Shown here piece by piece: positions 1 to 64,000 of a stretch of 64,000 bases of DNA. The DNA is taken from NCBI RefSeq assembly GCF_041248615.1, contig NZ_CP158426.1. One strand, given 5' to 3'. The notes under the pieces were generated by a model. It saw only the letters and a list, made by a program, of their open reading frames with translations. It was not told the DNA's origin and searched no databases. The stretch is from Escherichia coli. GTDB lineage: Bacteria > Pseudomonadota > Gammaproteobacteria > Enterobacterales > Enterobacteriaceae. Numbering within the stretch: the first letter of the stretch is position 1; every line of letters begins with the position of its first letter. The position numbers were made by a program, and so were the translations under genes.

Positions 1-264
1 CAGTTTTTCCAGATCTGATTTAAGACTCTTCGCCTGATCAACGAAATCAACAATATTCCGTACACCGGTGGCCGTTGCTAACTGGTCTTTATATGCCTGA
101 ATTTGGCTCTCATAATGCTGCGCTGTTTGTATCCAGCGTTGTGCCTCTTTCAGCCATTCGAGCTCACGTAGTGGGTCAGCATCCACCAGAACAGGGATAC
201 CTGCGTGTGCCATCGGGCTGATGATCACACACGCAATAATTAATGCATGAAAACGCCGTTTCAT
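1..264 (-). CDS. virB5: VirB5/TraC-like T4SS minor pilin, N-terminal part only (gene continues beyond window start)
   Basis: Minus-strand ATG at 264 preceded by AGGAG; translation MKRRFHALIIACVIISPMAHA (signal peptide) then coiled-coil-like QAYKDQLATATG; sits directly downstream of virB4; no stop before position 1. Confidence 0.45.
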   Translation of the reverse strand, partial: MKRRFHALIIACVIISPMAHAGIPVLVDADPLRELEWLKEAQRWIQTAQHYESQIQAYKDQLATATGVRNIVDFVDQAKSLKSDLEKL

Positions 265-284
265 CATGAATCTCCTGTGGATTT

Positions 285-3029
285 TCAGAGTGCCTGAGCC
301 AGGTAAGTATCCAGCCATTCATGGGGCTGCATTCCTTCCCGGTAGAGAGAGTCGAAGATTTCCAGGTTGTCGGCGCTGCCGCTCATGACTTTTGTGTACC
401 TGCCGATCCCGGAAAGATCGAGCGTCACACGTGCAGCAAAACGCTTTATGTCGCCACGTCTAAATTGATTTTTTACCACTACGTACTGACGGGCCTGAGG
501 ATCCAGGGCTTTCACGACGTCGAACACTTCCGGCTCAAACTTCATTCCGTCGACATAGTGTTCCCTGTCAGCACTGGGGTTGGCTGCCAGGATCTGCGTG
601 CCGCACTGCTCAATCACGGCAGGCGCAATTTCATCCCTGATGATCTCCGCCGGGGACTGTGTTCCAACAACCAGCATCCCGTTTAGCTTGCGGATAGTTT
701 TCAGTCGGTTATAGGCGAAATCCTTAAAAACCGGATCCCGTAGCCATTTCCAGAACTCATCCATGAAGATAACCAGTCGACGTCCGTCGAGTAGGCTGGT
801 AATGCGGTACAGCAGATAAAAGGAGATCGGTGCGCAGATATTCGTATCGTCAAGAAACTCTGTGCCGTCAATGCCAAAGTTATCGCAGCGACTGATATCG
901 AAGGTGTCTGATGCGTTATCAAACACCCAGCCAAACTCGCCACCCTGCGCCCACTGTGACAGGCGAATACTCAGGCCATTCTCCTGGGCTTCTCGGGTCG
1001 CAGGCTCCGGAAGATTCTCCAGTAAACGGGTGATCCCATGAATACGGTACTGTGGTTCATTACCGATCACCGCCAGTATGGCATCATTTAGACGTCGTTC
1101 ATTGCGGGGCGTGATGGTCGCACCGTTACGCGTACACAGCAGTTTCATCAGCTGACTGATAAAACTGATATTGCGTTTCGTGGGCGATAGCGAAAATGGG
1201 TTCCACCCGGTGGGCTCTCCATGTGTAATACGGTAATAACGGCCTTGCAATGCCCGGATATTCATTTCAGCGCCACGATCCTTATCCAGATAAACGGTTG
1301 TCAGTCGTTTGGTTTTTGCGTCGGGAGAAAAACTCTCCGTACGGCTATATTTCTGCTGCATGTTTTCCAGAAACGTCATGAGCATGGTTTTACCCGAACC
1401 GTTGGTACCGAGAATGCAGGTACTGGCTGGATTCTTCTCGTTGAATTCATCCTTATCCGCCAGCGTATTGTGAAGGTTCAGATAGTATCCATCCCCTGAT
1501 GGGGCACGCAGTAAGGCCATCGCATCCCCCCAGGGCGCATTATCGCGCTTGCCGGGATAGAAATTGTGTAGCGAAGCCAGCTCGACAAAATTCTGACTGC
1601 TCAGCTCACCCTTGCGGGGCCGCAAATGATAATTGCCAGGCAGTTGCGCCATATACCCGGCTGAAAGAGAAAGCGCGGCGGGAACCGATATAATGCCGAG
1701 GTTGTTCAGGGCATTGCTGATTTCGCTGGTATCGGCTACCAGACTATCCAGCGTCTGGGAAAACACCATGATGGAAAAATGGTGTTTTCCATACGCAATT
1801 TTTCCCGATGTCAGCAGGTCAAGCGCCACATCCAGATCCAGCCGCTGAGACACCGCATCATCATCTGAACTCATTAACAGACGTCGGGTGCGTTTGATGG
1901 CCTTCCGGGCTTCTTCCCGTGACATGCAGGTGTAGGACTGTGTGATGACATAATCACAGGGGGCATAAAGCAGAGAATCCATCATTCCAGTTGCTGTTTC
2001 TTCAGGGAACTCTTTAACTTCCAGACCCCGGAAATACTGGGTGCCGCCGGTATGGTTTATCTGTCCAGACTCCCCGGAGAAAAACAGCGCCGCCGATCCC
2101 ATGACGGAATATGCAGGAGCACGGGTGACGCGGATCCTGCGCCATTGGTGCGTCAAGAGATACTCGTAAAAGGATAACTGGGAGGAGAATACCGCCTGTT
2201 CTTCGCTGAAAGTACCAAGAGAGTGTGCGGCGTAGCGTGACAGAGCGGTATCGAGGGTACCTTTAATTTCCAGCATCCCCTGCAACACACCGTCAAGCTC
2301 TTTCAGTTTCTGGCCGTCTTTCATACGCCGGTGTCCGGCTTTTTCCAGACTGGCAAAAGGGCGGTAGCAGGCAGTCAGGAACAAGCGGTTACGGCGAAAC
2401 GGGTTAGCCTCCAGCGAGGCATAATACAGACGGCTGACTTCATCAGCGTAAGGGTTGCCGGATACCTTATGTAGCGAATCGGTAAATGGCTCCCTTACGT
2501 TATGGATATAGAAGGTGACCGGCATCCCCTCGAAAGAGCGGATAATTCCGTGCAACTGGTTACGGTCAATATTGAGCGTTTCTTCTGATTCACAATCGAA
2601 CGGAGTGCCCGTCAGTTCCCAGGTACAGTAGAGGTCACTATTGGGTGAGCGGACGACATGTTGATGAATATGCGATGAATACGGAATGTATTTCCTGAGC
2701 GTGGCACTCTGATTCAATTTCATGACGTTGAGAAACTCCGTGATATCAACAGCATCATGCTCAATGGGCATAAATGCTGTTGCGCCAAATAGACGGTTTG
2801 CCGCAGGTTTTCCTCTTGCCCTGAGCCAGACGGCTATCAGGCTGAACCGCATGGGTTCATTCTTGGTAAGCGATTTCATCAGCAGAAATTCAATCGGGAG
2901 TAGGGCGAGGAAAGCGACGGAGGTCCAGACAGCAATGATGATGGTGATACCCGTGACAGCCAGTAGAGGCACCATCGGCACTCCCCATAGTGCCGCCGGA
3001 CGTCTCATTGCCTTAAGCAGCTTTGCCAT
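285..3029 (-). CDS. virB4: VirB3-VirB4 fusion, T4SS ATPase
   Basis: 914-aa ORF; N-terminal membrane segment (VirB3-like), Walker A GTNGSGKT, CagE/TrbE/VirB4-like length and layout. Confidence 0.85.
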   Translation of the reverse strand: MAKLLKAMRRPAALWGVPMVPLLAVTGITIIIAVWTSVAFLALLPIEFLLMKSLTKNEPMRFSLIAVWLRARGKPAANRLFGATAFMPIEHDAVDITEFLNVMKLNQSATLRKYIPYSSHIHQHVVRSPNSDLYCTWELTGTPFDCESEETLNIDRNQLHGIIRSFEGMPVTFYIHNVREPFTDSLHKVSGNPYADEVSRLYYASLEANPFRRNRLFLTACYRPFASLEKAGHRRMKDGQKLKELDGVLQGMLEIKGTLDTALSRYAAHSLGTFSEEQAVFSSQLSFYEYLLTHQWRRIRVTRAPAYSVMGSAALFFSGESGQINHTGGTQYFRGLEVKEFPEETATGMMDSLLYAPCDYVITQSYTCMSREEARKAIKRTRRLLMSSDDDAVSQRLDLDVALDLLTSGKIAYGKHHFSIMVFSQTLDSLVADTSEISNALNNLGIISVPAALSLSAGYMAQLPGNYHLRPRKGELSSQNFVELASLHNFYPGKRDNAPWGDAMALLRAPSGDGYYLNLHNTLADKDEFNEKNPASTCILGTNGSGKTMLMTFLENMQQKYSRTESFSPDAKTKRLTTVYLDKDRGAEMNIRALQGRYYRITHGEPTGWNPFSLSPTKRNISFISQLMKLLCTRNGATITPRNERRLNDAILAVIGNEPQYRIHGITRLLENLPEPATREAQENGLSIRLSQWAQGGEFGWVFDNASDTFDISRCDNFGIDGTEFLDDTNICAPISFYLLYRITSLLDGRRLVIFMDEFWKWLRDPVFKDFAYNRLKTIRKLNGMLVVGTQSPAEIIRDEIAPAVIEQCGTQILAANPSADREHYVDGMKFEPEVFDVVKALDPQARQYVVVKNQFRRGDIKRFAARVTLDLSGIGRYTKVMSGSADNLEIFDSLYREGMQPHEWLDTYLAQAL

Positions 3030-3039
3030 AGATAACCTC

Positions 3040-3333
3040 TCAGCTCATCAGCAGTGCGCCGATTTCACTGCCTCCACCAATCAGGATGCCGCCAATGATG
3101 ATGTAGGCGCACTGGGACAGGCTTTCGCCTTTCCAGAGTGTCTTGTAACCTACCCAGATCACGGCCACGGTAATGGTGATGGCCGCCAGGCCATTAAGGC
3201 CGGTGGCGACTTTTTCCATCACGGTATTTGCGCGTTGAAAGCCATCGGCAAAAACCGGAGGTACAGAACAAACGATGAGTGCAAATGCGGAAACATGACT
3301 GAAAGCGGCCTTAAGTTTGCAGCAAAGTGTCAT
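3040..3333 (-). CDS. virB2: VirB2-like pilin
   Basis: 97-aa ORF with signal-like N-terminus and two hydrophobic segments, placed between virB1 and virB3/4. Confidence 0.55.
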   Translation of the reverse strand: MTLCCKLKAAFSHVSAFALIVCSVPPVFADGFQRANTVMEKVATGLNGLAAITITVAVIWVGYKTLWKGESLSQCAYIIIGGILIGGGSEIGALLMS

Positions 3334-4088
3334 TATTCTTTCTCCTCACGGGGTGACAGGGAGAGGCTCCGGCGCAATGACGGCGTAGAGATCTTTTCTA
3401 TGGCAATTTTCTTCTGGCGGAATTTTGAGGGGACGCCACGAACCACGCCCTTCGGCCAGATCACGCAGGGACGTAACTGGTCACCTGCAGGCGTAGGCTT
3501 CAGGAACGGCGGGGGTGTCAATTTATCCTCGTGGGTTCCGGGTACGGCATAGTGGGGAGCAGCAGCGTAACCGATTCGTTGCACATAGCTGGTTCCGGAA
3601 AAAGCCGCTTCCGGCTGTTCTCCGGTACGGAAATTGCCGGAGTAGTAGCAACTCAGTGCTCTTTTCAGCGAGCCGCCGCGTCGGTAACAGTCGTTGAGGA
3701 TGTGTTCGAAAACAGACAAATTGGTACAGGGATCAAGCAGCTCAGAGGCTGTCACACCGTAATGATGGAAATTGGTGCTGGTAATTTGCATCAGCCCCAC
3801 AGAATAACGGCGGCTCTGCGCCATAAGGCGACCTATGATTCGCTCGGCTCTTTCCCGGCTGGTGGGCTGATGAGAAATGATTTTATTGTGACCGAAGGTG
3901 CCTGAGCCCTTTGGGATAATTTCGGCGATCGCATAAGGGTTAAAATTGGACTCCACCCTTACGACGTCGAGTGCTGTGGACGGATGAATGCTGGTGGCAC
4001 ACTGCATGGCCACCGCCAGAAAGGCAGATGTGGAAAGCATAGTAGCCTCGGGAATGCGGGCAGCGTACATAGCCAAAGAACCATGCAT
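3333..4088 (-). CDS. virB1: VirB1-like lytic transglycosylase
   Basis: 251-aa ORF with SLT-type motifs (VESNFNPYA, GLMQI); first gene of the virB cluster; true start may be internal. Confidence 0.7.
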   Translation of the reverse strand: MHGSLAMYAARIPEATMLSTSAFLAVAMQCATSIHPSTALDVVRVESNFNPYAIAEIIPKGSGTFGHNKIISHQPTSRERAERIIGRLMAQSRRYSVGLMQITSTNFHHYGVTASELLDPCTNLSVFEHILNDCYRRGGSLKRALSCYYSGNFRTGEQPEAAFSGTSYVQRIGYAAAPHYAVPGTHEDKLTPPPFLKPTPAGDQLRPCVIWPKGVVRGVPSKFRQKKIAIEKISTPSLRRSLSLSPREEKE

Positions 4089-4677
4089 GCTGAGGGAAAC
4101 TTGAAGGGGTAATGTGTGGTTTCGAGATTGTGAGCACTTTGCGCCGGATTTCCGAAGCCATAATAAAGGGTTTCATGAGATATTCTTTACAGGGCTTTTG
4201 ATTCGGGTAAATGCGGCACTAATGTTTTTGAAGTAGATGTTTTATTTCAGCGTGTCTGTTGAAAATTCAAGACCGACAAAATGATGTCACTTGGTTTTAT
4301 CTGGATAGTCTCTAATCAAAATAATAATTAATGGGTCACATCCCAATTCTGCATTCCGATTTCAACGGGTCAGCGAGAACATTCAGCGGCACACTGAATT
4401 AAGGTTGTGTGATAGCCTGATATAAATTATTAAAGAACGGTGCTCGACCAGGCTGAATAAATGCCTAACTGTCAGGTCGATGAGCAGAAACACTATCAGG
4501 ATGGATTTAATTAATATAAATTGGAATGATAAAGTGAAAATGAAATGATAAGAGTTTTTCGGGGATGAATTTTAGTAGTGTAAGGGGAGGGGGATATAAT
4601 CGATGATTGTGTTTGTACTAATAGTGAAATATAAAGACGTGCGGGGTTTTAATTCCCTGCACGCCTTACTGTTAACA

Positions 4678-4887
4678 TTAGCGTTTACGTCGTTCAAGCA
4701 TTTCCTGGCATTCTCTACACGTTGTTACTCCTGGCAGAGTGTGCCTCCGCTTTTCAGGAATTGGTCTACCGCAGAACTGACAGTGATACAGGGAAGGTGT
4801 TGCTGCTGGTTTGAAACGGCTTTGTTCAATCATTTCCTCCAGACGTTGCTCATTGAATTCCTGGTCGCGATCAACTTCGTCAGGCAT
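4678..4887 (-). CDS. traR: TraR/DksA-family C4 zinc-finger protein
   Basis: Translation MPDEVDRDQEFNEQRLEEMIEQ...CQFCGRPIPEKRRHTLPGVTTCRECQ; CxxC...CxxC motif; start taken at the internal Met of the 88-aa ORF. Confidence 0.7.
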   Translation of the reverse strand: MPDEVDRDQEFNEQRLEEMIEQSRFKPAATPSLYHCQFCGRPIPEKRRHTLPGVTTCRECQEMLERRKR

Positions 4888-4888
4888 A

Positions 4889-5461
4889 TCATGTCCTCCT
4901 GTCTGTCCTTCCCTGCTCGCAAAATGTGATTCGGTTACACACAACAGTGAGTGAGGGGGGATTGGGCTCTGAGGCTAACTCTTCGGTGATCTGCATCATG
5001 ATGTTAATTGCTTCATTAGCATCAGGACTTTTCCCTTTTAACGCCTTCCATCGGCACCATATTGTGGCATCCATGGTTTCATCAGGAAGAGGTGAGCGTC
5101 CATACGGTACAGAGATGCCCTGTAATCTGCGGTTGAAACAGACATCGTTGGAAGTAAGACCAAAATAATGCTTTAGTAAGGCTATAGATCCACCTAACCG
5201 GATCGCCCGATTAATTTGCTGATGATGCTGGGTTTCAGTACGTGCTCTTTCCAGCTGTTTGCGTAAAATGTCATGGTGAATTTTGACTGTAATAAATGAT
5301 GCGGGAGAGTGGCAGATGTTCAATAATACATCAAGTGGTAACTGACTGATTTCGTTTATTTCTTCAAGAGTAAATCCAAGTGTTTCACCATAAGATAAGT
5401 CACCATCCTTCAATGCATAAATTACATCCGTGAGTACGTAATAATTCAGCAAGGGAAACAT
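4889..5461 (-). CDS. Hypothetical protein (element-associated)
   Basis: 190-aa ORF directly between alpA and traR on the same strand; no motif recognised. Confidence 0.4.
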   Translation of the reverse strand: MFPLLNYYVLTDVIYALKDGDLSYGETLGFTLEEINEISQLPLDVLLNICHSPASFITVKIHHDILRKQLERARTETQHHQQINRAIRLGGSIALLKHYFGLTSNDVCFNRRLQGISVPYGRSPLPDETMDATIWCRWKALKGKSPDANEAINIMMQITEELASEPNPPSLTVVCNRITFCEQGRTDRRT

Positions 5462-5478
5462 AAGTTATCTCTCTTATC

Positions 5479-5664
5479 TTAGCGGTTAGCTAATTTACAA
5501 TTAATCCATTCGTCAATCTCCGACTCGAGCCAGGCTACGCTGGCTGGGCCGATTTTTATTGAGAGTGGGAAACGCTTGTCTTTCATATACAGATAGATTT
5601 GTGAGCGTTTAAGACCTGTTTTTTGCTCGACCTGTCTGAGGCGTAATAATTGATGAGATGGCAT
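5479..5664 (-). CDS. alpA: AlpA-family transcriptional regulator / excisionase-like
   Basis: 61-aa ORF; LRLRQVEQKTGLKRSQIYLYMKDKRFP matches the AlpA HTH pattern as I recall it. Confidence 0.75.
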   Translation of the reverse strand: MPSHQLLRLRQVEQKTGLKRSQIYLYMKDKRFPLSIKIGPASVAWLESEIDEWINCKLANR

Positions 5665-5798
5665 TTGTTCCTCCAGGGGCTTATGGCATTGCTATCATAA
5701 AGGAACACAGAATGATGTTTAGATAAAGACAGTGAACCCGTATTACGACATTATTCACCCGTAATACGGATCTCAGAGCTATATACACGAAGGATGTA

Positions 5799-6752
5799 CT
5801 ACTTCACCGTAGTTTTAAACGATAAAGGGGAGCCACGCTCCAGCGCCGTTTTTAGCGTATCACCGCTGAGATGATCGGTGATACCATCAGAGATTGCCCA
5901 TTCCTCAAATATAGACAAGAGTTTGTAGGGTTGTTTCACCAGAGGGCGTATATCATCATTATGATAACAGGCTAGCCAGAACAGCCGGGATAAGGGCGTA
6001 GATATTCTCGTCGGAGATAACTTGGGGTTTTTGTCACTGGTTAGCTTTTCTATCAATCTCTCAATTTCAACACATTTGATAACGAAAAAAGCATCTTGTG
6101 GCAAGTCATGCATTGGGAAGTAGCATGGATCCGCATAGTCCCGCTTTTCATTCCGCAAGGAAGACTCTTTTATTATAGAGGTGGTTTCATTCGATAAGTA
6201 TTTTATCTTGCTCTGAATTTGTTCTTTCCATGATATTTTATTGAAAAGTAAGAAAAGTTCATTTCCACTCGTAACAGTGATGCCAAAATTAATGGTGTCA
6301 GGATTATCAATAGGTAGTGGCATGCTGAGCGAGTCTGCTAGATATCTTTGTATGATAATGTATTCAAATCCAAATAGGTTTGTGTCCAAAATATTCCTGC
6401 GAGATGAAAAGTAATCTCCTTCAGTAGATATGATAAGGTTCCTATTATTTTTGAAACAATGTTTATCAAGAAAGCAGAGTCTCTTTAGCTCTGAATTGTC
6501 CAAGGTAGATATTTTTACTTTTTCTCCATTTTTAGTTATTTTTCGTAATGTCACCGGAGACTGGAAGTAAATGGATAGATTGATTTGCCCATACAGTGCA
6601 CAGCGATATATTGTACTTTCTGTAATTGAAGTATCGAATGTCTCATTAATCACTTGCACAGCTTCGTGTATTGTTAACCAGTTTTTTGCCATAAGCTTGA
6701 GATTGCTATTCCAGGACATAAGTGATTTTCCTTCATTTATTTTCTTTGGCAA
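5799..6752 (-). CDS. Hypothetical protein, possible N-terminal HTH
   Basis: 317-aa ORF, AT-rich; N-terminus LTIHEAVQVINETFD...TIYRCA resembles an HTH; remainder unrecognised. Confidence 0.4.
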   Translation of the reverse strand: MPKKINEGKSLMSWNSNLKLMAKNWLTIHEAVQVINETFDTSITESTIYRCALYGQINLSIYFQSPVTLRKITKNGEKVKISTLDNSELKRLCFLDKHCFKNNRNLIISTEGDYFSSRRNILDTNLFGFEYIIIQRYLADSLSMPLPIDNPDTINFGITVTSGNELFLLFNKISWKEQIQSKIKYLSNETTSIIKESSLRNEKRDYADPCYFPMHDLPQDAFFVIKCVEIERLIEKLTSDKNPKLSPTRISTPLSRLFWLACYHNDDIRPLVKQPYKLLSIFEEWAISDGITDHLSGDTLKTALERGSPLSFKTTVK

Positions 6753-6987
6753 TTATCTGATGCCATAAGTTAATTGATTGCTATCAATGTGAGAAATACC
6801 TCAGCGTTTATAGACATGCGAGGTTCAGAAAAATAAATTATCTTATTGATATTTCTTCTTTATAGCTTGTAAGTGGTAGTCGCCAATGATGCAAGGGAAA
6901 GGGTCTTTATGGGCATATATCCTATCCGTTAATTTCAACCATGTTCTGTTGTCCAGAGTCAGAATACATCTAACTCTGGATACGTTT

Positions 6988-8037
6988 TCACCAGTGATAA
7001 CTTATCCCTGTATCAAGTTTATCTGCACAGTCAATCCCTGCAGGGCTATTTCTGACGTTATTAAATTTATAATCTAAAAATATCTGCATATTTTTGTTGA
7101 AGTAGTAGCTAAAGCCTATTTCTTCATAATCCAGCACTCGGGTTCGTTGGCCAGCGATTGTTTGCGTCAGGTGAGTGTAACCAATGTTGGGCTGAAATCT
7201 GTCGGTCAGCATATACTTAGCCAGGGCTTCATAGCTGAAGGAGTTGGTATTATTGTTGCGAGGTTGGGGGTTGATAGCATTATTACTCTGCGTGAAAACA
7301 GTGGCCAGATAAAGTTTTTTGCTCTGGTACTTGACCCCCTCTGCGAAAGTTCGAATATTTTTTTTGTAACCGGCATTTTGTTGCTGTGAAAATGTGGTCT
7401 CGGAAGATGACGCAGCAAAAATTGCACTGAGCTTTGGCGTAAAGAACCAGGACAGCGAAGTACCAATACCATTGCCGTTCTGTTGTCTTAAGGTACGATT
7501 CTCGTTGTTACTTTTGAACTGGTATTGCATCGCTAATTTCACTGTCTGTTGAAAGACCGAAAATTTTTTTCGCCACGTAATAAGATCAAGGGCTCGGCCA
7601 CGCATGAAGTTGTCAATGTAGTTATAGGACATTTCCCTGAATAAGGGAGAGCGGTCTGTTATTGAGGTAACGTCGTACAGTACCCCCCAGTTCCGACCGA
7701 TATCAAGGCTTCCCCAGTACGGGTTGTCTACACCCAGAAACGCTAGCCGGGTTGCATTTCTGCTGGCATCTGATGCACTAACCGTATATTCCCAATGAGC
7801 GTAGGTTTGCCAGTTGTGGGTAAGTTCATGCTTCCCAATCAACCCAAAATAGAGATAGCTACGATCGCCATCATCTTTTATGTTATTACTGGTAAAACGT
7901 CTCGCAATAATAGTGCCATAAAAATCGAGACTTTTACCGTCCTGGTTCAGAACGTTGACCGCAAAAGAGTAGGGTGAGAAGAGTAGTGTGATTGATATAA
8001 AATAATAGCGTAAGTAATGCAATGTCATGATAAACAT
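6988..8037 (-). CDS. Outer-membrane porin-like beta-barrel protein
   Basis: 349-aa ORF with signal peptide (LLFSPYSFA), alternating amphipathic strands rich in Y/G/N/T, aromatic C-terminus. Confidence 0.55.
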   Translation of the reverse strand: MFIMTLHYLRYYFISITLLFSPYSFAVNVLNQDGKSLDFYGTIIARRFTSNNIKDDGDRSYLYFGLIGKHELTHNWQTYAHWEYTVSASDASRNATRLAFLGVDNPYWGSLDIGRNWGVLYDVTSITDRSPLFREMSYNYIDNFMRGRALDLITWRKKFSVFQQTVKLAMQYQFKSNNENRTLRQQNGNGIGTSLSWFFTPKLSAIFAASSSETTFSQQQNAGYKKNIRTFAEGVKYQSKKLYLATVFTQSNNAINPQPRNNNTNSFSYEALAKYMLTDRFQPNIGYTHLTQTIAGQRTRVLDYEEIGFSYYFNKNMQIFLDYKFNNVRNSPAGIDCADKLDTGISYHW

Positions 8038-8133
8038 CCCTAAAGATGGCTCAGCATCTGAATGGTGGCAGGGTGGACAATTTACCGCGACATATGCTCA
8101 TTGCTTAAATCCAATGGAATGAGATTATTATCG

Positions 8134-8970
8134 TTATGCTGAAGCGTTTTGTTTATGGCTAAAATAACTGATGATGCCATTAGAAATGGCGGATGCAATT
8201 TTGTTGCGGAATGCTGTTGTGCCTAATAATTTCTCCTCCTGTGGGTTGGTGATAAAAGAGGTTTCAATCAGGACAGATGGGATATAGGGTGATTTAAGTA
8301 CGGCAAAAGCTGCCTGTTCTGTATGGTTTGAATGCATATGGTGGACAGGAGAAATATGGTGAACTATATGTGATCCCAGTAAAAGACTTTCCCTGATGGT
8401 TTCAGTCTGTTCAAGATCGAAGATGATTTTGTCGAGATACTTGTCTCTGTGAATGATTCGTTTTCCTGCAATATTATCAGCAGCATTCTCACTTTTAGAT
8501 AGATACCTTGCCATAGCGCTGCTGGCTCCCCGTGTTGAAAGTGCAAAAACGGAAGCGCCATGGGCTGCAGGACTTGCGAAACCATCGGCGTGAATGGACA
8601 TAAATAGATCGGCTTTGTGTGCGTGAGCAATCTGTACGCGATCGTATAGTGGAATAAATGTGTCATCCGATCGCGTCTGGAGTGCATTAATACCGTGGCT
8701 ATTGAGAATGGCTTTTATCTTAGAGGTAATATCCAGTACTACATGTTTTTCCAGCGATCCTTCACAACCCACTGCGCCGGAATCAATACCCCCGTGTCCA
8801 GGATCTAGCATTATCGTAAATTTGCTACGCCCATTTGTTGGGAGGGAGGAATGCTTATGACTTAGCTGAGGTCGCATATGTGCATATGTCAGCGGTATAG
8901 CCAGTGTATTGGCTGCGAGGGCCGCTAAACCAGTAAGAATAAGTTTTCGCCGGGTAATGTTGGTGTTCAA
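8134..8970 (-). CDS. N-acetylmuramoyl-L-alanine amidase (AmiA/AmiC-like)
   Basis: 278-aa ORF; Tat-like signal RRKLILTGLAALAA; amidase_3 motifs (DPGHGG, SIHADG, ETSFITN). Confidence 0.8.
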   Translation of the reverse strand: MNTNITRRKLILTGLAALAANTLAIPLTYAHMRPQLSHKHSSLPTNGRSKFTIMLDPGHGGIDSGAVGCEGSLEKHVVLDITSKIKAILNSHGINALQTRSDDTFIPLYDRVQIAHAHKADLFMSIHADGFASPAAHGASVFALSTRGASSAMARYLSKSENAADNIAGKRIIHRDKYLDKIIFDLEQTETIRESLLLGSHIVHHISPVHHMHSNHTEQAAFAVLKSPYIPSVLIETSFITNPQEEKLLGTTAFRNKIASAISNGIISYFSHKQNASA

Positions 8971-9412
8971 TGTTGACGCCTCATGCTGAATGATTTGTTA
9001 TGTTATAACGTTATGAATTATTTAAGGTCGAGGACTTGAATGTTATTTTTTGTTGCTTCGGGTTACTTAATATTAATCATTGGAAAATCACGAGGCTCCC
9101 AATGTATTGATAAATTGGATTTTTAATACCCATCACTACCTCTCATCGCTTGAATCATGATGACATCAGGCGTCCAGGTATGATCGTAATCTGCAAGAGC
9201 ACTGCTGATTAGCCTTTGTCCCATCTGTTTACTTTAAATCCTGAATTATCAAACAGGACAATGGAGTCCTGCTGGAAACATATTGATATAGATCCTTTCA
9301 AAAGATAATTATTCTCATTATTATTGGTTATGTTATAACGTAACAATTGAGGGTGTGCCGAGATTTAGAATGAGTCTATCCATTATTCGATGACTTATTC
9401 TGGGGAGGAATT

Positions 9413-10795
9413 ATGTCAACTGAACATATCAAAGAAGAAAAACTCAACATTGGTGCTGTGCTGGCTGTATCACTTAGTACAGTGATTGCGATGCTGGACA
9501 GCACTATCGCAAATGTTGCCTTACCTGTTATTGGCAAAGATTTTGCCGTCTCAGAAGCTGCATCCATCATGATAATCAATGCTTACCAGTTTGCTGTGGT
9601 CGCTTCATTGCTGGTATTCGCTGCATTGGGAGGCAAAATAGGTAACAAACGTATTTTTATTCTTGGAGTGATTTTTTTTGCGCTTTCCTCGTTAGGATGT
9701 GCACTTTCTGAAACACTGATGATGCTGACGGCTTTTCGCGTCATTCAGGGCTTTGGGGCTGCGGCCATTCTAAGTGTGAATGCGGTGTTGATTAAAGAGA
9801 TCTATCCTGCCCGGTTGTTAGGTCGTGGATTGGGGATTAATGTAATGGTGGTCTCTGTTTCCGCAGCGGCGGGCCCGTCAATTGCTTCAGCTATTATGTC
9901 AGTTGCGAACTGGAACTGGTTGTTTTCTATTAATGTACCGATCGCTTGTATTTCATTGCTGCTCTGTATTGTATCGTTCAAATCGACGCAACGTACCGAA
10001 AACCGGTTTGATAAAGCGGGTGCGTTGCTGGTTTTCCTGACGTTCGCTTCGTTTTCAACGATGATGCTGGGTCTGGCGAGGAACAACGTGTTAGACGTTA
10101 TCCCAAGCTCGATTATTCTTGTCGTGCTGGCAATCACTTTGTATCTGAATCAAAAAAGAAAGATTACTGATGCTTTGATCCCGGTTGCGATATTTCGCAA
10201 CAGGACATTTTCTCTGTCGTTATTAATGTCTTTGTTATCATATAGTACGCAGTTACTGGCATATGTCTCCTTACCATTTTATTTTCATAATGTATTAAAC
10301 CGCAATGTCGTTGAAATTGGCATGCTGTTAACGGCATGGCCGCTGGCGACAATGTTGACGTCATTGGTCGCGGGTGAACTAATCAAAAAGTTCGAGCCCA
10401 ACCTGGTAGCATTTACCGGACTATTACTACTTTTGATAGGCACTCTTTTAATGACATGGCTGCCCGTACAACCCTCGAATCTGCAGATCCTCTGGCGGAT
10501 CGCTATTTGTGGTTTTGGTTTTGGACTATTCCAGTCCCCTAATAATTTTCTCATTATGACTTCGGTCCCACATGAAAATAGCGGTATTGCCAGCGGATTA
10601 TTAGGCAGTTCACGTCTGATTGGGCAGATTATTGGTTCTGTGCTGGTGGCGTTTTTCTTTAATAACTTTGGGCGTAATGTAACAAATATTAGTCTTTTTG
10701 CCGGAGCATTGTTCTCATTTATGTCTCTGGCGGTGAGTTATCTCCGCTATAAATCTGCTTCTCATGACGTTGGTTTTGTTAAGAAAGTAATATAA
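9413..10795 (+). CDS. MFS transporter (drug:H+ antiporter-like)
   Basis: 460-aa ORF with about 14 hydrophobic segments and an MFS signature-like loop (GKIGNKR). Confidence 0.8.
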   Translation: MSTEHIKEEKLNIGAVLAVSLSTVIAMLDSTIANVALPVIGKDFAVSEAASIMIINAYQFAVVASLLVFAALGGKIGNKRIFILGVIFFALSSLGCALSETLMMLTAFRVIQGFGAAAILSVNAVLIKEIYPARLLGRGLGINVMVVSVSAAAGPSIASAIMSVANWNWLFSINVPIACISLLLCIVSFKSTQRTENRFDKAGALLVFLTFASFSTMMLGLARNNVLDVIPSSIILVVLAITLYLNQKRKITDALIPVAIFRNRTFSLSLLMSLLSYSTQLLAYVSLPFYFHNVLNRNVVEIGMLLTAWPLATMLTSLVAGELIKKFEPNLVAFTGLLLLLIGTLLMTWLPVQPSNLQILWRIAICGFGFGLFQSPNNFLIMTSVPHENSGIASGLLGSSRLIGQIIGSVLVAFFFNNFGRNVTNISLFAGALFSFMSLAVSYLRYKSASHDVGFVKKVI

Positions 10796-10854
10796 GTCTT
10801 TCAATAAAATAATCATGTGATGCTATTAAATTACAATTCATTTAACTCATTGAG

Positions 10855-11943
10855 GTGCTAAGTATGCTTAATGGAAAAATATTATTCTCATTATTCATAT
10901 CATCGATAATATTATTATCAACGGCAAGCTATGCCAATAGTAGTGAGGTGAGTAAGACGATAAATGACCAAAATATGAAAAATACTGAAGAAATACCCAT
11001 AAAATTCAACCGTATTATTATCACCGGCAATTGCCCCTTTGGTGTAATTATGGCAAATGATTTGGCATATAAACATGTTGTGGGCGTAGGACCTTGGGCT
11101 TTTCTGCATTCAAACATGAAACTTCTCAAGGATATGAAGCCAGATATCGACCGTATCACTACTGACTTTATTAATAAAGACTATGTTGTAAATATGGAAT
11201 CCTTACTAAATTTACAACCAGATATTATTTACTATTATGGTAAAAGTCAGAATGATAATCTGCAGCGGGCAGGGATCCCAACTATTAATCTTGATGCTGG
11301 TGGTGACACGAAATTTGAGCCAGTAGTAACGCAAACGTATTGGGAAAACGAATTTAACCAGACGCTTGGTTTACCTCACAGTCACAAATTTTCGGATGCA
11401 TGGAAGAGAAGCCTCAATGAGGCAAAACCATATGCCGAGAAGATCAAATCACAACATATTCGGGCATTATATCTTGAGCAGAGTGATGGGAAAGAGCTCA
11501 AGGTGAGTGGGCCGAAAACATATGGTGATACCTATCTTAAGATGGCGGGGATGGAAAATGTAGCAAGTGATCTGGTGGTAAAAGGGGATGCTGGCAGGTA
11601 CATTAATGTTTCAATGGAGCAAATAATTCAGTGGGATCCCGATGTTGTATTTGTGGTCTTTGGTAGCGCGAAGGATATTCTTAATAATAAAAATCCCGGG
11701 CAAGATTGGCATAATGTTAAAGCATTCAAAGATGGGAAAATATTTTCTACACCCGTAGGACTACATAATTGGGGAGGATTGTCTGCTGAGACTTCGCTAT
11801 TACCATTGTTTATGATTAATAAATTTAACCCTGACTATATAACAGATGCAGAATTGAAAGTTGCAACGCGGTTACACTATAAAAAAGTGTTTGATTATGA
11901 AATTCCGGACGCGCTATTAACCGATGAGTTAAGACAGCGGTAA
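10855..11943 (+). CDS. ABC importer substrate-binding protein (siderophore/heme/B12-type)
   Basis: 362-aa ORF with signal peptide, directly upstream of FecCD-type permease and ATPase genes. Confidence 0.7.
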   Translation: MLSMLNGKILFSLFISSIILLSTASYANSSEVSKTINDQNMKNTEEIPIKFNRIIITGNCPFGVIMANDLAYKHVVGVGPWAFLHSNMKLLKDMKPDIDRITTDFINKDYVVNMESLLNLQPDIIYYYGKSQNDNLQRAGIPTINLDAGGDTKFEPVVTQTYWENEFNQTLGLPHSHKFSDAWKRSLNEAKPYAEKIKSQHIRALYLEQSDGKELKVSGPKTYGDTYLKMAGMENVASDLVVKGDAGRYINVSMEQIIQWDPDVVFVVFGSAKDILNNKNPGQDWHNVKAFKDGKIFSTPVGLHNWGGLSAETSLLPLFMINKFNPDYITDAELKVATRLHYKKVFDYEIPDALLTDELRQR

Positions 11944-11986
11944 TAAAGTAATTCGGCGAATAGGTTTTTATTTTTAAAGGTTAGTT

Positions 11987-13000
11987 ATGCAGGAAAGACA
12001 AAAATACCGCATGCTGATGTGGATTTCAATCGTATTGTTACTGATTGTGGCTATGATTTCTTTGTTCATAGGTCGCTATACATTATCTATCCCCGAAATA
12101 ATGACGGAGGTATTACATGATAATGGTCACCGTTGTTTGAGCGCAGGATTCTCGGTTATATGCAATCTACGGTTGCCAAGGATTATTGCCGTCATGATGG
12201 TAGGGGCAGGGCTATCAGTAGCAGGCGTGACGTATCAAGCGGTGTTGCGAAATGCACTGGCTAGCCCGGATGTGCTCGGTACATCTTCCGCCGCAGCGTT
12301 CGGCGCAGCACTTGGGATACTGCTAGGTTTTCCACTACAACTCAGCGCTTTTTCCTCTTTCTTCTTTGGCATTGTCAGCCTTTTATGCGTGATGGGACTT
12401 TGCCATTTCAAGAAAAACAATGGGGAGCTCACGACTATCCTGTCGGGCATCATAGTGGCTTCGGTGTTTATGTCTTTTGTATCAATCATTAAATATGTTG
12501 CCGATCCACAGGACGAACTCCCGGCTATCGTCTTCTGGCTTATGGGGAGTTTCGCTTCTCTGGTCAAAGAGCAGGTTTATGGACTCATCCCGCTATACAT
12601 CATTTGTTATCTGGCTATTTACAAACTTCGATGGAAAATCAATGTGTTGTCTTTGGGAAATGATGAGGCCAAAATTGCTGGAATGAACCCACAATTGTTG
12701 AATACAGTTTTGCTAATCACAGCCTCAATTTTGGTGGCAGCATCAGTCACCATCGCTGGCGTGGTGGGCTGGGTTGGTCTGGTTATCCCGCATCTGGTTA
12801 GAACGCTGGTCGGGTACAACCATAGCAAGCTGATCCCGGCTTCGGCTGTATGTGGTGCGTTGTTTTTATTGGTCATCGACAACATTGCCAGGACCCTGAC
12901 TTACGCAGAGATCCCCATTGGAATACTTACTGCTCTGGTTGGTGCGCCTTTATTTGCTGTACTGTTCATCATGAGTAACCGATATGATCGAAGTGAATAA
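11987..13000 (+). CDS. ABC importer permease, FecCD/BtuC family
   Basis: 337-aa polytopic ORF with GWVGLVIPHLVR-type motif. Confidence 0.8.
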   Translation: MQERQKYRMLMWISIVLLLIVAMISLFIGRYTLSIPEIMTEVLHDNGHRCLSAGFSVICNLRLPRIIAVMMVGAGLSVAGVTYQAVLRNALASPDVLGTSSAAAFGAALGILLGFPLQLSAFSSFFFGIVSLLCVMGLCHFKKNNGELTTILSGIIVASVFMSFVSIIKYVADPQDELPAIVFWLMGSFASLVKEQVYGLIPLYIICYLAIYKLRWKINVLSLGNDEAKIAGMNPQLLNTVLLITASILVAASVTIAGVVGWVGLVIPHLVRTLVGYNHSKLIPASAVCGALFLLVIDNIARTLTYAEIPIGILTALVGAPLFAVLFIMSNRYDRSE

Positions 13001-13739
13001 TCTGACGTTCGCATTCAAAAAGAGTAAAACTGCCTTTAACAATATCAGCTTCTCCATTGATGAAGGTGAGGTACTGTGCGTATTAGGACCGAATGGTGTT
13101 GGCAAAACAACATTGCTTAAAACGGTTACCGGTCTGTATCAACCGGTTAGTGGCTCATGTCATATTGGCCGAGTGGGAAACCGGAAAGCTCGTATGGCGT
13201 ATGTCCCGCAGGCCAAACGTGTTCACTTTTCTTACAATGTACTCGATTTCATCTCCTTTGGGTGCCCATTACGGGGCGGAATGCTGGCATCTCCTGGGGC
13301 GAGGGACATCGAAAAAGCGGCGCGAATATTGTCGGGACTTGGCGCTTCATATCTTGCAACCAAAGACGTTAACCAGATAAGTGGAGGTGAACTACAGATG
13401 TGCTACATCGCGAAGGCGCTGGTCTCAGAGCCGGACATCCTTGTGCTTGATGAACCTGAATCAAATCTTGATTTTAATAATCAGTCTCTCATTATCAATT
13501 GGTTGCACACGTTGTCGCGAGAGAAAAAAGTTACTATTATCCTGAATACGCACTTCATCAATCATGCAAATAACATTGCAGATAAATGTTTGCTAATGGG
13601 AAAAGATAGTTACTGTTTTGGAACAACACAGAGTGTCTTACAAGAGTCTCTCCTCGCCGATTATTTCCATGTTCCCGTTAAACGCTGTCATTTTGAACAC
13701 AAAGGAATACAGAAAGAATCATTTATTGTTGCAGTGTGA
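12984..13739 (+). CDS. ABC importer ATP-binding protein
   Basis: Walker A GPNGVGKTT, signature LSGGELQM, Walker B LVLDEP; overlaps permease stop (coupled). Confidence 0.85.
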   Translation: MIEVNNLTFAFKKSKTAFNNISFSIDEGEVLCVLGPNGVGKTTLLKTVTGLYQPVSGSCHIGRVGNRKARMAYVPQAKRVHFSYNVLDFISFGCPLRGGMLASPGARDIEKAARILSGLGASYLATKDVNQISGGELQMCYIAKALVSEPDILVLDEPESNLDFNNQSLIINWLHTLSREKKVTIILNTHFINHANNIADKCLLMGKDSYCFGTTQSVLQESLLADYFHVPVKRCHFEHKGIQKESFIVAV

Positions 13740-13934
13740 TAGGTAGCCAATATCGCAGAGAAAATAAGAATTGAGGAATTGTTTATTGCGAAACCGTGCG
13801 AGTAGATGGTAATTCTGGTAGGAATATCATTTACGATTGATCAATTTTCCCACGGACTATATGCGATAAAATAACTTTGTCGATGCATGAAATAGCAGCT
13901 TCATTTTGTTAAAAGTAATAATAAAGGTGTAATT

Positions 13935-14552
13935 ATGATTAAAAAATTCGTTGAAGAATATCTTAATCAGATCTACATAAAAAAATACTCAATTATTACT
14001 ATTAATTCTCTTGATGAAGCTTCAATTATATCTAATATGCCTCATTGTTGGGAGCGTGATTTTCTGAAAAGAGAGCTGCATCTTCGAAGTGATATTGTAT
14101 TGAAAGCTAGAAGTAAAATAACCCCCTTCAAATGGTCTTCTGTAAATGGTAATAATGAAGATCTTAAGGCTTTATCCAATAGGTATAATATTAGCAATGG
14201 GGTGACTTTTGTTATAAAAATAAAACATGATGTCGTGATCTTCACGATGTACTACAATGAGGATGATGAGGATTTCATAAGATACTACTCTAGAAAGAAA
14301 CATAAAATATTGTATGATGTTATGAGTCTTTTTGAATCCCATTATGAACAAACACCCAAACATGTATTCACTGTACGAGAAAAGGAAGTTATGAATTTGC
14401 TGAAGTTTGGAAAAACTTATATTGAAATAGCATTTATTCTTGGTGTAAGTGAAAGGACCGTCAGATTTCATATCAATAATATTCTTGATAAATTGAATGT
14501 GACATCAGTTCGTTATGCGATCTTTAAAGCAGCTTCCGAAGGTTTGATCTGA
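13935..14552 (+). CDS. LuxR-family transcriptional regulator
   Basis: 205-aa ORF; C-terminal LuxR HTH (REKEVMNLLKFGKTYIEIAFILGVSERTVRFHINNILDKLN); AT-rich N-terminal domain. Confidence 0.7.
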   Translation: MIKKFVEEYLNQIYIKKYSIITINSLDEASIISNMPHCWERDFLKRELHLRSDIVLKARSKITPFKWSSVNGNNEDLKALSNRYNISNGVTFVIKIKHDVVIFTMYYNEDDEDFIRYYSRKKHKILYDVMSLFESHYEQTPKHVFTVREKEVMNLLKFGKTYIEIAFILGVSERTVRFHINNILDKLNVTSVRYAIFKAASEGLI

Positions 14553-14883
14553 CAAGGTTTTCCTTGTCAGATCATCTATCAATGACGATAGAATTCTGAA
14601 AGGCGTAATCTCAAGCCATCGGTATCAAATCCATGCGCCCGAATGTGTTCTTCTGGGGTCCAAAATTGTCTGAGCTCCTTTGGTTTTGCACCAATGGACA
14701 AGATTCTGTGAGGTATATCGGACAATGCCTCACCTATAGCATGAATTGTCGTTCCTTCTAGGTATGGTTAACCTAGCCGGTTTATTACTACATGTCGTGG
14801 CAACTCCAGCGGAGTACATAATAGTCCATTCAGCATTGTTACTTTTTGTGAACTAGACTGGAAAAGAACTGGGTCAAATCACA

Positions 14884-16188
14884 TTAAATGAAGATACGTA
14901 GGCCGACCGCCGCCAGATGATCTGATACATTATATGACGCATCAGTGTTACCGCTTGCTTTCTCATAACCGTATTCAATATAGGTCACTGCGTTTTTCCC
15001 CAGCCAGTAATCGGTACCCAGCGTGGTGGACTGGAAGTGTTGACCGTCCATCGCATCACCGCCTTCGGTCCAGTCAAAGTTGGCATAGACGCTCCACTCA
15101 GGGGTAATTTTGAACTGTGAGGCATATTCCAGACCCAGAATCGTTTCTTGGTCGTTAGTCTGTTTGCTGGCGCCGCTGGTTGCTGCCTGAACGTCATCAA
15201 CTTTGTTGATATAGTAAGTCGCTTGCGCGCCGTTATACCAGGTGAAACTATCAAAGCTGGTTGTGTACTTAGCGTTCATCCCCATCGAATAGGTATTACC
15301 GTCATATGAAGGGCCGGTCACCGTTGTAACTGGAACAGTACCACCGTGCGGACCTATGGGCACATCCGTGGTTATGGTACCCTGATTGACAGAATAGTTG
15401 TTATAAGCTGCCGTACCGGAAAGTGAGAAACCATTATCGAAGCGATATTGTGCTGCTAACGCAGCGCCGCCGTGAACAGTCGCGGAACCATCGTGGTACG
15501 CATCATGCATATCCGGTCCGTTGCCGTAACCGCTGCCAAAACCAATTTTATCGACATCGTCATTCCCTTGGCCCATTACACCCACCGTGAAGGCCTTGGT
15601 GTTGTAATAATAAATAACAGCCGAGTTAATAATATCGGTCGACATACCAGTGGTATCATGTTTGGCTTTGCCACCGTATGCATAGGTGGTATCAATTCCC
15701 AGCCCCCAGTCGGTTGGGGAATATTGCTTACCGAAAGTCACCACCCCATATTCATCATTACCTATCCCCGCATACGCCTGACGGGTATAAACATCGTTAC
15801 CCTGATTATCAGTTGCGGAATCCAGACCGTGTATGCCAGTTTCATAATAACCTGCTGCGTAATAGCCTTTGTCATTAATATTGTGTCGTAGTGCGACACC
15901 CAGACGTGAGTCGTTGTTTTGTATATTATGTTCTACACTGTGCGCTGAATCGTTCTTTGCCATGAGACGTAAGGATCCCATAACTGAAATGGCTGTATCA
16001 TCATTTTGATAAATCATCTCCCCCTTGGTCTGTGTAGCAGTATATGCTGGAGCCGTATGTTCCCCGCTACTCACCTGTGCACAGGCAGGTGCGACTATTG
16101 CTGCAGTAATAAGCGGAGCAACAATAAATGGTTTAAGTCTTATATATTTTACGTGCATAGAAACCCCATGATCATTGTTTAAGTTCAT
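14884..16188 (-). CDS. Outer-membrane beta-barrel protein (porin-like)
   Basis: 434-aa ORF, likely start at internal MHVKYIRLKPF (16158); signal peptide, G/Y/T-rich strands, C-terminal ...GLRIFI. Confidence 0.5.
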   Translation of the reverse strand: MNLNNDHGVSMHVKYIRLKPFIVAPLITAAIVAPACAQVSSGEHTAPAYTATQTKGEMIYQNDDTAISVMGSLRLMAKNDSAHSVEHNIQNNDSRLGVALRHNINDKGYYAAGYYETGIHGLDSATDNQGNDVYTRQAYAGIGNDEYGVVTFGKQYSPTDWGLGIDTTYAYGGKAKHDTTGMSTDIINSAVIYYYNTKAFTVGVMGQGNDDVDKIGFGSGYGNGPDMHDAYHDGSATVHGGAALAAQYRFDNGFSLSGTAAYNNYSVNQGTITTDVPIGPHGGTVPVTTVTGPSYDGNTYSMGMNAKYTTSFDSFTWYNGAQATYYINKVDDVQAATSGASKQTNDQETILGLEYASQFKITPEWSVYANFDWTEGGDAMDGQHFQSTTLGTDYWLGKNAVTYIEYGYEKASGNTDASYNVSDHLAAVGLRIFI

Positions 16189-16370
16189 TTTTAGAGTGTT
16201 TTTTAAATATGGAGAGTCTATTAAAAGCTTTTGAATATAAAATAAAACTGTCAGTTCTGACAGGAGTGTTTTTTATTTTCAATTAAATTATTAAGCATTT
16301 TTTCGGAGATGTGGGTTTTTTACACGGTATTAGCGAAACGGTTTGCCATGTAGTTTGGACAAAGTAAAAA

Positions 16371-16400
16371 GCCGCATCAGTCTGCACTGATGCGGCTTTG
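16371..16400. terminator. Hairpin terminator downstream of island integrase
   Basis: Perfect 11-bp stem GCCGCATCAGT/ACTGATGCGGC with 4-nt loop, flanked by A-run and T-run. Confidence 0.55.
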
Positions 16401-16422
16401 ATTTGTCAGGGTGACTAAATCA

Positions 16423-17694
16423 CTAGCCAGCTTGAAGCGTCGTTTTTCCTCTCCCCAGTATGTAGGGCGGTACATAGGATTTGCGGCAAGTATCCAGATA
16501 ATCCGACCACCACTGCATCATTGCCTTTCTTGCTTCCAGATGCTCTGCTCTGTGAATATATGCCTGGCGTACGGAGTTACGTTCCTGGTGGCTCATTTGC
16601 CGTTCAACAGCATCCTGTGACCATATACTGGATTCCATAAGGGCACTGCATGCCATTGTCCTGAAACCGTGACCACAGATTTCCATTTTCGTATCCCAGC
16701 CCATCAGGCGTAGCGCCTTGTTCACCGTATTTTCACACATGGGTTTATACGGATTATGGTCCCCGGGGAACACGAGTGCATTATCTCCTGAGATATCCTT
16801 AATCTTTTTCAAGATCGCGATCGACTGTTGTGAGAGGGGTACGATATGAGGCCTGCGCATTTTGGCACCACGACCAGAGTAACGCACGCCTTCAATAGCT
16901 TCGCGCGTGGCGGGTATTGTCCAGACCTGGTTTCCGAAATCAATTTCATGCCAGCGGGCAAAACGCAATTCACTCGAGCGAATGAACAGATGCAGTGTTA
17001 GCAGGATGGCAAGGCGAGTGAGTTCACGGCACTGCTGAAAACTCTCAATGCTCTCAAGCAGTTCTGGAAGACGCTCCAGTGGTAGAGCGGGGTAGTGTCG
17101 TTTTACTGGTGGAGCCGTCACTCCGTCAAGGTTTGCTGCCGGATTAAAATCGATTAATCCATGATGCACGGCGTAGCGCATGATATTCCGGAGGTGCTGG
17201 CGTGTACGGGATGCAACTTCCAGGAGACCCTTTTCCTCAATTCCTTTTAATAAAGTGATGAAATGGCGGGGTTTCAGTTCTGAAACTGACATGGTGCCAA
17301 TGACTGGGAAGATATGATTATTCATGCTGGCGAGCAAACGGTCGGCGGTGTTCTCTGACCATTTTTTATTGCTCTTGTGCCATGCAAGTGCAACGTTTCT
17401 AAACACTTTCTTTGGCATGCGAGAACTGCGTTCGGCTGCTCGCTGCTCTGCTGGATTGATGTTCAGTACCAGCATTTTGCGAATACCTTCACGTTGACTA
17501 CGGGCGTCTGAGAGGGAGATGACTGGGTAGGCACCGAGTGCAATACGTGATTCTTTACCCTTAATACGGTACTTGAGATACCAGTGACGTGAACCGCCAG
17601 GTTTGACCAAGAGATACAGACCGTGGGAATCGGAAACTTTAAAGGGTTTATCAGATGGTTTGAGACTGCGGATTTTGGTGTCGGTAAGAGACAT
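16423..17694 (-). CDS. Tyrosine integrase, P4/CP4-57 type
   Basis: 423-aa ORF; N-terminus MSLTDTKIRSLKPSDKPFKVSDSHGLYLLVKPGGSRHWYLKYR is typical of P4-like integrases; adjacent to tRNA 3' end. Confidence 0.9.
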   Translation of the reverse strand: MSLTDTKIRSLKPSDKPFKVSDSHGLYLLVKPGGSRHWYLKYRIKGKESRIALGAYPVISLSDARSQREGIRKMLVLNINPAEQRAAERSSRMPKKVFRNVALAWHKSNKKWSENTADRLLASMNNHIFPVIGTMSVSELKPRHFITLLKGIEEKGLLEVASRTRQHLRNIMRYAVHHGLIDFNPAANLDGVTAPPVKRHYPALPLERLPELLESIESFQQCRELTRLAILLTLHLFIRSSELRFARWHEIDFGNQVWTIPATREAIEGVRYSGRGAKMRRPHIVPLSQQSIAILKKIKDISGDNALVFPGDHNPYKPMCENTVNKALRLMGWDTKMEICGHGFRTMACSALMESSIWSQDAVERQMSHQERNSVRQAYIHRAEHLEARKAMMQWWSDYLDTCRKSYVPPYILGRGKTTLQAG

Positions 17695-17855
17695 ATGGGG
17701 TCACTCCATAATAGAACGAACCGGACCCCAGATTTGACCACCAATTTTTCCCGATGCGGAGGATAAAATCAAAATGCATCAGGAGAAGTTTTCACGCTAA
17801 GCTGTTGTATTAAAACCATAGAGGCATTAATGAATGCTGCACGAAAACAAGAATT

Positions 17856-17931
17856 TGGCTCCTCTGACTGGACTCGAACCAGTGACATACGGATTAACAG
17901 TCCGCCGTTCTACCGACTGAACTACAGAGGA
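17856..17931 (-). tRNA. tRNA-Asn (anticodon GTT)
   Basis: Reverse complement reads TCCTCTGTAGTTCAGTCGGTAGAACGGCGGACTGTTAATCCG...GGTTCGAGTCCAGTCAGAGGAGCCA; 76 nt cloverleaf. Confidence 0.9.
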
Positions 17932-18031
17932 ATCGTGTGAACGGGGCGCATATTACTTAGCGGTACCTTGTCTGTCAACACTAAATTTCATAAGCCATTT
18001 CAATTGGTTAATTAATCTGCAAAGTTGTTAA

Positions 18032-18868
18032 TTAATGAACATTCGTCGCCGAAAACGAGTCTGTATCATTAGCGTGATGCAGTCTCTGCAAAGGATCTTG
18101 TTGATAAAATTGGCAGAAACGTTGCCACAATGAAGGGAAACGAGGAGCAAAAAGTTCTGGGGCGCTAAAGAAATATTCAGAAAGTACGGCAAAACACTCA
18201 GCAGGATCACTGGCAGCATAAGCATCGATGCTCGCCGCATTCTCGCCAACTAATTCGATTTCTTCCTGAATGTTGTTCATTGCAGCATGAAGATCGTGTT
18301 CCCAGCTAGCAACCTCACGCAACGGAATAAAGGGAACTCCGCTGGCGCGATCGCCGTTACGGGTGTCCAGCTTATGAGCGACTTCATGAATAATCAGGTT
18401 AAAACCAGAAGCATCAAAAGAATCTTGTATATCCAACCAGTTCAAAACGATAGGCCCTTGCTGCCAGCTCTGACCTGACTGAACAATACGTTGGTTATGC
18501 ACCAGACCGATATCGTCTTCCCATTCGTCATCGACCACAAATGGCGCAGGATAAATTAAGACTTCATGAAAACCATCCAGCCATTCCAGTCCTAACTCCA
18601 GAACGGGCAGGCAAAATAGAAGTGCTATCCGGCAGCTTCTTAATGAATCCAGTTCAAAGCCCTGTAAAGGAACAAGCCGCTTTTGCTGTAAAAAACGTTC
18701 GGCAAGAGTGACTAATTTGCTTTGTTCCTGTTCCGTCAGACACGTTAAAAGGGGGATCGATAGTGCTTCCTGCCAGGGAAGGGCAGTTTGATGTGCTGAT
18801 TCTTGTACTTTCCAGGGCCACTTAATCATCGTTTTGCTCGCAAACTCGTCACTTGAACAAAATTGCAC
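18032..18868 (-). CDS. mtfA: MtfA (Mlc titration factor A, zinc peptidase)
   Basis: 278-aa ORF; HEVAHKLD zinc-binding motif; sequence matches my recollection of E. coli YeeI/MtfA. Confidence 0.85.
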
Positions 18869-18922
18869 GGACAGGGACTGTTAAAATGCCAAATTTCCTG
18901 GCATCATGGCAACCATCTGAAC

Positions 18923-19012
18923 GGAGAGATGCCGGAGCGGCTGAACGGACCGGTCTCGAAAACCGGAGTGGGGGCAACTCCACCGGGGGTTCAAATCCCC
19001 CTCTCTCCGCCA
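18923..19012 (+). tRNA. serU: tRNA-Ser (anticodon CGA), serU-like; 3' half is attL
   Basis: GGAGAGATGCCGGAGCGGCTGAACGGACCGGTCTCGAAAACC...GGGGGTTCAAATCCCCCTCTCTCCGCCA; long variable arm; 90 nt. Confidence 0.9.
18951..19012 (+). repeat. attL (3' portion of tRNA-Ser)
   Basis: 62 bp matching 60161-60222 with two substitutions. Confidence 0.8.
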
Positions 19013-19057
19013 AAATTCAATCACTTACACATCATTAAGTCAGTGACAAAAATCACA

Positions 19058-19090
19058 CTTGGAATTACTTGGAATATTTTCTTGGAATAT
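19058..19090. repeat. Three direct CTTGGAAT repeats in the attL arm (putative Int/Xis arm sites)
   Basis: CTTGGAATTACTTGGAATATTTTCTTGGAATATTTTC overlapping the int 3' end. Confidence 0.4.
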
Positions 19091-20090
19091 TTTCAGGTAA
19101 CGGGACATCAAGTGTTGGTGAAACTTTAACCTTCCTGTCATAGATTAGCACTTGCCCTTCGGTTTTGTGACCAGAGAAAAGTTGCTTATCCCGGCTGCTT
19201 CCTTCATAGTCTGAAATTCCTTTCGCCTTCAGATCATGAAAGGTGAAGTCGGTTAAAATACCTGAAATTTTTCCAGCACGATTTCTTGCATCTACCCACA
19301 TTTCGTTAAAGCCTTTGTACATATATCGGTTGCCGTATTGATTGCTGATCACATAGGCAGATTTTGGTAACTGTTTTGCTTTTTCGATCGCTGCCTGTAA
19401 TCGTGGACTCCATGCTTTTATCTGTTTTTTTCCGGTTTTCCCTTGCTGGATGAATATCCCGTCGTTTCCAATCTGTTCCCATTTCAGCGATAACACATCG
19501 GAAACCCTCGCTGCACACAGATAGGCAATTTCCATTGCGATAAAAACAGGAAGAGGTGCAACGCTTAATACTGCCTGGTATTCTTTGTCGGTTACATATC
19601 GTTCGCGGTTTTTGGCCTTGAATTTACTTACACCTGCACATGGGTTAGCCTTCACGTACCCTCGCTCATACCCCCAACTGTAAACACGGGACATACTGCT
19701 TTTTTCATGGTTGGCTTGCGTTTTACTCTGCTCCCCTCTTTTGTCCATGTATCGACGGATGTGTTCTGGTTTTATGGAATCCGCTGGTACCTTACCGAAT
19801 ACGGCAAGCAACTTTTTTTGATGTTGCAGATAATCTTTTTGTGTTCTTGGACTAAGGTCACTGTAATAGGCGCTGGCGAGGAATTTTTCCCACAAGCGAC
19901 CGAATGTCATTGCACGATCGCGATTATTTACAGTTTCCTCATACTTTTTCCATAAAGCAGCTAAACCATCCTTGATGGCGGTTAGTGTGACAGATTCTCT
20001 GGATGTTGGTTTCCATACATAACTATATTTATTTGGGTATACATTTGGAGGTAATTTTTCGTGTTCAGGATTTTTCCTTCGTCTTCCCAT
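19065..20090 (-). CDS. Phage tyrosine integrase
   Basis: 341-aa ORF adjacent to attL; C-terminal catalytic region with conserved R...H..R...Y spacing. Confidence 0.9.
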   Translation of the reverse strand: MGRRRKNPEHEKLPPNVYPNKYSYVWKPTSRESVTLTAIKDGLAALWKKYEETVNNRDRAMTFGRLWEKFLASAYYSDLSPRTQKDYLQHQKKLLAVFGKVPADSIKPEHIRRYMDKRGEQSKTQANHEKSSMSRVYSWGYERGYVKANPCAGVSKFKAKNRERYVTDKEYQAVLSVAPLPVFIAMEIAYLCAARVSDVLSLKWEQIGNDGIFIQQGKTGKKQIKAWSPRLQAAIEKAKQLPKSAYVISNQYGNRYMYKGFNEMWVDARNRAGKISGILTDFTFHDLKAKGISDYEGSSRDKQLFSGHKTEGQVLIYDRKVKVSPTLDVPLPENIPRKYSK

Positions 20091-20293
20091 CAGATCGCAC
20101 CAAAATTCGGCTCTACCTCGCGTGGTGGTAAAGTTTTATTGCAGGTAAATAGATCCCGGCTGACAATCGGTTTGCCACTACGATTGGTATAGAACGGAAG
20201 CCCGTTTTCCATTAACCATTTTCGCTGGTGGCTTGCATATTTGCAGCCCGTTAATATTAGCAATTCATCTTCGGTTAAAAATAAGCTGCTCAT
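20090..20293 (-). CDS. Excisionase-like protein (DUF4224-like)
   Basis: 67-aa ORF upstream of and overlapping int; LTEDELLILTGCKYASHQRKWLMENGLPF pattern. Confidence 0.6.
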   Translation of the reverse strand: MSSLFLTEDELLILTGCKYASHQRKWLMENGLPFYTNRSGKPIVSRDLFTCNKTLPPREVEPNFGAI

Positions 20294-20351
20294 AGCTATA
20301 TCTCATAACCGCCGCTAACTATATACGGTTAGCGGCAATTAGGGTTGAACA

Positions 20352-22793
20352 TTAAAAATCAGCCTGACTCGGGATCAGTTTTTGCCAGATAGCTGAAACG
20401 TATTTTGCCTGGTAACGAGCGTCATCAAGTGCATTATGGCGCTCACCTTCGAATGGAATAGCCGTTCTGGCATCGAAGTCTATGGCTTTCCCCAGCTCAA
20501 CGATTGTGCGTACATCGCGATCGTTGTAGTAACGCCACGGGCAGGGGATCCCCTGCCGTTCGTATGAACGGCGCAAAATCGTGTTGTCGAAGTTGGCTCC
20601 ATTTCCCCAAACCTGAACAAAAAATTCACCGGAGTTTTCGTCGATAAATTCCCGCAATTGTAACAGTGCATCATCTAACGGGATTTCATCGGTCATAATG
20701 GCAGATTGCGCTTCGCGTGATTGCTTAAGCCACCATTTAATGGTGTCCCGATCAATGACTCCGCCAGCAGTTTCCAGATCGATAGTCTTACTAAATTCCG
20801 GTCCCATATCTCCGGTTTGCGGATCGAAAAATATTGCACCTATTGAGATGATCGGGGCATCAGGATTTTTTCCCATGGTTTCAAGGTCGATCATTAGATG
20901 GTCACACGTCCTGCTGGTGGATGTGATTTCGTGATGACCGTTCACCTTAATTGGGTGATCTGCCGTCTCGCCAGTTTTATTATCGCTGGCGTGATGCTGA
21001 TTGCCGCCAGGGTTCTCCTTGTGTGGATGTTCAGCGCCTTCCATTTCCTCCGGATCATTTTCCTGAACTTCAACCTGATTCTCTTCATCGAATGTTTCCT
21101 GGTATGTTGCGTCGCCCATCACCGCGCCACAATCAGGGCAGTTGCCGCCACCGCTCTGACCGCAGGCGGTGCAGACTTTTTCCGGTTCCTGTTGCGCTAC
21201 TGGTTCGGATTGTTTCGTTTCTGGCTCGTTTTGTAACGCATTTGGGCTGTTTTGTTCCGCTTTTTGGTCGTTCCGTTCCGATTCATGCTGGTTCTGGTTC
21301 ACAGAATCGCGAGTCTGGATCCCCTTGACCCATTTCGGATCATTAGGGTCGCTAATCCCCTCAACAAATTCACCACGCGATACAGCAAGTAACTTATCGG
21401 CGTCAGGCTGGCTGATATTGGCTGCCTGCATAATTTTGTTTACTTCGTCAGCGGTGACTTTTACTTGGTTAGCGGAACTCACCTGCGACTGAGCATCCAG
21501 CGACTGCGCGTTCTGGCCATGTTCAGTTGTATCCGGTTCCATTGTTTCAGTTGTTGCCTGTTCACCTGCCATTGCGTCAGATGGTTGTGGTTTTTCTTCT
21601 TCTGTTTCACGCTCAGTAACCACCTCGCGGTTAATTTCTTCCAGGATATCTTTTTCCGGCGTATGCCGGGCAGCTGTGAGAGTTTCCTTGCTGGGGTTCT
21701 CGTGATCAGTTTCCGTCAAATAGGCGTTGATATACCCCTGAAGGCGTCCCGGGTAGTGATAAAATTCAGGGTGTGCGCTTCGGATAAGTGCAAAAATAGC
21801 GGCGCGGGAATAGTCCAGAATACCCGGGGTTGCACGAAGTGCTGCGGACCATTCTTTGAACGGACTTTCTTTGTTCAGGACTACTTCTTTTGCGCGACGA
21901 TAAACGCTGCCCGGAATTTCATAAATATTAAAATCCATCGGAAGTGTGGCTGCTGCAATCTCCACATCCAGTGTGTCGAGGGTGTGTACTAAATTCGGAT
22001 TGCGATCGGTTTTGTTCCCACCGCCAGCATTAGCACCGGAAGCCGTGCGGGTGATGCGTGAAACACGATTTCCTTTCATCCACTCTTTTGTCAGCAGACC
22101 CCGATCAGTGTAGTCAGCGTCCAGGTATGCTTCGAAAAAAGCAGTTATTAGTCCCAGGTCTGAATTACCAGGATTAGGGAAAACTTTGTCAGTGTCACGA
22201 ACCAGTTTGTGGAGGTCGCGAATCTCCAGCGAGTCGAGCAGACTGGTTTTATGCGAAATAGCCAGGGCAGTAACAGCCGGTAGTTCTTCAGCCCGTGCAA
22301 TGTGTAATGCCTGGAGTTCGTCGCGTGAAACGTGCGTTACTGGTTTTTCGCTGCCGTGTTGAGCAAGCCAACGAATGGGCAGTTCCTGACCGGAGACAGG
22401 CAGAAGCATGCTCTCCTCAATCTCAGTCATGTCTTCGCCGTTGATGTTGGTATTGTCAGTGCTGGCTGGTTTGTCCTGAACAGAGGGGGAAGGGCCGATA
22501 AATGTCATTGTGATGCCATCTTTCCCGCCTTTTTCATAGCGGTTGCAGAATTCAGTATCAAACACGCCTTCTGGCGGAAGGTCGTCAACAACGGGCAAAT
22601 TGACGCGGACGGGTTTTTTAAAGTCGTCTTCATCATAATCGTTGTCATCCATTGCGGTAATGCAGCGGGAGATTGCAACAGATAATTTTTTTGCTGTAGT
22701 CCAGTAAAAACCACCTTTAATTCCCAGGCGTTTTCTTACTTTGTCATTTTTTGCTTCGCAATATAGTGCAAATTCTTCTTTATCAGTGCTCAT
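20352..22793 (-). CDS. Large early protein with C-terminal DnaQ-like 3'-5' exonuclease domain (intact YdfE-like)
   Basis: 813-aa ORF; C-terminal MIDLETMG ... WGNGANFD ... HNALDDA (DEDDh motifs); central [16 protein letters not shown] zinc ribbon; acidic low-complexity linker. Confidence 0.7.
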
Positions 22794-22886
22794 TATTGGT
22801 AAACCTCATCACAGATTTAAGGGTGAACAAATCTCTGCCATTGCTGACATATAAGAATGAAACTGGATATTTATTACGGTGCTGTT

Positions 22887-23078
22887 TTAAAATCCTGCCG
22901 GGATTTCGTTATTATCCTGGTGAATAACTTTATCGACCGGATAACAGTTGCCTGGAATTTTCTGTTCGGTTGCTGCTGCCATACATTCCTGCTTTGTTCT
23001 GTGAACACTGACTGCAATATCAACTGGCCCTCCGGAAACAAGAAAAACCGTCAGAATAAGTGCAAATACTGGATTCAT
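22887..23078 (-). CDS. ydfD: YdfD-like small protein (63 aa)
   Basis: Start at MNPVF with AAGGA RBS; hydrophobic N-terminus; 4-bp overlap with dicB stop; position matches the Qin ydfD slot. Confidence 0.5.
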   Translation of the reverse strand: MNPVFALILTVFLVSGGPVDIAVSVHRTKQECMAAATEQKIPGNCYPVDKVIHQDNNEIPAGF

Positions 23079-23263
23079 TGTGCACATCCTTTTGGCATCA
23101 GACGTAAACGGGCCAGCATTGAAACAATGCATACTTTATTTAATAACTCCCGTTCGTGTTTTCTTTTGTTAATGGCATCTTCAGTAAATACAGGATTACT
23201 GATAGTGACACCAATTTCAAAACAACCTTCAGACGTATTAACGTTTGGTAATAACGTTTTCAT
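23075..23263 (-). CDS. dicB: DicB cell-division inhibitor (62 aa)
   Basis: MKTLLPNVNTSEGCFEIGVTISNPVFTEDAINKRKHERELLNKVCIVSMLARLRLMPKGCAQ, close to E. coli DicB as I recall it; GAGGG RBS. Confidence 0.75.
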   Translation of the reverse strand: MKTLLPNVNTSEGCFEIGVTISNPVFTEDAINKRKHERELLNKVCIVSMLARLRLMPKGCAQ

Positions 23264-23432
23264 TATCGCGCCCTCAACAATGAGTTTTGTGATGCGGTGC
23301 CTGGTGCCTCCAGGTGACGTTAACCAGTTAACAATTAACGCCGGATACAGAGAATCCACCCATAACACTGTTTTTGGTTTTAACTGTTCCGCGTGCGCTT
23401 AGCCGCATTCACCGCATCACAAAATTCACTTT

Positions 23433-23490
23433 AAAAAGGGCGGCAGAGCAGTCACGGAGTAAAACTGATACCGCCAAACGTCACCAGAAA
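23433..23490 (-). ncRNA. dicF: DicF small RNA
   Basis: Minus strand reads TTTCTGGTGACGTTTGGCGGTATCAGTTTTACTCCGTGACTGCTCTGCCGCCCTTTTT, matching DicF from memory, with intrinsic terminator; lies between ydfC and dicB. Confidence 0.7.
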
Positions 23491-23830
23491 ATTGATAACA
23501 GAGGGCGTTGCAGCGGGGTTGTCACTTAAGCGTATGGTCAACCTGACAACCCGGTGTCCTCAACGGGGAAGGAATAACCCCGCCATACTTACCGCCGCGC
23601 CATTTCGCGGAGTGCCACAACCGGAAGCGCACGGTCGACGAAAATTTAACGACAGGCTATCTATGAACCAGCTACCTCGCCGTGCGCTTTCGCGTTATGG
23701 TCTGACTTTTCAGGGAAATATCCTTTCAGTAAACTGTCAGTGCCGGATGCTCACCCGTGTCCGGCGCACGCACTCCACCTCACCCGTGGAGAACTCCTTA
23801 ATTACCAACCTTAGCTTCGTTGGTTAGCTA

Positions 23831-24049
23831 TTAACGCGGGTATGTAATCATTCTGGCAATGCTTAATGCCGCTGCTTTTTCCAGATTGGTGATATCCTGC
23901 TCCAGAGCGGACAGATTTTCAGCCTGCTTAGCCCTGGCTTCATTAGCCCATTTCAGATCCTGCGCTGCATTAATTTTCTGGCGCATCCACTCATAAAGTT
24001 CATCATCGGTATAGTCTGGCGCGATTATGACGGGTTCTCGTTTCTGCAT
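23831..24049 (-). CDS. ydfC: YdfC-like protein (72 aa)
   Basis: 72-aa ORF in the expected operon position. Confidence 0.55.
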   Translation of the reverse strand: MQKREPVIIAPDYTDDELYEWMRQKINAAQDLKWANEARAKQAENLSALEQDITNLEKAAALSIARMITYPR

Positions 24050-24078
24050 ACTGATTCCTCGCGGTGCTACTTCGCTTA

Positions 24079-24207
24079 TCAGCCGTTAGATTTTGCCGAG
24101 CTGGAAAGCGCCTGTTTAAACTCACTGAAGCTGAGAGCTTCTTCGCCTTCGGCAAGGTCTTCGAAGTATTCTTCGTAAGCCTTTTCCATGATTGTGTCGA
24201 AATCCAT
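24079..24207 (-). CDS. ydfB: YdfB-like small protein (42 aa)
   Basis: Hand-translated MDFDTIMEKAYEEYFEDLAEGEEALSFSEFKQALSSSAKSNG; too short for the ORF track. Confidence 0.45.
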   Translation of the reverse strand: MDFDTIMEKAYEEYFEDLAEGEEALSFSEFKQALSSSAKSNG

Positions 24208-24208
24208 A

Positions 24209-24364
24209 TCACTCACCTGAGTTTCTTTCCAGCCAGCGACGGGCACCATTTTCGGTTTTAAACGTTTTGCTTTTGGTATACGTCATCGCGGTGAACGTGC
24301 CGTCCTGGTTGGGAAACACGCCGTACACCAGAGATTCGTTGTTGCCAAGATCGATAGTATCCAT
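24209..24364 (-). CDS. ydfA: YdfA-like protein (51 aa)
   Basis: Internal start MDTIDLGNNESLVYGVFPNQDGTFTAMTYTKSKTFKTENGARRWLERNSGE. Confidence 0.55.
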   Translation of the reverse strand: MDTIDLGNNESLVYGVFPNQDGTFTAMTYTKSKTFKTENGARRWLERNSGE

Positions 24365-24550
24365 GCTGACCTCATTTCCCCTTAACGCCGGGGTAGCGGA
24401 ACAAAAACCTGCTGCATAGTTATTAAAGTTGAACCCTGCCGTCATGTTCTTACGCCTCGGGCTGGCTACTTAACCCCTGACCACTGCCTGGTAACTCGAA
24501 GTATTGCCCTGCATTCTGTGGGGCGGGGTGGGTTGGTATGAAAAGAAGGA

Positions 24551-24586
24551 TACCCATAGGTATTTAAAAAGTAAATACCCATGGGT
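24551..24586. promoter_or_regulatory. Paired operator-like palindromes upstream of the early-left operon
   Basis: TACCCATAGGTA (24551-24562) and TACCCATGGGTA (24575-24586), 24 bp apart. Confidence 0.45.
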
Positions 24587-24629
24587 AACTTTTTGCGGTG
24601 TCTTAACTGGTGACTAGTTGTTTGGTGAG

Positions 24630-25049
24630 CTATGATGCGTTTTGTGCTTTCTTTTTACGGATTTCTTCGTAGATCATATTGTAATACTGTTTTTTCTCTT
24701 CAAGAGTTTTTAATAAGTTATCCGCTTCACTTTCTGGCAGTTCGTCTAAGAGATCTAAAAAAATACGTTGTCGTGGCGTTAGAACCCTTGTTTCATAACT
24801 GGAGGCTGTGTTCGTTGATGATGAAACGATACCATCCATCCATCCCCGGGGTAACCCAAAGGACTCTTCGATAATCTCCACCATATCATCAGCGATCCGT
24901 TTTTTTCCCTTTTTCCCCTCTGGGTACAACATTCTTGATACATAAGAAGGCTCGCGCCCGATCTTTCTGGCCACGTTAACCGCTTTACCATCGCATTTCT
25001 CATCACGAATTTTGATGAGTTGCTGTCGTCTAAATTCATATTTGTCCAT
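24630..25049 (-). CDS. Prophage repressor (DicA/RacR-like HTH protein)
   Basis: 139-aa ORF divergent from cro-like gene; HTH AVNVARKIGREPSYVSRML; C-terminal LPESEADNLLKTLEE. Confidence 0.65.
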   Translation of the reverse strand: MDKYEFRRQQLIKIRDEKCDGKAVNVARKIGREPSYVSRMLYPEGKKGKKRIADDMVEIIEESFGLPRGWMDGIVSSSTNTASSYETRVLTPRQRIFLDLLDELPESEADNLLKTLEEKKQYYNMIYEEIRKKKAQNAS

Positions 25050-25149
25050 AGGTAAATAATAGATGCGATTACCGCAAGGTAAACAACCTGTGGGTATTGA
25101 CTTTTGTTTACCTGCGGGTATTCTTTACTGTGTTTACTAAGGAGTAGCT
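25050..25149. promoter_or_regulatory. Divergent immunity promoter/operator region
   Basis: Inverted repeats built on GGTA/TACC half-sites (GGTAAATAATAGATGCGATTACC; AGGTAAACA...TGTTTACCT); TTGACT-16 nt-TATTCT promoter-like; AGGAG RBS before 25150. Confidence 0.5.
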
Positions 25150-25431
25150 ATGGAAGAATTAAGAATATTTCTCAATTCTCTTTCGTCAGATGAACAGCGT
25201 ATGTTTGCATGCGAGTGTGGTACCAGCATCGGTTATCTAAGAAAGGCATTGAGTAAAGGTCAAGTGTTAGGGGCATCGTTATGTGTCCTTATTGAGCGAG
25301 CCAGTAATGGTGAAGTTACACGTCAGCAACTAAGGCCTTTTGATTGGATGAATATTTGGCCCGAGCTGGAAGATACCAAAACGTTAACACAACCACTTTC
25401 TAGGAGCTTGATTCATGAAAATCAAGCATGA
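25150..25431 (+). CDS. Cro-like HTH regulator (YdaS-family-like)
   Basis: 93-aa ORF, first rightward gene; HTH-like CGTSIGYLRKALSKGQ. Confidence 0.55.
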   Translation: MEELRIFLNSLSSDEQRMFACECGTSIGYLRKALSKGQVLGASLCVLIERASNGEVTRQQLRPFDWMNIWPELEDTKTLTQPLSRSLIHENQA

Positions 25432-25840
25432 ACACATCCGCATGGCGATGAATGCCTGGGCGCATCCGGACGGTGAAAAAGTTCCGGCAGCTGAAATAAC
25501 CAGGGCTTATTTTGAACTGGGTATGACGTTCCCAGAACTGTATGACGACAGCCATCCGGAAGCCCTGGCTCGCAATACCCAGAAAATTTTCCGCTGGGTA
25601 GAGAAAGACACCCCTGATGCAGTTGAAAAAATTCAGGCGTTGTTACCAGCGATCGAAAAGGCAATGCCACCTTTGCTGGTGGCCAGAATGCGCAGCCACA
25701 GTTCAGCTTATTTTCGGGAACTGGTGGAGACGCGGGAGCGACTGGTGAGAGACGCTGATGATTTTGTCGCAGTGGCAATCGCCGGTTTCAATCAGATGAA
25801 CCGTGGTGGCCCGGCAGGAAATGCTGTGGCAGTACATTGA
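25415..25840 (+). CDS. YdaT-like protein (cII-position gene)
   Basis: 141-aa ORF beginning MKIKHEHI, which I associate with YdaT. Confidence 0.5.
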   Translation: MKIKHEHIRMAMNAWAHPDGEKVPAAEITRAYFELGMTFPELYDDSHPEALARNTQKIFRWVEKDTPDAVEKIQALLPAIEKAMPPLLVARMRSHSSAYFRELVETRERLVRDADDFVAVAIAGFNQMNRGGPAGNAVAVH

Positions 25841-27000
25841 CTGACAATAGCCATATCGAATCGCTTCCGGCAACTCGTGAGGAAAAAGATTCGGTATCAG
25901 AAGAGGTGAGTATGGCTAACGCCTGGCTCAGATTATGGCATGACATGCCAAATGACCCTAAGTGGCGAACAATTGCCAGGGTGTCAGGGCAGCCAATTGC
26001 AACAGTGATGGCAGTGTATATCCACCTCCTGGTGAGCGCGTCACGAAATGTCACGCGAGGTCACATTGATGTCACGACAGAAGATTTGGCAAGTGCGCTC
26101 GACGTGACAGAAGAGGTAATTGATTCAATTTTGCAGACGATGCAGGGGCGGGTACTTGATGGTGATTTAATCACTGGATGGGAAAAACGCCAGGTGCTTA
26201 AAGAGGACAACGGCAATATTTCGCAAACCGCAAAATCTCCTGCAGAGCGCAAGAGGGCGCAGCGAGAGAGGGAAAGAAAGCGGGAACAAAATGGCGATTG
26301 TCACGGCGCGTCACGAAATGTCACGCACATGTCACGACGAGTCACGACAGATAAAGATACAGATAAAGATACAGATAAAGATACAGATACAGATCAAGAA
26401 GATCAAAACACTATGGTCCATGGCGTAAAAAACGCCACGAACCAGGCAGGGGATGTTCAGACCGTCAATCTTGGTCAGCCAGCAGGCACGACACCGGAAG
26501 CCGATTCAGCGTATGCGCTGAAAGCCGATTCGGGCGCTGTGCAGCAGGTGATGACCGCAAGGCCGGAGCAATCACACCAACTGCAGCAGCCTGAAGCCGA
26601 TTCCGCCATTCAGCGGGAAGCCGATCGGGTAGTCCCGGAAAACACCGGGCAGCCTGTGGGACGAGTAGATTATCCGGATGTGTTCGAACAGGTCTGGCGG
26701 GAATACCCGTTGCGTGCTGGGGCAAACCCGAAGAAATCCGCTTTCAGTGCTTGGAAGGCCAGATTACGCGAGGGGGTGCCACCAGAGGCCATGCTGGATG
26801 GTGTGAGGCGTTACGCAAGATACCTGGCGGCTACCGGGAAAACGGGAACGGAATTTGTTCAGCGAGCGACGACGTTTTTTGGACCGGACCGGAATTTTGA
26901 AAACCCCTGGTTTCTCCCGGTAAGCAGTACGAACAACCAGCGTTGTGTGAATCATATTTCTGAACCGGATACCGAAATTCCACCGGGCTTCAGGGGGTAA
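25837..27000 (+). CDS. Replication initiator (O-like N-terminus, DUF1376/YdaU-like C-terminus)
   Basis: 387-aa ORF; N-terminal ANAWLRLWHDMPNDPKWRTIARVSG; iteron arrays inside the coding sequence; DKDT repeats. Confidence 0.7.
   Translation: MTDNSHIESLPATREEKDSVSEEVSMANAWLRLWHDMPNDPKWRTIARVSGQPIATVMAVYIHLLVSASRNVTRGHIDVTTEDLASALDVTEEVIDSILQTMQGRVLDGDLITGWEKRQVLKEDNGNISQTAKSPAERKRAQRERERKREQNGDCHGASRNVTHMSRRVTTDKDTDKDTDKDTDTDQEDQNTMVHGVKNATNQAGDVQTVNLGQPAGTTPEADSAYALKADSGAVQQVMTARPEQSHQLQQPEADSAIQREADRVVPENTGQPVGRVDYPDVFEQVWREYPLRAGANPKKSAFSAWKARLREGVPPEAMLDGVRRYARYLAATGKTGTEFVQRATTFFGPDRNFENPWFLPVSSTNNQRCVNHISEPDTEIPPGFRG
26040..26385. repeat. Phage origin: two GTCACG iteron arrays plus 3x12-bp AT-rich repeats
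   Basis: GTCACG at 26040, 26050, 26060 (GTCACA), 26071 and at 26300, 26310, 26320, 26331, 26341 (10-11 bp phasing); GATAAAGATACA x3 at 26350-26385. Confidence 0.65.
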
Positions 27001-27040
27001 GTGTGTATTTCTGGTCATGAGGTAATTTTCAGGAGGGCTT

Positions 27041-27463
27041 GTGGCAAAAGTTTTTACACAAGAAGAGCGGGAAAAAATTAAAGGGCAGGTTCTTGAACTC
27101 GTACGCCAGAGTGGGCGCGAGACGTTACGACAACTGGAAGCTAAAACTGGGGCAACAAGATATCTGATGAGCGTTCTGGCCAGAGAGCTGGTTGCCAGTG
27201 GCGATGTATACAACTCTGGTTACGGGTTATTCCCGTCTGAACAGGCGCGTAAGGACTGGCAAAATGCCCGTAAAAAGCTCTCAAGGGCAAAGCTGAAGAA
27301 ACCATCTGCGGTTGATCCGGACCTTATCTGGTCATTACCTGATGGAGAAATACGTCGTTACGACAGGCGTCATAATATAATTTGTACTGAGTGTCGTAAA
27401 AGCGAAGTTATGCAGCGGATATTGTCGTTTTATCAGGGGGATGTTCGGTATTTTTTGAAGTGA
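27041..27463 (+). CDS. Hypothetical protein, possible winged-helix
   Basis: 140-aa ORF after the replication gene; C-terminal CxxC; function unclear. Confidence 0.45.
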   Translation: MAKVFTQEEREKIKGQVLELVRQSGRETLRQLEAKTGATRYLMSVLARELVASGDVYNSGYGLFPSEQARKDWQNARKKLSRAKLKKPSAVDPDLIWSLPDGEIRRYDRRHNIICTECRKSEVMQRILSFYQGDVRYFLK

Positions 27464-27701
27464 CGAGATTAAAGTGCATTAGTTCAGATGTAAATTGACA
27501 TTTTGTGGCACAGGGTAGAGCTAGCGTGGTTGTCCGCTTTGTGCCAAAAGCAGACATTGATAACATTGAGATATGTTAATTTATAGGGAGCAGCTCAAGG
27601 CCCACTGGAACTTCCAGTTTTTGCCCCTGAAACCGTTCCCAATGAGCACTTCCATCTGAAGACTGCGCAGTCTTAGTTTTCGTTGCCTTTAGTTTATCCC
27701 T

Positions 27702-29036
27702 TTATGATACCGATAAAAACTTTGTTGCAATTTCTGCTGCCGTTTTCTCCATGCTGGGATATACAGTGCTTTCGGATATATTAAGCTGCGCCAGCTCTTC
27801 CAGAATTTTATTTTTGTTCGCTATCTCCACTCTGTTAAGAGGAAACTCAGCATCTGTTTCCGGTAAAATGGGATCAAGTCCGAACAGAAGAAAAGCTCCT
27901 GCCTGAGATTGTATGCGTTCATTATTTATTTTAGCCTTAAGGAAAACAACTTTCCTTAAGTCATCAGGAATTATTCTGTTTCTGAAATATGATTTTTCAT
28001 TCTGTATAAGGTCTGCAAGTTTATCCGTGAGTTCAGATAACTCCATATTACCTTTTCTGGAATCAGAGGAGGACAATTTTTCCAACTCTTCGTAAGATAA
28101 AAGTGATAAGTTTGCTATACAGCTCACTGTATCTGAGTCGAAATATTTAATTTTCTTTCTATTTGTTGAAAACGAAATCACCTGTCCGTTTTCATCGGGG
28201 TTCGAACAGCAAGCAAAATATAATGCTATCAGTGGGTTAGATGTAATGTCTAAGAGTCTTGTAGGCAAGCCATAATGCTGCATGCGGACAAGTTTATCAA
28301 TCGTAAATTTATCCTCCTTAAATTCATTTGGTCTTGCGCTGAGTATTTCACGTACTAAATCAGATTCTGAAGCAAGATGCCTGTACGTCCCGTTTTGATT
28401 TTTTCTGTAAAGAGAGGGGACAAGCTCATATGAGCTTTTAGAGTGTCCACGATAAAAGGTAATGAGACCATCACGAAAGTTTTTCTTTATGAAATTAAGA
28501 TAATCTATAATATTCTCGACTACTGGGTATGTTTGTTTTTTTAATTTGATTGTACCTTTCAGTTGGCTATTTTGTTTGTTTAAACCAAGTGATTCCAGAA
28601 CAATATTTAAATCCTTATTTTTTACTGCCCAATGTGTACGACTTAACCCGAAAGATCCTAGCCCTAGGGTTTCTTTATATAATGTCGTTTGGGGATTCGT
28701 TATTTCTCCAAAATTATGATTAATCTTGAAAGAAAATAAAATATCGCCACCATCTTTACGTAAGTTTCTTATTTCCCCAAGTCTGATCCTGATGTACTTG
28801 TTTGTATCATATTCATCATCTTTTGTATAAGTTTCGGTCATGAACAATACTGGTAGCTTGGCGAGTTCTCTTAAGGTATCGGGTCTTATTGGTGTTAATT
28901 TACTGTAAATATCGCTTGGGGTGCCTTCCAGCATGCGGGACATCGAGAATCTTTCCTCGCCTTCTTTAAGCCCAGGGTCCATACACGGCCAGCGGTCAAA
29001 AACGTCCGGTTCTCCGGCCATGATTAAGCTAAACAT
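27702..29036 (-). CDS. FRG-domain protein (candidate anti-phage/abortive-infection moron)
   Basis: 444-aa ORF on the opposite strand to neighbours, in ~1.9 kb AT-rich block; motifs FYRGHS, LVPSLYR, QHYGLPTRLLDITSNPLIALYFA fit the FRG domain as I recall it; palindromic hairpin at its 3' end. Confidence 0.6.
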   Translation of the reverse strand: MFSLIMAGEPDVFDRWPCMDPGLKEGEERFSMSRMLEGTPSDIYSKLTPIRPDTLRELAKLPVLFMTETYTKDDEYDTNKYIRIRLGEIRNLRKDGGDILFSFKINHNFGEITNPQTTLYKETLGLGSFGLSRTHWAVKNKDLNIVLESLGLNKQNSQLKGTIKLKKQTYPVVENIIDYLNFIKKNFRDGLITFYRGHSKSSYELVPSLYRKNQNGTYRHLASESDLVREILSARPNEFKEDKFTIDKLVRMQHYGLPTRLLDITSNPLIALYFACCSNPDENGQVISFSTNRKKIKYFDSDTVSCIANLSLLSYEELEKLSSSDSRKGNMELSELTDKLADLIQNEKSYFRNRIIPDDLRKVVFLKAKINNERIQSQAGAFLLFGLDPILPETDAEFPLNRVEIANKNKILEELAQLNISESTVYPSMEKTAAEIATKFLSVS

Positions 29037-29324
29037 CGCAATCTCCTAAATTTACTTGCTAAAGTCAGTGTACTTTTATCATGTTGCTTCATTGTGTATG
29101 AAAGTAACATTGGTTGTCCATGCTCGTTTGTCTCTCATAATTCACAAATTTGCGAATATTTTTTATAAAAAATTCAAAACAGATAGGTTGACACAATCAA
29201 AATTCACAAAGGGCACCTGCTTCTAATGTGGTTACGGCCCGATCATACGGGCAATGTCTTTCCATTATTGAAAACTCCGGGATCAACCATGATATATGAA
29301 GTCTCTTGCTATCCAGTTAAGTAA

Positions 29325-29615
29325 ATGTCTGCTTCTCGCTCAAAGCGGGCTAGAAGGTTAGCTTGCGTCGGACTTGGCGTATTTAAAGAAGTGCTGGTGG
29401 TGACAGGTTATTATGTTCCATTTCTACAGAACAAAATCACAGAAACTATACCCAATAGTTGTATTGAATCACTGACGAGACATCCTCATATTTATCAGGA
29501 CTGGTGTACGTCCAATACAGGAGGTTGTGGTGCTGGTTCTCAAATGTGCGCTGGCTATTGCTGCTGTAATGGCAATTTATTGCCTTGCTGTTGTTCTTAT
29601 GGATCGCCTTTCTGA
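29325..29615 (+). CDS. Possible small Cys-rich protein (uncertain)
   Basis: 96-aa ORF ending GGCGAGSQMCAGYCCCNGNLLPCCCSYGSPF; no convincing RBS; divergent from the FRG gene. Confidence 0.25.
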   Translation: MSASRSKRARRLACVGLGVFKEVLVVTGYYVPFLQNKITETIPNSCIESLTRHPHIYQDWCTSNTGGCGAGSQMCAGYCCCNGNLLPCCCSYGSPF

Positions 29616-29830
29616 TTGATTTTATATTGGCGAGGTGACGTGAGTTAAGTAGAATTGCTGCGGGTGCTTGAGGCTATCTGCCTCAGGCATGAACACCAAA
29701 GGCAGATAGAGAAAAGCCCCAGTTAACATTACGCGTCCTGCAAGACGCTTAACATTAATCTGAGGCTCAATCTATGAACGGCAAATCTAGGTTAGCCTCT
29801 TACGTGCCGAAAGGCAAGGAGAAGCAGGCT

Positions 29831-29986
29831 ATGAAGCAGCAAAAGGCGATGTTAATCGCCCTGATCGTCATCTGTTTAACCGTCATTGTGACGGCACTGG
29901 TAACGAGGAAAGACCTCTGCGAGGTACGAATCCGAACCGGCCAGACGGAGGTCGCTGTCTTCACAGCTTACGAACCTGAGGAGTAA
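29831..29986 (+). CDS. hokD: Hok/Gef-family type I toxin (HokD-like), with overlapping mok frame from 29774
   Basis: MKQQKAMLIALIVICLTVIVTALVTRKDLCEVRIRTGQTEVAVFTAYEPEE; upstream leader stem-loop CTATCTGCCT...AGGCAGATAG. Confidence 0.85.
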   Translation: MKQQKAMLIALIVICLTVIVTALVTRKDLCEVRIRTGQTEVAVFTAYEPEE

Positions 29987-30129
29987 GAGACCTGGCGGGG
30001 GAGAAATCCCTCGCCACCTCTGATGTGTCAGGCATCCTCAACGCACCCGCACTTAACCCGCTTCGGCGTTTTTTCCGTTGATTAACTCTAGTTATTAGAG
30101 AACCGAACTTTTATTGATGGGGCAGGGAG

Positions 30130-30522
30130 ATGAAGAAACTTGTTTTAGTCGCAGGTGTAATGATTGCAACAGTAATGTTGGGAGGGTGTGCAGCAAAGGT
30201 CGATCCAGCGTTGAAAGCAGAAGCAATGAAGCCACTAACATGTAATGATGAAAAGCAATGTGACTTTTATTGGAAACGAGCGCAATTCTGGTTGGCTAAT
30301 AATTCCTCATGGAAAATTCAAACGGCGACAGACACGCTAATTTCCACTTATAATCCCTCTCCAAATAGTCCATTCCTCGCTTATCAAGTGAGTAAAATGC
30401 CAAATGAAGATGGATCCTCAAGAATTTTCATCAAGCCTTTTTGCGATAATATGTTTGGCTGTCAACCAAACCCCTATCAGGCAGTTGTTTCCTTTAAAAA
30501 CTTCGTTAAAACAGGGCAGTAG
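30130..30522 (+). CDS. Prophage lipoprotein
   Basis: 130-aa ORF with lipobox LGGC after a hydrophobic signal; Cys-containing mature part. Confidence 0.6.
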   Translation: MKKLVLVAGVMIATVMLGGCAAKVDPALKAEAMKPLTCNDEKQCDFYWKRAQFWLANNSSWKIQTATDTLISTYNPSPNSPFLAYQVSKMPNEDGSSRIFIKPFCDNMFGCQPNPYQAVVSFKNFVKTGQ

Positions 30523-30720
30523 TGTATAGCTTGGACGATAAATTATTAGTGAAAACGCCGTAAACCCTCACCCAATGTGGACTAAGCCTATCAAACATGA
30601 CTGTGATGATTAGTCCGTAGTTGTTGCCTATGAAATCTGGATTGAGTCAGGGTTTAATCCAATAATTATTCTATCGTTCCTTTACAAGTCTGGTATATTA
30701 CTTTCAGTTTGTTTTAGCAT

Positions 30721-30747
30721 ACCCGCTTCGGCGGGTTTTGTTTTTTC
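30721..30747 (+). terminator. Intrinsic terminator
   Basis: ACCCGC-TTCG-GCGGGT hairpin followed by TTTGTTTTTT. Confidence 0.5.
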
Positions 30748-30818
30748 CTGGCATTCTGGTTTACAATTCGCACGCCAGCCTGAACAACTGGCACCTGCTG
30801 CGCCAGCAGAGACAACCG

Positions 30819-31097
30819 ATGGCGCACGATACCAAATTACACAATTCTGATGATTCTGCCGTCTTTGCCAGCAGGCACGGGCGACGTTCCCGCACTTTCA
30901 AATCTGACTGGTTCCAGCATGATCCATGTACTGAAGAACAGGCCGAATGGCTAATTCATAACTATCGCAGACGCGGATACGAGATTAAGAAAGCCCTCAG
31001 CCTCGATTATCGTCACTGGATAATCTATGTCAGGCTCCCTTATTCCGAACGCCCACCGCGCCCATCCCGCACATACCAGCAACGGATCTGGAGGTAA
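30819..31097 (+). CDS. Hypothetical protein (92 aa)
   Basis: Start at internal Met MAHDTKLH after the terminator; basic C-terminus. Confidence 0.35.
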   Translation: MAHDTKLHNSDDSAVFASRHGRRSRTFKSDWFQHDPCTEEQAEWLIHNYRRRGYEIKKALSLDYRHWIIYVRLPYSERPPRPSRTYQQRIWR

Positions 31098-31170
31098 CGT
31101 GCGGATATTACTTCGACCTGTTCTGGTACCGGAACTCGGGCTGGTGGTCCTTAGGCCGGGCCGTGAATCC

Positions 31171-32154
31171 ATGCAAGTATTTCATAACCCTCGAGTGCTG
31201 GTGGAGCCTGAACCGAAAAGCATGCGCGGTCTGCCGTCCGGAGTCGTCCCTGCCGTTCGCCAGCCGCTGGCGGAGGATAAATCATTACTGCCATTTTTCA
31301 GCGATGAGCGGGTGATTCGTGCTGCTGGCGGCGCTGGGGCACTGTCTGACTGGCTGTTGCGTCATGTCAAATCCTGCCAGTGGCCTCATGGTGACTATCA
31401 TCACAGTGAAATCGTCATACATCGTTACGGTACCGGCGCGATGGTGTTGTGCTGGCACTGCGACAACCAGTTGCGTGACCAGACATCCGAATCACTCGGG
31501 CAACTTGCTCATCAAAACCTGTCAGCATGGATGATTGACGTCATACGCCATGCAATGAATGGCACGCAGGAGCGGGAATTGTCGCTGGCTGAATTATCCT
31601 GGTGGGCGGTCTGCAATCAGGTGGCGGACGCGCTTCCGGAGGCAGTATTACGTCGTTCTCTGGGGTTACGTGCGGAAAAAATCCGCTCCTTGTACCGCGA
31701 AAGCGACATCGTACTGGGAGAGCAGACCGCCACCAGCATACTGAAGCAGCGCACAAAAAATCTTGCGCCGTTGCCTCATGCCCACCAGCAAAACCCGCCA
31801 CAGGAAAAGACGGTGGTCAGCATTGCCGTTGATCCGGAGTCACCGGCTCAGTATCTCCAGCGCCAGAAACCACAACGGGAAGAGATGCCTGTATACACGC
31901 GTTGGGTAAAAACGCAGAAATGCATGACGTGCGGTAATCAGGCAGATGATCCGCATCACATCATTGGTCATGGACTGGGAGGGATGGGAACAAAGGCTGA
32001 TGATTTGTTTGTTATTCCGCTGTGCCGTAAATGTCATAACGAACTGCACGCCGGGGTAAAAGATTTTGAAGAAAAACACGGCAGCCAGCTGTTGTTGCTG
32101 ATTCGTTTTTTAATGCACGCGAGAAATTCGGGTGTCCTGAAGTGGAAAGCATGA
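31171..32154 (+). CDS. DUF968-family protein (YdfU-like)
   Basis: Start at MQVFHNP; C-terminal CxxC...HH..CRKCHNELH zinc-binding/HNH-like motif; upstream of rusA and Q. Confidence 0.6.
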   Translation: MQVFHNPRVLVEPEPKSMRGLPSGVVPAVRQPLAEDKSLLPFFSDERVIRAAGGAGALSDWLLRHVKSCQWPHGDYHHSEIVIHRYGTGAMVLCWHCDNQLRDQTSESLGQLAHQNLSAWMIDVIRHAMNGTQERELSLAELSWWAVCNQVADALPEAVLRRSLGLRAEKIRSLYRESDIVLGEQTATSILKQRTKNLAPLPHAHQQNPPQEKTVVSIAVDPESPAQYLQRQKPQREEMPVYTRWVKTQKCMTCGNQADDPHHIIGHGLGGMGTKADDLFVIPLCRKCHNELHAGVKDFEEKHGSQLLLLIRFLMHARNSGVLKWKA

Positions 32155-32520
32155 ATGACTGAACGCATAGAATTTGTTTTGCCTTACCCGCCGACGGTGA
32201 ATACCTACTGGCGACGTCATGGCAATACGTATTTCATCTCGGAAGCCGGAAAGCGTTATCGCCGTGATGTGGCGCTAATTGTTCGCCAGCAGCGGCTGAA
32301 ATTAAGCCTGTCCGGAAGGCTGGCGATAAAGATTATTGCAGAGCCACCGGATAAGCGCCGCCGCGACCTGGACAATATCCTGAAGGCACCACTGGATGCG
32401 CTGACGCATGCCGGACTACTTATAGACGACGAGCAGTTTGATGAAATCAATATTGTGCGCGGTCAGCTCGTTCCTGGTGGGCGGCTGGGGATAAAAATCA
32501 CAGAACTGGAGTGCGCATGA
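32155..32520 (+). CDS. rusA: RusA Holliday-junction resolvase
   Basis: 121-aa ORF MTERIEFVLPYPPTVNTYWRRHG...DLDNILKAPLDALTHAGLLIDD. Confidence 0.85.
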   Translation: MTERIEFVLPYPPTVNTYWRRHGNTYFISEAGKRYRRDVALIVRQQRLKLSLSGRLAIKIIAEPPDKRRRDLDNILKAPLDALTHAGLLIDDEQFDEINIVRGQLVPGGRLGIKITELECA

Positions 32521-33206
32521 ATAACCAGTATTTACAGTTTGTGCGTGAGCAGCTCATTATCGCCACCGCTGATTTGAGTGGGGCAACAAAAGGTCAGCTT
32601 GAAGCCTGGCAAGAGAATGCCATGTTCGATACAGGGCGTTACAGGCGAAAAAAAATCCGGTACCGCGATGAAGTGACTGGAAAAATGATAACGCGGGATA
32701 ATCCACCAATCCCGGGAAAGCAATCGCTGGCGAAGGGGACGTCAATTCCTCTGGTCAGTCCGGTTGAGTTTTCGACATCATCGTGGCGGCGGGCTGTTCT
32801 GTCTCTTGAAGAACATCATAAAGCCTGGTTGTTGTGGTGTTACAGCGGGAGTATTTGTTGGGAATATCAGATCGCGATAACACAGTGGGCGTGGAATGAA
32901 TTTAATACTCAATCCGGTACCAGAAAAATTGCAGGGAAAACGCAGGAACGCCTGAAAAAATTAATCTGGCTGGCGGCGCAGGCAGTAAAAGCAGAACTTT
33001 TTGGTGGGGAAGGTTATGAATACCAGGAGCTGGCATTACTGGCGGGAGTGACAACTAAAAACTGGTCCAAAACATTTACTCGTCACTGGGTTGCAATGAA
33101 ACACATTTTTCACCGACTTGATAGTGAGGCTTTATTGTTTGTAATGAGAACACGTTCAAAACAAAAGGCGGCATTTTCAAAGCAAAGTATTGCAAAAGTA
33201 GATTGA
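32511..33206 (+). CDS. Late-gene antiterminator Q-like protein
   Basis: 231-aa ORF after rusA and before tR'-like terminator, tRNAs and lysis genes; family assigned by position and length. Confidence 0.6.
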   Translation: MRMNNQYLQFVREQLIIATADLSGATKGQLEAWQENAMFDTGRYRRKKIRYRDEVTGKMITRDNPPIPGKQSLAKGTSIPLVSPVEFSTSSWRRAVLSLEEHHKAWLLWCYSGSICWEYQIAITQWAWNEFNTQSGTRKIAGKTQERLKKLIWLAAQAVKAELFGGEGYEYQELALLAGVTTKNWSKTFTRHWVAMKHIFHRLDSEALLFVMRTRSKQKAAFSKQSIAKVD

Positions 33207-33273
33207 AAGGCATATATTTCATGCAAATCTGATATTTTGCCGATTTTGTACGTGATGGCAAAAGCAAACAAAA

Positions 33274-33295
33274 CCCGCCCACAAGCGGGTTTTTT
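33274..33295 (+). terminator. tR'-like intrinsic terminator after Q
   Basis: CCCGC-CCACAA-GCGGG hairpin followed by TTTTTTG. Confidence 0.55.
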
Positions 33296-33401
33296 GTGCC
33301 ACTTATCTCGGATAGACATGGTGAATGCGCTAGTGGAGGAGATAAGGGTGATTTTTGAATGCTTGCAACATTGATTTCGTAACGTTATTATCCTGCGCCC
33401 G

Positions 33402-33477
33402 GCCCTTTAGCTCAGTGGTGAGAGCGAGCGACTCATAATCGCCAGGTCGCTGGTTCAAATCCAGCAAGGGCCACCAG
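33402..33477 (+). tRNA. tRNA with CAT anticodon (Met or Ile2, ileZ-like)
   Basis: GGCCCTTTAGCTCAGTGGTGAGAGC...CTCATAATCGC...GGTTCAAATCCAGCAAGGGCCACCA. Confidence 0.8.
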
Positions 33478-33478
33478 C

Positions 33479-33555
33479 CGCCACTAGCTCATCAGGAAAG
33501 AGCGTCAACCCTTTAAGTTGAGTGTGCGAGGTTCGAGTCCCCGGTGGCGGTCCAG
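33479..33555 (+). tRNA. tRNA-like gene, anticodon ambiguous (loop CCTTTAA, nominal TTT)
   Basis: 7-bp acceptor stem CCGCCAC/GTGGCGG, D and T arms present, CCA end; atypical C at position 33; T-stem has one A-C mismatch. Confidence 0.5.
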
Positions 33556-33556
33556 T

Positions 33557-33633
<77 letters not shown>

Positions 33634-33635
33634 AT

Positions 33636-33711
<76 letters not shown>

Positions 33712-33916
33712 TTAGAGTCTTTCAGTCTGCGATGATGGGAAATCCCGGAGTGACTGAAAGACGTTTAAGTTATGAATGATCGCTTTTTTTGCAAAATTGC
33801 TGTGCAGAAATACTAACCTTCGGGCAGGCGATCATTCATAAGCACTCTGCTTTTATTCCGATTAACTGTGGGTGGTTTGTTGGATAGAGTGCTTCCCTTA
33901 CTGTATATATCGTTTC

Positions 33917-33940
33917 GCCCGCTTTTGCGGGTTTTTCTTT
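33917..33940 (+). terminator. Intrinsic terminator upstream of holin
   Basis: GCCCGC-TTTT-GCGGG hairpin plus TTTTTCTTTTC. Confidence 0.5.
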
Positions 33941-34001
33941 TCAAATCCCTTTCATTTCTCAGTGTAAAACTACGCCATCCGTTATTTGCGGAGGTGAGGC
34001 T

Positions 34002-34217
34002 ATGAAATCCATGGACAAAATTTCAACGGGCATTGCCTACGGCACCTCCGCAGGCAGTGCTGGCTACTGGTTTTTACAGTGGCTTGATCAGGTCAGTCCG
34101 TCACAGTGGGCTGCGATTGGTGTACTGGGGAGTCTGGTTCTGGGCTTCCTGACTTATCTGACAAATCTGTACTTCAAAATCAGAGAAGACAAGCGTAAGG
34201 CTGCACGGGGAGAGTAA
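34002..34217 (+). CDS. Holin, phage 21 S-like pinholin (dual start MKSM/MDKI)
   Basis: 71-aa [32 protein letters not shown]...; two TM segments; GAGG RBS. Confidence 0.8.
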
Positions 34218-34221
34218 TTCA

Positions 34222-34572
34222 ATGACTCAAAACTATGAACTGATTGTGAAAGGGATCCGCAATTTTGAGAATAAAGTTACGGTAACTTTAGCGTTACGGG
34301 ACAAAAAACGCTTTGACGGCGAAATTTTTGACCTGGACATCTCGCTGGACCGTGTTGAAGGTGCCGCGCTGGAGTTTTATGAGGCAGCAGCCAGAAGGAG
34401 CATCAGACAGGTCTTCCTGGATGTTGCTGCCGGGTTATGTGAAGGGGATGAGCAGTCGCCGGAAAAGCGCCCCGTAATTTTAGAGGCGCAGAATGTGTGG
34501 ATAACCTACAAAGGAAAGCTACCAGGAAGAATTACTGGTTCTCTGAAGACTCCTCCGGAATCACAACCTTAA
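34222..34572 (+). CDS. YdfR-like protein between holin and endolysin
   Basis: 116-aa ORF in the slot YdfR occupies in Qin as I recall; no catalytic motif. Confidence 0.45.
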   Translation: MTQNYELIVKGIRNFENKVTVTLALRDKKRFDGEIFDLDISLDRVEGAALEFYEAAARRSIRQVFLDVAAGLCEGDEQSPEKRPVILEAQNVWITYKGKLPGRITGSLKTPPESQP

Positions 34573-34635
34573 GTCACTGACCGGAACAGATAAACCTGTC
34601 CGTGGGCAGAAACCGATAAATCCTGATAAATATCC

Positions 34636-35169
34636 ATGAACGCAATAATCAGATACGGCCTGTCGGCTGCCGTTCTGGCACTGATTGCCGTCGGTGCGCC
34701 CGCGCCTGATATTCTCGACCAGTTTCTGGATGAAAAAGAAGGTAACCACACAACGGCATACCGCGATGGTTCCGGCATCTGGACCATCTGTCGGGGTGCC
34801 ACGATGGTGGATGGAAAACCCGTTTTTCCCGGTATGAAACTGTCGAAGGAAAAATGCGACCAGGTCAACGCCATTGAGCGTGATAAGGCGCTGGCATGGG
34901 TGGAGCGCAATATTAAAGTACCACTGACCGAACCACAAAAAGCGGGTATCGCGTCATTTTGTCCCTATAACATTGGCCCCGGTAAGTGTTTTCCATCGAC
35001 GTTTTATAAGCGGCTGAATGCTGGTGATCGTAAGGGCGCATGCGAGGCGATTCGCTGGTGGATAAAAGATGGTGGGCGCGATTGCCGCATACGTTCAAAT
35101 AACTGCTATGGACAGGTTATTCGTCGTGACCAGGAAAGCGCATTAGCCTGTTGGGGAATAGATCAGTGA
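34636..35169 (+). CDS. SAR endolysin (T4-type lysozyme fold)
   Basis: 177-aa ORF; N-terminal SAR-like [18 protein letters not shown]; EG..T catalytic region ([22 protein letters not shown]). Confidence 0.85.
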
Positions 35170-35633
35170 GCAGAGTCGCCGCGATTATTTATGCTCTGGT
35201 TATCTGCATCATCGTCTGCCTGTCGTGGGCGGTCAATCATTACCGTGATAACGCCATCACCTACAAAGAACAGCGTGATAAAAAAGTCAGTGAGCTGAAG
35301 CAGCTGACCGCCACCATCGCTGACATGCAGCAGCGTCAGCGTGATGTTGCTGCGCTCGATGCAAAGTACTCGAGAGAATTAGCCAATGCGAAAGCTGAAA
35401 ATGAAACTCTGCGCGCTGATGTTGCCGCTGGTCGTAAGCGCCTGCGGGTCAATGCCAGTTGCTCCGCAGCCGTGCGTGAAGCCACCGGACCCACCAGCGT
35501 GGATAATGCAACCAGCCCCAGACTGGCAGACACCGCTGAACGGGATTATTTCACCCTCAGAGAACGGTTGATGACGATGCAGAAGCAACTGGAAGGGGCA
35601 CAGCTATACATTCGTGAGCAATGTCTCAGATAA
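35151..35633 (+). CDS. Rz i-spanin (start may be GTG at 35166)
   Basis: N-terminal TM, coiled-coil body; overlaps endolysin stop. Confidence 0.75.
35386..35571 (+). CDS. Rz1 o-spanin lipoprotein, embedded in Rz in the +1 frame
   Basis: [24 protein letters not shown]... lipobox VVSAC, Pro-rich mature part. Confidence 0.65.
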
Positions 35634-35788
35634 AAACCGGCCAAGGATAATCCGCTAAAGATTCGCCGGTGGCGAAAGAGAGCCAAGGTGTCAACCTACG
35701 CTATTACTTATGATAATGCAACAGACGAAGCGGGACATATTGGCGCATAACAAATCAGTGCAGGCTAACTGCAGGAAGAACTTAGGGC

Positions 35789-36055
35789 GTGAACGTAGAA
35801 AACCTAAGTAACGCACATTACATCTATAACGAGATGAAAGAGCTACAGCGACAGAAAGGTATACTGGAAAGTGGTGCAGGGCTTGGTGTGACAATCCAGT
35901 CTGCCTATCAATATAGTGCTTTTCTTGAGGCCATACGCCCGCATGCAGTTGCTGAACTTAACAGCCGTATTGAGGAAAAGAAATCCGCGCTGGTTAATTT
36001 GGGTGCTTCCTTCTCTATATACGAGCATAATAAGGCGGGTTGGAAACCCGCCTAA
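35789..36055 (+). CDS. Hypothetical protein (88 aa)
   Basis: ORF between lysis cassette and packaging genes; no motif recognised. Confidence 0.35.
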   Translation: MNVENLSNAHYIYNEMKELQRQKGILESGAGLGVTIQSAYQYSAFLEAIRPHAVAELNSRIEEKKSALVNLGASFSIYEHNKAGWKPA

Positions 36056-36060
36056 AGCAC

Positions 36061-36600
36061 TTAGAAACTGCGTGGAGCTGTGGAAAGAATGGATGTCAGT
36101 TCTTCCTTCGATAAATCCCAGCTTCGATTTACAGCGTCAATTTTCTTAAACTCATCAAGCATTGCGTTATAGAGATGTTCTGTACGTGAATGAGTATTGG
36201 CAATGGGCTGTTTCTGTTCGGGGAAGCGATCAATTTTCTGATATGCCTCAATGATACTGAAGTAATCGCATTCATTATGACCGTCGAAACCTGGGAGCTG
36301 AATTTCCCCATCATGTATTTTTAGATGATGGTCACGGACTAATTCTTTTTGCTCGTCATCACTAAGTTTCCTGAAAGCATTGGAAAGTCCGCGGTACATA
36401 TTCAAGACAGCAGTAACAAAATCACGATCTTCTTTACTTGGTTCATCAACATCCAAATGTGAATATTCGGCCTTCATAACCCAATCATTACCAGATGACA
36501 CAGCATATTTTACAAGCTGTGGATCAATATCAGTTTCGATACCTAGGTGGATGGCAATGTCACATAACAAAATGGTATTGATTTTATCCTTAATATCCAT
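36061..36600 (-). CDS. YfbU-family (UPF0304)-like protein, opposite-strand moron
   Basis: 179-aa ORF; resemblance to E. coli YfbU in the C-terminal half is by recollection only. Confidence 0.45.
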   Translation of the reverse strand: MDIKDKINTILLCDIAIHLGIETDIDPQLVKYAVSSGNDWVMKAEYSHLDVDEPSKEDRDFVTAVLNMYRGLSNAFRKLSDDEQKELVRDHHLKIHDGEIQLPGFDGHNECDYFSIIEAYQKIDRFPEQKQPIANTHSRTEHLYNAMLDEFKKIDAVNRSWDLSKEELTSILSTAPRSF

Positions 36601-36738
36601 GAGTTAACCCTCTGAAGTAAAAAGTAATATCTACACCCGTTAGCTCATGAAGTCTATTGATCTGGCTCATATCAGCGGCAAATCTATTTCATGGAGATAC
36701 TCAATGCAGGTCACTTTTGATTTATATAAGGGCGAAAC

Positions 36739-37089
36739 ATGCCAGCACTAATCCCACGAGCCTGCCGTAAACGTGGATGTGCAGGTACAACCACAGACAG
36801 TTCTGGTTACTGCGATAAACATCGTGGCGAAGGATGGGTACAGCATCAGCGCGGACTGAGTCGCCACCAGCGTGGCTATGGCTCGAAATGGGATGCCATA
36901 CGTGCGCGCATACTGAAGCGTGATAATCATCTGTGTCAGAACTGCCTGCGCAATGGGAGAGCCGTTGAAGCCAGAACTGTGGACCACATCATTCCGAAAG
37001 CTCATGGTGGCACGGATGCAGACAGTAACCTGCAGAGTCTGTGCTGGCCCTGTCATAAAGCAAAAACAGCGCGCGAACGCATCAATTGA
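36739..37089 (+). CDS. HNH endonuclease (packaging-associated)
   Basis: CxxC...HIIPKAHGGTDADSNLQSLCWPCHKAK motif; directly upstream of terminase. Confidence 0.8.
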   Translation: MPALIPRACRKRGCAGTTTDSSGYCDKHRGEGWVQHQRGLSRHQRGYGSKWDAIRARILKRDNHLCQNCLRNGRAVEARTVDHIIPKAHGGTDADSNLQSLCWPCHKAKTARERIN

Positions 37090-37237
37090 TAACAGTTCCC
37101 ATCTGTAGGGGAGGGGCGGGTCAAATCTCTGCAACCCTGGCTGCTCAGTACCGCCGCCTGACCCTTCCTCACATCGCCGCAGGTTCGAAAACTTTTTTTT
37201 GGAAATGTGAACAAACGATTGATAGGTAAGACCGATT

Positions 37238-37720
37238 ATGTCAGGACCTCCGAAAACCCCGCCACGCCTGCATTTGATTCGAGGCAACCCCTCAAAGCGC
37301 CCCGTTAAAGACCACAAAAAAACCGCTAAAAAGGATGAAAAAGGTCTTCCTAAAATTCCGCAGCATTTAGGGGCTCAGGGGAAGTACTGGTTCAGGCGAA
37401 TGGCGGAAGAGCTGAATGCGGAAGGGATCATTTCTCAGCTTGATGCGCGTGCGCTCGAGTTGCTGGTGGAAGCCTACACCGAATATCGGCATCACTGCGA
37501 AACACTCGATGTTGAGGGGTATACCTACCGCACGGAAACGCAGAGCGGTGATGTACTGATTAAGGCGCACCCCGCGGCGGCAATGAAAGCGGATGCCTGG
37601 AAGCGGATCCGGGCAATGCTTGCAGAGTTTGGTATGTCACCGGCAAGCCGGGCTAAAGTAAATATCGCCGGACCGGATGATGTTGATCCGCTGGCGGAGC
37701 TTTTAAAAGCGAGAGACTGA
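37238..37720 (+). CDS. Terminase small subunit
   Basis: 160-aa ORF immediately upstream of and coupled to terminase large subunit. Confidence 0.75.
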   Translation: MSGPPKTPPRLHLIRGNPSKRPVKDHKKTAKKDEKGLPKIPQHLGAQGKYWFRRMAEELNAEGIISQLDARALELLVEAYTEYRHHCETLDVEGYTYRTETQSGDVLIKAHPAAAMKADAWKRIRAMLAEFGMSPASRAKVNIAGPDDVDPLAELLKARD

Positions 37721-39477
37721 TGGCAAAAGTGGCTGACGGGATCCGCTACGCCGAACGTGTTGTTGCAGGAGAAATTGTTGCTGGCGAATTTGTCCGCCTG
37801 GCCTGCCAGCGTTTTCTTGATGATCTGAAGTACGGCGAAGAGCGGGGGATTTATTTCAGTGAACCCCGTGCGCAGCACATCCTGAATTTCTACAAATTTG
37901 TGCCTCATGTAAAAGGGGCGCTGGCAGGCCAGCCCATTGAGTTGATGGACTGGCATGTATTTATCCTCATTAATATTTTTGGTTTTGTCATTCCGCTGGT
38001 CAATGAAGAGACCGGGGAAGTTGTCATGCGCAGCGATGGCAGCGGACGTCCGGTGATGGTGCGCCGGTTCCGGACGGCGTACAACGAAGTCGCCCGTAAA
38101 AACGCAAAATCAACTCTGTCATCGGGTATCGGCCTGTATATGACGGGGGCAGATGGTGAAGGCGGAGCTGAGGTGTATTCAGCCGCAACCACGCGTGACC
38201 AGGCCAGAATCGTGTTTGAAGACGCCAAAAATATGGTCAGAAAAGCCCGGTCGACACTCGGGCGGTTGTTTGATTTCAACAAGCTGGCGATTTACCAGGA
38301 GCAGAGCGCATCAAAATTTGAACCGCTTTCTTCGGATGCAAACAACCTGGATGGTCTGAACATCCACTGCGCCATTATTGATGAGCTGCATGCACATAAA
38401 ACTCGTGACGTGTGGGACGTTCTGGAAACGGCAACCGGTGCCCGTCTGCAGTCCCTTTTATTTGGTATCACCACGGCAGGGTTTAACAAGGAAGGGATTT
38501 GTTACGAGCAGCGTGATTACGCCATCAAGGTATTGCGTGGCTATAACAGCGACGTGGAGGGCGCGGTAAAAGACGACTCCTACTTTGCGATTATTTACAC
38601 CCTCGATGAGGGAGATGATCCGTTTGATGAAACGGTCTGGCAGAAAGCGAATCCCGGCCTGGGCATCTGTAAACGCTGGGATGATCTGCGTCGCCTGGCG
38701 AAAAAAGCGAAAGAACAGGTCTCTGCGCGGGTGAATTTTTTTACCAAACACATGAATGTGTGGGTAACAGCAGAGTCTGCCTGGATGGACATGATTAAGT
38801 GGGATAAGTGCGAATACATTGCCCCACGACATGAGCTGAAAACGTATCCCATGTGGGTCGGCGTTGACCTTGCTCATAAGATTGATATCTGTGCGGCGGC
38901 AAAACTCTGGCGAACGGATAACGGGCATGTTCATGCCGATTTTAAATTCTGGCTTCCGGAAGGACGGCTGGAACGATGCTCGCGGCAGCAGGCAGAACTT
39001 TACCGGAAGTGGGCGGAGATGGATAAGCTGATTCTGACGGATGGTGATGTTATCGATCATGCTCAGATAAAAAGTGACTTACTGGAATGGATTGGTGGTG
39101 AAAACCTCAGGGAACTGGGATTTGACCCGTGGAGCGCGATGCAGTTCAGCCTGGCACTGGCTGAAGAAGGGATACCGCTGGTGGAGGTTCCGCAGACGGT
39201 TCGCAATCTGTCAGAGGCCATGAAGGAAACGGAATCACTGGTCTATGCCGGGCGTTTCCATCACAGCAATCATCCGGTCATGAACTGGATGATGTCTAAC
39301 GTTACGGTAAAACCGGACAAAAACGACAATATCTTCCCGAATAAATCCACGCTGGAAGCCAAAATCGACGGCCCTGTTGCGATGTTTACAGCAATGAGCC
39401 GGATGCTGGTCAATGGTGGTGAACCGGAGCTGGATCTGTCTGAACATCTGGTCAGCGTGGGCATCCGCTCGCTTTAA
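37720..39477 (+). CDS. Terminase large subunit
   Basis: 585-aa ORF with ATPase and nuclease-domain motifs (IIDELHA; [10 protein letters not shown]). Confidence 0.9.
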
Positions 39478-39488
39478 CCGAGGTCATT

Positions 39489-39671
39489 ATGTTTCTGATA
39501 ATTCTCGCGCCACTGGTGGGCGTGCTGGGGGCGCTTTTGCTGGCGTATGGTGCCTGGCTGATTTATCCCCCGGCGGGTTTTGTTGTTGCCGGGGTGCTGT
39601 GCCTGTTCTGGTCGTGGCTGGTGGCGCGATATCTCGACCGTACACAGCCGTCTGTCGGCGGAGGTAAATAG
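39489..39671 (+). CDS. Small two-TM membrane protein between terminase and portal
   Basis: 60-aa [29 protein letters not shown]...; abuts portal start. Confidence 0.4.
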
Positions 39672-40912
39672 TGTTCTTTTCGGGATTATTTCAACGAAAA
39701 AGTGATGCGCCGGTGACCACGCCAGCAGAGCTGGCGGATGCCATCGGGTTGTCTTACGACACCTATACCGGAAAGCAGATCAGCAGTCAGCGGGCCATGC
39801 GACTGACGGCGGTTTTTTCCTGCGTCAGAGTGCTGGCAGAGTCGGTCGGGATGTTGCCCTGCAATCTGTATCACCTGAACGGCAGCCTGAAACAGAGGGC
39901 CACCGGCGAACGTCTGCATAAGCTGATCTCCACGCATCCCAATGGCTATATGACGCCGCAGGAGTTCTGGGAGCTGGTGGTCACCTGTCTGTGCCTGAGG
40001 GGAAACTTTTACGCCTACAAAGTGAAAGCATTTGGCGAAGTGGCTGAACTGCTGCCCGTCGATCCCGGTTGTGTGGTACCGAAGCTTAACAGTCGCTGGG
40101 AGCCGGTCTATCAGGTCACATTCCCGGACGGTTCCACGGATGTACTGAGCCAGGAAGATATCTGGCATGTGCGCACGCTGACGCTGGACGGTCTGGTGGG
40201 ACTGAATCCCATCGCCTATGCCCGCGAGGCAATATCGCTGGCAGCAGCGACCGAAGAGCACGGGGCCAGACTGTTCAGCAATGGTGCGGTGACGTCCGGT
40301 GTGTTGCGTACAGAACAGACGCTGTCGGATCAGGCTTATGAGCGCCTGAAGAAAGATTTTGAGGAGCGTCACACCGGGCTTGGCAATGCTCACCGCCCGA
40401 TGATCCTTGAGATGGGGCTGGACTGGAAGTCGATGGCGCTGAACGCCGAGGACAGCCAGTTCCTGGAAACCCGCAAGTTTCAGCTTGAAGAAATCTGTCG
40501 TCTGTTCCGGGTGCCGTTGCACATGGTGCAGAACACCGATCGCGCCACCTTCAACAATATCGAAGAGCTGGGGCTGGGATTTATCAACTATTCACTGGTG
40601 CCGTATCTGACCCGCATCGAACAGCGGATCAACACCGGACTGGTACGAAAAAGTAAGCAGGGCGTTTATTACGCCAAATTTAACGCCGGGGCGTTACTGC
40701 GCGGGGATATGAAGTCCCGTTTTGAAGCCTACGCCACCGGGATCAACTGGGGAATTTACTCTCCCAATGACTGCCGCGACCTGGAAGATATGAATCCGCG
40801 TCCCGGTGGGGATGTCTATCTCACACCGATGAACATGACCACGAAACCCTCCGATGGCAGTAAAGCCGGTAAGCAGAAGGATAACGCCAATGCAGACGAA
40901 ACAACGTCTTGA
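39671..40912 (+). CDS. Portal protein (HK97-like)
   Basis: 413-aa ORF following terminase; portal-like length and position. Confidence 0.85.
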   Translation: MFFSGLFQRKSDAPVTTPAELADAIGLSYDTYTGKQISSQRAMRLTAVFSCVRVLAESVGMLPCNLYHLNGSLKQRATGERLHKLISTHPNGYMTPQEFWELVVTCLCLRGNFYAYKVKAFGEVAELLPVDPGCVVPKLNSRWEPVYQVTFPDGSTDVLSQEDIWHVRTLTLDGLVGLNPIAYAREAISLAAATEEHGARLFSNGAVTSGVLRTEQTLSDQAYERLKKDFEERHTGLGNAHRPMILEMGLDWKSMALNAEDSQFLETRKFQLEEICRLFRVPLHMVQNTDRATFNNIEELGLGFINYSLVPYLTRIEQRINTGLVRKSKQGVYYAKFNAGALLRGDMKSRFEAYATGINWGIYSPNDCRDLEDMNPRPGGDVYLTPMNMTTKPSDGSKAGKQKDNANADETTS

Positions 40913-41540
40913 TGTACCGCTGAGTCTGAAATCTGTCAGTGACTCCGGTGAGTTTGAAGGGTATGGCTCCGTCTTTGGTGTAAAGGACAGCCACGATGAT
41001 GTGGTGATGTCCGGGGCATTTGCTGCTTCCCTGCGGGCGTGGAGTGACAGAAAAGCGTTACCTGCGCTGCTCTGGCAGCACCGCATGGATGAACCCATCG
41101 GTGTTTACACCGAAATGAAGGAAGACGATGTCGGGCTTTACGTCAGGGGACGGTTGCTTATTGATGATGATCCCCTCGCAAAACGCGCACATGCACACAT
41201 GAAGGCCGGTTCGTTAACCGGCCTTTCTATTGGGTACGTCCTGAAAGACTGGGAATACGACCGGAGCAAAGAAGCCTTTCTGCTGAAAGAAATCGACCTC
41301 TGGGAAGTCAGCCTGGTGACGTTCCCGTCTAACGACGAGGCGCGGATCAGCGACGTCAAGAACGCACTGGCCCGCGGGGAAATCCCCGAACAGAAAAAAA
41401 TCGAAAGAGTCCTGCGTGATGTCGGACTCTCCCGTACCCAGGCCAAAGCATTCATGGCCGGGGGCTATGGCGCACTGTCCCTGCGCGACGCTGAGGATGT
41501 GGGCTCTGCACTGAATGCACTGAAAAATCTGAACTTCTAA
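40890..41540 (+). CDS. Prohead protease (HK97-like)
   Basis: Start at MQTKQRL; catalytic-region motifs; overlaps portal 3' end. Confidence 0.8.
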   Translation: MQTKQRLDVPLSLKSVSDSGEFEGYGSVFGVKDSHDDVVMSGAFAASLRAWSDRKALPALLWQHRMDEPIGVYTEMKEDDVGLYVRGRLLIDDDPLAKRAHAHMKAGSLTGLSIGYVLKDWEYDRSKEAFLLKEIDLWEVSLVTFPSNDEARISDVKNALARGEIPEQKKIERVLRDVGLSRTQAKAFMAGGYGALSLRDAEDVGSALNALKNLNF

Positions 41541-41554
41541 TCAGGAGAAATACG

Positions 41555-42760
41555 ATGGCGGTTGATATTAAAGATGTCGAACAGGTCGCGCAGGAGCTGC
41601 AGCAGAAGTTTGACGACTTCAAAGCAAAGAACGACAAGCGCGTGGATGCGATTGAGCAGGAAAAAGGCAAACTTGCCGGGCAGGTGGAAACCCTGAACGG
41701 GAAACTCAGCGAGCTGGAAAACCTCAAAAGCGATCTTGAAAAAGAGCTGCTTGAGCTGAAACGTCCGGCAGGTGGTGCGCAAAATAAACTGGCCACCGAG
41801 CATAAAGAAGCGTTTGTGGGCTTCCTGCGTAAAGGCCGTGAAGATGGTCTGCGCGATCTGGAGCGCAAGGCATTACAGGTGGGCACCGATGAAGACGGCG
41901 GCTATGCCGTGCCGGAAGCACTGGATCGCAACATTCTCACCCTGCTGAAAGATGAAGTGGTGATGCGCCAGGAAGCCACGGTGATCAGCGTTGGTGGTTC
42001 CGACTACAAAAAACTGGTGAATCTGGGCGGCACGGCTTCCGGATGGGTTGGCGAGACTGACGCGCGCTCCCAGACTGCCACCTCAAAACTGGGCCTGATT
42101 GAACCTTTCATGGGGGAAATCTACGGTAACCCGCAGGCCACCCAGAAAATGCTGGATGATGCCTTTTTCAACGTGGAAGCATGGATCAACAGCGAGCTGG
42201 CAACCGAATTTGCCGAACAGGAAGAAATTGCCTTTACCACCGGCGATGGTACCAAGAAGCCGAAAGGGTTCCTGGCGTATGAGTCCACGGATGAAACAGA
42301 CAAGGTCCGGGCGTTCGGCAAACTTCAGCATATTGTATCCGGCGAAGCGACGGCGGTGACCGCAGATGCCATTATCAAACTGATTTACACGCTGCGTAAG
42401 GCACACCGCACTGGCGCGAAGTTCATGATGAACAACAACAGTCTGTTTGCCATCCGTCTGCTGAAAGACAGTGAGGGTAACTATCTGTGGCGTCCGGGGC
42501 TGGAGCTGGGGCAGCCGTCCTCTCTGGCGGGTTACGCTATCGCTGAAAACGAACAGATGCCGGATATTGCCGCTGATGCGAAAGCCATTGCATTTGGTAA
42601 CTTCAAACGGGGTTACACCATCGTTGACCGTATCGGTACCCGCATTCTGCGTGACCCGTACACCAATAAACCGTTTGTCGGTTTTTATACCACCAAGCGC
42701 ACCGGCGGCATGCTGGTCGATTCGCAGGCCATCAAACTGCTGAAGATTGCAGCGGCGTAA
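41555..42760 (+). CDS. Major capsid protein (HK97 fold)
   Basis: 401-aa ORF with N-terminal coiled-coil delta domain then capsid core. Confidence 0.85.
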   Translation: MAVDIKDVEQVAQELQQKFDDFKAKNDKRVDAIEQEKGKLAGQVETLNGKLSELENLKSDLEKELLELKRPAGGAQNKLATEHKEAFVGFLRKGREDGLRDLERKALQVGTDEDGGYAVPEALDRNILTLLKDEVVMRQEATVISVGGSDYKKLVNLGGTASGWVGETDARSQTATSKLGLIEPFMGEIYGNPQATQKMLDDAFFNVEAWINSELATEFAEQEEIAFTTGDGTKKPKGFLAYESTDETDKVRAFGKLQHIVSGEATAVTADAIIKLIYTLRKAHRTGAKFMMNNNSLFAIRLLKDSEGNYLWRPGLELGQPSSLAGYAIAENEQMPDIAADAKAIAFGNFKRGYTIVDRIGTRILRDPYTNKPFVGFYTTKRTGGMLVDSQAIKLLKIAAA

Positions 42761-42766
42761 TCATTC

Positions 42767-43000
42767 ATGGGGCGCAGAAGTGCGCCCCCTGTTCTGACAG
42801 GTGAAAGAATCATGATCCTGAAACAAGATCTGAAATGGTCACCGGACGGTATGCGTGTTGAGATTATTCGGGCCGGTGAGTATGAAGATAAAGAATTACC
42901 CGAACGGGTACGCGAAATTGCCACTGCAGCTGGGATTGTCTCTGATAAGAGAACACCTGTTGCGCGGGGGGCTGATAAGTCTAAAAAACAGCATTCATAG
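42767..43000 (+). CDS. Hypothetical small protein after capsid
   Basis: 77-aa ORF, start uncertain (alternative Met at 42812). Confidence 0.3.
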   Translation: MGRRSAPPVLTGERIMILKQDLKWSPDGMRVEIIRAGEYEDKELPERVREIATAAGIVSDKRTPVARGADKSKKQHS

Positions 43001-43011
43001 AGGTTGCCCAA

Positions 43012-43317
43012 ATGATGCCCACTCTGGAAGAGCTTCGTGTTCAGTGCCGGATTGATGATGACAATGAACAGGAGAATTCTCTTCTTATGATGTATCTGGC
43101 TGCTGCCAGGGAAGAGGCTGAAAAGTTTTTAAACCGGACGCTTTACGATGAAACTGTTTCTGAGCAGGATACGACCGGGCTTGTAATAACACCTCTGATA
43201 AAACTGCGTCTTATGCAACTGGTTGGCTACTGGTACGAGAACAGGGAAATGCAGGATGCAGTGCCTGATTTTTTCTATACCGGACTGCGGATGTATCGAT
43301 TTCATCCCGGAACATAG
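43012..43317 (+). CDS. Head-tail connector (gp6-like)
   Basis: 101-aa ORF in the conserved position. Confidence 0.65.
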   Translation: MMPTLEELRVQCRIDDDNEQENSLLMMYLAAAREEAEKFLNRTLYDETVSEQDTTGLVITPLIKLRLMQLVGYWYENREMQDAVPDFFYTGLRMYRFHPGT

Positions 43318-43325
43318 GAGGATTC

Positions 43326-43664
43326 ATGCAGGCAGGAAGATTACGTGATCGTGTGGTTATTCTGAATGCCACCACCGTTCGGTCTCCGTCAGGGCACCCT
43401 GTGGAAACAATGACGGAGGGGGCAACCATATGGGCAGAAGTTAAGGGGATCAGTGGCAGGGAGAGAATATCCGGAGGCGCAGAAACTGCTCAGGCTACAG
43501 TGAGGGTCTGGATGAGATTCCGGCGAGATGTAACAGCAACTTCATGTCTGAAAGTGCTGACTGGTGCATTCAAAGGCGCGATTCTGAGTATAGACGGTCC
43601 GCCGATACCGGATGCTCGTGCCACACGGCTTGAGATACTCTGTTCTCAGAAGGGGAATGTGTGA
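43326..43664 (+). CDS. Head closure protein
   Basis: 112-aa ORF in conserved order. Confidence 0.65.
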   Translation: MQAGRLRDRVVILNATTVRSPSGHPVETMTEGATIWAEVKGISGRERISGGAETAQATVRVWMRFRRDVTATSCLKVLTGAFKGAILSIDGPPIPDARATRLEILCSQKGNV

Positions 43665-44110
43665 TGGATTTCAGTCTTGATTTTTCAGGTCTGGCGGATA
43701 TTGCACGGGATCTGGAGACGCTCAGCAGGGCAGAAAATAATAAGGTACTGCGCGATGCCACCCGTGCCGGTGCTGAAGTTATGCGGGATGCAGTTGTTGA
43801 ACGTGCGCCGGAGCGAACCGGGAAACTGAAGAAAAATGTGGTTGTTCTCACTCAGCGTTCAAAGCGTCGCGGGGAAATTATCTCGGGTGTCCACATTCGT
43901 GGACGGAATCTGCGAACCGGAAACAGTGATAACAGCATGAAAGCCAGTGATCCCCGAAATGCGTTTTACTGGCGCTTTGTGGAGCTGGGAACGATAAACA
44001 TGCCCGCGCATCCGTTCATTCGCCCGGCTTTCGATACGACAGAGGAACTGGCAGCACAGATTGCCATACAGCGAATGAATCAGGCTATTGATGAGGTCTT
44101 AAGTAAATGA
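43661..44110 (+). CDS. HK97 gp10-like tail/neck component
   Basis: 149-aa ORF, overlapping stop/start with neighbours. Confidence 0.6.
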   Translation: MMDFSLDFSGLADIARDLETLSRAENNKVLRDATRAGAEVMRDAVVERAPERTGKLKKNVVVLTQRSKRRGEIISGVHIRGRNLRTGNSDNSMKASDPRNAFYWRFVELGTINMPAHPFIRPAFDTTEELAAQIAIQRMNQAIDEVLSK

Positions 44111-44451
44111 GAGAGACCACACTGTATTCCCTGCTGTCTCAACTGGCCGGAGGACAGGTTTATCCTTATGTGGTCCCGCTGACGGAGGGAAAGCCTGCGG
44201 TATCTCCGCCATGGCTGGTATTTTCTGTGGTGTCTGACACTGCGTCTGATGTGCTTGATGGTCAGGCTGAATCCAGAATTACCGTGCAGATCGATGTCTG
44301 GGCAACAGTACCTGATGACGCAGATGATATCCGTGAGCAGGCGCTTGATGCGGTAAGGCAACTTGCACCCTCCGTTATTTCTAAAACTCAGGGTTATGAT
44401 CCTGATTCCCGTCTGAGCAGAGCCACGCTTGAATTTCAGGTAATAGCCTGA
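44107..44451 (+). CDS. Tail completion protein
   Basis: 114-aa ORF preceding major tail gene. Confidence 0.55.
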   Translation: MRETTLYSLLSQLAGGQVYPYVVPLTEGKPAVSPPWLVFSVVSDTASDVLDGQAESRITVQIDVWATVPDDADDIREQALDAVRQLAPSVISKTQGYDPDSRLSRATLEFQVIA

Positions 44452-44472
44452 GGTCGTTAATGATTTTACCCA

Positions 44473-44498
44473 CCCGCCGCTGGCGGGTTTTTTATTTT
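44473..44498 (+). terminator. Strong hairpin plus T-run upstream of major tail gene
   Basis: CCCGCC-GCT-GGCGGG then TTTTTTATTTT. Confidence 0.5.
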
Positions 44499-44510
44499 CA
44501 GGAGACGAGT

Positions 44511-45215
44511 ATGTCCTCTAATTTTGAGCGTTCGCAACTGACGAAAATTATGATTTCGTCTGCACCGGTAACAGCAGAAACCCTGGATTCTGCCAGCTAT
44601 CTTGGCCTGAGCTGTACAATCAAAGAGGTGCAGTTTACCGCAGGACAAAAGCAGGATATTGATGTCACCACGCTGTGTTCTGTTGAGCAGGAAAATATTA
44701 ACGGCCTTGGTGCCGCGTCAGAGATTTCCATGTCAGGCAACTTTTACCTCAATGCTGCCCAGAACGCGTTGCGCAGTGCCTATGACAATGACACCACGTA
44801 TGGCTTTAAAGTTATTTTTCCGTCAGGCAACGGATTTACCTTTATGGCAGAGGTGCGTCAGCATACCTGGTCTGCAGGAACTAATGGTGTTGTGGCTGCA
44901 ACGTTTTCCCTGCGCCTGAAAGGTAAACCTGTGCTGACGACAGAGCCGCTGAAAGTGAAGGTCGATTTAAACAGCACGCTGCAGGTTTCTGCCGGAGCGA
45001 AACTCGAAATGGTGGTTGAGGCTGCCGGTGGTGTGCCGCCTTATTCTTATGTCTGGAAGAAAGGTAGTTCTCCTGTTTCCGGACAGACGGCGGCAACATT
45101 CAGTAAGGCATCAGCAGCATCAGGTGATGCCGGTGCGTATACCTGCGAGATTTCTGATTCAGCAAGCCCTGTTAACAAGGTGACCTCCACTTCCTGCACT
45201 GTTACCGTCAGTTAA
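44511..45215 (+). CDS. Major tail protein with C-terminal Ig-like domain
   Basis: Start MSSNFERS; C-terminal ~90 aa with Ig-like pattern (LQVSAGAKLEMVVEAAGGVPPYSYVWKKG...YTCEISD). Confidence 0.8.
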   Translation: MSSNFERSQLTKIMISSAPVTAETLDSASYLGLSCTIKEVQFTAGQKQDIDVTTLCSVEQENINGLGAASEISMSGNFYLNAAQNALRSAYDNDTTYGFKVIFPSGNGFTFMAEVRQHTWSAGTNGVVAATFSLRLKGKPVLTTEPLKVKVDLNSTLQVSAGAKLEMVVEAAGGVPPYSYVWKKGSSPVSGQTAATFSKASAASGDAGAYTCEISDSASPVNKVTSTSCTVTVS

Positions 45216-45229
45216 TGAGGATAGATGTG

Positions 45230-45601
45230 ATGACTAAAAATATCCGCAATCTGGCACTGGCAACGATGTCGGGGTTTCGCCACAAAACTGTTGATGTGCC
45301 TGAATGGGAAGGGGCAACGGTTGTATTACGGGAACCTTCTGCAGAAGCCTGGTTGCGCTGGCAGGAGATCGTTAAAGCAAAAGATGATGAGACACCGTTA
45401 TCCGTTGCGGAGCGCGCCCGCCGAAATCTGGAGGCAGATGTTGAACTGTTCATTGATGTTCTGTGTGATACCGGACTGCAACCTGTATTTTCAGAGGATG
45501 ATCGTGAACAGGTGATTGCCGTGTATGGCCCGGTGCATGCGCGGCTTCTTCGGCAGTCTCTGGAACTGATCAGTGATGCCGGCGAGGTTAAAAAAAAGTA
45601 G
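45230..45601 (+). CDS. G: Tail assembly chaperone G
   Basis: Start MTKNIRN with GAGGA RBS; ends ...GEVKKK at the slippery A-run. Confidence 0.75.
   Translation: MTKNIRNLALATMSGFRHKTVDVPEWEGATVVLREPSAEAWLRWQEIVKAKDDETPLSVAERARRNLEADVELFIDVLCDTGLQPVFSEDDREQVIAVYGPVHARLLRQSLELISDAGEVKKK
45588..45598 (+). other. Programmed -1 ribosomal frameshift site (G to GT)
   Basis: A-run GTTAAAAAAAAG at end of G; -1 frame opens right after TAA at 45589-45591 and continues to 45903. Confidence 0.55.
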
Positions 45602-45903
45602 AGCTTCCGGGGATGCGTTTTCTGATGATGCTGGCGCTCAGGATGGGGCGCACATTGTCAGAGTTACGCCGGGAAATGTCCGCATCAGAAATCATGATGT
45701 GGGCAGAATTTGACAGGTTCAGCCCGCTGGGTGACGAGCGGGCTGATATCCGGGCTGCCCAGATAGTTTCTGCGGTTTACGGTGCGCAGGGTGTCAAAGT
45801 CCCACTGAATGATGCGCTTCTTCAGTGGGAACAAGAGCAGACAGAAGGCGTCTCAGATCCATTTGCCGGACTGGAAAACGCGCTTTTAATAGTGTCTCAG
45901 TGA
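45592..45903 (+). CDS. T segment of the GT frameshift chaperone
   Basis: -1 frame relative to G; KKVELPGMRFLMMLALRMGRTLSELRREMSASEIMMWAEFDRF... Confidence 0.6.
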   Translation, partial: KKVELPGMRFLMMLALRMGRTLSELRREMSASEIMMWAEFDRFSPLGDERADIRAAQIVSAVYGAQGVKVPLNDALLQWEQEQTEGVSDPFAGLENALLIVSQ

Positions 45904-45911
45904 GTCAACAT

Positions 45912-45932
45912 AACCGCTTCGGCGGTTTTTTT
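45912..45932 (+). terminator. Hairpin plus T-run between GT and tape-measure gene
   Basis: ACCGC-TTCG-GCGGT then TTTTTTT. Confidence 0.45.
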
Positions 45933-45948
45933 CGTCCGGAGAACGAGT

Positions 45949-48900
45949 GTGGCGACATTACGTGAACTGATTATTAAAATCTCGGCAAATTCCCGGTCAT
46001 TCCAGTCAGAGATCTCCCGGGCTTCGCGTATGGGGCAGGATTACTACCGTACCATGCAGAACGGAGGCCGGCAGTCCGCTGCTGCATCCCGTGAAATGCG
46101 GCGTGCACTGGCAGAAGTGACGGATCAGATAAATACAGCTAAATCTTCGGCACTGAATATGGCGGGGGCATTTGCCGGAGCTTTTGCTACCGGTCATCTT
46201 ATTTCTCTCGCCGATGAGTGGAATTCAGTAAATGCCCGTCTGAAGCAGGCTTCACAGTCCAGTGATGATTTTCGGGTATCACAACGTGAATTAATGGCAA
46301 TCAGCCAGAGAACGGGAACGGCGTTTTCTGATAACGCCAGCCTTTTTGCCCGCTCTGCAGCTTCCATGCGGGAGTATGGCTACAGTTCTGAGGAGGTACT
46401 GAAAGTCACCGAGGCGATCTCCACGGGCCTGAAATTATCCGGTGCCAGTACAGCAGAAGCCAGTTCGGTGATCACGCAGTTCAGTCAGGCACTGGCGCAG
46501 GGAGTGCTGCGCGGTGAAGAATTTAACTCTGTGAATGAGAACGGCGATCGTGTTATTCGTGCGCTGGCTGCGGGAATGGGTGTTGCCCGTAAGGATCTGA
46601 AGGCCATGGCGGATAACGGAAAACTGACCGCCGATAAGGTTGTTCCTGCACTGATTAGTCAGCTTGGGGCGTTGCGTGATGAATATGCAGCAATGCCTGA
46701 TACTGTTTCATCCTCTGCAACCAAAGTTGAAAACGCCTTTATGGCCTGGGTTGGTGGTGCGAACGAGGCAAGCGGAGTGACAAAGACACTCACCGGGGTG
46801 TTGAATGGTGTTGCAGACAATATTGATACCGTGGCTGCTGCAGCTGGCGCACTGGTTGCCGTCGGGGTAGCCCGATATTTTGGCAATATGGCGTCGTCTG
46901 CTGGATCTGCAACTGCCGGATTAATTACTGCAGCCAGAAACGAAGTGGCTCTTGCTGAAGCGCAACTTCGGGGGACACAGATAGCAACCGCCAGGGCGCG
47001 TGCGGCGGTTTATCGTGCGCAACAGGCGGTTGTTGCTGCTCGCGGTACCGAAAGGCAGGCCGCAGCAGAAGCGAAGCTGACAGCTGCCCAGGCGTCACTT
47101 ACCCGTAATATTGCGGCCAGAACAGCGGCACAGACAACGCTGAATACTGTCACGTCAGTGGGGAGTCGTCTGTTAAGTGGTGCGCTGGGGTTGGTTGGTG
47201 GTGTGCCGGGACTAGTCATGCTGGGGGCGACGGCCTGGTACACGATGTATCAGAATCAGGAGCAGGCCAGAGAATCTGCACGCCAGTATGCCGCAACAAT
47301 CGACGAAATTCGCCAGAAAACGTCGGCAATGTCGCTTCCTGAAGCGTCAGATAATGAGGAAAAGACGCGGCAGGCACTTGATGAGCAAAACAGGTTAATT
47401 GACGAGCAGAAAAGTAAGATTAAATCCTTACAGGAAAAAATTGCTGGCTATCAGTATGTGCTGGCAAACCCGGGCTGGACAACCGATAACGGTTTTATGA
47501 TTAACCACATGACGTCGGTAAAAACTGTCACAGAAGGGCTTGCAGAAGCAACAAATCAACTGGCAGTTGAACAGTCCCGTCTCACACAAATGCAGGGCAA
47601 AGCGCAATCCATTCAGGATGTGCTTGCCGGGCTGGAGGAGCGACGGGTGGCGTTGATCCGTCAACAGGCCGCGGAACAAAACAAAGCGTATCAGTCCCTG
47701 TTGATCATGAATGGGCAGCATACCGAGTTTAATCGCCTTCTCGGGCTCGGTAATGAATTACTTCAGCAGCGACAGGGGCTGGTGAATGTACCGTTACGGC
47801 TACCACAGGCAACCCTGGATGATAAACAGCAGACCGCACTGAATAACAGCGAGCGCGAACTGGCTCTGTCCCGCCTGAAGGGGGAAGCCCGTGAGCGTGC
47901 CCGCCTGGGTTATGCTGCGGATGATCTCGGCTTTGTGGGAGAGGCGTATCAGACAGCCAGACAGAATTATATCAATAACTCACTGGATGCCTGGCGAAAT
48001 AACCAGGCAAATAAACCCAAAGCGCATAAAAAGACCGAAGCGGAAAAAACAGAAGATATTTATAAACGGCTGATTAAACAGCAAAAAGAACAAATAGCAC
48101 TGGCAGGGCAGAATACTGAACTGGCTAAGATGAAATATCAGGTCAGTCAGGGCGAATTATCAACCCTGTCAGAAGCGCAGAAAAAAACGCTTTTGCAGAA
48201 TGCAGCACTCATCGACCAGAAAAAGATTCGTGAGCAGCTTGCTGCGTATGAGAGCAGTCTGGCGGACAGTAATGCCAGTGCCCGGGCATCTGACGAAGCG
48301 CAGTTGCTGGGATATGGTGAAGGCTCACGGATGCGTGAACGACTCCAGGAAATGTGGAGTATCCGGCAGGCGTTTGAGCAGAAAAATAACGAGCTGCTGA
48401 GACAGTATCAGGCCGGAGAAATTGAAGAAGCCCTGTGGAAACAGGAGAAAGAACTGAATAAAAAATATCTGGAAGAGCGTCTCAGCGATCAGCAGGATTA
48501 TTATGCAAAGGCCGATGCTTTACGTAATAACTGGAATGCCGGACTCCAGGAGGGACTGACCAACTGGGCAGACAGTGCTACCGATTATGCTTCACAGGCG
48601 GCAGATGCTGTCGTTTCCACGATGGACGGGCTGGTATCAAATATTTCCGATGCACTGGCCGGGAATGTTGTGGACTGGAGGAACTGGGGGAGTTCAGTTC
48701 TCCGGGAAGTTTCAAAAATTCTGATGAATGCAGCCATTGTTAACGGACTGAAATCACTCTCCGGTGCCGGAGGGTGGCTTGGTACGGTCGGCGGATGGAT
48801 TTCGGGGGCAGTGGCAAACGCAAAAGGTGGTGTTTACACATCGGCAAATCTGAGTGCTTACAGTAACACTATTGTGGATACACCGACGTATTTTGCTTTT

Positions 48901-49176
48901 GCGAAAGGTGCCGGGTTGATGGGCGAGGCCGGGCCTGAAGCAATCATGCCACTGACACGGGCAGCGGACGGCTCTCTTGGGGTCAGGGCCATTGGAAATG
49001 TGAATGGTGGCGGTGGATTTGTTTATTCTCCCGTGTATCACATCAGCATTCAGAATCAAGGGAGCAATGGCGAGATAGATGCGCGCTCAGCCAGGGGACT
49101 GGTGGATCTGATCGACAGCAGGGTTGTGTCAATTATGCAGTCATCGCGTCGGGATGGAGGATTGTACAGTGCCTGA
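45949..49176 (+). CDS. H: Tail tape measure protein (lambda H-like)
   Basis: 1075-aa ORF, coiled-coil/Ala-Gln-rich, position after G/GT. Confidence 0.9.
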   Translation: MATLRELIIKISANSRSFQSEISRASRMGQDYYRTMQNGGRQSAAASREMRRALAEVTDQINTAKSSALNMAGAFAGAFATGHLISLADEWNSVNARLKQASQSSDDFRVSQRELMAISQRTGTAFSDNASLFARSAASMREYGYSSEEVLKVTEAISTGLKLSGASTAEASSVITQFSQALAQGVLRGEEFNSVNENGDRVIRALAAGMGVARKDLKAMADNGKLTADKVVPALISQLGALRDEYAAMPDTVSSSATKVENAFMAWVGGANEASGVTKTLTGVLNGVADNIDTVAAAAGALVAVGVARYFGNMASSAGSATAGLITAARNEVALAEAQLRGTQIATARARAAVYRAQQAVVAARGTERQAAAEAKLTAAQASLTRNIAARTAAQTTLNTVTSVGSRLLSGALGLVGGVPGLVMLGATAWYTMYQNQEQARESARQYAATIDEIRQKTSAMSLPEASDNEEKTRQALDEQNRLIDEQKSKIKSLQEKIAGYQYVLANPGWTTDNGFMINHMTSVKTVTEGLAEATNQLAVEQSRLTQMQGKAQSIQDVLAGLEERRVALIRQQAAEQNKAYQSLLIMNGQHTEFNRLLGLGNELLQQRQGLVNVPLRLPQATLDDKQQTALNNSERELALSRLKGEARERARLGYAADDLGFVGEAYQTARQNYINNSLDAWRNNQANKPKAHKKTEAEKTEDIYKRLIKQQKEQIALAGQNTELAKMKYQVSQGELSTLSEAQKKTLLQNAALIDQKKIREQLAAYESSLADSNASARASDEAQLLGYGEGSRMRERLQEMWSIRQAFEQKNNELLRQYQAGEIEEALWKQEKELNKKYLEERLSDQQDYYAKADALRNNWNAGLQEGLTNWADSATDYASQAADAVVSTMDGLVSNISDALAGNVVDWRNWGSSVLREVSKILMNAAIVNGLKSLSGAGGWLGTVGGWISGAVANAKGGVYTSANLSAYSNTIVDTPTYFAFAKGAGLMGEAGPEAIMPLTRAADGSLGVRAIGNVNGGGGFVYSPVYHISIQNQGSNGEIDARSARGLVDLIDSRVVSIMQSSRRDGGLYSA

Positions 49177-49510
49177 GCCTGAAGTTTTTAACTGGATCCC
49201 CCGTGAGGGGATGGAGACGACACGAAAGCCATCAGTTATTACGGTAAAGTTTGGTGACGGATATGAACAGCGACGGGCTGGTGGTCTGAATGCGGATCTG
49301 AAAACGTTTAAACCGGTATTTCGTGTCACAGATGAATATTCCCGTGCCGCGCTGGACAGTTTTTTATCCCGTCATGCCGGGATTCGTGCTTTTTTGTGGC
49401 GTCCGCCAAAACACAACAGGACTGTCCGGGTTGTCTGCAGGGAGTGGAGCATTTCGGATAATGCCATGTATACCGATTTTAACTGTACCTTTGAAGAGGT
49501 CACTCACTGA
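49154..49510 (+). CDS. M: Minor tail protein M
   Basis: VKFGDGYEQRRAGGLNADLKTFKPV and FLWRPP resemble lambda M; start among three in-frame Met uncertain. Confidence 0.8.
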   Translation: MEDCTVPEPEVFNWIPREGMETTRKPSVITVKFGDGYEQRRAGGLNADLKTFKPVFRVTDEYSRAALDSFLSRHAGIRAFLWRPPKHNRTVRVVCREWSISDNAMYTDFNCTFEEVTH

Positions 49511-50208
49511 TGCAGGATATACAGCAGGATACACTCAATGAGTGCACTAAAACGGAGCAATCCGCGCTGGTCGTGCTCTGGGAAATTGATCTGACAGAGG
49601 TCGGCGGAGATCGTTATTTCTTCTGTAATGAGCAGAACGAAAAAGGTGAACCAGTCACCTGGCAGGGGCGGCAGTATCAGGCTTATCCCATTCAGGGAAG
49701 CGGATTTGAGATGAACGGCAAAGGAGCCAGTGCAAGGCCAACGCTTAAAGTCTCTAACCTGTACGGCATGGTCACCGGGATGGCGGAAGATCTGCAGAGT
49801 CTGGTCGGCGGAACGGTGGTCCGGCGTAAGGTTTACGCCCGTTTTCTGGATGCGGTGAACTTCGTCAACGGAAACAGTGACGCCGATCCGGAGCAGGAGG
49901 TGATCAGCCGCTGGCGCATCGAACAGTGCAGCGAACTGAGCGCGGTGAGTGCCTCTTTTGTGCTGTCCACACCGACGGAAACGGATGGCGCTGTTTTTCC
50001 GGGGCGCATCATGCTGGCCAACACCTGCACCTGGATCTACCGCGGCGATGAGTGCGGTTATGATGGCCCGGCGGTCGCGGATGAATATGACCAGCCAACG
50101 TCCGATATCACGAAGGATAAGTGCAGCAAATGCCTGAGTGGTTGCAAGTTCCGCAATAATGTCGGCAATTTTGGCGGCTACCTTTCCATTAACAAACTTT
50201 CGCAGTAA
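49510..50208 (+). CDS. L: Minor tail protein L
   Basis: 232-aa ORF with C-terminal Cys cluster, lambda L-like. Confidence 0.9.
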   Translation: MQDIQQDTLNECTKTEQSALVVLWEIDLTEVGGDRYFFCNEQNEKGEPVTWQGRQYQAYPIQGSGFEMNGKGASARPTLKVSNLYGMVTGMAEDLQSLVGGTVVRRKVYARFLDAVNFVNGNSDADPEQEVISRWRIEQCSELSAVSASFVLSTPTETDGAVFPGRIMLANTCTWIYRGDECGYDGPAVADEYDQPTSDITKDKCSKCLSGCKFRNNVGNFGGYLSINKLSQ

Positions 50209-50212
50209 ACCC

Positions 50213-50956
50213 ATGACAGAGACAGAATCAGCGATTCTGGCGCACGCCCGGCGATGTGCGCCAGCGGAGTCGTGCGGCTTCGTGGTGAGAACGCCGGAGG
50301 GGGTCAGATATTTTCCCTGCGTGAATATCTCCGGTGAGCCGGAGGCGTATTTCCGGATGTCGCCGGAGGACTGGCTGCGTGCACAAATGCAGGGGGAGGT
50401 TGTGGCACTGGTCCACAGCCACCCCGGTGGTCTGCCCTGGCTGAGTGAGGCTGACAGGCGGCTGCAGGTGCAGAGTGATTTGCCGTGGTGGCTGGTCTGC
50501 CGGGGGGCGATTCACAAGTTCCGCTGTGTGCCACATCTTACCGGGCGGCGCTTTGAGCACGGGGTGACGGACTGTTACACGCTGTTCCGGGATGCATACC
50601 ATCTGGCGGAAATTGAGATGCCGGATTTTTATCGCGGGGATGACTGGTGGCGTAACGGCCAGAATCTCTATCTTGAAAATATGGAGGCGACTGGTTTTTA
50701 CCGTGTCGCACTGACAGAGGCGCAGCCGGGCGATGTGCTGCTGTGCTGTTTTGGTTCATCGGTGCCGAATCATGCCGCCATTTACTGCGGCGACGGCGAG
50801 CTGCTGCACCATATTCCTGAACAACTGAGCAAACGAGAGAGGTATACCGACAAATGGCAGCGACGCACACACTCCCTCTGGCGTCACCGGGCATGGCACG
50901 CATCTGCCTTTACGGGAATTTACAACGATTTGGCCGCCGCATCGACCTTCGTGTGA
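50213..50956 (+). CDS. K: Tail assembly protein K (MPN/JAB plus NlpC/P60 domains)
   Basis: Start MTETESAILAHARRC; HSHP motif; lambda K-like. Confidence 0.85.
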   Translation: MTETESAILAHARRCAPAESCGFVVRTPEGVRYFPCVNISGEPEAYFRMSPEDWLRAQMQGEVVALVHSHPGGLPWLSEADRRLQVQSDLPWWLVCRGAIHKFRCVPHLTGRRFEHGVTDCYTLFRDAYHLAEIEMPDFYRGDDWWRNGQNLYLENMEATGFYRVALTEAQPGDVLLCCFGSSVPNHAAIYCGDGELLHHIPEQLSKRERYTDKWQRRTHSLWRHRAWHASAFTGIYNDLAAASTFV

Positions 50957-51501
50957 AAACGGGGGCCGAAGCCATCCGGGCGCTGGCCATGCAGATCCCG
51001 GCGTTTCGTCAGAAACTGAGTGACGGCTGGTATCAGGTACGGATTGCCGGGCGTGATGCAGGTGAAACCGAATTGTCTGCCCGTCTTAATGAGCCGCTGG
51101 CAAATGGTGCCGTGATCCACATCGTTCCGCGTCTGGAGGGGGCCAAAAGTGGCGGTGTGTTTCAGGCGGTGCTGGGTGCGGCGCTGATTGCGGTGGCATG
51201 GTGGAACCCTGTAGGCTGGCTGGGGGCCGCGGCTGTATCGGGTATGTATGCAGCAGGGGCCAGTATGATCCTGGGTGGTGTGGCGCAGATGCTGGCACCG
51301 AAAGCCCGGACGCCCACGGCAGCCAGTACAGATAACGGCAAACAGAACACGTATTTCTCGTCACTGGATAACATGGTTGCCCAGGGCAATGTTCTGCCCG
51401 TTCTGTACGGTGAAATGCGTGTGGGGTCGCGGGTGGTATCTCAGGAGATCAGCACGGCAGATGAAGGTGATGGTGGTCAGGTTGTGGTGATTGGTCGCTG
51501 A
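50854..51501 (+). CDS. I: Tail assembly protein I
   Basis: MAATHTLPLASPGMARICLYGNLQRFGRRIDLRVKTGAEAIRALA... close to lambda I as I recall it. Confidence 0.9.
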   Translation: MAATHTLPLASPGMARICLYGNLQRFGRRIDLRVKTGAEAIRALAMQIPAFRQKLSDGWYQVRIAGRDAGETELSARLNEPLANGAVIHIVPRLEGAKSGGVFQAVLGAALIAVAWWNPVGWLGAAAVSGMYAAGASMILGGVAQMLAPKARTPTAASTDNGKQNTYFSSLDNMVAQGNVLPVLYGEMRVGSRVVSQEISTADEGDGGQVVVIGR

Positions 51502-51520
51502 TGAAAAATGTTTTATGTGA

Positions 51521-51547
51521 AACCGCCTGCGGGCGGTTTTGTCGTTT
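51521..51547 (+). terminator. Hairpin plus T-run upstream of J
   Basis: ACCGCC-TGCG-GGCGGT then TTTTGTCGTTT. Confidence 0.4.
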
Positions 51548-51561
51548 ATGGAGCGTGAGGA

Positions 51562-54500
51562 ATGGGTAAAGGCAGCAGTAAGGGGCATACCCCGCGCGAA
51601 GCGAAGGACAACCTGAAGTCCACGCAGTTGCTGAGTGTGATCGATGCCATCAGCGAAGGGCCGATTGACGGTCCGGTGGATGGATTAAAAAGCGTGCTGC
51701 TGAACAGTACGCCAGTGCTGGACAGTGAGGGGAATACCAATATCTCCGGTGTCACGGTGGTGTTCCGGGCAGGTGAGCAGGAGCAGACACCGCCGGAGGG
51801 ATTTGAATCCTCCGGCTCCGAGACGGTGCTGGGTACGGAAGTGAAATACGACACGCCGATCACCCGGACCATCACGTCGGCAAACATTGACCGACTGCGT
51901 TTTACCTTCGGCGTGCAGGCACTGGTGGAAACCACCTCAAAGGGGGACAGGAATCCGTCGGAAGTCCGCCTGCTGGTTCAGATACAACGTAACGGTGGCT
52001 GGGTGACGGAAAAAGACATCACCATTAAAGGCAAAACCACCTCACAGTATCTGGCCTCGGTGGTGGTGGATAACCTGCCGCCGCGCCCGTTTAATATCCG
52101 GATGCGCAGGATGACGCCGGACAGCACCACAGACCAGCTGCAGAACAAAACGCTCTGGTCGTCATACACCGAAATTATCGATGTGAAACAGTGCTACCCG
52201 AACACGGCACTGGTCGGCGTGCAGGTGGATTCGGAGCAGTTCGGCAGCCAGCAGGTGAGCCGTAATTATCATCTGCGCGGGCGTATTCTGCAGGTGCCGT
52301 CGAATTATAATCCGCAGACGCGGCAATACAGCGGTATCTGGGACGGAACGTTTAAACCGGCATACAGCAACAACATGGCATGGTGTCTGTGGGATATGCT
52401 GACCCACCCGCGCTACGGCATGGGGAAACGTCTTGGTGCGGCGGATGTGGACAAATGGGCGCTGTATGTCATCGGCCAGTATTGCGACCAGTCGGTGCCG
52501 GACGGTTTTGGCGGCACGGAGCCGCGCATCACCTGTAACGCTTACCTGACCACACAGCGTAAGGCGTGGGATGTGCTCAGTGATTTCTGCTCGGCGATGC
52601 GCTGTATGCCGGTATGGAACGGGCAGACGCTGACGTTCGTGCAGGACCGACCGTCGGATAAGGTGTGGACCTATAACCGCAGTAATGTGGTGATGCCGGA
52701 TGATGGCGCGCCGTTCCGCTACAGTTTCAGCGCCCTGAAGGACCGCCATAATGCCGTTGAGGTGAACTGGATTGACCCGGATAACGGCTGGGAAACGGCA
52801 ACAGAGCTTGTGGAGGACACGCAGGCCATTGCCCGTTACGGTCGTAATGTCACGAAGATGGATGCCTTTGGCTGTACCAGTCGGGGGCAGGCGCACCGCG
52901 CCGGGCTGTGGCTGATTAAAACGGAACTGCTGGAAACGCAGACCGTGGACTTCAGCGTGGGTGCGGAAGGGCTTCGCCATGTACCGGGGGATGTCATTGA
53001 AATCTGCGATGATGACTATGCGGGTATCAGCACCGGCGGGCGCGTGCTGGCGGTGAACAGCCAGACCCGGACGCTGACGCTCGACCGTGAAATCACGCTG
53101 CCATCCTCCGGTATCACGCTGATAAGCCTGGTTGACGGAAGTGGCAATCCGGTCAGCGTGGAGGTTCAGTCCGTCACCGACGGCGTGAAGGTAAAAGTGA
53201 GCCGTGTTCCTGACGGTGTTGCTGAATACAGCGTATGGGGGCTGAAGCTGCCGACGCTGCGCCAGCGACTGTTCCGCTGCGTGAGTATCCGTGAGAACGA
53301 CGACGGCACGTATGCCATCACTGCCGTGCAGCATGTACCGGAGAAAGAAGCCATCGTGGATAACGGGGCGTACTTTGACGGCGACCAGAGCGGAACGGTG
53401 AACGGTGTCACGCCGCCCGCGGTGCAGCACCTGACTGCAGAAGTCACCGCAGACAGCGGGGAATACCAGGTGCTGGCGCGCTGGGACACGCCGAAGGTGG
53501 TGAAGGGGGTGAGCTTTATGCTTCGCCTGACCGTGGCAGCGGATGACGGCAGTGAGCGGCTGGTCAGCACGGCCAGGACGACGGAAACCACATACCGCTT
53601 CAGGCAACTGGCGCTGGGGCGTTACACGCTGACGGTCCGGGCGGTAAATGCGTGGGGACAGCAGGGCGATCCGGCATCGGTATCGTTCCGGATTGCCGCA
53701 CCGGCAGCGCCGTCGCGGATTGAGCTGACGCCGGGCTATTTTCAGATAACTGCCACGCCGCATCTTGCGGTTTATGATCCGACGGTACAGTTTGAGTTCT
53801 GGTTCTCGGAAAAGCGGATTGCGGATATCAGGCAGGTTGAAGCCAGCGCGCGTTATCTTGGTACGGCGCTGTACTGGATAGCCGCCAGTATCAATATCAA
53901 ACCGGGCCATGATTATTATTTTTACATTCGCAGTGTGAACACCGTTGGCAAATCGGCATTCGTGGAGGCTGTTGGCCAGCCGAGTGATGATGCATCCGGC
54001 TATCTGGATTTTTTCAAAGGCGAGATAGGGAAAACCCATCTGGCTCAGGAGCTGTGGACGCAGATTGATAACGGTCAGCTTGCGCCTGACCTGGCTGAAA
54101 TCAGGACGTCCATTACGGATGTCAGCAATGAAGTCACGCAGACCGTCAATAAGAAACTGGAAGACCAGAGTGCGGCAATTCAGCAGATACAGAAGGTTCA
54201 GGTTGATACAAATAATAACCTGAACAGCATGTGGGCTGTGAAGCTGCAGCAGATGCAGGACGGACGCCTTTATATCGCGGGTATTGGTGCCGGTATTGAG
54301 AATACCCCTGACGGCATGCAGAGTCAGGTGCTGCTGGCGGCGGACAGGATTGCGATGGTTAATCCTGCGAATGGCAACACAAAGCCGATGTTTGTTGGTC
54401 AGGGCGATCAGATATTCATGAACGAAGTGTTCCTGAAATATCTGACGGCTCCCACCATTACCAGCGGCGGTAATCCTCCGGCATTTTCCCTGACACCGGA

Positions 54501-55041
54501 CGGGCGGCTGACGGCGAAAAATGCCGATATCAGCGGTAACGTGAATGCGAACTCCGGGACGCTCAACAACGTCACGATTAACGAGAACTGCCGGGTTCTG
54601 GGAAAACTGTCCGCGAACCAGATTGAAGGCGATCTCGTTAAAACAGTGGGCAAAGCTTTCCCCCGGGACTCCCGTGCACCGGAACGCTGGCCATCAGGGA
54701 CCATTACCGTCAGGATTTATGACGATCAGCCGTTTGACCGGCAGATTGTTATTCCGGCGGTGGCATTCAGCGGCGCTAAGCATGAGAGAGAGCATACTGA
54801 TATTTACTCCTCATGCCGTCTGATAGTGCGGAAAAACGGTGCTGAAATTTATAACCGTACCGCGCTGGATAATACGCTGATTTACAGTGGCGTTATTGAT
54901 ATGCCTGCCGGTCACGGTCACATGACGCTGGAGTTTTCGGTGTCAGCATGGCTGGTAAATGACTGGTATCCCACAGCAAGTATCAGCGATTTGCTGGTTG
55001 TGGTGATGAAGAAAGCCACCGCAGGCATCAGTATCAGCTGA
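51562..55041 (+). CDS. J: Host specificity protein J (central tail fibre)
   Basis: 1159-aa ORF, lambda J-like position and length. Confidence 0.9.
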
Positions 55042-55060
55042 ATTTTATAACCCCAATACG

Positions 55061-55087
55061 GGCGTCAGAAATGACGCCTTTTTTATT
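55061..55087 (+). terminator. Intrinsic terminator after J
   Basis: GGCGTCA-GAAA-TGACGCC then TTTTTT. Confidence 0.55.
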
Positions 55088-55108
55088 GCAGAAAAGCGAG
55101 AGGTAATT

Positions 55109-55708
55109 ATGCGTAAATTATGTGCTGTTATTCTGTCCGCAGTAGTCTGGCTGGTTGCCGCTGGTACGCCAGCGAGCGCAGCAGAGCATCAGTCCACACT
55201 AAGCGCCGGGTATCTTCAGACCCATACTGATATGCCAGGCAGTGATGACCTGAAGGGCATTAACGTGAAATACCGTTATGAATTTACGGACACGCTGGGG
55301 CTGGTGACGTCATTCAGTTATGCCAATGCCAAAGATGAGCAAAAAACGCATTACAGCGATACCCGCTGGCATGAAGATTCAGTGCGTAACCGCTGGTTCA
55401 GCATGATGGCGGGGCCATCTGTACGCGTGAATGAATGGTTCAGTGCTTATGCGATGGCAGGTGTGGCTTACAGCCGTGTTTCGACGTTCTCCGGGGATTA
55501 TCTCCGCGTAACTGACAACAAGGGGAAAACGCACGATGTGCTGACCGGAAGTGATGACGGTCGCCACAGCAACACGTCTCTGGCGTGGGGAGCTGGCGTG
55601 CAGTTTAACCCGACCGAATCCGTGGCCATTGATATTGCTTATGAAGGCTCCGGCAGTGGTGACTGGCGCACTGACGGTTTCATCGTGGGTGTCGGTTATA
55701 AATTCTGA
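55109..55708 (+). CDS. lom: Lom/Ail-family outer-membrane protein
   Basis: 199-aa ORF with signal peptide and 8-strand beta-barrel pattern, C-terminal GVGYKF. Confidence 0.85.
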   Translation: MRKLCAVILSAVVWLVAAGTPASAAEHQSTLSAGYLQTHTDMPGSDDLKGINVKYRYEFTDTLGLVTSFSYANAKDEQKTHYSDTRWHEDSVRNRWFSMMAGPSVRVNEWFSAYAMAGVAYSRVSTFSGDYLRVTDNKGKTHDVLTGSDDGRHSNTSLAWGAGVQFNPTESVAIDIAYEGSGSGDWRTDGFIVGVGYKF

Positions 55709-55734
55709 TTAGCCAGGTAACACAGTGTTATGAC

Positions 55735-55761
55735 AGCCCGCCGGTTCAGGCGGGCTTTTTT
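55735..55761 (+). terminator. Intrinsic terminator after lom
   Basis: AGCCCGCC-GGTTCA-GGCGGGCT then TTTTTT. Confidence 0.55.
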
Positions 55762-55766
55762 GTGGA

Positions 55767-58151
55767 GTGGATATGGCAGCAGTAAAAATCTCAGGTGTGC
55801 TGAAAGATGGTGCGGGAAAACCAATACAGAACTGCACTATTCAACTGAAGGCAAAGCGTAACAGCACCACGGTACTGGTGAACACGGTGGCTTCTGAAAA
55901 TCCGGATGAAGCCGGACGTTACAGCATGGATGTTGAGTATGGCCAGTACAGCGTCACCCTGCTGGTTGAAGGTTTTCCGCCTTCACATGCCGGGACCATT
56001 ACCGTCTATGAAGGTTCCAGACCAGGTACGCTGAATGATTTTCTCGGTGCCATGACGGAAGATGATGTCATGCCGGAGGCATTGCGTCGTTTTGAGGCAA
56101 TGGTGGAAGAAGCGGCACGCAACGCCGAAGCCGCCTCTCAGAGCGCAGCGGCGGCAAAGAAATCCGAAACTGCAGCGGCATCATCGAAGAACGCGGCGAA
56201 AACCTCAGAAACGAATGCAGCTAACAGCGCACAGGCGGCAGCGACCTCACAGACTGCATCGGCAAACTCCGCGACAGCAGCCAAAAAATCAGAAACCAAC
56301 GCGAAAAACAGCGAGACAGCCGCAAAGACGAGCGAAACCAACGCAAAGTCCAGCCAGACGGCAGCGAAGACCAGCGAAACGAATGCCAAAGCCAGTGAAA
56401 CTGCGGCAAAAAACAGCCAGGTTGCAGCAGCCCAAAGCGAGAGCGCGGCAGCCGGTTCTGCGACTTCAGCAGCCGGATCAGCAACTGCTGCGGCTAACAG
56501 CCAGAAAGCTGCGAAGACGAGTGAAACTAACGCAAAGTCCAGCCAGACGGCAGCGAAGACCAGCGAAACGAATGCCAAAGCCAGTGAAACTGCGGCGAAA
56601 AACAGTCAGGATGCTGCAGCCCAAAGCGAGAGTGCCGCAGCTGGTTCTGCAAGTGCGGCGGCTTCTTCTGCCACTGCATCAGCCAACAGTCAAAAAGCTG
56701 CAAAAACCAGTGAAACCAACGCAAAGGCGAGCGAGACTGCGGCGGCTAACTCGGCGAAAGCATCCGCTGCAAGCCAGACGGCTGCAAAAGCAAGTGAAGA
56801 CGCAGCCAGAGAGTATGCAAGCCAGGCTGCGGAGCCGTATAAACAAGTTTTGCAGCCGCTTCCCGATGTGTGGATACCGTTTAACGATTCACTGGATATG
56901 ATTACGGGCTTTTCGCCATCATATAAAAAGATTGTTATTGGCGACGACGAAATAACGATGCCTGGTGACAAGGTTGTTAAGTTTAAACGCGCATCGAAAG
57001 CAACCTATATTAATAAATCTGGTGTACTGACAGAGGCTGCCATTGACGAGCCGCGATTTGAACGTGATGGCCTGCTTATTGAGGGGCAAAGAACTAATCT
57101 TCTGCTTAATTCAACAAATCCATCTAAATGGAATAAGTCAGGCAATCTGGAACTCACAGAAATATCCACGGATTCTTTTAATTTTACTTATGGGAGATTT
57201 ACTGTAAAAGATACTCTTATTGATCAGACAAGTGCGATTAATATCGTAACGGTTTCTGGCAGTAAAGGATTTGATGTCACAGGTGATGAAAAATATGTGA
57301 CCATTTCATGCCGTGTCAGAAGTGATGTTGAAAATATAAGGTGTCGTTTAAGATTTGAACATCATGATGGTTCTACTTACACTTTTTTGGGAGATGCTTA
57401 CCTCAATTTATCAACACTTGTAATTGATAAGACTGGTGGTGCAGCAAATCGTATTATTGCAAAGGCTGTAAAAGATGAGGCTACTGGTTGGATTTTCTAT
57501 CAGGCTACAATTAATGCACTAGATACAGAGAGCATGATTGGTGCGATGGTTCAATATGCTCCAGTAAAAGGTTCAGGCACAGCATCTGGAGACTATCTGG
57601 ATATCGCAACTCCACAAGTGGAAGGTGGATCAAGTGCTTCGTCATTTATTGTAACTGATATAATTGCAAGCACTCGCGCAAGCGATATGGTGACAGTCCC
57701 AATCAAGAATAACCTTTATAATCTTCCTTTTACAGTTCTTTGTGAGGTACATAAGAACTGGTATAAAACGCCAAATGCAGCACCGCGTGTTTTTGATACC
57801 GGCGGTCATCAAACCGGAGCGGCTATTATTCTTGGCTTCGGTCGTTCAACAGATTACGACGGATTTCCTTATTGCGATATAGGTTTGGCTAACAGACGGG
57901 TAAACGAAAACGCATCGCTTGAAAAAATGGTTATGGGGATGCGTGTAAAGTCAGATCAGTCTACGTGCTCAGTAAGTAACGGGCGTATATCCAGCGAAAA
58001 GAAAGCCACATGGTCCTATATTCAGAACACCGCAATTATCCGTATTGGAGGCCAGACTACAGCCGGGTTGCGTCATTTATTTGGTCATGTCAGGAATTTC
58101 AGAATATGGCACAAGGCATTGACTGATGCTCAGGTGGGGGAGTCAATCTAA
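55767..58151 (+). CDS. stf: Side tail fibre (Stf-like) with Ala-rich repeat region
   Basis: N-terminus MAAVKISGVLKDGAGKPIQNCTIQLKAKRNSTTVLVNTV close to lambda Stf; variable C-terminal half. Confidence 0.8.
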   Translation: MDMAAVKISGVLKDGAGKPIQNCTIQLKAKRNSTTVLVNTVASENPDEAGRYSMDVEYGQYSVTLLVEGFPPSHAGTITVYEGSRPGTLNDFLGAMTEDDVMPEALRRFEAMVEEAARNAEAASQSAAAAKKSETAAASSKNAAKTSETNAANSAQAAATSQTASANSATAAKKSETNAKNSETAAKTSETNAKSSQTAAKTSETNAKASETAAKNSQVAAAQSESAAAGSATSAAGSATAAANSQKAAKTSETNAKSSQTAAKTSETNAKASETAAKNSQDAAAQSESAAAGSASAAASSATASANSQKAAKTSETNAKASETAAANSAKASAASQTAAKASEDAAREYASQAAEPYKQVLQPLPDVWIPFNDSLDMITGFSPSYKKIVIGDDEITMPGDKVVKFKRASKATYINKSGVLTEAAIDEPRFERDGLLIEGQRTNLLLNSTNPSKWNKSGNLELTEISTDSFNFTYGRFTVKDTLIDQTSAINIVTVSGSKGFDVTGDEKYVTISCRVRSDVENIRCRLRFEHHDGSTYTFLGDAYLNLSTLVIDKTGGAANRIIAKAVKDEATGWIFYQATINALDTESMIGAMVQYAPVKGSGTASGDYLDIATPQVEGGSSASSFIVTDIIASTRASDMVTVPIKNNLYNLPFTVLCEVHKNWYKTPNAAPRVFDTGGHQTGAAIILGFGRSTDYDGFPYCDIGLANRRVNENASLEKMVMGMRVKSDQSTCSVSNGRISSEKKATWSYIQNTAIIRIGGQTTAGLRHLFGHVRNFRIWHKALTDAQVGESI
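56322..56700 (+). repeat. Tandem duplication (~2 x 189 bp) inside stf
   Basis: Near-identical units starting at 56322 and 56511, encoding KTSETNAKSSQTAAKTSETNAKASETAAKNSQ.AAAQSESAAAGSA. Confidence 0.6.
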
Positions 58152-58432
58152 TGAAAGATTTAACACTCAAATTTGCCGACAGGGCCGACTTTTCGGCCTT
58201 TATGGAGAGTGCCGGCTATTATGATGACGAGTCGATGCAGGATGATATTCTTATTGACGTGATAGGTAACGTGTACAAAGAAACCGGAGAACTTACCGAA
58301 GATGGCGAGCCGGTATGTGTTAAGGAAGACGGATATTTTGTAAACGTGCGCATCATTAATGATGCAAAAAAATCGTCAATATTCGATGAATACGTGGTTG
58401 CTGTTGAGCATCAACTTCGTGGCTGGATGTGA
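58151..58432 (+). CDS. Hypothetical protein (93 aa), coupled to stf
   Basis: ATG overlaps stf stop; acidic protein; unlike known Tfa chaperones to my recollection. Confidence 0.4.
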   Translation: MKDLTLKFADRADFSAFMESAGYYDDESMQDDILIDVIGNVYKETGELTEDGEPVCVKEDGYFVNVRIINDAKKSSIFDEYVVAVEHQLRGWM

Positions 58433-58441
58433 GGAAGAAAA

Positions 58442-59482
58442 ATGGCTACATCGACAGTAATTCCTGAAGACATCAAAACGCTAAAATCCGACGTTAGCAA
58501 ATTAAAAAACGATCAAGGAAGCTACGCAACAAAATCATATGTAGACAATAAAACAACATGGAATAGTTATTGCAATGTAATCTATGATCAAAAGACATTG
58601 CCGACCACTGGAACTATATTTAGCGGTAAGATTCACTTGTCAAATAAGACAGGAGAAACCGAAAACGCTTATAGTGAGATGTACACTAGAAAAAATATTG
58701 ACGGTACAAAAGATACAATGACAAGGATTGTCACACACAATGGAACAAAAGGTATCTTTTGGGATTTTAGCGATCTTTACGGTGGAACATTAATTTTTCC
58801 AGGCAGTGATGGTTACCTTAAGATGGGGAACTGTCTCATGTCGTATGGTGTGCGGGGAAGTAACGCGCTTATTAAGTTTGACTGCACAGACACATTACAA
58901 ATCAAATATGCCAATCATGGGTCAACCATGACAATCAACACACAGGGAACCGCTCATTCTGGCGCTACTACTAGTTTGTGGGGTAACTCTACCCGTCCGG
59001 TTGTATATGAAGTTGGTGCTGATGGTGGCGCTTATATGTTCTATGCGCAGAAAAATACCGATAACACCTATATGTTAAGCGTTAATGGTGCATGTCATGC
59101 CACCGCATTTAACCAGCATTCCGACCGGGATCTGAAAGACAACATTCAGGTGATCGATAATGCAACCGACCGCATCCGTAAAATGAACGGCTATACATAC
59201 ACGCTTAAAGAAAACGGTATGCCCTATGCTGGTGTCATTGCACAGGAAGCTCTGGAAGCAATCCCAGAAGTTGTAGGTTCCGCAATGAAATATCAGGACG
59301 GTGCAAGCGGATCGGAAGGTGAAGAAGGTGAACGTTATTACACAGTAGATTATTCTGGTGTTACTGGCTTGCTTGTTCAGGTAGCCAGAGAGTCAGACGA
59401 CAGAATAACAGCACTGGAAGAAGAAAACGCAGAATTAAGACAAAGATTATCTGCAATTGAGGCGGCGCTTGCGTCTAAATAA
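58442..59482 (+). CDS. Tail fibre/tailspike-like protein with C-terminal intramolecular chaperone (S74-like) domain
   Basis: C-terminal DRDLKDNIQVIDNATDRIRKMNGYTYTLKENGMPYAGVIAQEALEAIPEVV...RITALEEENAELRQRL. Confidence 0.65.
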   Translation: MATSTVIPEDIKTLKSDVSKLKNDQGSYATKSYVDNKTTWNSYCNVIYDQKTLPTTGTIFSGKIHLSNKTGETENAYSEMYTRKNIDGTKDTMTRIVTHNGTKGIFWDFSDLYGGTLIFPGSDGYLKMGNCLMSYGVRGSNALIKFDCTDTLQIKYANHGSTMTINTQGTAHSGATTSLWGNSTRPVVYEVGADGGAYMFYAQKNTDNTYMLSVNGACHATAFNQHSDRDLKDNIQVIDNATDRIRKMNGYTYTLKENGMPYAGVIAQEALEAIPEVVGSAMKYQDGASGSEGEEGERYYTVDYSGVTGLLVQVARESDDRITALEEENAELRQRLSAIEAALASK

Positions 59483-59488
59483 TATCAA

Positions 59489-59511
59489 GGGGCCGAGCGC
59501 CCCGTTTTATT
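59489..59511 (+). terminator. Intrinsic terminator after tail fibre gene
   Basis: GGGGC-CGAGC-GCCCC then GTTTTATT. Confidence 0.45.
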
Positions 59512-59812
59512 GGGTAGGATGAAAATGGATATAACACCTTTCCTTCATGCGCTTTGTGCTGTGGCTGCGCAGCTACTGATTGGTCTTTTTACCGGGAACT
59601 GGGCTTACGGGGCGATAGCCGGTTGTACGTTCTTCATTGCGCGTGAACACACCCAGGCAGAATATCGCTGGATTGAAATGTTTGGGCATGGCAAGAGGAT
59701 TAACATGCCGTGGTGGGGCGGTTTTGATCCGCGCGTGTGGGATGTGGCAAGCCTGATGGATTTTGCTGTGCCGGTGGTGGCGTGTCTGCTGATCTGGATG
59801 TTGATCCGTTAA
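59510..59812 (+). CDS. Small membrane protein at prophage right end
   Basis: 100-aa ORF with 2-3 hydrophobic segments; last ORF before attR. Confidence 0.4.
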   Translation: MGRMKMDITPFLHALCAVAAQLLIGLFTGNWAYGAIAGCTFFIAREHTQAEYRWIEMFGHGKRINMPWWGGFDPRVWDVASLMDFAVPVVACLLIWMLIR

Positions 59813-60160
59813 ATATAAAAAGTAAAAAGCCGCAGTAACTTGTCATGATAGGATACTGCGGCTGGCTGGTTAACTTTCGATAGTGCGAGTATTGAATGAT
59901 TTCCAGCCGTTACCGATTTTATATAACTGCAGTGGAATTATTCAACACACAGGCAAAACGGAATAAGCTGAGAAAAAAGCGTGCTTACCCAATCTGGGGT
60001 AAATCACGTCTGAATGACACCTGAAAACAGGTGGTGGCCTCAAGAAGGCTTGGAATATTCTTCTTTAATGTTATGTAATTTATTGATTTTTCGTGTACGA
60101 TTTTAAGACATTTATTCCAAGAAAAGTTTTTAACTCTTTGATTTTTCGACTCTGTATCAT

Positions 60161-60222
60161 CGGTCTCGAAAACCGGAGTAGGGGCAACTCTACCGGGGGT
60201 TCAAATCCCCCTCTCTCCGCCA
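60161..60222 (+). repeat. attR (displaced 3' fragment of tRNA-Ser)
   Basis: 62 bp matching attL/tRNA 3' half with two substitutions (GAGTAGGGG...CTCTACC versus GAGTGGGGG...CTCCACC). Confidence 0.8.
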
Positions 60223-60776
60223 CTTTATCAATGACTTATCTCCCGATTTCCCGCCTTGCTTTTCCTAAACAGAACAATCGTAGAATATTCTTGAAGGGTT
60301 AGATCGTCACTGTTTTCTGTTCGATACTGTGACATTCAGCACTTGATTCGCTATGGATCTGACAGGAAGCTTTCGAGCGAAAATCTGCAGTTATTCAGTC
60401 GTTTTCTTATCGGTCACCATTATTCTTTTAGACATTGATCCTACAAAGCTGCCGCAAAGTTGGTGGTGGGAACTGAAGTTGCGTAGAGAAGGGGGCAATA
60501 ATTGAGCAAAAAAAGGAACGCGGCCGTCAGATTAAAGCCGCGGGACAAAGTCCATAATTTCCAAGAGTTGTTGAATTTCCCAGCTTTTTTGAAAGCCTTT
60601 GTATCATACTAACAAGTAAAAAAGGTTTAAATACCAAAATTAACCTATATTTCTGGTTAGCTTTACCATGACAGATGACTTGCTCCTGGAGACATTGGCG
60701 CAGCCAGTCTGTATTGGTGAGTTGTGTATTTATTGTTCGCCGTTTTCTCAGTTTTTTCTACAGACATAATAAAAAA

Positions 60777-60806
60777 GACACGTCTCAAGCATGAGCGTGT
60801 CTGAGT
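60777..60806 (-). terminator. Putative zinT terminator
   Basis: Imperfect hairpin GACACGTCTC...GAGCGTGTC followed on the minus strand by a T-run. Confidence 0.4.
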
Positions 60807-60890
60807 TTGTCTTATTTATTTGTCTTGGTAAATTATTGTCGTTACTACCAGGCACTATTCTGTTAAATAATTGAAGTCAGCGCAAAAAAA

Positions 60891-61541
60891 TCAATGAGAC
60901 ATCATTTCCTCGACCACTTCTTCGCTACTCAACTGATACGGATAATACGTTGGCCAGTTTTCCATTTCATTCAATAAAGATTGCTGTGAATCATTACCCA
61001 TAAAAATGTGAAAATGAGATGATTTTCGTGGTGCAATTATATGATCGCTAAATTGAATATATTTAGGGGCTTTGCTTTCAGGATCTTTACATTCGAATAA
61101 GTAACGAACGCCTTTCTTGCCTGATTTATAGGTGAGTATTTTGTATCCCTCGTAATCATATTTACAGGATATTGTTGAATTATTTCTATGGAATTCAACA
61201 ATGCCGTCCTCAATGCCAATCATCTCGATATCTGTCACATAACCTTTGCGATAATAATCTTTAATTTCAGCAAATGTTTTAGTTTTATCTGCATCCGCTT
61301 TCTTCTGAAAGACGGGGTCAAGTTTGCCACTTTGCAGTAAAGGATAAACGGATTGCCAGACTCCATCCCAGTCACTTAGCGTTCGGTTTTGTACATTGGC
61401 ATCATCAAAAACACCATTAGCAGCTTTTTGTTCGACCTCTGTTAAGGGTTTGCCGTGTGAGTGATGACCATGCGAAAAGGCAGGAGCGCTAACAATAAAG
61501 ACACCTAAAGCAACAGCCAGTTTATGAAGACGAATCGCCAA
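60891..61541 (-). CDS. zinT: ZinT (YodA) periplasmic zinc/cadmium-binding protein
   Basis: 216-aa ORF; signal peptide and His-rich HGHHSHGKP metal site. Confidence 0.85.
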
Positions 61542-61797
61542 AACAGTTTCCTCCAGAGTTAATGTATATGATGTGTAATGTTATATTGTAACATATAACA
61601 AAATGCAACAACTCTTAGGAGACAAGAGAATAGTTCTCTCAGGTGTGCTTAGCTATCTTATTGAAATAAAATAAATTATGTCGATGATTTGAGGTTGATG
61701 ACAAACGAAACATAACTTGATGCGATCTGTGTGGGCCGGATAGGGCGCTCGCGCCGCATCCGGCAGGGATAACGCGTACTTTGTCGGCAATATGAAG

Positions 61798-62433
61798 TTA
61801 TAGAGATAATTTGTTGTGAACCTGCTTGCGTAACCGGTTGAAAAAGGAAAGCAACTTCTTATACCGTAAGGCTAAAAGCAGTACCGCCAGCCCAGCGTAG
61901 ATGAGTGGCTGCGGTGAAATAATCTTCACTGACCACAGATAATGTATTGGGGCCAGGATCGCGACAAGATAGACGAAGTTATGCAACTGTTGCCAGTGTT
62001 TACCGAGTTTTCGCTGCATCGCCTGGGTTGAAGTAAACGCTAAAGCAAGCAAAATAACCCAGCTGATAATTCCTAACGTTAAATAAGGCCGGGTAATTAA
62101 CTCCTTACCTAATAACGCCAGATTATTCACGCCCAGCTCCAGTAATGCGTAACTGGTTAAATGCAGTGTCGCCCAGGCAAAGCACCATAAGCCTAACAGG
62201 CGGCGAGTGCGTATCAATAACGGCTGTTTTGCGTAGCGTGCCAGAGGTGTGATTAACAAGGTCGCCAGCAAAAATTTCAGTGCAGTGCGACCAGTAAAAT
62301 GCTGAATATCTTTCACCGGATCGGCACCCAATCCACCGTGATTAATCGCCCAGACCAGCCAGAGAAACGGCAACAATCCGGCAAGATGCAGGCAAACTTT
62401 CAGCCATGTCACCTGTTTTGCTGTCAGACGCAT
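61798..62433 (-). CDS. msrQ: MsrQ (YedZ) heme-binding membrane subunit
   Basis: 211-aa polytopic ORF, stop abutting msrP start. Confidence 0.85.
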
Positions 62434-63444
<1,011 letters not shown>

Positions 63445-63546
63445 TCACACTTTTTTGTCGTTAGCCAGCAAGAGCCGTTTACTGTTAATCTGTCAGGGAG
63501 TGTCCTCCCTAACAGTAGCAGAGAGCTGCTTTTACATATTTATGCA

Positions 63547-63960
63547 TTAACTGCCACGATAGGTTGAATACCCATATTGGCTAAGTAATAAAGGCACATG
63601 ATAATGCTCGTTCACTTTATTAATATGAAATTCAACGGGGATCTCAGGGAAGAAACTTTCAAGATTTTGTTTCTTGAAATAGTCCCCGGTTTTAAATACG
63701 ACACGGTAATCGCCCGTAGTCGCAGTTTGCTCGGGCCACAGTGCCTTAATTCGTCCATCCTTATCTGTTTTGGCGGTATTAAGTTGTAACCAGCCGTTAT
63801 CCGCTTTCTTTTCAAGAGTGACTGTCACGTCGGCAGCGGGTTTTCCTGTTTGCTGGTTCAAAATGTGCACGCTAAGAATGTTTTGTTGTGCAGCATAGAC
63901 CAAAGAAGGTAATGAAAATGCAGCCGTTACTACGGAGAGTACTAAATAACGCTTTAACAT
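63547..63960 (-). CDS. hiuH: HiuH (YedX) 5-hydroxyisourate hydrolase, transthyretin-like
   Basis: 137-aa ORF with signal peptide and C-terminal YRGS. Confidence 0.85.
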
Positions 63961-64000
63961 GTTTATATCCTTGTCATGTGAATGAGTTTTGAGGATAGCG

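What the first reader, a model, noticed from the sequence alone, without database searches (positions are those of the whole stretch)
1..17931. tRNA-Asn ICE-like element with VirB T4SS and a non-siderophore-biosynthesis cargo module
The order (tRNA-Asn, P4-type int, cargo, alpA, traR, virB1, virB2, virB3/4, virB5...) resembles the integrase - cargo - xis - T4SS layout of asn-tRNA integrative conjugative elements that carry yersiniabactin. Here the cargo slot instead holds an AT-rich block: two outer-membrane beta-barrels, a LuxR-type regulator, a FecCD-type ABC importer (binding protein, permease, ATPase), an MFS transporter and a Tat-exported amidase. No biosynthetic genes are visible. This looks like a cargo swap on a conserved conjugative backbone, possibly an uptake or signalling module. 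The element is incomplete in this window.
Basis: partly seen in the sequence, partly recalled or inferred. Interest (0 to 1): 0.6.

Follow-up and report, generated by a model that had tools for sequence, protein, structure and literature searches.

The report
Yersiniabactin-type ICE carrying zinc-starvation cargo
This is the right-hand third of a roughly 52-kb conjugative island of the known yersiniabactin-ICE family in E. coli, in which the siderophore genes are replaced by a probably zinc-starvation-controlled transport and cell-wall cassette and by the leftover receptor of a deleted butyrolactone-type signalling cluster.

Summary
The window is E. coli NRZ14408. The element is a 51.7-kb ICE at asnT, bounded by perfect 17-bp attO repeats. 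It has an intact int, alpA, virB1-11, coupling-protein gene and mobC. Nineteen backbone proteins are 45-88% identical to, and syntenic with, a yersiniabactin ICE (ICEKp1/ICEEc1 family). The same element sits at asnV in two other strains, so it has moved.

The cargo is rare (5 of 5,426 complete E. coli genomes) and is made of two conserved modules rather than a random AT-rich block.

(A) porin-amiA divergent from MFS-binding protein-permease-ATPase. This cassette recurs in Yokenella, Serratia, Salmonella, Klebsiella and Enterobacter. Both of its promoters carry conserved Zur boxes; the only other match in the 64-kb window is the real zinT operator. I predict a zinc-starvation cassette that imports a small metal chelate.

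(B) A LuxR-type receptor. In relatives it always faces a 7-gene AfsA (butyrolactone-synthase) operon. Here a 5.8-kb deletion removed that operon and left a 62-codon transketolase stub. One lux-box-like palindrome survives upstream of the second porin.

Verdict: a new variant of a known ICE family with two uncharacterised cargo modules. All regulation and substrates are predicted, not tested.

The parts
17856..17931 (-). tRNA-Asn (asnT), the integration target
   Evidence: ARAGORN. Rfam tRNA, 72.6 bits. RefSeq annotation places it next to mtfA.
17855..17871 (-). Proximal 17-bp attO repeat CCAGTCAGAGGAGCCAA at the 3' end of the tRNA. The distal copy lies about 51.7 kb to the left, outside the window.
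   Evidence: Sequence read. Distal copy found. Identical to the published HPI-ICE attO (PMC2801613).
16423..17694 (-). P4-type tyrosine integrase
   Evidence: NCBIfam integrase domain, 248 bits. 83% identical to the integrase of a ybt ICE.
16248..16263 (.). Lux-box-like palindrome CTGTCAGTTCTGACAG (CTG-N10-CAG), 90-105 bp upstream of the second porin gene
   Evidence: It is the only match in the 64-kb window. The same palindrome is invariant upstream of the AfsA operon in four species. It is duplicated upstream of the porin in the intact ICEs.
14884..16158 (-). Divergent porin: 424 aa from the RefSeq start; the ORF extends to 16188
   Evidence: Pfam Porin_1, E = 4.6e-5. It is 59-66% identical to porins that sit beside the MFS/ABC importer in an Enterobacter mori plasmid and in K. 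aerogenes.
14579..14767 (-). Stub of 62 codons plus stop from the transketolase C-subunit gene. The deletion junction is at about 14769.
   Evidence: The blastn break against E. coli A38 is at window 14769: L003 16265 is joined to L003 22089. The translated stub matches the C-terminus of the A38 transketolase.
13935..14552 (+). LuxR-type receptor (205 aa), left without its signal synthase genes by the deletion
   Evidence: Pfam GerE, 4.8e-15, and Autoind_bind, 5.5e-5. The ligand domain aligns to YenR and QscR. Homologues always face an AfsA operon.
12984..13739 (+). ABC importer ATPase
   Evidence: NCBIfam matches to heme, zinc (AztA) and FecE-type ATPases, all below cut-off.
11987..13000 (+). 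FecCD-family ABC permease
   Evidence: NCBIfam BtuC, FecD and FhuB matches, all below cut-off. RefSeq annotates it as FecCD family.
10864..11943 (+). Periplasmic binding protein (Peripla_BP_2) of a small Enterobacterales-only family
   Evidence: Only 26 relatives among 5.8 billion proteins. PDB sequence hits are 4ovk, MolA and H. pylori CeuE with Ni-His. AlphaFold model with pLDDT 83; Foldseek gives the same neighbours plus YiuA.
9413..10795 (+). DHA2-family MFS efflux-type transporter
   Evidence: TIGR00711 EmrB subfamily, 199 bits. PDB hits are EmrB, EfpA and QacA. Unrelated to YbtX.
9326..9345 (.). Predicted Zur box 2, GGTTATGTTATAACGTAACA, immediately downstream of the predicted -10 of the MFS-ABC operon
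   Evidence: [quoted passage not shown] Invariant core in the six aligned sequences. Promoter scan.
9304..9322 (.). Fur-box-like sequence overlapping the core promoter of the MFS operon. Weak evidence.
   Evidence: 16 of 19 matches to GATAATGATAATCATTATC on the minus strand. 16 of 19 by eye in the E. mori plasmid copy (sequence printed). It coincides with the promoter spacer and -10, so it may be promoter sequence only.
8996..9015 (.). Predicted Zur box 1, TGTTATGTTATAACGTTATG, 26-45 bp upstream of the amiA start codon
   Evidence: 18 of 20 matches to the Zur box. Core invariant across species. Spacing to the start codon is similar to the zinT operator in the same window.
8134..8970 (-). Second-copy AmiA (N-acetylmuramoyl-L-alanine amidase) with a twin-arginine leader
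   Evidence: NCBIfam AmiA, 413 bits, above the cut-off of 400. Closely similar to solved E. coli AmiA 8c2o (330 bits), with the GHGG, EKH and SIHAD motifs kept.
6988..8037 (-). PhoE/OmpC-like general porin, probably co-transcribed with amiA
   Evidence: NCBIfam PhoE 195 bits and OmpC 179 bits, both below cut-off. The porin-amidase pair is conserved in every orthologous cassette with amiA.
5799..6752 (-). Backbone hypothetical protein (306 aa in RefSeq), function unknown
   Evidence: No Pfam, NCBIfam or PADLOC match. A syntenic homologue, 46% identical, sits between fyuA and alpA in the ybt ICE.
5479..5664 (-). AlpA-family regulator, the presumed excisionase
   Evidence: RefSeq annotation. 85% identical to the ybt-ICE AlpA.
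4889..5461 (-). DUF2857 backbone protein
   Evidence: RefSeq annotation. 45% identical to its ybt-ICE counterpart.
4678..4887 (-). TraR/DksA C4 zinc-finger protein
   Evidence: TIGR02419, 82.9 bits, above cut-off. 68% identical to its ybt-ICE counterpart.
3333..4040 (-). VirB1 lytic transglycosylase
   Evidence: NCBIfam VirB1, E = 7.9e-20. 72% identical to its ybt-ICE counterpart.
3040..3333 (-). VirB2/TrbC pilin
   Evidence: RefSeq annotation. 78% identical to its ybt-ICE counterpart.
285..3029 (-). Fused VirB3/VirB4 ATPase
   Evidence: TIGR00929, 609 bits. 86% identical to its ybt-ICE counterpart.
1..264 (-). 5' part of virB5, cut by the window edge
   Evidence: Sequence with a signal peptide. 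RefSeq gene at L001 29232-29936.

Best explanation
Window 1-17931 is the integrase-proximal 17.9 kb of a 51.7-kb integrative conjugative element of the ICEKp1/ICEEc1 (yersiniabactin-ICE) family. It is inserted in asnT of E. coli NRZ14408.

Shown:
- The backbone is the family's usual one and is annotated intact: int, alpA, DUF2857, traR, virB1-11, coupling protein, mobC.
- The element is bounded by the family's 17-bp attO repeats.
- The same element occupies a different asn tRNA gene in other strains, so it has moved.
- The slot between int and alpA, which holds the ybt genes in the classical elements, holds two unrelated portable modules here.

Module A (6988-13739, perhaps also the porin at 14884-16158). 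Two divergent transcription units, amiA-porin and MFS-binding protein-permease-ATPase, each have a Zur operator placed just downstream of the predicted -10.
Inferred: when zinc is plentiful, host Zur represses both units. Under zinc starvation the cell then makes:
- an extra copy of the zinc-dependent cell-division amidase AmiA;
- an extra general porin;
- an MFS exporter;
- a type II ABC importer whose binding protein resembles binders of small metal chelates (Ni-histidine CeuE, YiuA, MolA).
The most likely mechanism is this. A small chelator, or a metal-chelate complex, crosses the outer membrane through the porins rather than through a TonB-dependent receptor. The ABC system then pumps it into the cytoplasm. 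The MFS pump exports the free ligand or clears any excess. The metal is probably zinc or a substitute such as cobalt or nickel. The ligand is unknown.

Module B (13935-14769, plus the palindrome at 16248-16263). This was an eight-gene signalling cluster: a LuxR-type receptor convergent with an operon encoding AfsA, ACP, ketosynthase, HAD hydrolase, MFS and a split transketolase. Lux-box-like palindromes stood upstream of the operon and of the neighbouring porin.
Shown: a 5.8-kb deletion removed the operon and its palindrome.
Inferred: the remaining LuxR is an orphan. It can at most respond to a signal made by other bacteria, and its one remaining target would be the porin gene.
For: Identity of the window and limits of the element:
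- 100% match to NZ_LT599825.1.
- Full T4SS, coupling protein and MobC lie to the left.
- The distal perfect attO lies next to yeeJ. attO is identical to the published HPI-ICE site.

Family:
- 19 backbone proteins are 45-88% identical to, and collinear with, a ybt ICE.
- The 707-bp non-coding stretch upstream of the coupling-protein gene is 91% identical, against about 78% in the virB genes. This fits a conserved oriT.

Mobility:
- The same element, 99.9% identical and with the same deletion, sits at asnV (next to nac-cbl) in strains YF-1 and 2018-06-4CC. In NRZ14408 it sits at asnT (next to mtfA).

Rarity:
- 5 of 5,426 complete E. coli genomes carry the cargo.

Module A:
- The cassette recurs in unrelated genomic contexts in Yokenella, Serratia grimesii, Salmonella diarizonae and K. 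aerogenes, and on Enterobacter plasmids.
- The two Zur-box matches (1 and 2 mismatches in 20) are the invariant islands of an otherwise 55%-identical intergenic alignment.
- In the 64-kb window the pattern hits only these two sites and the zinT promoter. zinT was confirmed at 430 bits. Chance expectation is 0.16 hits.
- In the orthologous loci the hits fall at the same two places: both in Yokenella, S. grimesii, Salmonella diarizonae and K. aerogenes, only the MFS-side one in L011.
- The E. mori plasmid copy also has a hit at its MFS promoter.
- A nearly identical perfect box lies in a zigA/hisI zinc island of another E. coli.
- Both boxes lie just downstream of predicted -10 hexamers.
- The binding protein's sequence and fold neighbours are CeuE with Ni-His, YiuA and MolA.
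- The MFS is of the efflux type.
- No regulator gene lies inside the conserved cassette.
- Precedents: Zur-regulated amiA in Pseudomonas (PMC6103462), and a Zur-regulated siderophore-type ABC importer plus exporter pair in P. aeruginosa (PMC11481552).
- No cobalamin riboswitch or other Rfam element is present.

Module B:
- The intact operon is present in E. coli A38 and in a Klebsiella ICE of the same layout. It is also present in C. freundii and S. fonticola.
- The AfsA-like protein matches the ScbA/BarX family over its full length.
- The deletion junction and the stub are shown. Four records share the deletion, and only A38 is intact.
- The palindrome is conserved in four species and duplicated before the porin.
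- The LuxR ligand domain keeps the W57, D70, W85 and G113 equivalents.
Against: No regulation, transport, excision or transfer was measured. Everything beyond gene content and sequence conservation is prediction.

Module A:
- The Zur boxes have CG where the consensus has the central TA step of the second half-site. The amiA-side box has 2 mismatches, and in one orthologue (L011) it exceeds 2 mismatches.
- A Fur-like sequence overlaps the MFS promoter, so iron control, or dual control, is possible.
- The AmiA copy keeps its zinc-ligand motifs. It is therefore not an obviously zinc-independent substitute.
- The binding-protein family has no conserved His/Cys cluster, and no ligand can be named.
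- The permease's best family match is BtuC.
- The lipoprotein gene found in the chromosomal cassettes is missing from the ICE version.

Module B:
- The second porin is linked to the importer in some species but carries a lux-box-like site here. Which module it belongs to is therefore ambiguous.
- A 16-bp palindrome with one hit in 64 kb is expected by chance in about 16% of shuffles. Its weight comes from cross-species conservation only.

Backbone:
- The ICE carries two IS3 copies and an integrase pseudogene in its variable region.
Confidence: 0.7

Rival explanations
1. Module A is an ordinary iron or siderophore uptake system under Fur control, as the database labels suggest ('iron complex transport system', 'iron ABC transporter permease'). 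On this view it is a like-for-like replacement of yersiniabactin uptake.
For: - The FecCD and Peripla_BP_2 families mostly carry siderophores, heme or B12.
- Sources name the homologues as iron complex transporters.
- A sequence with 16 of 19 matches to the Fur consensus overlaps the MFS promoter. By eye it also has 16 of 19 matches in the E. mori plasmid copy.
Against: - There is no TonB-dependent receptor in any of the cassette contexts examined. Porins stand in its place.
- The Fur-like sequence coincides with the core promoter and is poorly kept in Serratia.
- The two best-conserved elements are Zur-type boxes, and the pattern's perfect match in the window is the zinT operator.
- The nearest solved binding proteins include Ni-His, metal-ion and oxyanion binders rather than large catecholate or hydroxamate binders.
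- A second amiA gene makes no sense in an iron regulon, but Zur control of amiA has precedent.
Confidence: 0.15
2. The cargo has nothing to do with metals. On this view the conserved palindromes are operators of some other host regulator, and the cassette serves envelope remodelling or efflux and uptake of an organic compound such as a peptidoglycan fragment, an antibiotic or a signal. It might even import the product of the neighbouring AfsA cluster.
For: - The cassette combines an amidase, porins and a drug-efflux-type MFS.
- In the ICE it lies directly beside the LuxR/AfsA module.
- In Serratia a different LuxR-type gene follows it.
- The binding protein has no conserved His/Cys metal site.
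Against: - The cassette occurs without the AfsA/LuxR module in Yokenella, Salmonella, K. aerogenes and Enterobacter.
- The AfsA/LuxR module occurs without the cassette in C. freundii and S. fonticola.
- The Serratia LuxR is related to the window's only in its DNA-binding domain.
- The palindrome fits the published Zur box in 18-19 of 20 positions. It is near-identical to boxes at zinT and at a zigA island.
Confidence: 0.1
3. The element is a decaying, now immobile genomic island, and its cargo is non-functional junk on the way to loss.
For: - There is a 5.8-kb deletion in the cargo.
- The lipoprotein gene of the cassette is lost.
- The variable region holds two IS3 copies, one frameshifted, and an integrase pseudogene.
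- An extra 1.3-kb insert lies between virB10 and virB11.
Against: - All backbone genes are annotated intact.
- Both attO repeats are perfect.
- The deleted form is 99.9% identical at two different asn tRNA genes in strains from Germany(?), China and Viet Nam. It therefore integrated at least twice after the deletion.
- All remaining cargo ORFs are open.
Confidence: 0.05

Closest known systems
ICEKp1 / ICEEc1 / HPI-ICEEh1 (yersiniabactin ICEs at asn tRNA genes)
   Same: - Same 17-bp attO and same asn tRNA target.
- Same backbone gene order: int, cargo slot, hypothetical gene, alpA, DUF2857, traR, virB1-11, cag12, coupling protein, mobC, ardC, variable end.
- Backbone proteins are 45-88% identical.
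- The non-coding stretch upstream of the coupling-protein gene is 91% identical.
   Different: - There is no ybt locus. The slot holds the Zur-box cassette and the LuxR remnant instead.
- The backbone is about 78% identical at the DNA level, so this is a diverged lineage and not a recent ybt loss.
- An extra 1.3-kb insert lies between virB10 and virB11.
- The variable region is different: an ABC-three-component system, UbiD/UbiX, GH16/GT32 and hchA.
Pseudomonas aeruginosa Zur-regulated PA2911-PA2914 importer with the PA4063-PA4066 exporter (PMC11481552)
   Same: - A siderophore-type (FecCD/binding-protein) ABC importer is paired with an exporter.
- Control is by Zur rather than Fur.
- It is proposed to move a metal-chelate complex during zinc starvation.
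   Different: - The Pseudomonas system has a TonB-dependent receptor and a MacB-type exporter, and its cargo (pyochelin-cobalt) was tested experimentally.
- Here the outer-membrane components are porins, the exporter is a DHA2 MFS, and nothing has been tested.
- Sequence relatedness to the Pseudomonas proteins was not measured here.
Zur-regulated amiA/amiC paralogues of Pseudomonas (PMC6103462); by my own recollection also Zur-controlled cell-wall hydrolases such as Vibrio cholerae ShyB
   Same: A second copy of a zinc-dependent peptidoglycan hydrolase is placed under a Zur operator.
   Different: - Here the gene is highly similar to E. coli's own AmiA (330 bits against 8c2o).
- It is paired with a porin.
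- It rides a mobile cassette.
Helicobacter pylori CeuE (HP1561), which binds Ni-(His)2; Yersinia YiuA; Haemophilus MolA
   Same: These are the closest solved relatives of the binding protein by sequence and by fold. They bind small metal complexes or oxyanions that do not need a large siderophore pocket.
   Different: Identity is only 17-24%. The best match of all, 4ovk, has no assigned ligand. Substrate transfer from these relatives is a guess.
Streptomyces AfsA/ScbA gamma-butyrolactone synthases with ArpA-type (TetR-family) receptors
   Same: Relatives of this cargo carry a full-length AfsA/ScbA-family gene with an ACP and a ketosynthase. AfsA homologues in Citrobacter and Dickeya have been noted but not characterised (PMC8209734).
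   Different: - The receptor next to the operon is a LuxR-type protein, not a TetR-type one.
- The operon adds a split transketolase, a HAD hydrolase and an MFS.
- In this window the operon is deleted.
LuxR solos (SdiA, QscR and the non-AHL solos of Photorhabdus)
   Same: - An Autoind_bind plus GerE protein with no LuxI partner.
- It has a CTG-N10-CAG palindrome as candidate operator.
   Different: - It is shorter, at 205 aa.
- Two of the six canonical ligand-pocket residues are changed (Y61 to F, P71 to I).
- It became a solo through a recent deletion of an AfsA-type operon, not a LuxI gene.

Membership tests
ICEKp1/ICEEc1 (HPI-ICE) family | Integration at the 3' end of an asn tRNA gene, flanked by 17-bp attO direct repeats CCAGTCAGAGGAGCCAA | tested here: met
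   The proximal repeat is at window 17855-17871. The distal perfect copy is at L002 44786-44802, in the same orientation. The sequence equals the published attO.
ICEKp1/ICEEc1 (HPI-ICE) family | P4-type tyrosine integrase next to the tRNA, orthologous to the HPI integrase | tested here: met
   83% identity over 417 aa to the integrase of a ybt ICE. Integrase domain confirmed.
ICEKp1/ICEEc1 (HPI-ICE) family | AlpA-type excisionase followed by a VirB-type T4SS (virB1-11) | tested here: met
   Genes are present, collinear and 60-88% identical. Function was not tested.
ICEKp1/ICEEc1 (HPI-ICE) family | Mobilisation module: coupling protein (MobB), MobC and oriT | tested here: inconclusive
   The coupling protein (78% identical) and MobC (80% identical) are present. 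No oriT was mapped. The 707-bp non-coding stretch upstream of the coupling-protein gene is 91% identical to the ybt ICE and rich in inverted repeats.
ICEKp1/ICEEc1 (HPI-ICE) family | Carries the yersiniabactin (ybt/irp/fyuA) locus | tested here: not met
   No ybt gene lies between int and alpA. Compare the ybt ICE. The element is a backbone relative, not an HPI.
ICEKp1/ICEEc1 (HPI-ICE) family | Excises as a circle and transfers by conjugation | not testable with these tools
   Indirect evidence only: the identical element is at asnT in NRZ14408 and at asnV in YF-1 and 2018-06-4CC.
Zur regulon (gamma-proteobacterial) | Operator matching the Zur box, placed over the promoter | tested here: met
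   Matches of 18/20 and 19/20 to TGWNAYRWTATAWYRTNWCA at 8996-9015 and 9326-9345. The only other hit in the window is the zinT operator, and 0.16 hits are expected by chance. The boxes are conserved in the orthologous loci. They lie downstream of predicted -10 hexamers.
Zur regulon (gamma-proteobacterial) | Zur binding, and derepression under zinc limitation | not testable with these tools
   Needs a gel shift or footprint, and expression data in a zur mutant or with TPEN.
Type II metal-chelate ABC importers (FecCD / Peripla_BP_2) | Peripla_BP_2 binding protein, FecCD permease and ATPase in one operon | tested here: met
   (PF01497), the Pfam context tables, and the fold search.
Type II metal-chelate ABC importers (FecCD / Peripla_BP_2) | In Gram-negatives, a cognate TonB-dependent outer-membrane receptor | tested here: not met
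   None in the window or in any of the orthologous contexts examined. Porins are encoded instead.
LuxR-type quorum-sensing receptors | N-terminal autoinducer-binding domain plus C-terminal GerE helix-turn-helix | tested here: met
   GerE 4.8e-15; Autoind_bind 5.5e-5, which is weak. Aligns to the YenR and QscR ligand domains with 4 of 6 canonical residues kept.
LuxR-type quorum-sensing receptors | Adjacent LuxI-type AHL synthase | tested here: not met
   No LuxI gene in the window or in any related locus. Relatives carry an AfsA-type operon instead.
LuxR-type quorum-sensing receptors | Lux-box operator (CTG-N10-CAG palindrome) at target promoters | tested here: inconclusive
   The palindrome CTGTCAGTTCTGACAG is at 16248-16263. 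It is conserved upstream of the AfsA operon in four species. Binding was not tested, and a single hit is expected by chance in 16% of shuffles.
AfsA / gamma-butyrolactone signalling systems | AfsA-family synthase gene present | tested here: not met
   Deleted from the window; only a transketolase stub remains. It is present in A38, Klebsiella, C. freundii and S. fonticola relatives.
AfsA / gamma-butyrolactone signalling systems | ArpA-type (TetR-family) receptor | tested here: not met
   No TetR-family gene appears in the gene tables of the related loci. The conserved neighbour is the LuxR-type gene.

The most novel reading that the evidence does not exclude
Two uncharacterised systems ride this ICE family.

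(1) A portable Zur-controlled cassette would give Enterobacterales a TonB-independent route for a small metal-chelate complex: entry through porins, then a type II ABC importer, with an MFS exporter. It is coupled to a back-up AmiA for cell division under zinc starvation. On the ICE it would functionally replace the zinc- and iron-scavenging role of yersiniabactin.

(2) A hybrid quorum-sensing circuit would pair an AfsA-type butyrolactone or butenolide synthase operon with a LuxR-type receptor and a signal-controlled porin. The NRZ14408 copy has lost the synthase and kept the receptor, so it would act as an eavesdropper on signal-producing Klebsiella or Citrobacter.
Probability: 0.35. Interest if true: 0.7.

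Novelty: new variant of a known kind. Interest (0 to 1): 0.5.

Why it matters
The yersiniabactin ICE is one of the most important virulence-gene vehicles in Klebsiella and E. coli. This element shows that the same backbone and the same cargo slot carry other payloads, and that this variant has recently integrated at two different asn tRNA genes.

The payload gives two concrete, testable leads.

First lead: an accessory zinc-starvation cassette, limited to Enterobacterales, that includes a metal-chelate importer without a TonB-dependent receptor. It bears on how gut bacteria resist calprotectin-type metal withholding.

Second lead: a LuxR receptor paired with an AfsA-type synthase operon. That combination was not found described in the papers searched here, and it would link Streptomyces-style signal chemistry to a Proteobacteria-style receptor.

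If the predictions fail, the element is still a clear example of modular cargo exchange and decay on a known ICE.

Tried and rejected
- Cobalamin uptake. The permease's best family match is BtuC. However, no cobalamin riboswitch or any other Rfam element lies in 1-18100 at E <= 0.1.
- MFS as a YbtX-like zinc-yersiniabactin importer. There is no similarity. It is an EmrB/EfpA/QacA-type transporter.
- Defence function for the hypothetical backbone genes or the cargo. No meaningful PADLOC match.
- LuxR as part of the importer cassette. The LuxR gene that follows the cassette in Serratia is related only in its DNA-binding domain. The window-type LuxR occurs with the AfsA operon in loci that lack the cassette.
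- A Zur box upstream of the second porin. None at up to 5 mismatches.
- The strict 23-bp classical Zur consensus. No hit at up to 3 mismatches anywhere in the window, not even at zinT. I therefore used the structure-based 20-bp pattern from PMC4219657.
- Plasmid origin of the whole region. No plasmid covers more than the virB genes, at about 79% identity.
- Literature searches. I found no paper describing the cassette or the LuxR-AfsA pairing in Enterobacterales. The library is incomplete, so this absence is weak evidence.
- Not used: the scans of the genome and metagenome contig collections, the representative-protein search, and the third homologue search. The context look-ups already answered the questions.

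Full report
**1. What is in the sequence.**

ARAGORN finds tRNA-Asn at 17856-17931 on the minus strand.

Reading leftward from the tRNA, the genes are:
- a P4-type integrase;
- a divergent porin;
- a LuxR-type regulator;
- an ABC ATPase, a FecCD permease and a Peripla_BP_2 binding protein;
- a DHA2-type MFS transporter;
- an AmiA-type amidase with a twin-arginine leader;
- a PhoE/OmpC-like porin;
- a hypothetical protein;
- AlpA, a DUF2857 protein and TraR;
- VirB1, VirB2, fused VirB3/4 and the start of VirB5.

GC content is 51-53% in the T4SS genes and 32-47% in the cargo.

**2. Where it comes from and how far it extends.**

The region is 100% identical to the chromosome of E. coli NRZ14408, NZ_LT599825.1. 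Window position 1 corresponds to record position 2115672.

To the left of the window the RefSeq annotation shows the following:
- virB5 to virB11, a Cag12-like gene, the coupling protein and MobC;
- an IS3, hchA, glycosyl-hydrolase and glycosyltransferase genes, an integrase pseudogene and ArdC;
- a LysR/UbiD/UbiX block, an ABC-three-component system and a ComEC-like gene;
- a second, frameshifted IS3.

The tRNA ends in CCAGTCAGAGGAGCCAA. A second perfect copy in the same orientation lies next to yeeJ, 51.7 kb away. This 17-mer is the published attO of the HPI-ICEs (PMC2801613).

**3. Which ICE family.**

E. coli hits at about 78% DNA identity over virB1-virB5 include strain GENOMIC22-004, which I examined. 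It carries a yersiniabactin ICE with this order: int, ybtS to fyuA, hypothetical gene, alpA, DUF2857, traR, virB1-11, cag12, coupling protein, mobC, ardC, variable end.

All 19 backbone proteins I compared are collinear and 45-88% identical. Examples are Int 83%, VirB4 86%, VirB11 88% and MobC 80%.

The 306-aa hypothetical protein next to alpA is part of this backbone (46% identical).

The 707-bp non-coding stretch upstream of the coupling-protein gene is 91% identical between the two elements. That is higher than in the flanking genes, and the stretch is full of inverted repeats. From my own knowledge, the oriT of ICEKp1 was mapped upstream of mobB, so this is a good oriT candidate. I could not test it.

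The element is thus a diverged member of the ICEKp1/ICEEc1 backbone family without the ybt locus. A third cargo (an MFS, an Lrp-type regulator and a GNAT gene) occupies the same slot in strain 2022H047. The int-to-alpA interval therefore behaves as an exchangeable cargo slot.

**4. Evidence that it moves.**

The cargo is present in only 5 of 5,426 complete E. coli genomes.

In NRZ14408 the element is at asnT, next to mtfA. In YF-1 (manure, China) and 2018-06-4CC (human, Viet Nam) the same element is 99.9% identical and carries the same internal deletion. There it sits at asnV, next to nac-cbl. It has therefore integrated at least twice since the deletion occurred.

A Klebsiella genome carries the same ICE layout with an intact cargo.

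**5. Cargo module A: a portable cassette with Zur operators.**

The binding protein belongs to a very small family: 26 clusters among 5.8 billion proteins, and every hit that carries an organism name is from Enterobacterales.

I looked at its genomic context in Yokenella, Serratia grimesii, Salmonella diarizonae, K. aerogenes and an unnamed assembly. In all of them the same unit recurs inside otherwise unrelated neighbourhoods. The unit is porin and amidase on one strand, divergent from MFS, a 133-aa lipoprotein, binding protein, permease and ATPase.
- The lipoprotein gene is missing from the ICE version.
- On Enterobacter plasmids a shorter version has a 425-aa porin divergent from the MFS operon.
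- That porin, and one in the K. aerogenes locus, are 59-66% identical to the window's second porin.

No regulator gene lies inside the conserved unit.

I aligned the divergent intergenic regions of six loci. They are 55% identical on average, with two invariant islands that share the core ATGTTATAAC. [quoted passage not shown] (PMC4219657):
- 18 of 20 positions at 8996-9015;
- 19 of 20 positions at 9326-9345.

At up to 2 mismatches this pattern hits the 64-kb window at these two sites and at overlapping positions 61574-61598. Chance expectation is 0.16 hits. The perfect match there (61574-61593) lies 33 bp upstream of a gene that NCBIfam identifies as zinT at 430 bits. zinT is one of the classical Zur targets, so it serves as an internal positive control.

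Further support from other loci:
- In the orthologous 21-kb loci the hits fall at the same two positions. Both sites hit in Yokenella, S. grimesii, Salmonella diarizonae and K. aerogenes; in L011 only the MFS-side site does.
- The E. mori plasmid copy has a 1-mismatch box at its MFS promoter.
- A perfect, nearly identical box lies in a zigA/hisI zinc island of another E. coli.
- Both window boxes lie just downstream of predicted -10 hexamers, where a repressor would block RNA polymerase.

A Fur-like sequence (16 of 19 matches) overlaps the MFS core promoter. It may be real co-regulation or merely promoter sequence.

**6. What module A probably does.**

- The amidase is closely similar to the solved E. 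coli AmiA (330 bits against 8c2o). It keeps the motifs that hold the catalytic zinc.
- Zur-controlled amiA/amiC copies are known in Pseudomonas (PMC6103462).
- The binding protein's nearest solved relatives, by sequence and by an AlphaFold model (pLDDT 83), are an unassigned Veillonella protein, H. pylori CeuE with Ni-histidine, Yersinia YiuA and Haemophilus MolA. These are binders of small metal species rather than bulky siderophores.
- No TonB-dependent receptor is present in any context examined. Porins are there instead.
- The MFS is an EmrB/EfpA/QacA-type exporter and is unrelated to YbtX.
- A Zur-regulated pair of a siderophore-type ABC importer and an exporter has been shown in P. aeruginosa (PMC11481552).
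- No cobalamin riboswitch is present.

My best reading is a zinc-starvation cassette. A small chelate complex enters through the porins and is imported by the ABC system. The MFS exports the ligand or clears any excess. The extra AmiA supports cell separation when zinc is scarce. The regulator assignment is a well-supported prediction. The metal and the ligand are guesses.

**7. Cargo module B: an orphaned receptor.**

E. coli A38 carries the same cargo at about 95% identity, plus 5.8 kb between the LuxR gene and the second porin. The extra genes are an AfsA-related hotdog protein, an ACP, a FabF-like ketosynthase, a HAD hydrolase, an MFS and a split transketolase. The AfsA-like protein matches the ScbA/BarX gamma-butyrolactone family over its full length, below the curated cut-off.

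The window aligns to A38 on both sides of a single break at 14769. It still encodes the last 62 residues of the transketolase C subunit at 14579-14767. The window lineage therefore lost the operon by deletion. Only A38 among 5,426 E. coli genomes has it intact, and four records share the deletion.

The LuxR family is also small, with 43 clusters. In a Klebsiella ICE, a C. freundii island and the S. fonticola chromosome, the LuxR gene is always convergent with the same seven-gene operon.

The region upstream of the AfsA gene contains an invariant palindrome in all four species. In E. coli and Klebsiella it reads CTGTCAGTTCTGACAG, of the CTG-N10-CAG lux-box type. In the intact ICEs a second copy lies upstream of the porin gene. 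That second copy is the only one left in the window, at 16248-16263.

The LuxR ligand domain aligns to YenR and QscR. It keeps four of the six canonical pocket residues.

I infer a signal-synthase, receptor and porin circuit of which only the receptor and one target remain here. AfsA homologues in Citrobacter and Dickeya have been remarked on but not characterised (PMC8209734). I found no paper on the LuxR pairing.

**8. Rivals.**

- Iron/Fur control of module A is possible but less well supported. There is no TonB receptor, the Fur-like site is weakly conserved and coincides with the promoter, and the amiA linkage has no place in an iron regulon.
- A non-metal function would require the palindromes to be something other than Zur boxes, despite their fit and the zinT control.
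- An immobile, decaying island is contradicted by the two integration sites and the intact backbone.

**9. Verdict.**

The backbone is a known kind of ICE. What is new is the cargo: two conserved, uncharacterised modules, one of them truncated in this strain. Interest is moderate. It would rise if Zur control and chelate import, or the LuxR-AfsA signalling circuit, were confirmed experimentally.

Noticed in passing
window 61574-61593: A perfect match to the structure-based Zur box lies 33 bp upstream of zinT (60891-61541, minus strand). I used it as the internal positive control for the Zur-box scan.
   Followed up: yes
window about 19040-59700: A lambdoid prophage is inserted at tRNA-Ser (serU, 18923-19012), and its integrase is frameshifted. 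It carries a four-tRNA cluster at 33401-33710. ARAGORN calls the first of these Met(CAT), whereas RefSeq calls it Ile.
   Followed up: partly
L002 19870-30497 (same genome, asnW): A second small island of about 10.5 kb sits at another asn tRNA gene. It has the same 17-bp repeat at its far end, a frameshifted integrase and an RHS core protein.
   Followed up: no
L013 1-4540 (E. coli GENOMIC22-004, beside the ybt-ICE integrase): This zinc-type island carries zigA, a hisI pseudogene, a Fur-family regulator and another FecCD/binding-protein ABC importer. A perfect Zur box TGTTATGTTATAACGTAACA is at 1406-1425. Its binding protein is only about 24% identical to the window's. It resembles the EhGI1 island described by Paauw et al.
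   Followed up: partly
L001 20675-21381 (left of the window): The non-coding stretch upstream of the coupling-protein gene is 91% identical to that of the ybt ICE, although the flanking virB genes are about 78% identical. It holds several inverted repeats and is a candidate oriT.
   Followed up: partly
L001 23535-24739 (left of the window): An extra 1.3-kb insert lies between virB10 and virB11. It has a 335-aa hypothetical gene on the opposite strand. The insert is absent from the ybt ICE, where the two genes abut.
   Followed up: no
L001 1-17500 and L002 45160-49500 (variable end of the ICE): The accessory load at the far end of the ICE includes an ABC-three-component system with an AAA ATPase, a ComEC-like gene, UbiD/UbiX with a LysR regulator, GT32 and GH16 genes, hchA, two IS3 copies and an integrase pseudogene. 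In Serratia a DJ-1/PfpI (hchA-like) gene sits directly after the importer cassette.
   Followed up: no
L004 8858-13550 (E. coli 2022H047): A related ICE backbone, about 84% identical in the virB genes, sits at another asn tRNA gene. Its int-to-alpA slot holds a third cargo: an MFS transporter, an Lrp/AsnC regulator and a GNAT acetyltransferase.
   Followed up: partly
L003 25194-26694 (E. coli A38): In A38 the match to the window ends 24 bp into the tRNA sequence and is followed by a DUF6387 gene rather than a complete tRNA. The intact-cargo ICE therefore appears to lie in tandem with another island.
   Followed up: no

Follow-up and report, generated by a model that had tools for sequence, protein, structure and literature searches.

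What do the two proteins that flank alpA, directly ahead of the T4SS operon, contribute to the integrative element that encodes them? The window, that is, the whole stretch of 64,000 nucleotides of Escherichia coli DNA analyzed here, contains open reading frames (ORFs) of 317 and 190 codons on either side of alpA, and both precede traR and virB1 on the same strand. The original prediction described this arrangement correctly, as the ORF list showed, and suggested a regulatory or DNA-processing role for the pair, while assigning neither protein to a family. Below, we describe the element, the two proteins and the noncoding sites around them, and we then propose a putative mechanism by which they would act.

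A relative of the yersiniabactin island

Annotation was taken from the RefSeq record of E. coli NRZ14408 (NZ_LT599825.1), which is 100% identical to the window. The ICE runs in the order tRNA-Asn, int, cargo, orf306 (the larger gene), alpA, DUF2857 (the gene of the 190-aa protein), traR, virB1 to virB11, coupling protein and mobC, and it is a tRNA-Asn ICE, a sibling of the yersiniabactin HPI-ICE (ICEEc1/ICEKp type). The T4SS, the coupling protein, mobC and int are all annotated as intact. According to the ORF list, the genes of interest lie on the minus strand: orf306 (5799-6719), alpA (5479-5664; Pfam Phage_AlpA, E 2e-25), the BisC-like DUF2857 gene (4889-5461), traR (4678-4888 from its ATG, or 4678-4944 from a TTG; TIGR02419, E 2e-23) and virB1 (3333-4088). 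The latter encodes a lytic transglycosylase (Pfam SLT, E 1.5e-13) and is the first gene of the T4SS operon, with virB2 and a virB3/4 fusion beyond it.

The Hef/Xis region of the Yersinia HPI, ICEEc1 and ICEKp1 belongs to the same backbone as the window ICE, and the block studied here is equivalent to the AT-rich part already known from the HPI (PMC2801613). However, the window ICE carries other cargo instead of ybt. This cargo (6988-17694), which stands between orf306 and int where the HPI has its ybt locus, includes two porins, amiA, an MFS transporter, a Fec-type ABC transporter and a helix-turn-helix regulator. Elsewhere in the window, we noted a lambdoid prophage remnant beside tRNA-Ser (about 19000-27000, with a frameshifted int, exonuclease, dicB and ydfABC) and an array of four tRNA genes (Met, Lys, Thr and Gly; 33401-33710).

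A genome scan with one genome per species yielded 46 orf306 loci. In about 40 of the 46, orf306, alpA, DUF2857 and traR occur in this order, mostly followed by virB1, virB2 and virB4. Searching from the DUF2857 side with two query proteins led to the same layout, and all seven places reached (7/7) carried a Pfam-less gene of 302-304 aa, with AlpA upstream and TraR downstream. In E. coli AR_0128 (L069), fyuA of the yersiniabactin island is directly followed by the block (fyuA, hyp308, AlpA, DUF2857, TraR, virB1), whose products are 46% (orf306), 85% (AlpA) and 45% (DUF2857) identical to those of the window. Related modules were present in 216 of 5426 complete E. coli genomes, and a near-identical module was present in five. 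Judged by this synteny, orf306 and the 190-aa gene belong to the conserved backbone of a mobile element that is a relative of the yersiniabactin island.

Most relatives also encode a conserved protein of 73-77 aa (MRKPxYHVFVTQESQPD...GKLVLLEPRE) between traR and virB1, for example at 10564-10785 in L002 and at 4006-4239 in L059; this ORF is absent between traR and virB1 in the window (4089-4677) and in its close relatives L005 and L016. The same spacer in the ybt HPI-ICE of AR_0128 contains a PGAP-annotated fragment of the Hha/YmoA family (8603-8752), which is of interest because the module is AT-rich and possibly H-NS-silenced.

The 190-aa DUF2857 protein and traR

Contrary to the original prediction, the smaller protein could be placed in a family. 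It matched Pfam DUF2857 (PF11198) over residues 6-183 with an E value of 2.2e-48 and 164.6 bits (cut-off 36.8), and it has more than 380 homologues at E <= 1e-3; NCBIfam and PADLOC gave no match. The protein aligned end to end with the DUF2857 proteins of pKLC102, a Pantoea plasmid, ICEHin1056, a Ralstonia element and a Klebsiella element, at 26-36% identity and with ten invariant residues. DUF2857 is a domain of BisC from ICEclc, and BisC together with the ParB-like BisD activates transfer-competence promoters (PMC7423338). Moreover, ChIP-seq places BisC at the transfer promoters of ICEclc (PMC12409273). On the basis of these alignments, the 190-aa protein is a member of the DUF2857/BisC family.

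The AlphaFold model of the 190-aa protein (pLDDT 88.3) is all-alpha and consists of ten helices; as modeled, the protein has an FlhC-like helical fold. It nevertheless differs from FlhC in several respects. The two are 14% identical, the Pfam FlhC family (PF05280) was not matched, and the CxxC...CxxC zinc site is missing, the cysteines at positions 50, 108, 136, 175 and 181 not being conserved. Unlike in the FlhDC system, no FlhD partner gene is present.

The likeness to BisC of ICEclc (Pseudomonas) extends to membership of the same Pfam family over the full length, the FlhC-like all-alpha fold and an ICE operon led by alpA. However, the window gene lacks an upstream ParB-like bisD as well as a STY4528 gene, it is followed by a coupled traR, and the T4SS of the window ICE is VirB-type (MPF_T), whereas that of ICEclc is of the MPF_G type. 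In all five MPF_G elements inspected, DUF2857 stands directly after a ParB-family gene and before a STY4528-family gene. The RefSeq annotation of the window ICE contains neither a ParB-like nor a STY4528-family gene, and tblastn searches of the whole 42.6-kb locus with five BisD-like queries found no BisD/ParB homologue (best E 0.65). BisC is inactive as an activator without the C-terminal 'act' domain of BisD (PMC12409273). Therefore, since BisC needs BisD in ICEclc and none was found here, an activator role of the DUF2857 protein would need another partner or autonomy.

The gene after DUF2857 encodes a TraR/DksA C4 zinc finger. Proteins of the TraR family bind the secondary channel of RNA polymerase. 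In the RefSeq coordinates, the ATG of traR directly abuts the stop codon of DUF2857, which suggests translational coupling; relatives show an 11-nt overlap between the two genes. Boundaries between the genes of the block are tight in general.

The orf306 family and its relation to BisR

The original prediction gave the larger protein a length of 317 aa. An ORF of this length exists when it is read from the TTG at 6752 (5799-6752), but the extension overlaps the ribosome-binding site of orf306, and translation probably starts at the ATG at 6719, giving 306 aa. This start is the RefSeq choice and is backed by alignment with 45 homologues, in which the C-terminal 60 residues are almost invariant. 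At E <= 1e-3, we found 385 homologues of 300-316 aa, about 50% identical, which occur only in Enterobacterales and are all named 'hypothetical'; an exhaustive HMMER search with the family returned 351 cluster representatives at the same threshold. Judged by their homologues, orf306 and the 190-aa gene are real genes and not chance ORFs. No significant match to orf306 was obtained in Pfam (with single sequences and with all 46 members), NCBIfam, PHROGs or PADLOC, and no significant PDB match was obtained by sequence. Hence, as far as curated libraries are concerned, the earlier failure to assign this protein still stands, and orf306 is a member of an uncharacterised and unannotated Enterobacterales family.

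The AlphaFold model of orf306 (pLDDT 75.9, pTM 0.62) has three parts, namely a putative winged helix at residues ~13-72, an alpha/beta middle and a four-helix C-terminal domain at ~236-298. The N-terminal part forms a beta-alpha-alpha-beta-beta unit, and its structural matches to the MerR/Xis/AlpA-type class are weak. On these weak matches, the N-terminus may be a winged helix of the MerR/Xis kind.

As had been noted earlier, the larger ORF is AT-rich, and within the block the highest AT content is that of orf306. Its GC content in the window is 0.38, compared with 0.43 for alpA and DUF2857 and 0.52-0.54 for virB; the mean values across loci are 0.384 for orf306, 0.435 for alpA, 0.511 for DUF2857 and 0.58 for virB1. 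The GC content of orf306 is below that of DUF2857 in 41 of 42 loci, and AT-richness is a trait of the family. The gene is probably silenced. Upstream of orf306 in the related loci, we found no conserved operator or promoter except the ribosome-binding site. In roughly 6-10 loci, orf306 has suffered frameshifts or truncation while the downstream genes are intact, a pattern more consistent with a dispensable trigger than with an essential repressor.

Some loci deserve separate mention. In Proteus mirabilis ATCC 29906 (L044, 7956-9660), frameshifts split orf306, and an IS3-family insertion interrupts DUF2857 after codon 44; Providencia stuartii (L046) has a split orf306 and the same 44-codon DUF2857 stub. 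Further distant orf306-like proteins are found in L054 and L055, in islands with retron or T6SS genes. There, small genes follow the orf306-like gene, L055 also has ORF6N and AAA_25 genes, and the layout resembles that of a satellite.

In ICEclc, the activator of the alpA promoter is BisR. An ICEclc-type element of Ralstonia has the order 248-aa hypothetical gene (BisR family), AlpA, ParA, shi, ParB and DUF2857. Because the BisR-family gene stands directly before AlpA there, and orf306 likewise lies immediately upstream of alpA on the same strand of an integrative element, orf306 occupies the BisR position; palindromes in the spacer are a further likeness. However, direct homology to BisR was rejected, as hhalign gave 0.1% between the families and 0.3-1.2% domain by domain. 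The two proteins also differ in length (306 aa for orf306, 248-251 aa for BisR), the C-terminal domain of orf306 is of another type, and neither domain is significantly similar. Comparisons of the orf306 C-terminal domain with BisR gave hhalign probabilities of 1-27%, the merged profile reaching 27% (E 7e-4). An equivalence to BisD, through either its ParB-like or its activation domain, was also rejected (hhalign 0.1-0.2%), and the exhaustive HMMER search from the orf306 family returned no proteins of ParB length.

A connection to BisR runs through sibling proteins of orf306 that have the BisR C-terminal domain. The orf306 family matched a set of distant relatives (300-380 aa) over its full length (hhalign 99.7%, E 6.8e-27, 283 columns). 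Three of these relatives, P0376, P0347 and P0351, are each encoded immediately ahead of alpA. In L067 and L068, a P4-type integrase immediately precedes the distant relative; L066 is a 2.3-kb contig that is too short to show this. The C-terminal domain of several distant relatives matched BisR with 96% probability when the domain was used alone (E 4e-9) and 77% at full length, and that of P0376 matched with 97% (E 1e-10). The C-terminus of orf306 itself is of a type other than that of BisR and is only weakly similar to those of P0364 and P0356 (E 3-6e-3). According to these profile comparisons, orf306 is not a demonstrated BisR homologue but belongs to a mosaic pre-alpA group that shares domains with BisR.

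Noncoding sites and a putative switch

Two palindromes of 11 bp each, CCGTATTACGG (5759-5769) and TCGTAATACGG (5738-5748) on the minus strand, are conserved between orf306 and alpA and form a candidate operator (5738-5769). Their starts are exactly 21 bp apart, and the pair lies 29 nt past the orf306 stop codon, upstream of the predicted alpA promoter. The palindromes emerged from a 31-locus intergenic alignment, and nearly all loci keep the pair at 21-bp spacing, with a variable loop between. Variant half-sites change symmetrically, as seen in L038 (CCGCGTTGCGG), in L032 and L050 (both CCTTAWTAAGG) and in L069 (CCTAAATAAGG). Distant loci have analogous paired palindromes at 20-21 bp spacing, and the BisR-alpA spacer has TTGCA-type palindromes without the 20-21 bp pair. 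As RNA, the pair could form a 13-bp hairpin (-22.7 kcal/mol, z -3.1). The window contains three matches to the operator site, against 0.58 expected, and none of 100 shuffles reached three. The third, CCTTAATACGG at 17559-17569, has one mismatch and falls within int, in the 5' portion of that gene and close to the attachment end at tRNA-Asn. Since other loci do not conserve it, it may be due to chance. No extra operator copy upstream of virB or int was conserved in the related loci. Four loci (L018, L026, L042 and L031) have 5-6 kb between orf306 and alpA and carry the palindrome pair twice, after orf306 and before alpA, which suggests tandem or recombined elements.

A weak promoter-like site for the alpA operon (5694-5721, minus strand) consists of TAAACA, 16 nt and TATGAT, and it would place the palindrome centres ~56 and 77 bp upstream of the implied transcription start. 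This site is only a prediction, since the consensus scan that yielded it found no more sites than in shuffled sequence. Other loci have a conserved TGTGTT..TTGTCA block that aligns with its -10 region. After traR, a terminator-like hairpin with a T-rich tail (4627-4663, minus strand) has a predicted energy of -23.2 kcal/mol (z -4.2), and none of 200 shuffles was as stable. A hairpin is kept at this position in 16 loci, and as predicted from sequence and fold, it would end the alpA-DUF2857-traR transcription unit.

Upstream of virB1, on the minus strand, lies a conserved noncoding block of ~106 nt (4335-4440). Its identity exceeds 90% in 27 loci whose neighbouring proteins are only ~50% identical. 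The block contains an inverted repeat, AATTCAG-N7-CTGAATG (4380-4400), that occurs once in the ICE. No Rfam match was found for the block, nor was any Rfam family found in window positions 3900-7100. The RNAalifold structure of the block has almost no covariation, the sequences being too invariant to judge. We regard the block as a candidate regulated virB promoter, operator or leader.

AlpA is 80-87% identical across loci. It is likely the excisionase (recombination directionality factor) of the element and, by position, the counterpart of Hef/Xis of the HPI and ICEKp1. Overexpression of ICEKp1 xis raises excision (PMC13023037). In the literature on the HPI/ICEEc1/ICEKp1 lineage, we found only int and xis studied.

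Overall, we propose with moderate confidence that orf306 and the DUF2857 protein, together with alpA and traR, form a conserved regulatory and excision module that resembles a BisR/AlpA/BisC switch without the ParB clamp. In this putative mechanism, orf306, the product of a probably silenced gene, would be a DNA-binding regulator with an Xis/MerR-type winged helix. It would act at the two palindromes and thereby turn on the alpA-DUF2857-traR operon. AlpA would then serve as the excision factor, a step that rests on the lineage literature, namely the work on Hef and the ICEKp1 xis study. The DUF2857 protein, perhaps with the coupled TraR, would activate the virB/T4SS promoter region, and the virB1/T4SS operon is the presumed downstream target of the module. 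Which protein binds the operator, whether regulation is positive and which promoters are targeted are all inferences. The general part of the original prediction, a regulatory or DNA-processing role, is supported by the synteny of the four-gene block, the BisC family and FlhC-like fold of the smaller protein and the putative winged-helix N-terminus of the larger one. The two proteins do not both fall into well-characterised families of unrelated function, and both are present in related elements.

The palindromes could equally be bound by AlpA. The only loci in which the AlpA recognition helix, KTGLKRSQIYLYM, varies are L038, L032 and L050, which are also the three with the most altered sites. 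A reading in which AlpA uses the palindromes to regulate its own expression or for excisive recombination would leave orf306 with another function, for example as an accessory to DNA processing or replication once the element is excised. The one-mismatch site in int, close to the attachment end, would suit AlpA, and NCBI names relatives of DUF2857 'pathogenicity island replication protein'. However, the half-sites differ between the window and L069, L009, L024 and L059, although their AlpA helix is identical, and the site near int is conserved in no other locus. The NCBI name comes from gene context only, whereas reporter and ChIP data identify BisC as a promoter-bound activator. We consider this reading doubtful.

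It is also improbable, in our view, that orf306 is a repressor or maintenance factor that prevents expression of the alpA operon, perhaps through occupancy of the palindromes. Its DNA-binding-type N-terminus and the proximity of the palindromes to the predicted alpA promoter would fit repression. ICE and prophage repressors are often encoded at the borders between cargo and transfer genes, which is where orf306 lies, and L064 has cI-like HTH genes nearby. Against repression, however, several loci have only a pseudogene or a truncated form of orf306 although the ICE and alpA-DUF2857-traR persist intact, the palindromes lie upstream of the predicted -35 rather than over it, and BisR, whose gene takes the corresponding place in ICEclc, is an activator. 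Very improbable is a decaying or hitchhiking remnant in which both proteins are without present function in the window element. Frameshifts or an IS disrupt some of the related copies, and the window is missing the 73-77 aa ORF between traR and virB1. However, both ORFs are intact in the window and in most loci, many genera share full-length conservation of ~50% and a C-terminal domain that hardly varies, and the transfer and integration genes of the element are annotated as intact.

Beyond the activating module that we prefer, we speculate, as a tentative possibility, that the HPI/ICEKp/ICEEc1 elements contain a stripped-down version of the ICEclc bistable switch. In such a version, an FlhC-fold activator would work without the ParB-CTP clamp, orf306 or TraR would be its co-factor, and the trigger would be a mosaic pre-alpA protein that swaps C-terminal domains with BisR.

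The 190-aa protein is a known family in a new architecture, and orf306 represents an uncharacterised family with a clear genomic niche. For experiments, the module offers a candidate trigger (orf306), a candidate operator, a BisC-type activator and a conserved pre-virB region. It also raises the question of a BisC-type protein that acts without the ParB clamp that ICEclc requires, and it links the VirB-type and MPF_G (ICEclc) lineages of ICEs through a common regulatory logic. A 2026 study of ICEKp1 int described the control of ICEKp1 excision and transfer as poorly understood, and this backbone carries yersiniabactin and, in Klebsiella, colibactin and other cargo among Enterobacterales.

Follow-up and report, generated by a model that had tools for sequence, protein, structure and literature searches.

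The question raised by this locus is which regulator, if any, acts at a motif that occurs twice in the 442-bp gap between a paralogue of amiA and a divergently transcribed MFS transporter gene. The gap belongs to the cargo of an ICE that lies in the window, i.e., the whole 64,000-nucleotide stretch of Escherichia coli DNA that was analysed. The genes concerned are as follows:

6988-8028, minus strand: OmpC/PhoE-like porin (Porin_1, 2e-50; annotated as a porin)
8134-8970, minus strand: amiA paralogue encoding a Tat-signal N-acetylmuramoyl-L-alanine amidase, first gene of the predicted leftward operon (Pfam Amidase_3, 6e-48)
9413-10795, plus strand: DHA2-type (EmrB-like) MFS transporter, first gene of the predicted rightward operon (MFS_1, 3e-50)
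10864-13739, plus strand: FecCD-type ABC importer (Pfam and annotation, as for its three genes below)
10864-11943, plus strand: Peripla_BP_2 substrate-binding protein (SBP) of the importer
11987-13000, plus strand: FecCD permease of the importer
12984-13739, plus strand: ABC ATPase of the importer
13935-14552, plus strand: LuxR-type regulator gene (Pfam: weak Autoind_bind plus GerE)
14884-16158, minus strand: 424-aa porin-like outer-membrane protein (weak Porin_1 match)

The original prediction of two exact copies of the 15-bp motif GTTATGTTATAACGT on the plus strand (8997-9011 and 9327-9341), each containing the 8-bp palindrome GTTATAAC (9002-9009 and 9332-9339), was borne out, and the distances it gave were correct: copy 1 lies 26 nt from the minus-strand TTG start of the amidase gene (8970), copy 2 lies 71 nt from the ATG of the MFS gene (9413), and some 4.6 kb separate this region from the start of the LuxR-type gene (13935). 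The expectation for an exact 15-mer pair within one 442-bp region is about 1e-4 (97,000 position pairs/4^15). With up to three mismatches to GTTATGTTATAACGT, six matches were found in the window against 1.32 expected, a number reached in 0 of 100 shuffles, and two of the extra matches fell on the chromosomal Zur operator of zinT (60891-61541, minus strand), which is located 32 nt upstream of that gene. The likeness between the copies slightly exceeds 15 bp (ATT[T/G]GTTATGTTATAACGT[T/A]A), and the unit of interest is 20 bp long. The classical 7-1-7 core TGTTATA-N-TATAACA was rejected as the register (two mismatches in copy 1; copy 2 shifted by 5 bp), and the structure-based 20-mer was preferred because both copies then share one register. 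In this register, the sites are as follows:

8996-9015, unstranded: Zur box 1, TGTTATGTTATAACGTTATG, candidate operator of the amiA paralogue and porin genes, holding copy 1
9326-9345, unstranded: Zur box 2, GGTTATGTTATAACGTAACA, candidate operator of the MFS and ABC importer genes, holding copy 2
61574-61593, unstranded: chromosomal zinT Zur operator, TGTAATGTTATATTGTAACA

The box bound by two Zur dimers in E. coli was described as TGWNAYRWTATAWYRTNWCA (Gilston et al. 2014, PMC4219657); its purine/pyrimidine skeleton RNNNYRNNRYNNYRNNNY is contacted by Arg65 and Tyr45 of four Zur monomers, and its central TATA is said to set Zur sites apart from Fur sites (PMC4219657). Box 1 had two mismatches to this pattern and box 2 had one, compared with 0-1 in the validated K-12 operators. 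Across the whole window, the only sites with no more than two mismatches were the zinT operator (0, plus a shifted two-mismatch register of the same operator), box 2, and box 1, the zinT operator serving as a same-regulon positive control within the window. Both boxes satisfied the skeleton at 8/8 positions (2, 6, 7, 10, 11, 14, 15, and 19 of the 20-mer) and carried TATA at positions 9-12. Box 2 was identical at 19/20 positions to the ykgM operator of K-12, a strain that does not carry the element, and had the same orientation relative to the gene.

According to a PWM built from only four validated operators, box 2 scored 26.7 bits, which was the highest value in the window (zinT, 25.4 bits), and box 1 scored 18.9 bits. 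The validated operators themselves scored 25.4-29.0 bits when included in the PWM and 20.4-24.2 bits in leave-one-out scoring; box 1 is slightly under the latter range, and its distal end (..TTATG) is off the pattern. Outside the zinT operator and the intergenic regions of the module, the best 20-mer reached about 10 bits, and the PWM gave no further Zur box of at least 11 bits in the other ~40 kb of the ICE. In null sequences, 0.005 sites of at least 18.9 bits were expected per 64 kb, and a score of 26.7 bits occurred zero times across ~18 Mb. Both copies of the motif are very probably operators of the host-encoded zinc uptake regulator Zur, a Fur-family repressor, and this reading rests on the likeness to validated operators, the statistical improbability of the match, the conserved presence and position of the boxes across lineages, and their independence of the LuxR-type protein. 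The motif is not a common genome-wide repeat unrelated to these promoters, a possibility named in the original prediction; it appears as a regulon-wide operator motif, found also at zinT and tied to these two promoters.

Both boxes were found, at corresponding positions, in at least nine further lineages (Citrobacter, Yersinia, three species of Serratia and a Serratia-like contig, Yokenella, Salmonella diarizonae, Hafnia, and K. aerogenes); the intergenic sequence around them had diverged. The degraded K. variicola locus has kept the MFS-side box. The boxes of Serratia, Hafnia, and Yokenella were judged by the published gamma-proteobacterial consensus, host preferences being assumed equal. Positions 5 and 7-14 were invariant in 17 boxes from distinct lineages. 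Between NRZ14408 and A38, 43 of 444 intergenic columns differed, none of them within either box, and box 2 was the longest invariant block in the intergenic alignment of the ICE with Serratia. It should be noted that Serratia box 1 is opposite in orientation and was misplaced by MAFFT whole-region alignment, so box-anchored ungapped alignments were used. A box was kept at the box 1 position in Citrobacter, Yokenella, Salmonella, Hafnia, K. aerogenes, and Serratia, with 25-28 nt to the amidase start in the ICE and three Serratia loci and 13-34 nt in all loci (annotated starts). In the locus studied here, box 1 is 25 nt from the amiA start, compared with 10-33 nt for validated operators, and box 2, at 67 nt from the MFS start, is farther away than these; the latter distance was 63-75 nt in most lineages, with re-annotated or split starts in two loci.

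The palindromic centre of each box coincides with a plausible −10 hexamer, and the following promoter elements were predicted from the sequence:

9002-9007, minus strand: putative −10 of the amiA paralogue, TATAAC, at the centre of box 1, 18 bp downstream of the TCGACC block
9026-9031, minus strand: putative −35 of the amiA paralogue, TCGACC
9312-9317, plus strand: putative −35 of the MFS gene, TTCTCA, with a 16-bp spacer to TATAAC
9331-9339, plus strand: putative extended −10 of the MFS gene, TGtTATAAC, inside box 2

In the E. coli ICE and in Yokenella, Salmonella, and Hafnia, the block CCTCGACC keeps a constant spacing to box 1, whereas Serratia lacks this block and has a TG-extended −10 instead. 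On the other side, the block TTTCAAA.GATAAT...TCTCAT, which includes the putative MFS −35, is found at a constant distance from box 2 in all lineages. With 67 nt between box 2 and the start codon, it is the hexamers predicted here that would place this box over the promoter.

These promoter-like features allow for an explanation with no dedicated regulator, in which the copies would be two similar AT-rich core promoters sharing the −10 TATAAC, or a product of local duplication or chance. Such an origin would suit the AT-rich composition of the intergenic region (35.5% GC), a motif centre that can act as a −10 on either strand, and the several sigma-70-like matches returned there by simple promoter scans. 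However, a −10 hexamer accounts for six conserved bases and not for the invariant positions and patterned flanks of the 17 boxes, and the boxes are fixed while their immediate flanks vary, both between A38 and NRZ14408 and between genera. Moreover, an AT-rich null yielded 9e-5 sites of at least 18.9 bits per 442 bp and none at 26.7 bits. In other genera, the two boxes have just 11-15-bp words in common, which fits convergence on one operator consensus better than recent duplication. Overall, this explanation is highly improbable.

The same sites had been proposed as shared by the amidase and MFS operons under a common regulator, plausibly the LuxR-type protein. The shared regulator site is supported by the present analysis, whereas the LuxR-type protein as the regulator is not, in view of the match to Zur operators, the loci without a LuxR-type gene, and the lack of orthology between LuxR-type proteins. 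Binding of the motif by the product of 13935-14552, with co-regulation of the amidase and transporter operons, would be in keeping with a partial palindrome of a size fit for a dimeric HTH protein, with the presence of the gene (GerE plus weak Autoind_bind) 4.6 kb farther downstream among the same cargo, and with the LuxR-type gene that Serratia versions of the module also carry downstream. Nevertheless, the LuxR-type proteins of the ICE and Serratia align over the 52-aa HTH alone, with 37% identity (66% for AmiA and 71% for MFS), and are therefore not orthologues, although the motif is the same. No LuxR-type gene was found within 7 kb in five related loci (Yokenella, Salmonella diarizonae, Hafnia, K. 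aerogenes, and K. variicola), of which four retain both boxes and the degraded K. variicola locus retains the MFS-side box, and no regulator gene was common to all the loci compared. K-12, which lacks the element, has the same sequence (19/20) as a validated Zur operator. Lux boxes have a CTG-N10-CAG character that is absent from the motif, and in strain A38 the LuxR-type gene adjoins an AfsA/ACP/KAS cluster, which is a more natural target for its product. The LuxR-type protein is thus a very remote candidate and, judging from these sequence comparisons, almost certainly not the binder of the motif.

A further alternative is suggested by an additional site next to box 2:

9304-9322, unstranded: Fur-like box, GATAATTATTCTCATTATT, abutting box 2 and overlapping the putative MFS −35

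This site matches the Fur consensus at 15-16/19 positions (16/19 at most) and is the best such site in the window; in an AT-rich null, 0.019 Fur matches of at least 15/19 were expected per 442 bp. The corresponding values were 18/19 in K. variicola and 17/19 in A38. Together with the FecCD/Peripla_BP_2-type importer, which is commonly annotated as an iron-complex transporter, and the fact that Fur and Zur boxes are alike AT-rich palindromes, this could indicate that the boxes are Fur operators and that the module serves iron-chelate uptake under iron control only. Given the annotated resemblance of the transporter genes to iron-chelate systems and the Fur-like site beside box 2, zinc is only a candidate for the metal handled by the cargo. 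However, the two boxes match the Fur consensus GATAATGATAATCATTATC at only 12/19 and 10/19 positions, under a threshold of ~14/19 and like the bona fide zinT Zur operator (11/19), and they show the central TATA and the RNNNY skeleton by which Zur sites are told apart from those of Fur. Serratia has retained the Zur boxes but not the Fur-like block (12/19). An iron-only scheme is very unlikely on this evidence, and a Fur site beside box 2 would be an addition to Zur control and not a replacement; with moderate confidence, the Fur-like box is regarded as a possible second, iron-dependent control.

It could also be supposed that the boxes are bound by another host factor with Zur-like specificity, such as an uncharacterised Fur-family paralogue or a different global regulator. 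The conserved TTTCAAA.GATAAT upstream of box 2 represents at least one additional conserved element in the MFS promoter. There is, however, very little chance that such a factor reads the boxes, which are nearly identical to sequences experimentally bound by E. coli Zur. Fur and Zur are the only members of their family known in E. coli, which also counts against this possibility.

Under control by host Zur, each 20-bp box would be read, through its skeleton and central TATA, by a dimer of dimers of zinc-loaded Zur, and the palindromic centre of the box would double as the −10 (TATAAC) of the adjacent promoter. With sufficient zinc, Zur would occupy both boxes and block RNA polymerase at the leftward promoter of the amiA paralogue and porin genes and at the rightward promoter of the MFS and FecCD-type importer genes. 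When zinc is scarce, Zur would lose its sensing zinc and leave the DNA, and both operons would be expressed. The ICE cargo would have no dedicated regulator and would use the conserved Zur of any enterobacterial host it entered. Zur binding, the promoter hexamers, start sites, downstream co-transcription, and the physiological role are all put forward here as predictions.

The described Zur operators of E. coli (ykgMO, encoding L31p/L36p; zinT; znuA/znuCB; and pliG; PMC4219657) have the same 20-bp two-dimer pattern, TATA, and RNNNY skeleton, likewise lie just upstream of the regulated genes, and include divergent promoters at znuA/znuCB, as in the module. However, znuA and znuC share one box, whereas here there are two boxes 330 bp apart, one per promoter. 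Moreover, the described regulon contains no amiA paralogue, porin, MFS transporter, or FecCD-type importer, and the boxes described here are predicted sites on a horizontally acquired ICE. Nothing specific was found in the literature on this module as a Zur target.

The gene content was considered in relation to zinc starvation. The amidase was assigned to the NCBIfam AmiA equivalog with 413 bits (cut-off 400), matched E. coli AmiA (PDB 8c2o) with 8e-98, and kept the zinc-site motifs GHGG...EKH...SIHADG; as it retains the zinc-ligand motifs and is very near the housekeeping AmiA, it appears to be an extra copy and not a zinc-independent replacement. The porin gene, 105 bp downstream, is probably co-transcribed with it, and every related locus whose amidase side is intact keeps the amidase-porin pair; beside the truncated amidase of the degraded K. 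variicola locus, no porin was called. The MFS protein matched the TIGR00711 efflux_EmrB subfamily (1e-58, under its cut-off). The SBP family is restricted to Enterobacterales, and, among solved structures, those most closely related to the SBP are of chelate-binding proteins, one of them the nickel-complex binder of H. pylori. The 424-aa protein is 66% identical to the product of a K. aerogenes 425-aa gene located between the amidase and MFS genes, and no PWM match of at least 11 bits was found upstream of the 424-aa gene, i.e., it has no Zur box of its own here. The proposed role of the module would combine a back-up cell-wall amidase with uptake of zinc or a zinc chelate via the porins and the ABC importer, and the MFS transporter might export a chelator.

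Several known systems are similar in part. The Pseudomonas Zur regulon includes amiA/amiC paralogues (PMC6103462, PMC11672702), and the PA5538 cluster (dksA2, folE2, pyrC2, and gamma-carbonic anhydrase) likewise has an extra amidase under Zur, which is predicted for the module; in both cases, the paralogue would be part of the remodelling or backing up of zinc-dependent enzymes during zinc starvation. In Pseudomonas, however, the amidase is found among paralogues of cytoplasmic zinc enzymes, whereas here it is accompanied by a porin and transcribed away from a transporter operon. Zur-controlled cell-wall hydrolases are also known, with a Zur box over the −10 and TSS of shyB (PMC6381278), an overlap that would apply to the boxes described here as well. 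V. cholerae ShyB and Enterobacterales mepM/yebA beside znuA (PMC6381278) similarly link zinc starvation to peptidoglycan hydrolases, but ShyB/MepM is an M23 endopeptidase, whereas the module encodes an amidase and has its own box instead of znuA read-through.

Opine-type zincophore loci (staphylopine cnt, pseudopaline, and yersinopine; PMC7438024) are under zinc regulation and encode both an efflux pump (MFS or EamA) and an importer for the chelate, the latter being of the FecCD plus Peripla_BP_2 kind in yersinopine loci; the module has transporters of a similar kind, and the comparison is a functional analogy only. Genes for CntL (nicotianamine-synthase-like) or CntM (opine dehydrogenase) were found in none of the 11 loci examined by annotation and Pfam. 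In the module, passage across the outer membrane would be via porins and not via a TonB-dependent receptor. A broader interpretation, which we consider possible but somewhat short of probable, is that this is an uncharacterised, self-contained zinc-starvation module of Enterobacterales that imports zinc or a chelate by porin and ABC importer without a TonB-dependent receptor or biosynthesis of its own, and that one version of it was captured by a conjugative element of the HPI/ICEKp family, where it takes the place of the yersiniabactin locus. It would consist of the porin, AmiA paralogue, DHA2 MFS transporter, FecCD-type importer, 424-aa porin-like outer-membrane protein, and, in most lineages, a 133-aa lipoprotein.

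The ICE was found in 5 of 5,426 complete E. coli genomes, and a megablast search of plasmids with positions 8000-11000 of the window gave no match. The element occupies the same chromosomal site as the HPI/ICEKp family (tRNA-Asn next to mtfA), and its integrase has 78.5% nucleotide identity to that of the HPI. Both the ICE and this family carry a virB-type T4SS and mobilisation genes, the family traits including a P4-like integrase and the yersiniabactin locus. The slot beside int holds ybtS-ybtX-ybtQ-ybtP in the HPI and the Zur-boxed module in the ICE; accordingly placed cargoes differ in control, which in the HPI is by YbtA/Fur and in the module would be by host Zur and perhaps Fur. ICEKp is also associated with KpZM, a Zn/Mn module of 34 kb that is described as separate and lying upstream of ICEKp; this description gave no evidence that KpZM is the cargo studied here.

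The analysis replaces a plausible but wrong regulatory assignment, the neighbouring LuxR-type protein, with host Zur as the very probable regulator, and adds two strong candidate operators, for the amidase/porin and MFS/ABC importer operons, to the enterobacterial Zur regulon. Since mobile cargo without its own regulator would lean on a conserved host repressor, the same ICE could work in E. coli, Citrobacter, and Yersinia. The conserved, unstudied transporter module is a candidate zinc-acquisition system relevant to nutritional immunity, and, if this is true, one transfer would confer on a new bacterial host a ready-wired, Zur-controlled (possibly also Fur-controlled) defence against zinc withholding. 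Both the chromosomal site of the element and the ICE family to which it belongs are known above all from the yersiniabactin island. As the regulatory logic is textbook Zur repression, the result is useful but not surprising.

Some minor observations concern the remaining sequence. The AfsA-type cluster of A38 contained only one PWM match, of 11.3 bits, which is at background level. Within the cargo, one further site was noted:

10816-10835, unstranded: possible weak third Zur site, TGTGATGCTATTAAATTACA, in the 68-bp gap between the MFS and SBP genes, ending 28 nt before the SBP start

This site scored 15.1 bits (rank 5 among the 20-mers of the window; 0.08 sites of at least 15.1 bits expected per 64 kb of null sequence) and had three mismatches to the pattern. 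No lineage other than that of the ICE has this site, and the ICE lineage is without the 133-aa lipoprotein gene that other loci carry at this place; the assignment as a third Zur site is uncertain. A search of positions 8900-9500 against Rfam at a permissive E-value gave two sub-threshold eukaryotic snoRNA matches only, i.e., no evidence of an RNA element there. Finally, a small ORF at 9040-9126 (28 aa, with a GAGG ribosome-binding site) was considered as a rightward gene driven from box 1 and was rejected. Its counterparts have 22, 8, and 1 codons in Yokenella, Salmonella, and Hafnia, respectively, and 5 of the 28 residues are different between the peptides of NRZ14408 and A38; the conserved nucleotides at this position are better explained as the putative −35 region of the amiA paralogue.

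The window was 100% identical to the chromosome of E. coli strain NRZ14408 (NZ_LT599825.1; window position = record position minus 2,115,671). The cargo and integrase end of the integrative conjugative element (ICE) occupied positions 1 to about 17,700, at the tRNA-Asn adjoining mtfA, and the ICE also contained a virB-type T4SS, DUF2857, AlpA and MobC. Among 5,426 complete E. coli genomes, just 5 had this cargo stretch.

Cargo genes of the ICE (window positions)
6988–8028, minus strand, porin
8134–8970, minus strand, amiA paralogue (amidase)
442 bp, gap between the amiA paralogue and the MFS gene
9413–10795, plus strand, DHA2-type MFS transporter
10864–11943, Peripla_BP_2 substrate-binding protein (SBP)
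11987–13000, FecCD permease
12984–13739, ATPase
13935–14552, LuxR-type gene
14884–16158, minus strand, porin-like protein, 424 aa
16423–17694, minus strand, integrase

As originally noted, the exact 15-mer GTTATGTTATAACGT was found at both 8997–9011 and 9327–9341, each copy containing the palindrome GTTATAAC; copy 1 ended 26 nt short of the TTG at which the amidase gene (minus strand, 8134–8970) starts, and copy 2 ended 71 nt short of the MFS gene's ATG (plus strand, 9413–10795). At up to three mismatches, six matches to the 15-mer were found in the window (1.3 expected; reached in 0 of 100 shuffles), two of the additional ones at 61575–61594. With one extra base on the left, the motif resembled the enterobacterial Zur box. 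From the Zur–DNA crystal structure, Gilston et al. 2014 (PMC4219657) obtained TGWNAYRWTATAWYRTNWCA as the two-dimer box of E. coli, built on an RNNNY skeleton of purines and pyrimidines, with a central TATA that separates Zur from Fur sites. The window was scanned with this pattern.

All sites in the window with at most two mismatches to the Zur pattern
61574–61593, zinT operator, TGTAATGTTATATTGTAACA, 0 mismatches
61579–61598, zinT operator in a register shifted by 5 bp, TGTTATATTGTAACATATAA, 2 mismatches
9326–9345, Box 2, GGTTATGTTATAACGTAACA, 1 mismatch
8996–9015, Box 1, TGTTATGTTATAACGTTATG, 2 mismatches

The site at 61574–61593 is located 32 nt upstream of chromosomal zinT (60891–61541, minus strand), a validated Zur target, and thus served as an internal positive control in the same window. 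In K-12, the same pattern recovered the validated operators of znuC, ykgM and pliG (0, 1 and 1 mismatches, respectively). The ykgM operator TGTTATGTTATAACATAACC included the 15-mer with one substitution; with each read toward its own gene (for Box 2, the MFS gene), this operator and Box 2 were identical at 19 of 20 positions. In both ICE boxes, 8 of 8 skeleton positions agreed, with TATA read at positions 9–12. On a position weight matrix built from only these four validated operators, a small basis, Box 2 scored 26.7 bits and Box 1 scored 18.9 bits; the operators themselves scored 25.4–29.0 bits, or 20.4–24.2 bits in leave-one-out analysis, a range that Box 1 falls slightly under, and the top 20-mer outside the zinT operator and the module intergenic regions scored about 10 bits. 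Sites of at least 18.9 bits were expected at 0.005 per 64 kb under a first-order Markov null and at 9 × 10−5 per 442 bp under a null modelled on the 35.5%-GC gap, while 26.7 bits did not occur in about 18 Mb of null sequence. The Fur consensus was matched at 10–12 of 19 positions by Box 1 and Box 2 and likewise at 11 of 19 by the zinT operator. Judging from these sequence comparisons, Box 1 and Box 2 are new candidates for a well-known class of operators, and the host's own Zur, not the LuxR-type protein, is very probably the regulator of both. No description of the module (porin, amidase and the divergent MFS/FecCD-type importer genes) as a Zur target was found in open-access full text.

When genomes were scanned with the MFS protein, Yersinia artesiana and Citrobacter gillenii proved to carry identical ICE cargo; the 100% MFS identity across these two genera and E. 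coli indicates recent inter-genus transfer of the ICE. The scan also gave chromosomal versions of 71% identity in three Serratia species, and SBP homologues were found in Enterobacterales only. The core layout, with the porin and amidase on one side and the MFS, a 133-aa lipoprotein, SBP, FecCD and ATPase on the other, was the same in SBP-homologue contigs from Yokenella, Salmonella diarizonae, Hafnia, K. aerogenes and K. variicola and from one Serratia-like assembly. The predicted lipoprotein between the MFS and SBP genes (132–134 aa; L012:6569–6973, L013:6565–6969, L015:6562–6963, L017:6556–6954 and L010:8390–8788 in the contigs compared) had an LSGC lipobox and a glycine-rich hydrophobic C-terminus, belonged to no Pfam family, and was present in chromosomal versions only, being cleanly missing from the ICE version.

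Zur-pattern boxes were found just upstream of the amidase gene and also upstream of the MFS gene in every lineage except K. variicola, whose degraded locus had the MFS-side box only. The originally proposed shared regulatory site for the two putative promoters was supported. Positions 5 and 7–14 (A.GTTATAAC) were unvarying across 17 boxes from distinct lineages, and Box 2 was the longest invariant block in the ICE/Serratia intergenic alignment. Between NRZ14408 and E. coli A38 (NZ_CP028738.1), 43 of 444 gap columns differed, with changes crowding the box edges and none inside either 20-mer (P about 0.017, assuming a uniform rate). The inter-box spacing was 330 bp in the ICE versus 218 bp in Serratia, yet the positions relative to the genes were kept: the distance from Box 1 to the amidase start was 25–28 nt in three Serratia loci and the ICE (13–34 nt over all loci, by annotated starts), and that from Box 2 to the MFS start was 63–75 nt, save in two loci where starts were re-annotated or split. 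The exact words common to Box 1 and Box 2 in other genera were just 11–15 bp, so the 15-bp identity in the ICE would reflect two near-consensus sites for one protein, and a recent duplication was rejected as its origin. By its sequence, the repeat is real and functional-looking. A single change in Box 1 of Citrobacter (…GTTATA) improved its fit to the Zur pattern, to 1 mismatch and 23.6 bits.

The binder proposed originally, the LuxR-type protein (13935–14552), did not hold up, as box pairs persist in related loci that lack its gene. Five loci lacked any LuxR-type gene within 7 kb: those of Yokenella, Salmonella, Hafnia and K. aerogenes, which retained both boxes, and that of K. variicola, which retained one. 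A LuxR-type gene does lie downstream of the module in Serratia; however, its product aligned with the ICE protein over only 52 HTH residues (37% identity), whereas AmiA and MFS were 66% and 71% identical. Binding of the motif by this protein is thus highly improbable, and since no regulator gene was common to all loci, the motif must be bound by a conserved factor of the host. In A38 (L003:15580–20997), the LuxR-type gene was followed by a cluster encoding an AfsA-related hotdog protein, ACP, KAS, HAD hydrolase, MFS and transketolase subunits, which resembles a pathway for a butyrolactone-type signal or a small molecule; NRZ14408 has the 424-aa outer-membrane protein in its place. No Zur box was found in this cluster, which is a likelier and more natural LuxR-type target than the boxes.

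On the coding strand of its neighbouring gene, the palindromic centre of each box provides TATAAC. The putative MFS promoter would consist of TTCTCA (9312–9317), a 16-bp spacer and the extended -10 TGtTATAAC (9331–9339), and the putative amidase promoter of TCGACC (9031–9026), an 18-bp spacer and TATAAC (9007–9002). TTCTCA lay within a conserved block (TTTCAAA.GATAAT...TCTCAT) whose distance from Box 2 was constant in every lineage. Lineages of E. coli, Yokenella, Salmonella and Hafnia kept the CCTCGACC block; the Serratia sequence lacked it and had a TG-extended -10 (TGtTATAAC) toward the amidase, an apparently compensatory pattern. The zinT operator had the same layout (TTGCAT, 17 bp, TATAAC at box positions 9–14). 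With TATAAC so placed, each box would span roughly -20 to -1; Zn-Zur on it would occlude RNA polymerase, and zinc limitation would derepress both operons. For V. cholerae shyB such an arrangement was shown experimentally (PMC6381278), whereas for the ICE boxes it is deduced from sequence. A 28-codon ORF to the right of Box 1 (9040–9126; MLFFVASGYLILIIGKSRGSQCIDKLDF, GAGG ribosome-binding site) was rejected as unconserved: its counterpart has just 22 codons in Yokenella, 8 in Salmonella and 1 in Hafnia, so it is probably not a gene, and its conserved bases coincide with the putative amiA -35 region. Rfam gave nothing in the gap.

Two further sites were found in addition to the boxes.

9304–9322, Fur-like 19-mer GATAATTATTCTCATTATT, matching the consensus at 15/19 (forward) and 16/19 (reverse)
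10816–10835, weak third Zur-like site, 15.1 bits, 3 mismatches

The Fur-like 19-mer, the top Fur match in the window, directly abutted Box 2 upstream, over the putative -35; matches of at least 15/19 were expected at 0.019 per 442 bp of an AT-rich null. At the corresponding place, K. variicola matched at 18/19, A38 at 17/19 and Serratia at just 12/19, so control of the transporter operon by both zinc and iron is possible in some lineages. The weak Zur-like site, in the 68-bp MFS–SBP gap and ending 28 nt ahead of the SBP start codon, was confined to the ICE lineage.

The amidase was close to E. coli AmiA (PDB 8c2o, 8 × 10−98), with a twin-arginine signal and intact zinc-site motifs; in Pseudomonas, extra amiA/amiC copies are established members of the Zur regulon (PMC6103462, PMC11672702). 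The transporters of the module, an MFS efflux-type pump and a FecCD/Peripla_BP_2 importer, are of the kind found in opine-zincophore loci (PMC7438024); CntL/CntM-type biosynthetic genes were absent from every locus examined. The nearest solved relatives of the SBP were assorted chelate binders, including an H. pylori nickel-complex binder. Given this transporter set and these relatives, uptake of zinc or a zinc chelate is a reasonable but unproven role. The 424-aa outer-membrane protein (14884–16158) had only a marginal Porin_1 match and was 66% identical to the product of a 425-aa gene between the amidase and MFS genes of K. aerogenes and K. variicola; thus, it belongs to the module, possibly as a large outer-membrane channel not yet characterised.

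The ICE and high-pathogenicity island integrases were 78.5% identical at the nucleotide level, and both elements use the same tRNA-Asn/mtfA site (tRNA-Asn, ~17856–17931); beside int, strains with the island carry ybtS-ybtX-ybtQ-ybtP, whereas in the ICE this position is taken by the Zur-boxed module. A lambdoid prophage (~19000–60800), inserted at tRNA-Ser, separated zinT from the ICE/mtfA region; its genes included a frameshifted integrase, exonuclease, dicB, ydfABC, tail fibre genes and lom.

Follow-up and report, generated by a model that had tools for sequence, protein, structure and literature searches.

We think it probable that the luxR-type gene at positions 13935–14552 (plus strand) of the 64-kb stretch of Escherichia coli DNA analyzed here (the window) encodes a receptor whose family is paired with an AfsA-type biosynthetic operon and with a lux-box-like operator, that a 5.8-kb deletion has removed this operon from the window, and that the palindrome at the end of the gene is an RNA hairpin. 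The parts of this explanation that concern the ligand, DNA binding, and activation draw on the genetic neighborhood and on an analogy to LuxR and TraR.

The receptor and its ligand pocket

The gene is an ATG-initiated open reading frame of 205 codons plus a stop codon, and its product (RefSeq WP_192459702.1) carries the label "helix-turn-helix transcriptional regulator." As an earlier, sequence-only reading had noted, the gene is AT-rich (30.9% GC, compared with 47.9% across the window) and ends in a LuxR helix-turn-helix: PF00196, the GerE/LuxR domain, matches residues 144–196 (14364–14522, plus strand) with an E value of 2.6e-15, and the C-termini of SdiA, LasR, and RhlR align with it. Residues E149 and G159 of this domain, which occupy the positions of E178 and G188 of TraR, are invariant in the family, and the position of TraR L182 corresponds to position 153, where M, L, I, or A is found. 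A Pfam search for a TetR_N domain in the receptor gave no match, the helix-turn-helix being C-terminal and of the GerE type. Among public assemblies, 62 index blocks contain the exact protein, which is a member of a small, uncharacterized LuxR subfamily of about 205 amino acids.

The same reading had held that the N-terminal domain (residues 1 to about 140; 13935–14354, plus strand) does not obviously resemble either a receiver domain or an autoinducer-binding domain. The first half of this view stands: we found no match to Response_reg, the NCBIfam response-regulator models cover only residues 135–205 of the receptor, and, the fold matches being AHL receptors, we set aside a receiver domain as well as other folds for the N-terminus. 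The second half does not. The Pfam autoinducer-binding model (PF03472, Autoind_bind) matches residues 22–109 with a score of 23.6 bits, which exceeds the gathering threshold of 23.0 by just 0.6 bits, and phmmer aligned residues 2–114 with the ligand-binding domain of YenR (5l07; E 2e-9) and residues 31–204 with QscR (3szt; E 2.2e-9). Hundreds of LuxR proteins of 230–250 amino acids align with the receptor over its full length. The AF2 model (pLDDT 87.9) has five strands with flanking helices in an alpha-beta-alpha fold, and a Foldseek search with this model returned AHL-type LuxR receptors as all of its top 50 matches (best E 7.6e-13), the highest among them being QscR, SdiA, LasR, RhlR, TraR, CviR, or YenR. 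The domain search and structure prediction that had been proposed for the N-terminus therefore point to a standard autoinducer-binding fold.

What is not standard is the pocket. Ligand-binding domains of the LuxR type have six conserved residues, W57, Y61, D70, P71, W85, and G113 in TraR numbering. Mapped through the QscR alignment, three of the six are kept in the receptor (W39, W67, and G89), and the tyrosine, aspartate, and proline are replaced by F43, S52, and D53, respectively. The pocket residues are M35, W39, F43, S52, D53, W67, and G89, and five of these (W39, F43, S52, W67, and G89) are invariant among 25 family members. Relative to QscR, Y58 has become M35 or L35, Y66 has become F43, and D75 has become S52 in every member of the family. 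The W/F/S pattern extends to representatives at 39–44% identity, whereas the next-nearest ordinary LuxR proteins have W/Y/DP. Judged from sequence, this residue pattern argues against binding of AHL by the receptor. The idea of a non-standard AHL sensor thus survives in part: the residues that would hold the amide are replaced family-wide, but the fold itself is standard.

The afsA operon, the box, and the deletion

Adjoining luxR in 10 independent lineages, and in all relatives whose locus is complete, is an operon of the composition afsA–ACP–KAS–HAD–transporter(–transketolase). The lineages are E. coli A38, the Klebsiella type, Salmonella, Serratia fonticola, Bisgaard taxon 10/6 (Pasteurellaceae), Citrobacter braakii, Klebsiella aerogenes, the C. 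freundii complex, P0045, and P0046. The gene and the operon are convergent in nine of the ten, and in P0046 the operon lies upstream of luxR on the same strand. The loci are found in both ICE and non-ICE settings, in at least five unrelated genomic contexts, and joint travel of luxR and the operon through unrelated contexts is characteristic of a receptor and its synthase. The AfsA of the operon matches PF03756 (E 2.7e-24) and, over its full length, the ScbA/BarX model (E 3.8e-32); meanwhile, a LuxI-type synthase gene (PF00765) is absent from the window annotation and from all related loci examined. The operon is predicted from its gene content to be an enzyme set for a molecule of the butenolide or gamma-butyrolactone type, in which the HAD hydrolase presumably carries out a dephosphorylation, as in the MmfP step. 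It has no reductase, and it has a split transketolase that lacks an explanation. When species-representative genomes were scanned with the family alignment, using back-translated patterns derived from the helix-turn-helix, no family members were recovered, only distant LuxR-HTH proteins in MAGs. A tblastn search of the PLSDB plasmids at E ≤ 1e-20 gave no match to the module, which therefore appears to be chromosomal or ICE-borne. In the window, the tyrosine integrase gene of the ICE that carries the module is at 16423–17694 (minus strand, RefSeq annotation), a tRNA-Asn is at 17856–17931, and genes for a T4SS, AlpA, and DUF2857 lie upstream both here and in related loci.

The lux box of the luxI promoter is a 16-bp CTG-N10-CAG palindrome centered at about −42.5. 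A lux-box-like palindrome of the same geometry, CTGTCAGAACTGACAG (16248–16263, minus strand), is the sole exact match to CTGTCA-N4-TGACAG in the window, for which the chance expectation is about 0.004 per 64 kb (64,000 positions/4^12), and we predict it to be the operator of the receptor. A −10-like hexamer, TTTAAT (16220–16225, minus strand), lies 22 nt downstream of the box and would thereby place the center of the box at about −42.5. In all related loci, afsA (or the first gene) is preceded by the motif with at most one mismatch, and a box-anchored comparison found the −10-like hexamer 22–24 nt past the box in 13 of 14 promoters. The box in the window precedes a porin gene of 424 amino acids (14884–16158, minus strand; RefSeq annotation, with a weak Porin_1 match) whose promoter shares homology with that of afsA. 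Because no other gene in the window has the family box in front of it, the porin gene is the predicted remaining target of the receptor. Matches to the box with two mismatches (at 22835, 22999, 30588, 30895, 46108, and 58637) lie in prophage or core genes and were taken as chance, and no box or autoregulatory site was found 5′ of luxR at up to two mismatches.

By analogy with known receptors, the protein would bind a lactone made by the AfsA pathway and, in its lactone-bound form, would dimerize on the lux-box-like site and activate transcription. Activation of the afsA operon would create an autoinduction loop, which is predicted because the box belongs to the promoter of the synthase operon. 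In the ICE lineage of the window, the receptor would also switch on the porin gene, whose promoter is a duplicate of that of afsA.

The biosynthetic operon for a putative non-LuxI signal that adjoins luxR in all 10 related lineages is not in the window, where it has been deleted. Compared with an E. coli A38-like element, the window lacks 5.8 kb (L002 9170–14992), comprising two transketolase genes, the MFS, HAD, KAS, and ACP genes, afsA, and the afsA promoter box. What is left is the receptor, an intact porin box, and a stub consisting of the last 62 codons and the stop codon of a transketolase C-terminal subunit (14579–14769, minus strand), which is 87% identical to residues 248–309 of the E. 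coli A38 protein. The stub is the leftover of the final gene in the lost operon, and the DNA alignment stops at its edge, 14769. Blastn break points and junction sequences place the deletion junction at 14769/14770, and since microhomology there is just 1 nt (T), the junction looks like the product of illegitimate recombination. The symmetry seen at the junction (GGTTAACC/CTAGGT...ACCTAG) was dismissed as a product of the join. The same junction is present in five further contigs (L056–L060), which represent at least two chromosomal sites and include K. aerogenes, and all five have an intact porin box and promoter, with no mismatches. Thus, the window gene is a receptor without a synthase because the deletion took the whole operon together with its box.

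Among the luxR genes of the window, E. coli A38, and the Klebsiella type, dN/dS is 0.13–0.16, and the receptor protein has therefore been under purifying selection. Within the deletion lineage, seven of nine substitutions are non-synonymous and two are synonymous. The corresponding dN/dS of 0.87, an excess over an omega of 0.14 with p of about 0.01 by a binomial estimate, hints that the orphan receptor may have escaped selection. Either the receptor in the window eavesdrops on signal from bacteria in which the element is complete, or it is a relic in decay.

The palindrome at the stop codon and alternative explanations

The sequence-only reading had also pointed to a perfect palindrome, CTGACAAGG-TTTT-CCTTGTCAG, immediately after the gene at 14553–14574. 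The inverted repeat is indeed perfect and does lie at the 3′ end of the gene, but this core is located at 14549–14570 and, rather than following the gene, overlaps its TGA stop codon (14550–14552). The full element, TGATCTGACAAGG-TTTT-CCTTGTCAGATCA (14545–14574), has arms of 13 nt each (14545–14557 and 14562–14574) that are 100% complementary. It is unique in the 64 kb, where zero matches are expected by chance, and occupies the 26-nt gap between the luxR stop codon and the convergent stop codon of the transketolase stub (14579–14581). A 66-nt plus-strand stretch (14535–14600) that includes the stem and a second, small hairpin has a folding energy of −27.2 kcal/mol (z −5.1), and the 66-nt minus-strand stretch 14590–14525 has one of −22.9 kcal/mol (z −4.8). 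The remark that the palindrome lacks a clean T-run was correct on either strand: no U-tract follows the stem (the sequence is TCTATCAAT on the plus strand and AACCTTCGG on the minus strand), no A-tract precedes it, and a terminator scan makes no call.

Like the intrinsic or bidirectional terminators found between convergent genes, the palindrome is a stable, G+C-rich stem-loop within a very short gap, and it differs from intrinsic terminators in having neither a downstream U-tract nor an upstream A-tract and in including the stop codon in its stem. Unlike the luxR hairpin, the nearby integrase gene has a textbook terminator with a T-run (16368–16399). Lacking a U-tract, the palindrome is no plain intrinsic terminator, and intrinsic termination is not established. 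It is clade-specific, as family members of 59% identity or less do not have it; at its position the Bisgaard taxon has an unrelated 12-bp hairpin between the convergent genes. A search of Rfam at E ≤ 1 over 13400–16500 returned only a meaningless miRNA match, which puts the hairpin outside known RNA families. Most likely, the palindrome is an RNA hairpin in the gap where luxR and the transketolase gene converge, rather than the operator of the receptor. Such a hairpin would act at the RNA level, in forming or protecting the 3′ end or in blocking read-through from the opposite strand.

The proposal that the palindrome is instead a protein-binding site holds insofar as the missing U-tract speaks against a plain terminator, but an operator for the receptor or another dimeric regulator seems to us quite unlikely. 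The perfect 13-bp arms, their uniqueness, the lack of a U-tract, and two GATC (Dam) sites within the arms would fit an operator, and the CTGACA...TGTCAG of the arms is similar to the half-sites CTGTCA/TGACAG in the family box, so that the palindrome may be a weak secondary binding site. Yet its CTG-N16-CAG geometry sets the half-sites more than half a helical turn further apart than the CTG-N10-CAG of the box. In favor of an operator, the outer arms (GATCTGAC/GTCAGATC) are retained down to 72% protein identity, a conservation inflated in appearance by the partial coding constraint on the 5′ arm (…GLI-stop), which is coding sequence and stop codon. In C. braakii and K. aerogenes, which keep the outer arms, the inner stem has changed without losing its pairing, and the arms are spaced at 12 or 13 nt, as suits an RNA stem and not a fixed dimer site. 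Moreover, the site lies at the 3′ ends of the convergent luxR and transketolase genes rather than in a promoter, and unrelated sequence takes its place in the Salmonella, C. freundii, Serratia, Bisgaard, and P0045/P0046 loci, each of them with its box retained. The element kept family-wide is that different, lux-box-like palindrome.

Even less probable, in our estimation, is that the receptor is an AHL-sensing solo like SdiA that detects the AHLs of other species, the afsA operon being an unrelated neighbor or a mere target. It shares its fold with SdiA, QscR, and LasR and conserves W39, W67, and G89, and an AHL receptor governing afsA genes would have a precedent, since the AHL system of Chromobacterium up-regulates an AfsA/HAD gene cluster (PMC12114271). 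Against these points, the aspartate that bonds the amide is serine in every member, both tyrosines that contact the amide and acyl groups are replaced (by M or L and by F), no locus examined has luxI, and luxR travels with the operon through at least five unrelated contexts. More plausible, though still unlikely, is that the window receptor is a functionless relic, left with no ligand or role by the loss of the operon and persisting because the deletion is recent. The deletion of operon and box and the raised dN/dS of its lineage would fit, as would truncated versions of 125–142 amino acids in E. coli and Salmonella (P0030 and P0040–P0042) and a K. aerogenes contig (L060) with no called porin gene; but the receptor frame is intact, the identical protein recurs across the 62 index blocks in contigs with differing chromosomal flanks, the porin box and promoter are unchanged in all five deletion contigs, and in other LuxR systems a receptor that stands alone, a "solo," is both common and functional (reviewed in PMC10134790).

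Relation to known systems and significance

On the reading we prefer, that of a receptor paired with an AfsA-type operon, the protein shares with the canonical AHL receptors (LuxR, TraR, LasR, QscR, SdiA, and YenR) its two-domain architecture and fold, the two tryptophans and the glycine of the pocket, the glutamate and glycine of the helix-turn-helix, and a predicted operator with the geometry and position of a lux box. It is about 35 amino acids shorter than these receptors, has serine for the amide-binding aspartate, and has M/L and F for two tyrosines. Unlike in LuxI/LuxR pairs, the partner in its relatives is an AfsA-type operon, and the window has no synthase at all. A parallel is offered by the "class C" LuxR solos of Photorhabdus, PluR/PpyS and PauR/DarABC, in which an adjoining non-LuxI locus makes the presumed ligand, an endogenous non-AHL signal, and which likewise combine a substituted WYDPWG motif with such a locus (PMC10134790). 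The motif is W-F-S-x-W-G here but TYDQCS and TYDQYI there; the chemistry is that of AfsA, ACP, KAS, and HAD rather than of a ketosynthase-derived pyrone or dialkylresorcinol; the synthase operon has a box, and autoinduction is predicted, whereas PluR and PauR have no autoinduction (PMC10134790); and the luxR–afsA module is ICE-carried in Enterobacteriaceae.

The actinomycete A-factor/gamma-butyrolactone systems (AfsA/ScbA with ArpA/ScbR) are similar in that the synthase is a full-length AfsA/ScbA homolog, a HAD-type hydrolase is present, and receptor and synthase genes are neighbors. They differ in that the receptor here is of the LuxR type and not of the TetR family of ArpA and ScbR, that the operon has a dedicated ACP, a KAS II, and a split transketolase but no reductase of the BprA/ScbB type, and that the hosts are Gram-negative. 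AfsA homologs are known in Proteobacteria, in a Ruegeria killing cluster, in Pseudomonas styrolide production, and in a quorum-sensing-regulated cluster of Chromobacterium (PMC12114271 for the last). A dedicated LuxR-type receptor paired with AfsA is not described in the literature open to full-text search, outside of which lie subscription-only papers.

For the question raised by the sequence-only reading, the answer is a sobering one, namely a standard fold and a palindrome that is probably an RNA hairpin. The wider possibility, which we put forward tentatively and at slightly less than even likelihood, is that this LuxR clade and the afsA operon constitute a hybrid form of quorum sensing new to the searchable literature, in which an AfsA-type lactone of the Streptomyces style would be joined to a Gram-negative LuxR receptor, a lux-type box, and positive feedback, and which ICEs would have spread among E. 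coli, Klebsiella, Citrobacter, and Salmonella. Under this scenario, the window would hold a natural receptor-only variant, spread to several hosts, that could hear producers and turn on the porin without the cost of synthesis.

E. coli and Salmonella are, to our knowledge, textbook non-makers of a LuxR-type signal, with SdiA as their only, eavesdropping receptor. If the hybrid system exists, a second LuxR-type receptor, one with its own non-AHL synthase and a lux-type operator, would alter this SdiA-only picture; its spread by conjugative elements would give cell–cell signaling in enteric bacteria a new chemical channel; and it would be a third, chemically distinct case in which LuxR receptors have been retuned to non-AHL ligands of endogenous origin. 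The luxR–afsA module would also offer synthetic biology a compact, orthogonal set of receptor, promoter, and synthase. Finally, the deletion variant in the window is a natural experiment on the fate of a receptor after the loss of its synthase.

The receptor and its ligand pocket

The luxR gene is an ATG-initiated open reading frame on the + strand (13935-14552, from the ORF list) whose 205-residue product, WP_192459702.1, is named helix-turn-helix transcriptional regulator in RefSeq. The sequence-only reading had pointed to AT-rich sequence and a LuxR-type helix-turn-helix (HTH), and both points hold: G+C content of the gene is 30.9% as against 47.9% for the whole window, and Pfam matches GerE to residues 144-196 (E 2.6e-15). 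The N-terminal domain, which that reading did not recognize, is a standard autoinducer-binding fold. Pfam assigns residues 22-109 to Autoind_bind (PF03472; 23.6 bits, gathering threshold 23.0), the ligand-binding domain of YenR (5l07) aligns with residues 2-114 (E 2e-9), and QscR (3szt) aligns with residues 31-204 (E 2.2e-9). An exhaustive HMMER search returned a tight family of about 205-212 amino acids and then hundreds of ordinary 230-250-residue LuxR proteins, which align end to end with the receptor at 28-35% identity. An AlphaFold2 model built from 25 family members (mean pLDDT 87.9) combines a helix-flanked, five-stranded sheet with an HTH of four helices, and its top Foldseek matches in the PDB are all AHL-type receptors (QscR, SdiA, LasR, RhlR, TraR, CviR, and YenR; E 7.6e-13 to 1e-7). 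Domain search and structure prediction, two of the checks that had been proposed, both returned a recognizable domain. There is no receiver domain, response-regulator models matching the HTH only. By architecture the protein is a LuxR-family signal receptor, and it would work like the family. The ribosome-binding site and start codon of luxR fall within an imperfect inverted repeat (13928-13977) with 22-nt arms that are 77% complementary; the repeat might influence how translation starts or might be a by-product of AT-rich sequence.

Pocket residues were mapped through the QscR and family alignments. W62, W90, and the conserved Gly of QscR correspond to W39, W67, and G89, all invariant in the family; Y66 and D75 are replaced by the equally invariant F43 and S52, Y58 by M35 (M or L in the family), and P76 by D53 (D, N, E, G, or H). 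The W/F/S pattern persists in representatives at 39-44% identity, whereas the next-nearest conventional LuxRs have W/Y/DP. LasR, TraR, and QscR have the AHL amide bound to the Asp and the first Tyr, and the lactone carbonyl bound to the first Trp. Since Asp and Tyr are replaced and the first Trp is invariant, the lactone-binding residue has been kept and the amide-binding residues lost. The receptor departs from the conserved pocket of the LuxR family, and on these substitutions its pocket is probably not an AHL pocket; we infer that the ligand is a lactone without an amide.

The afsA operon and its lux-type box

In every readable related locus luxR adjoins genes for AfsA, an acyl carrier protein (ACP), β-ketoacyl-ACP synthase II (KAS), a HAD-type hydrolase, and an MFS or DMT transporter, and in most a split transketolase ends this operon. 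Gene and operon are convergent in nine of ten lineages; at one distant locus (P0046) the operon lies upstream of luxR on the same strand. Identity to the window protein is 91% for the Klebsiella-type ICE, 75% for Citrobacter braakii, 72% for K. aerogenes, 63% for Bisgaard taxon 10/6, 59% for Salmonella enterica, 57% for the C. freundii complex, 50% for Serratia fonticola, and 44% and 43% for the distant loci P0045 and P0046; the receptor of E. coli A38, which carries the complete reference element, differs at 21 of 205 residues (DNA identity 89.8%). The surroundings are either VirB-type ICEs beside P4-type integrases or unrelated chromosomal neighborhoods, and only luxR and the operon form a constant pair. 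The AfsA homologue matches PF03756 (E 2.7e-24) and, over its full length, the ScbA/BarX γ-butyrolactone model (E 3.8e-32, under the curated cut-off). The receptor has no LuxI partner; genomic context suggests that its likely ligand is the product of the afsA operon.

Window positions 1-17931 belong to an integrative conjugative element, with VirB-type T4SS genes (to about 4040), a P4-type integrase (16423-17694) beside tRNA-Asn (17856-17931), TraR/DksA, DUF2857, and AlpA genes, two porins, and amiA. Directly upstream of luxR lie an MFS transporter gene and a Peripla_BP_2/FecCD/ABC-ATPase operon (9413-13739); these are restricted to the E. coli/Klebsiella ICE lineage and, being absent from the Salmonella, C. 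braakii, and K. aerogenes elements, are cargo rather than core module. Beyond the element, a lambdoid prophage (approximately 19040-58600) adjoins tRNA-Ser (18923-19012). Its integrase is frameshifted; it also carries hokD, dicB/ydfABC-type genes, and a tRNA block of its own (Ile, Lys, Thr, Gly; about 33401-33710), the four tRNA genes lying downstream of the Q antiterminator.

Every lineage has the palindrome CTGTCA-N4-TGACAG, with no more than one mismatch, ahead of afsA (in the incomplete contig P0049, upstream of the first visible gene). A -10-like hexamer, TTTAAT in the enterobacterial ICE clade, follows 22-24 nt past the box in 13 of 14 sites, and no -35 element is evident in the box promoters compared. 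This spacing would put the palindrome center at about -42.5 to -44.5, as reckoned from the hexamer. Class II lux boxes have this geometry. The E. coli and Klebsiella ICE lineage has a second, homologous promoter copy before the porin gene beside the integrase. The window's porin gene (14884-16158, - strand) retains it, with the only exact match to the box in the window (16248-16263, - strand) and TTTAAT at 16220-16225 (- strand). The box is a predicted conserved operator of the receptor, and the porin gene its predicted target. All mechanistic steps that go further than sequence, fold, synteny, and conserved motifs are ones that we infer.

The palindrome at the luxR stop codon

A separate palindrome, CTGACAAGG-TTTT-CCTTGTCAG (14549-14570), extends to perfect 13-nt arms at 14545-14557 and 14562-14574. 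The sequence-only reading had rightly detected it but placed it four bases too high (14553-14574) and after the gene; it overlaps the TGA stop (14550-14552) and fills the 26-nt gap between the luxR and transketolase stops. A search allowing three mismatches finds no second copy in the 64 kb (none expected by chance). Predicted folding is strong on the + strand (14535-14600, 66 nt; -27.2 kcal/mol, z -5.1, a value to which another small hairpin, over the transketolase stop, contributes) and on the - strand (14590-14525, 66 nt; -22.9 kcal/mol, z -4.8). Each outer arm contains a GATC (Dam) site (14546-14549 and 14570-14573, 24 bp apart).

As had been noted, a clean T-run is missing: none follows on either strand, and a terminator scan makes no call. 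In contrast, a textbook intrinsic terminator just downstream of the integrase gene (16368-16399, - strand) has a 14-bp perfect stem and then a T-run. The palindrome is not a plain intrinsic terminator. The alternative that had been raised, a protein-binding site, is probably not correct either. The loop is altered in A38 and the Klebsiella-type element has one A·C mismatch; C. braakii and K. aerogenes retain the outer arms GATCTGAC / GTCAGATC around different yet pairing inner stems, with an arm spacing of 13 versus 12. Unrelated sequence occupies the position in Salmonella, C. freundii, Serratia, and P0045/P0046, and in the Bisgaard taxon the position is taken by a 12-bp hairpin unrelated to this one. 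The pattern is clade-specific, admits changes as long as pairing persists, and accommodates a different spacing; the site lies between convergent genes, and the palindrome conserved throughout the family is another one, located in promoters. A stem-loop, of RNA or DNA, that influences transcript ends or read-through fits these features better than an operator. Such a stem-loop might protect 3' ends, form a Rho-assisted end, or block antisense read-through. No terminator was called in the window between the porin gene and the hairpin; speculatively, porin read-through would meet the stem before running antisense into luxR.

Loss of the operon and fate of the receptor

Relative to E. coli A38 the window has lost 5.8 kb: position 14769 abuts sequence immediately 3' of the porin gene (A38 locus positions 9169 | 14993), removing both transketolase genes bar the last 62 codons, the MFS, HAD, KAS, ACP, and afsA genes, and the afsA box. 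The transketolase stub (14579-14769) is 87% identical to the C-terminus of the A38 protein, and microhomology at the junction is only 1 nt. Joining the two ends gave rise to a small inverted repeat, CTAGGT-ATGGTTA-ACCTAG (14758-14776; GGTTAACC at the join). This repeat is flagged by the terminator scan (+ strand) and is a chance product of the deletion, not an ancestral element.

The sequence of E. coli NRZ14408 (NZ_LT599825.1) is identical to the window, and among 5,426 complete genomes of E. coli only five have the stretch; an index of public assemblies contains the identical receptor protein in 62 blocks. Junction, palindrome, and box are identical in five further contigs, one from K. aerogenes, with at least two different chromosomal flanks. 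The same junction on different flanks indicates that one deletion variant has spread with the element. Gene calls on the K. aerogenes contig (DATTCU010000020.1, 10619-12487) include no porin in the interval from luxR to the integrase, where the sequence matches the window at 98% identity and the box is intact; the porin may be disrupted. Among the window, A38, and the Klebsiella-type locus, pairwise dN/dS of luxR is 0.13-0.16. Within the deletion lineage two synonymous and seven non-synonymous differences give 0.87, small numbers that suggest relaxed constraint on the gene. E. coli O7:H7 and Salmonella have annotated shortened receptors of 125-142 amino acids that contain the HTH (P0030, P0040-P0042), which suggests that the module has decayed independently more than once.

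The receptor finds its closest analogues in the class C solos PluR/PpyS and PauR/DarABC (PMC10134790). AfsA homologues of Proteobacteria have been noted before: they have been surveyed taxonomically (PMC8209734) and described in a Ruegeria killing cluster (PMC7426152), behind the Pseudomonas styrolides (PMC7154651), and in an AHL-regulated Chromobacterium AfsA/HAD cluster (PMC12114271). The openly searchable literature yielded no account of an AfsA operon with a dedicated LuxR-type receptor as its partner. The window's receptor is an orphan of a putative LuxR/AfsA signaling module on enterobacterial ICEs that is apparently undescribed, and the window still holds a predicted operator and target.
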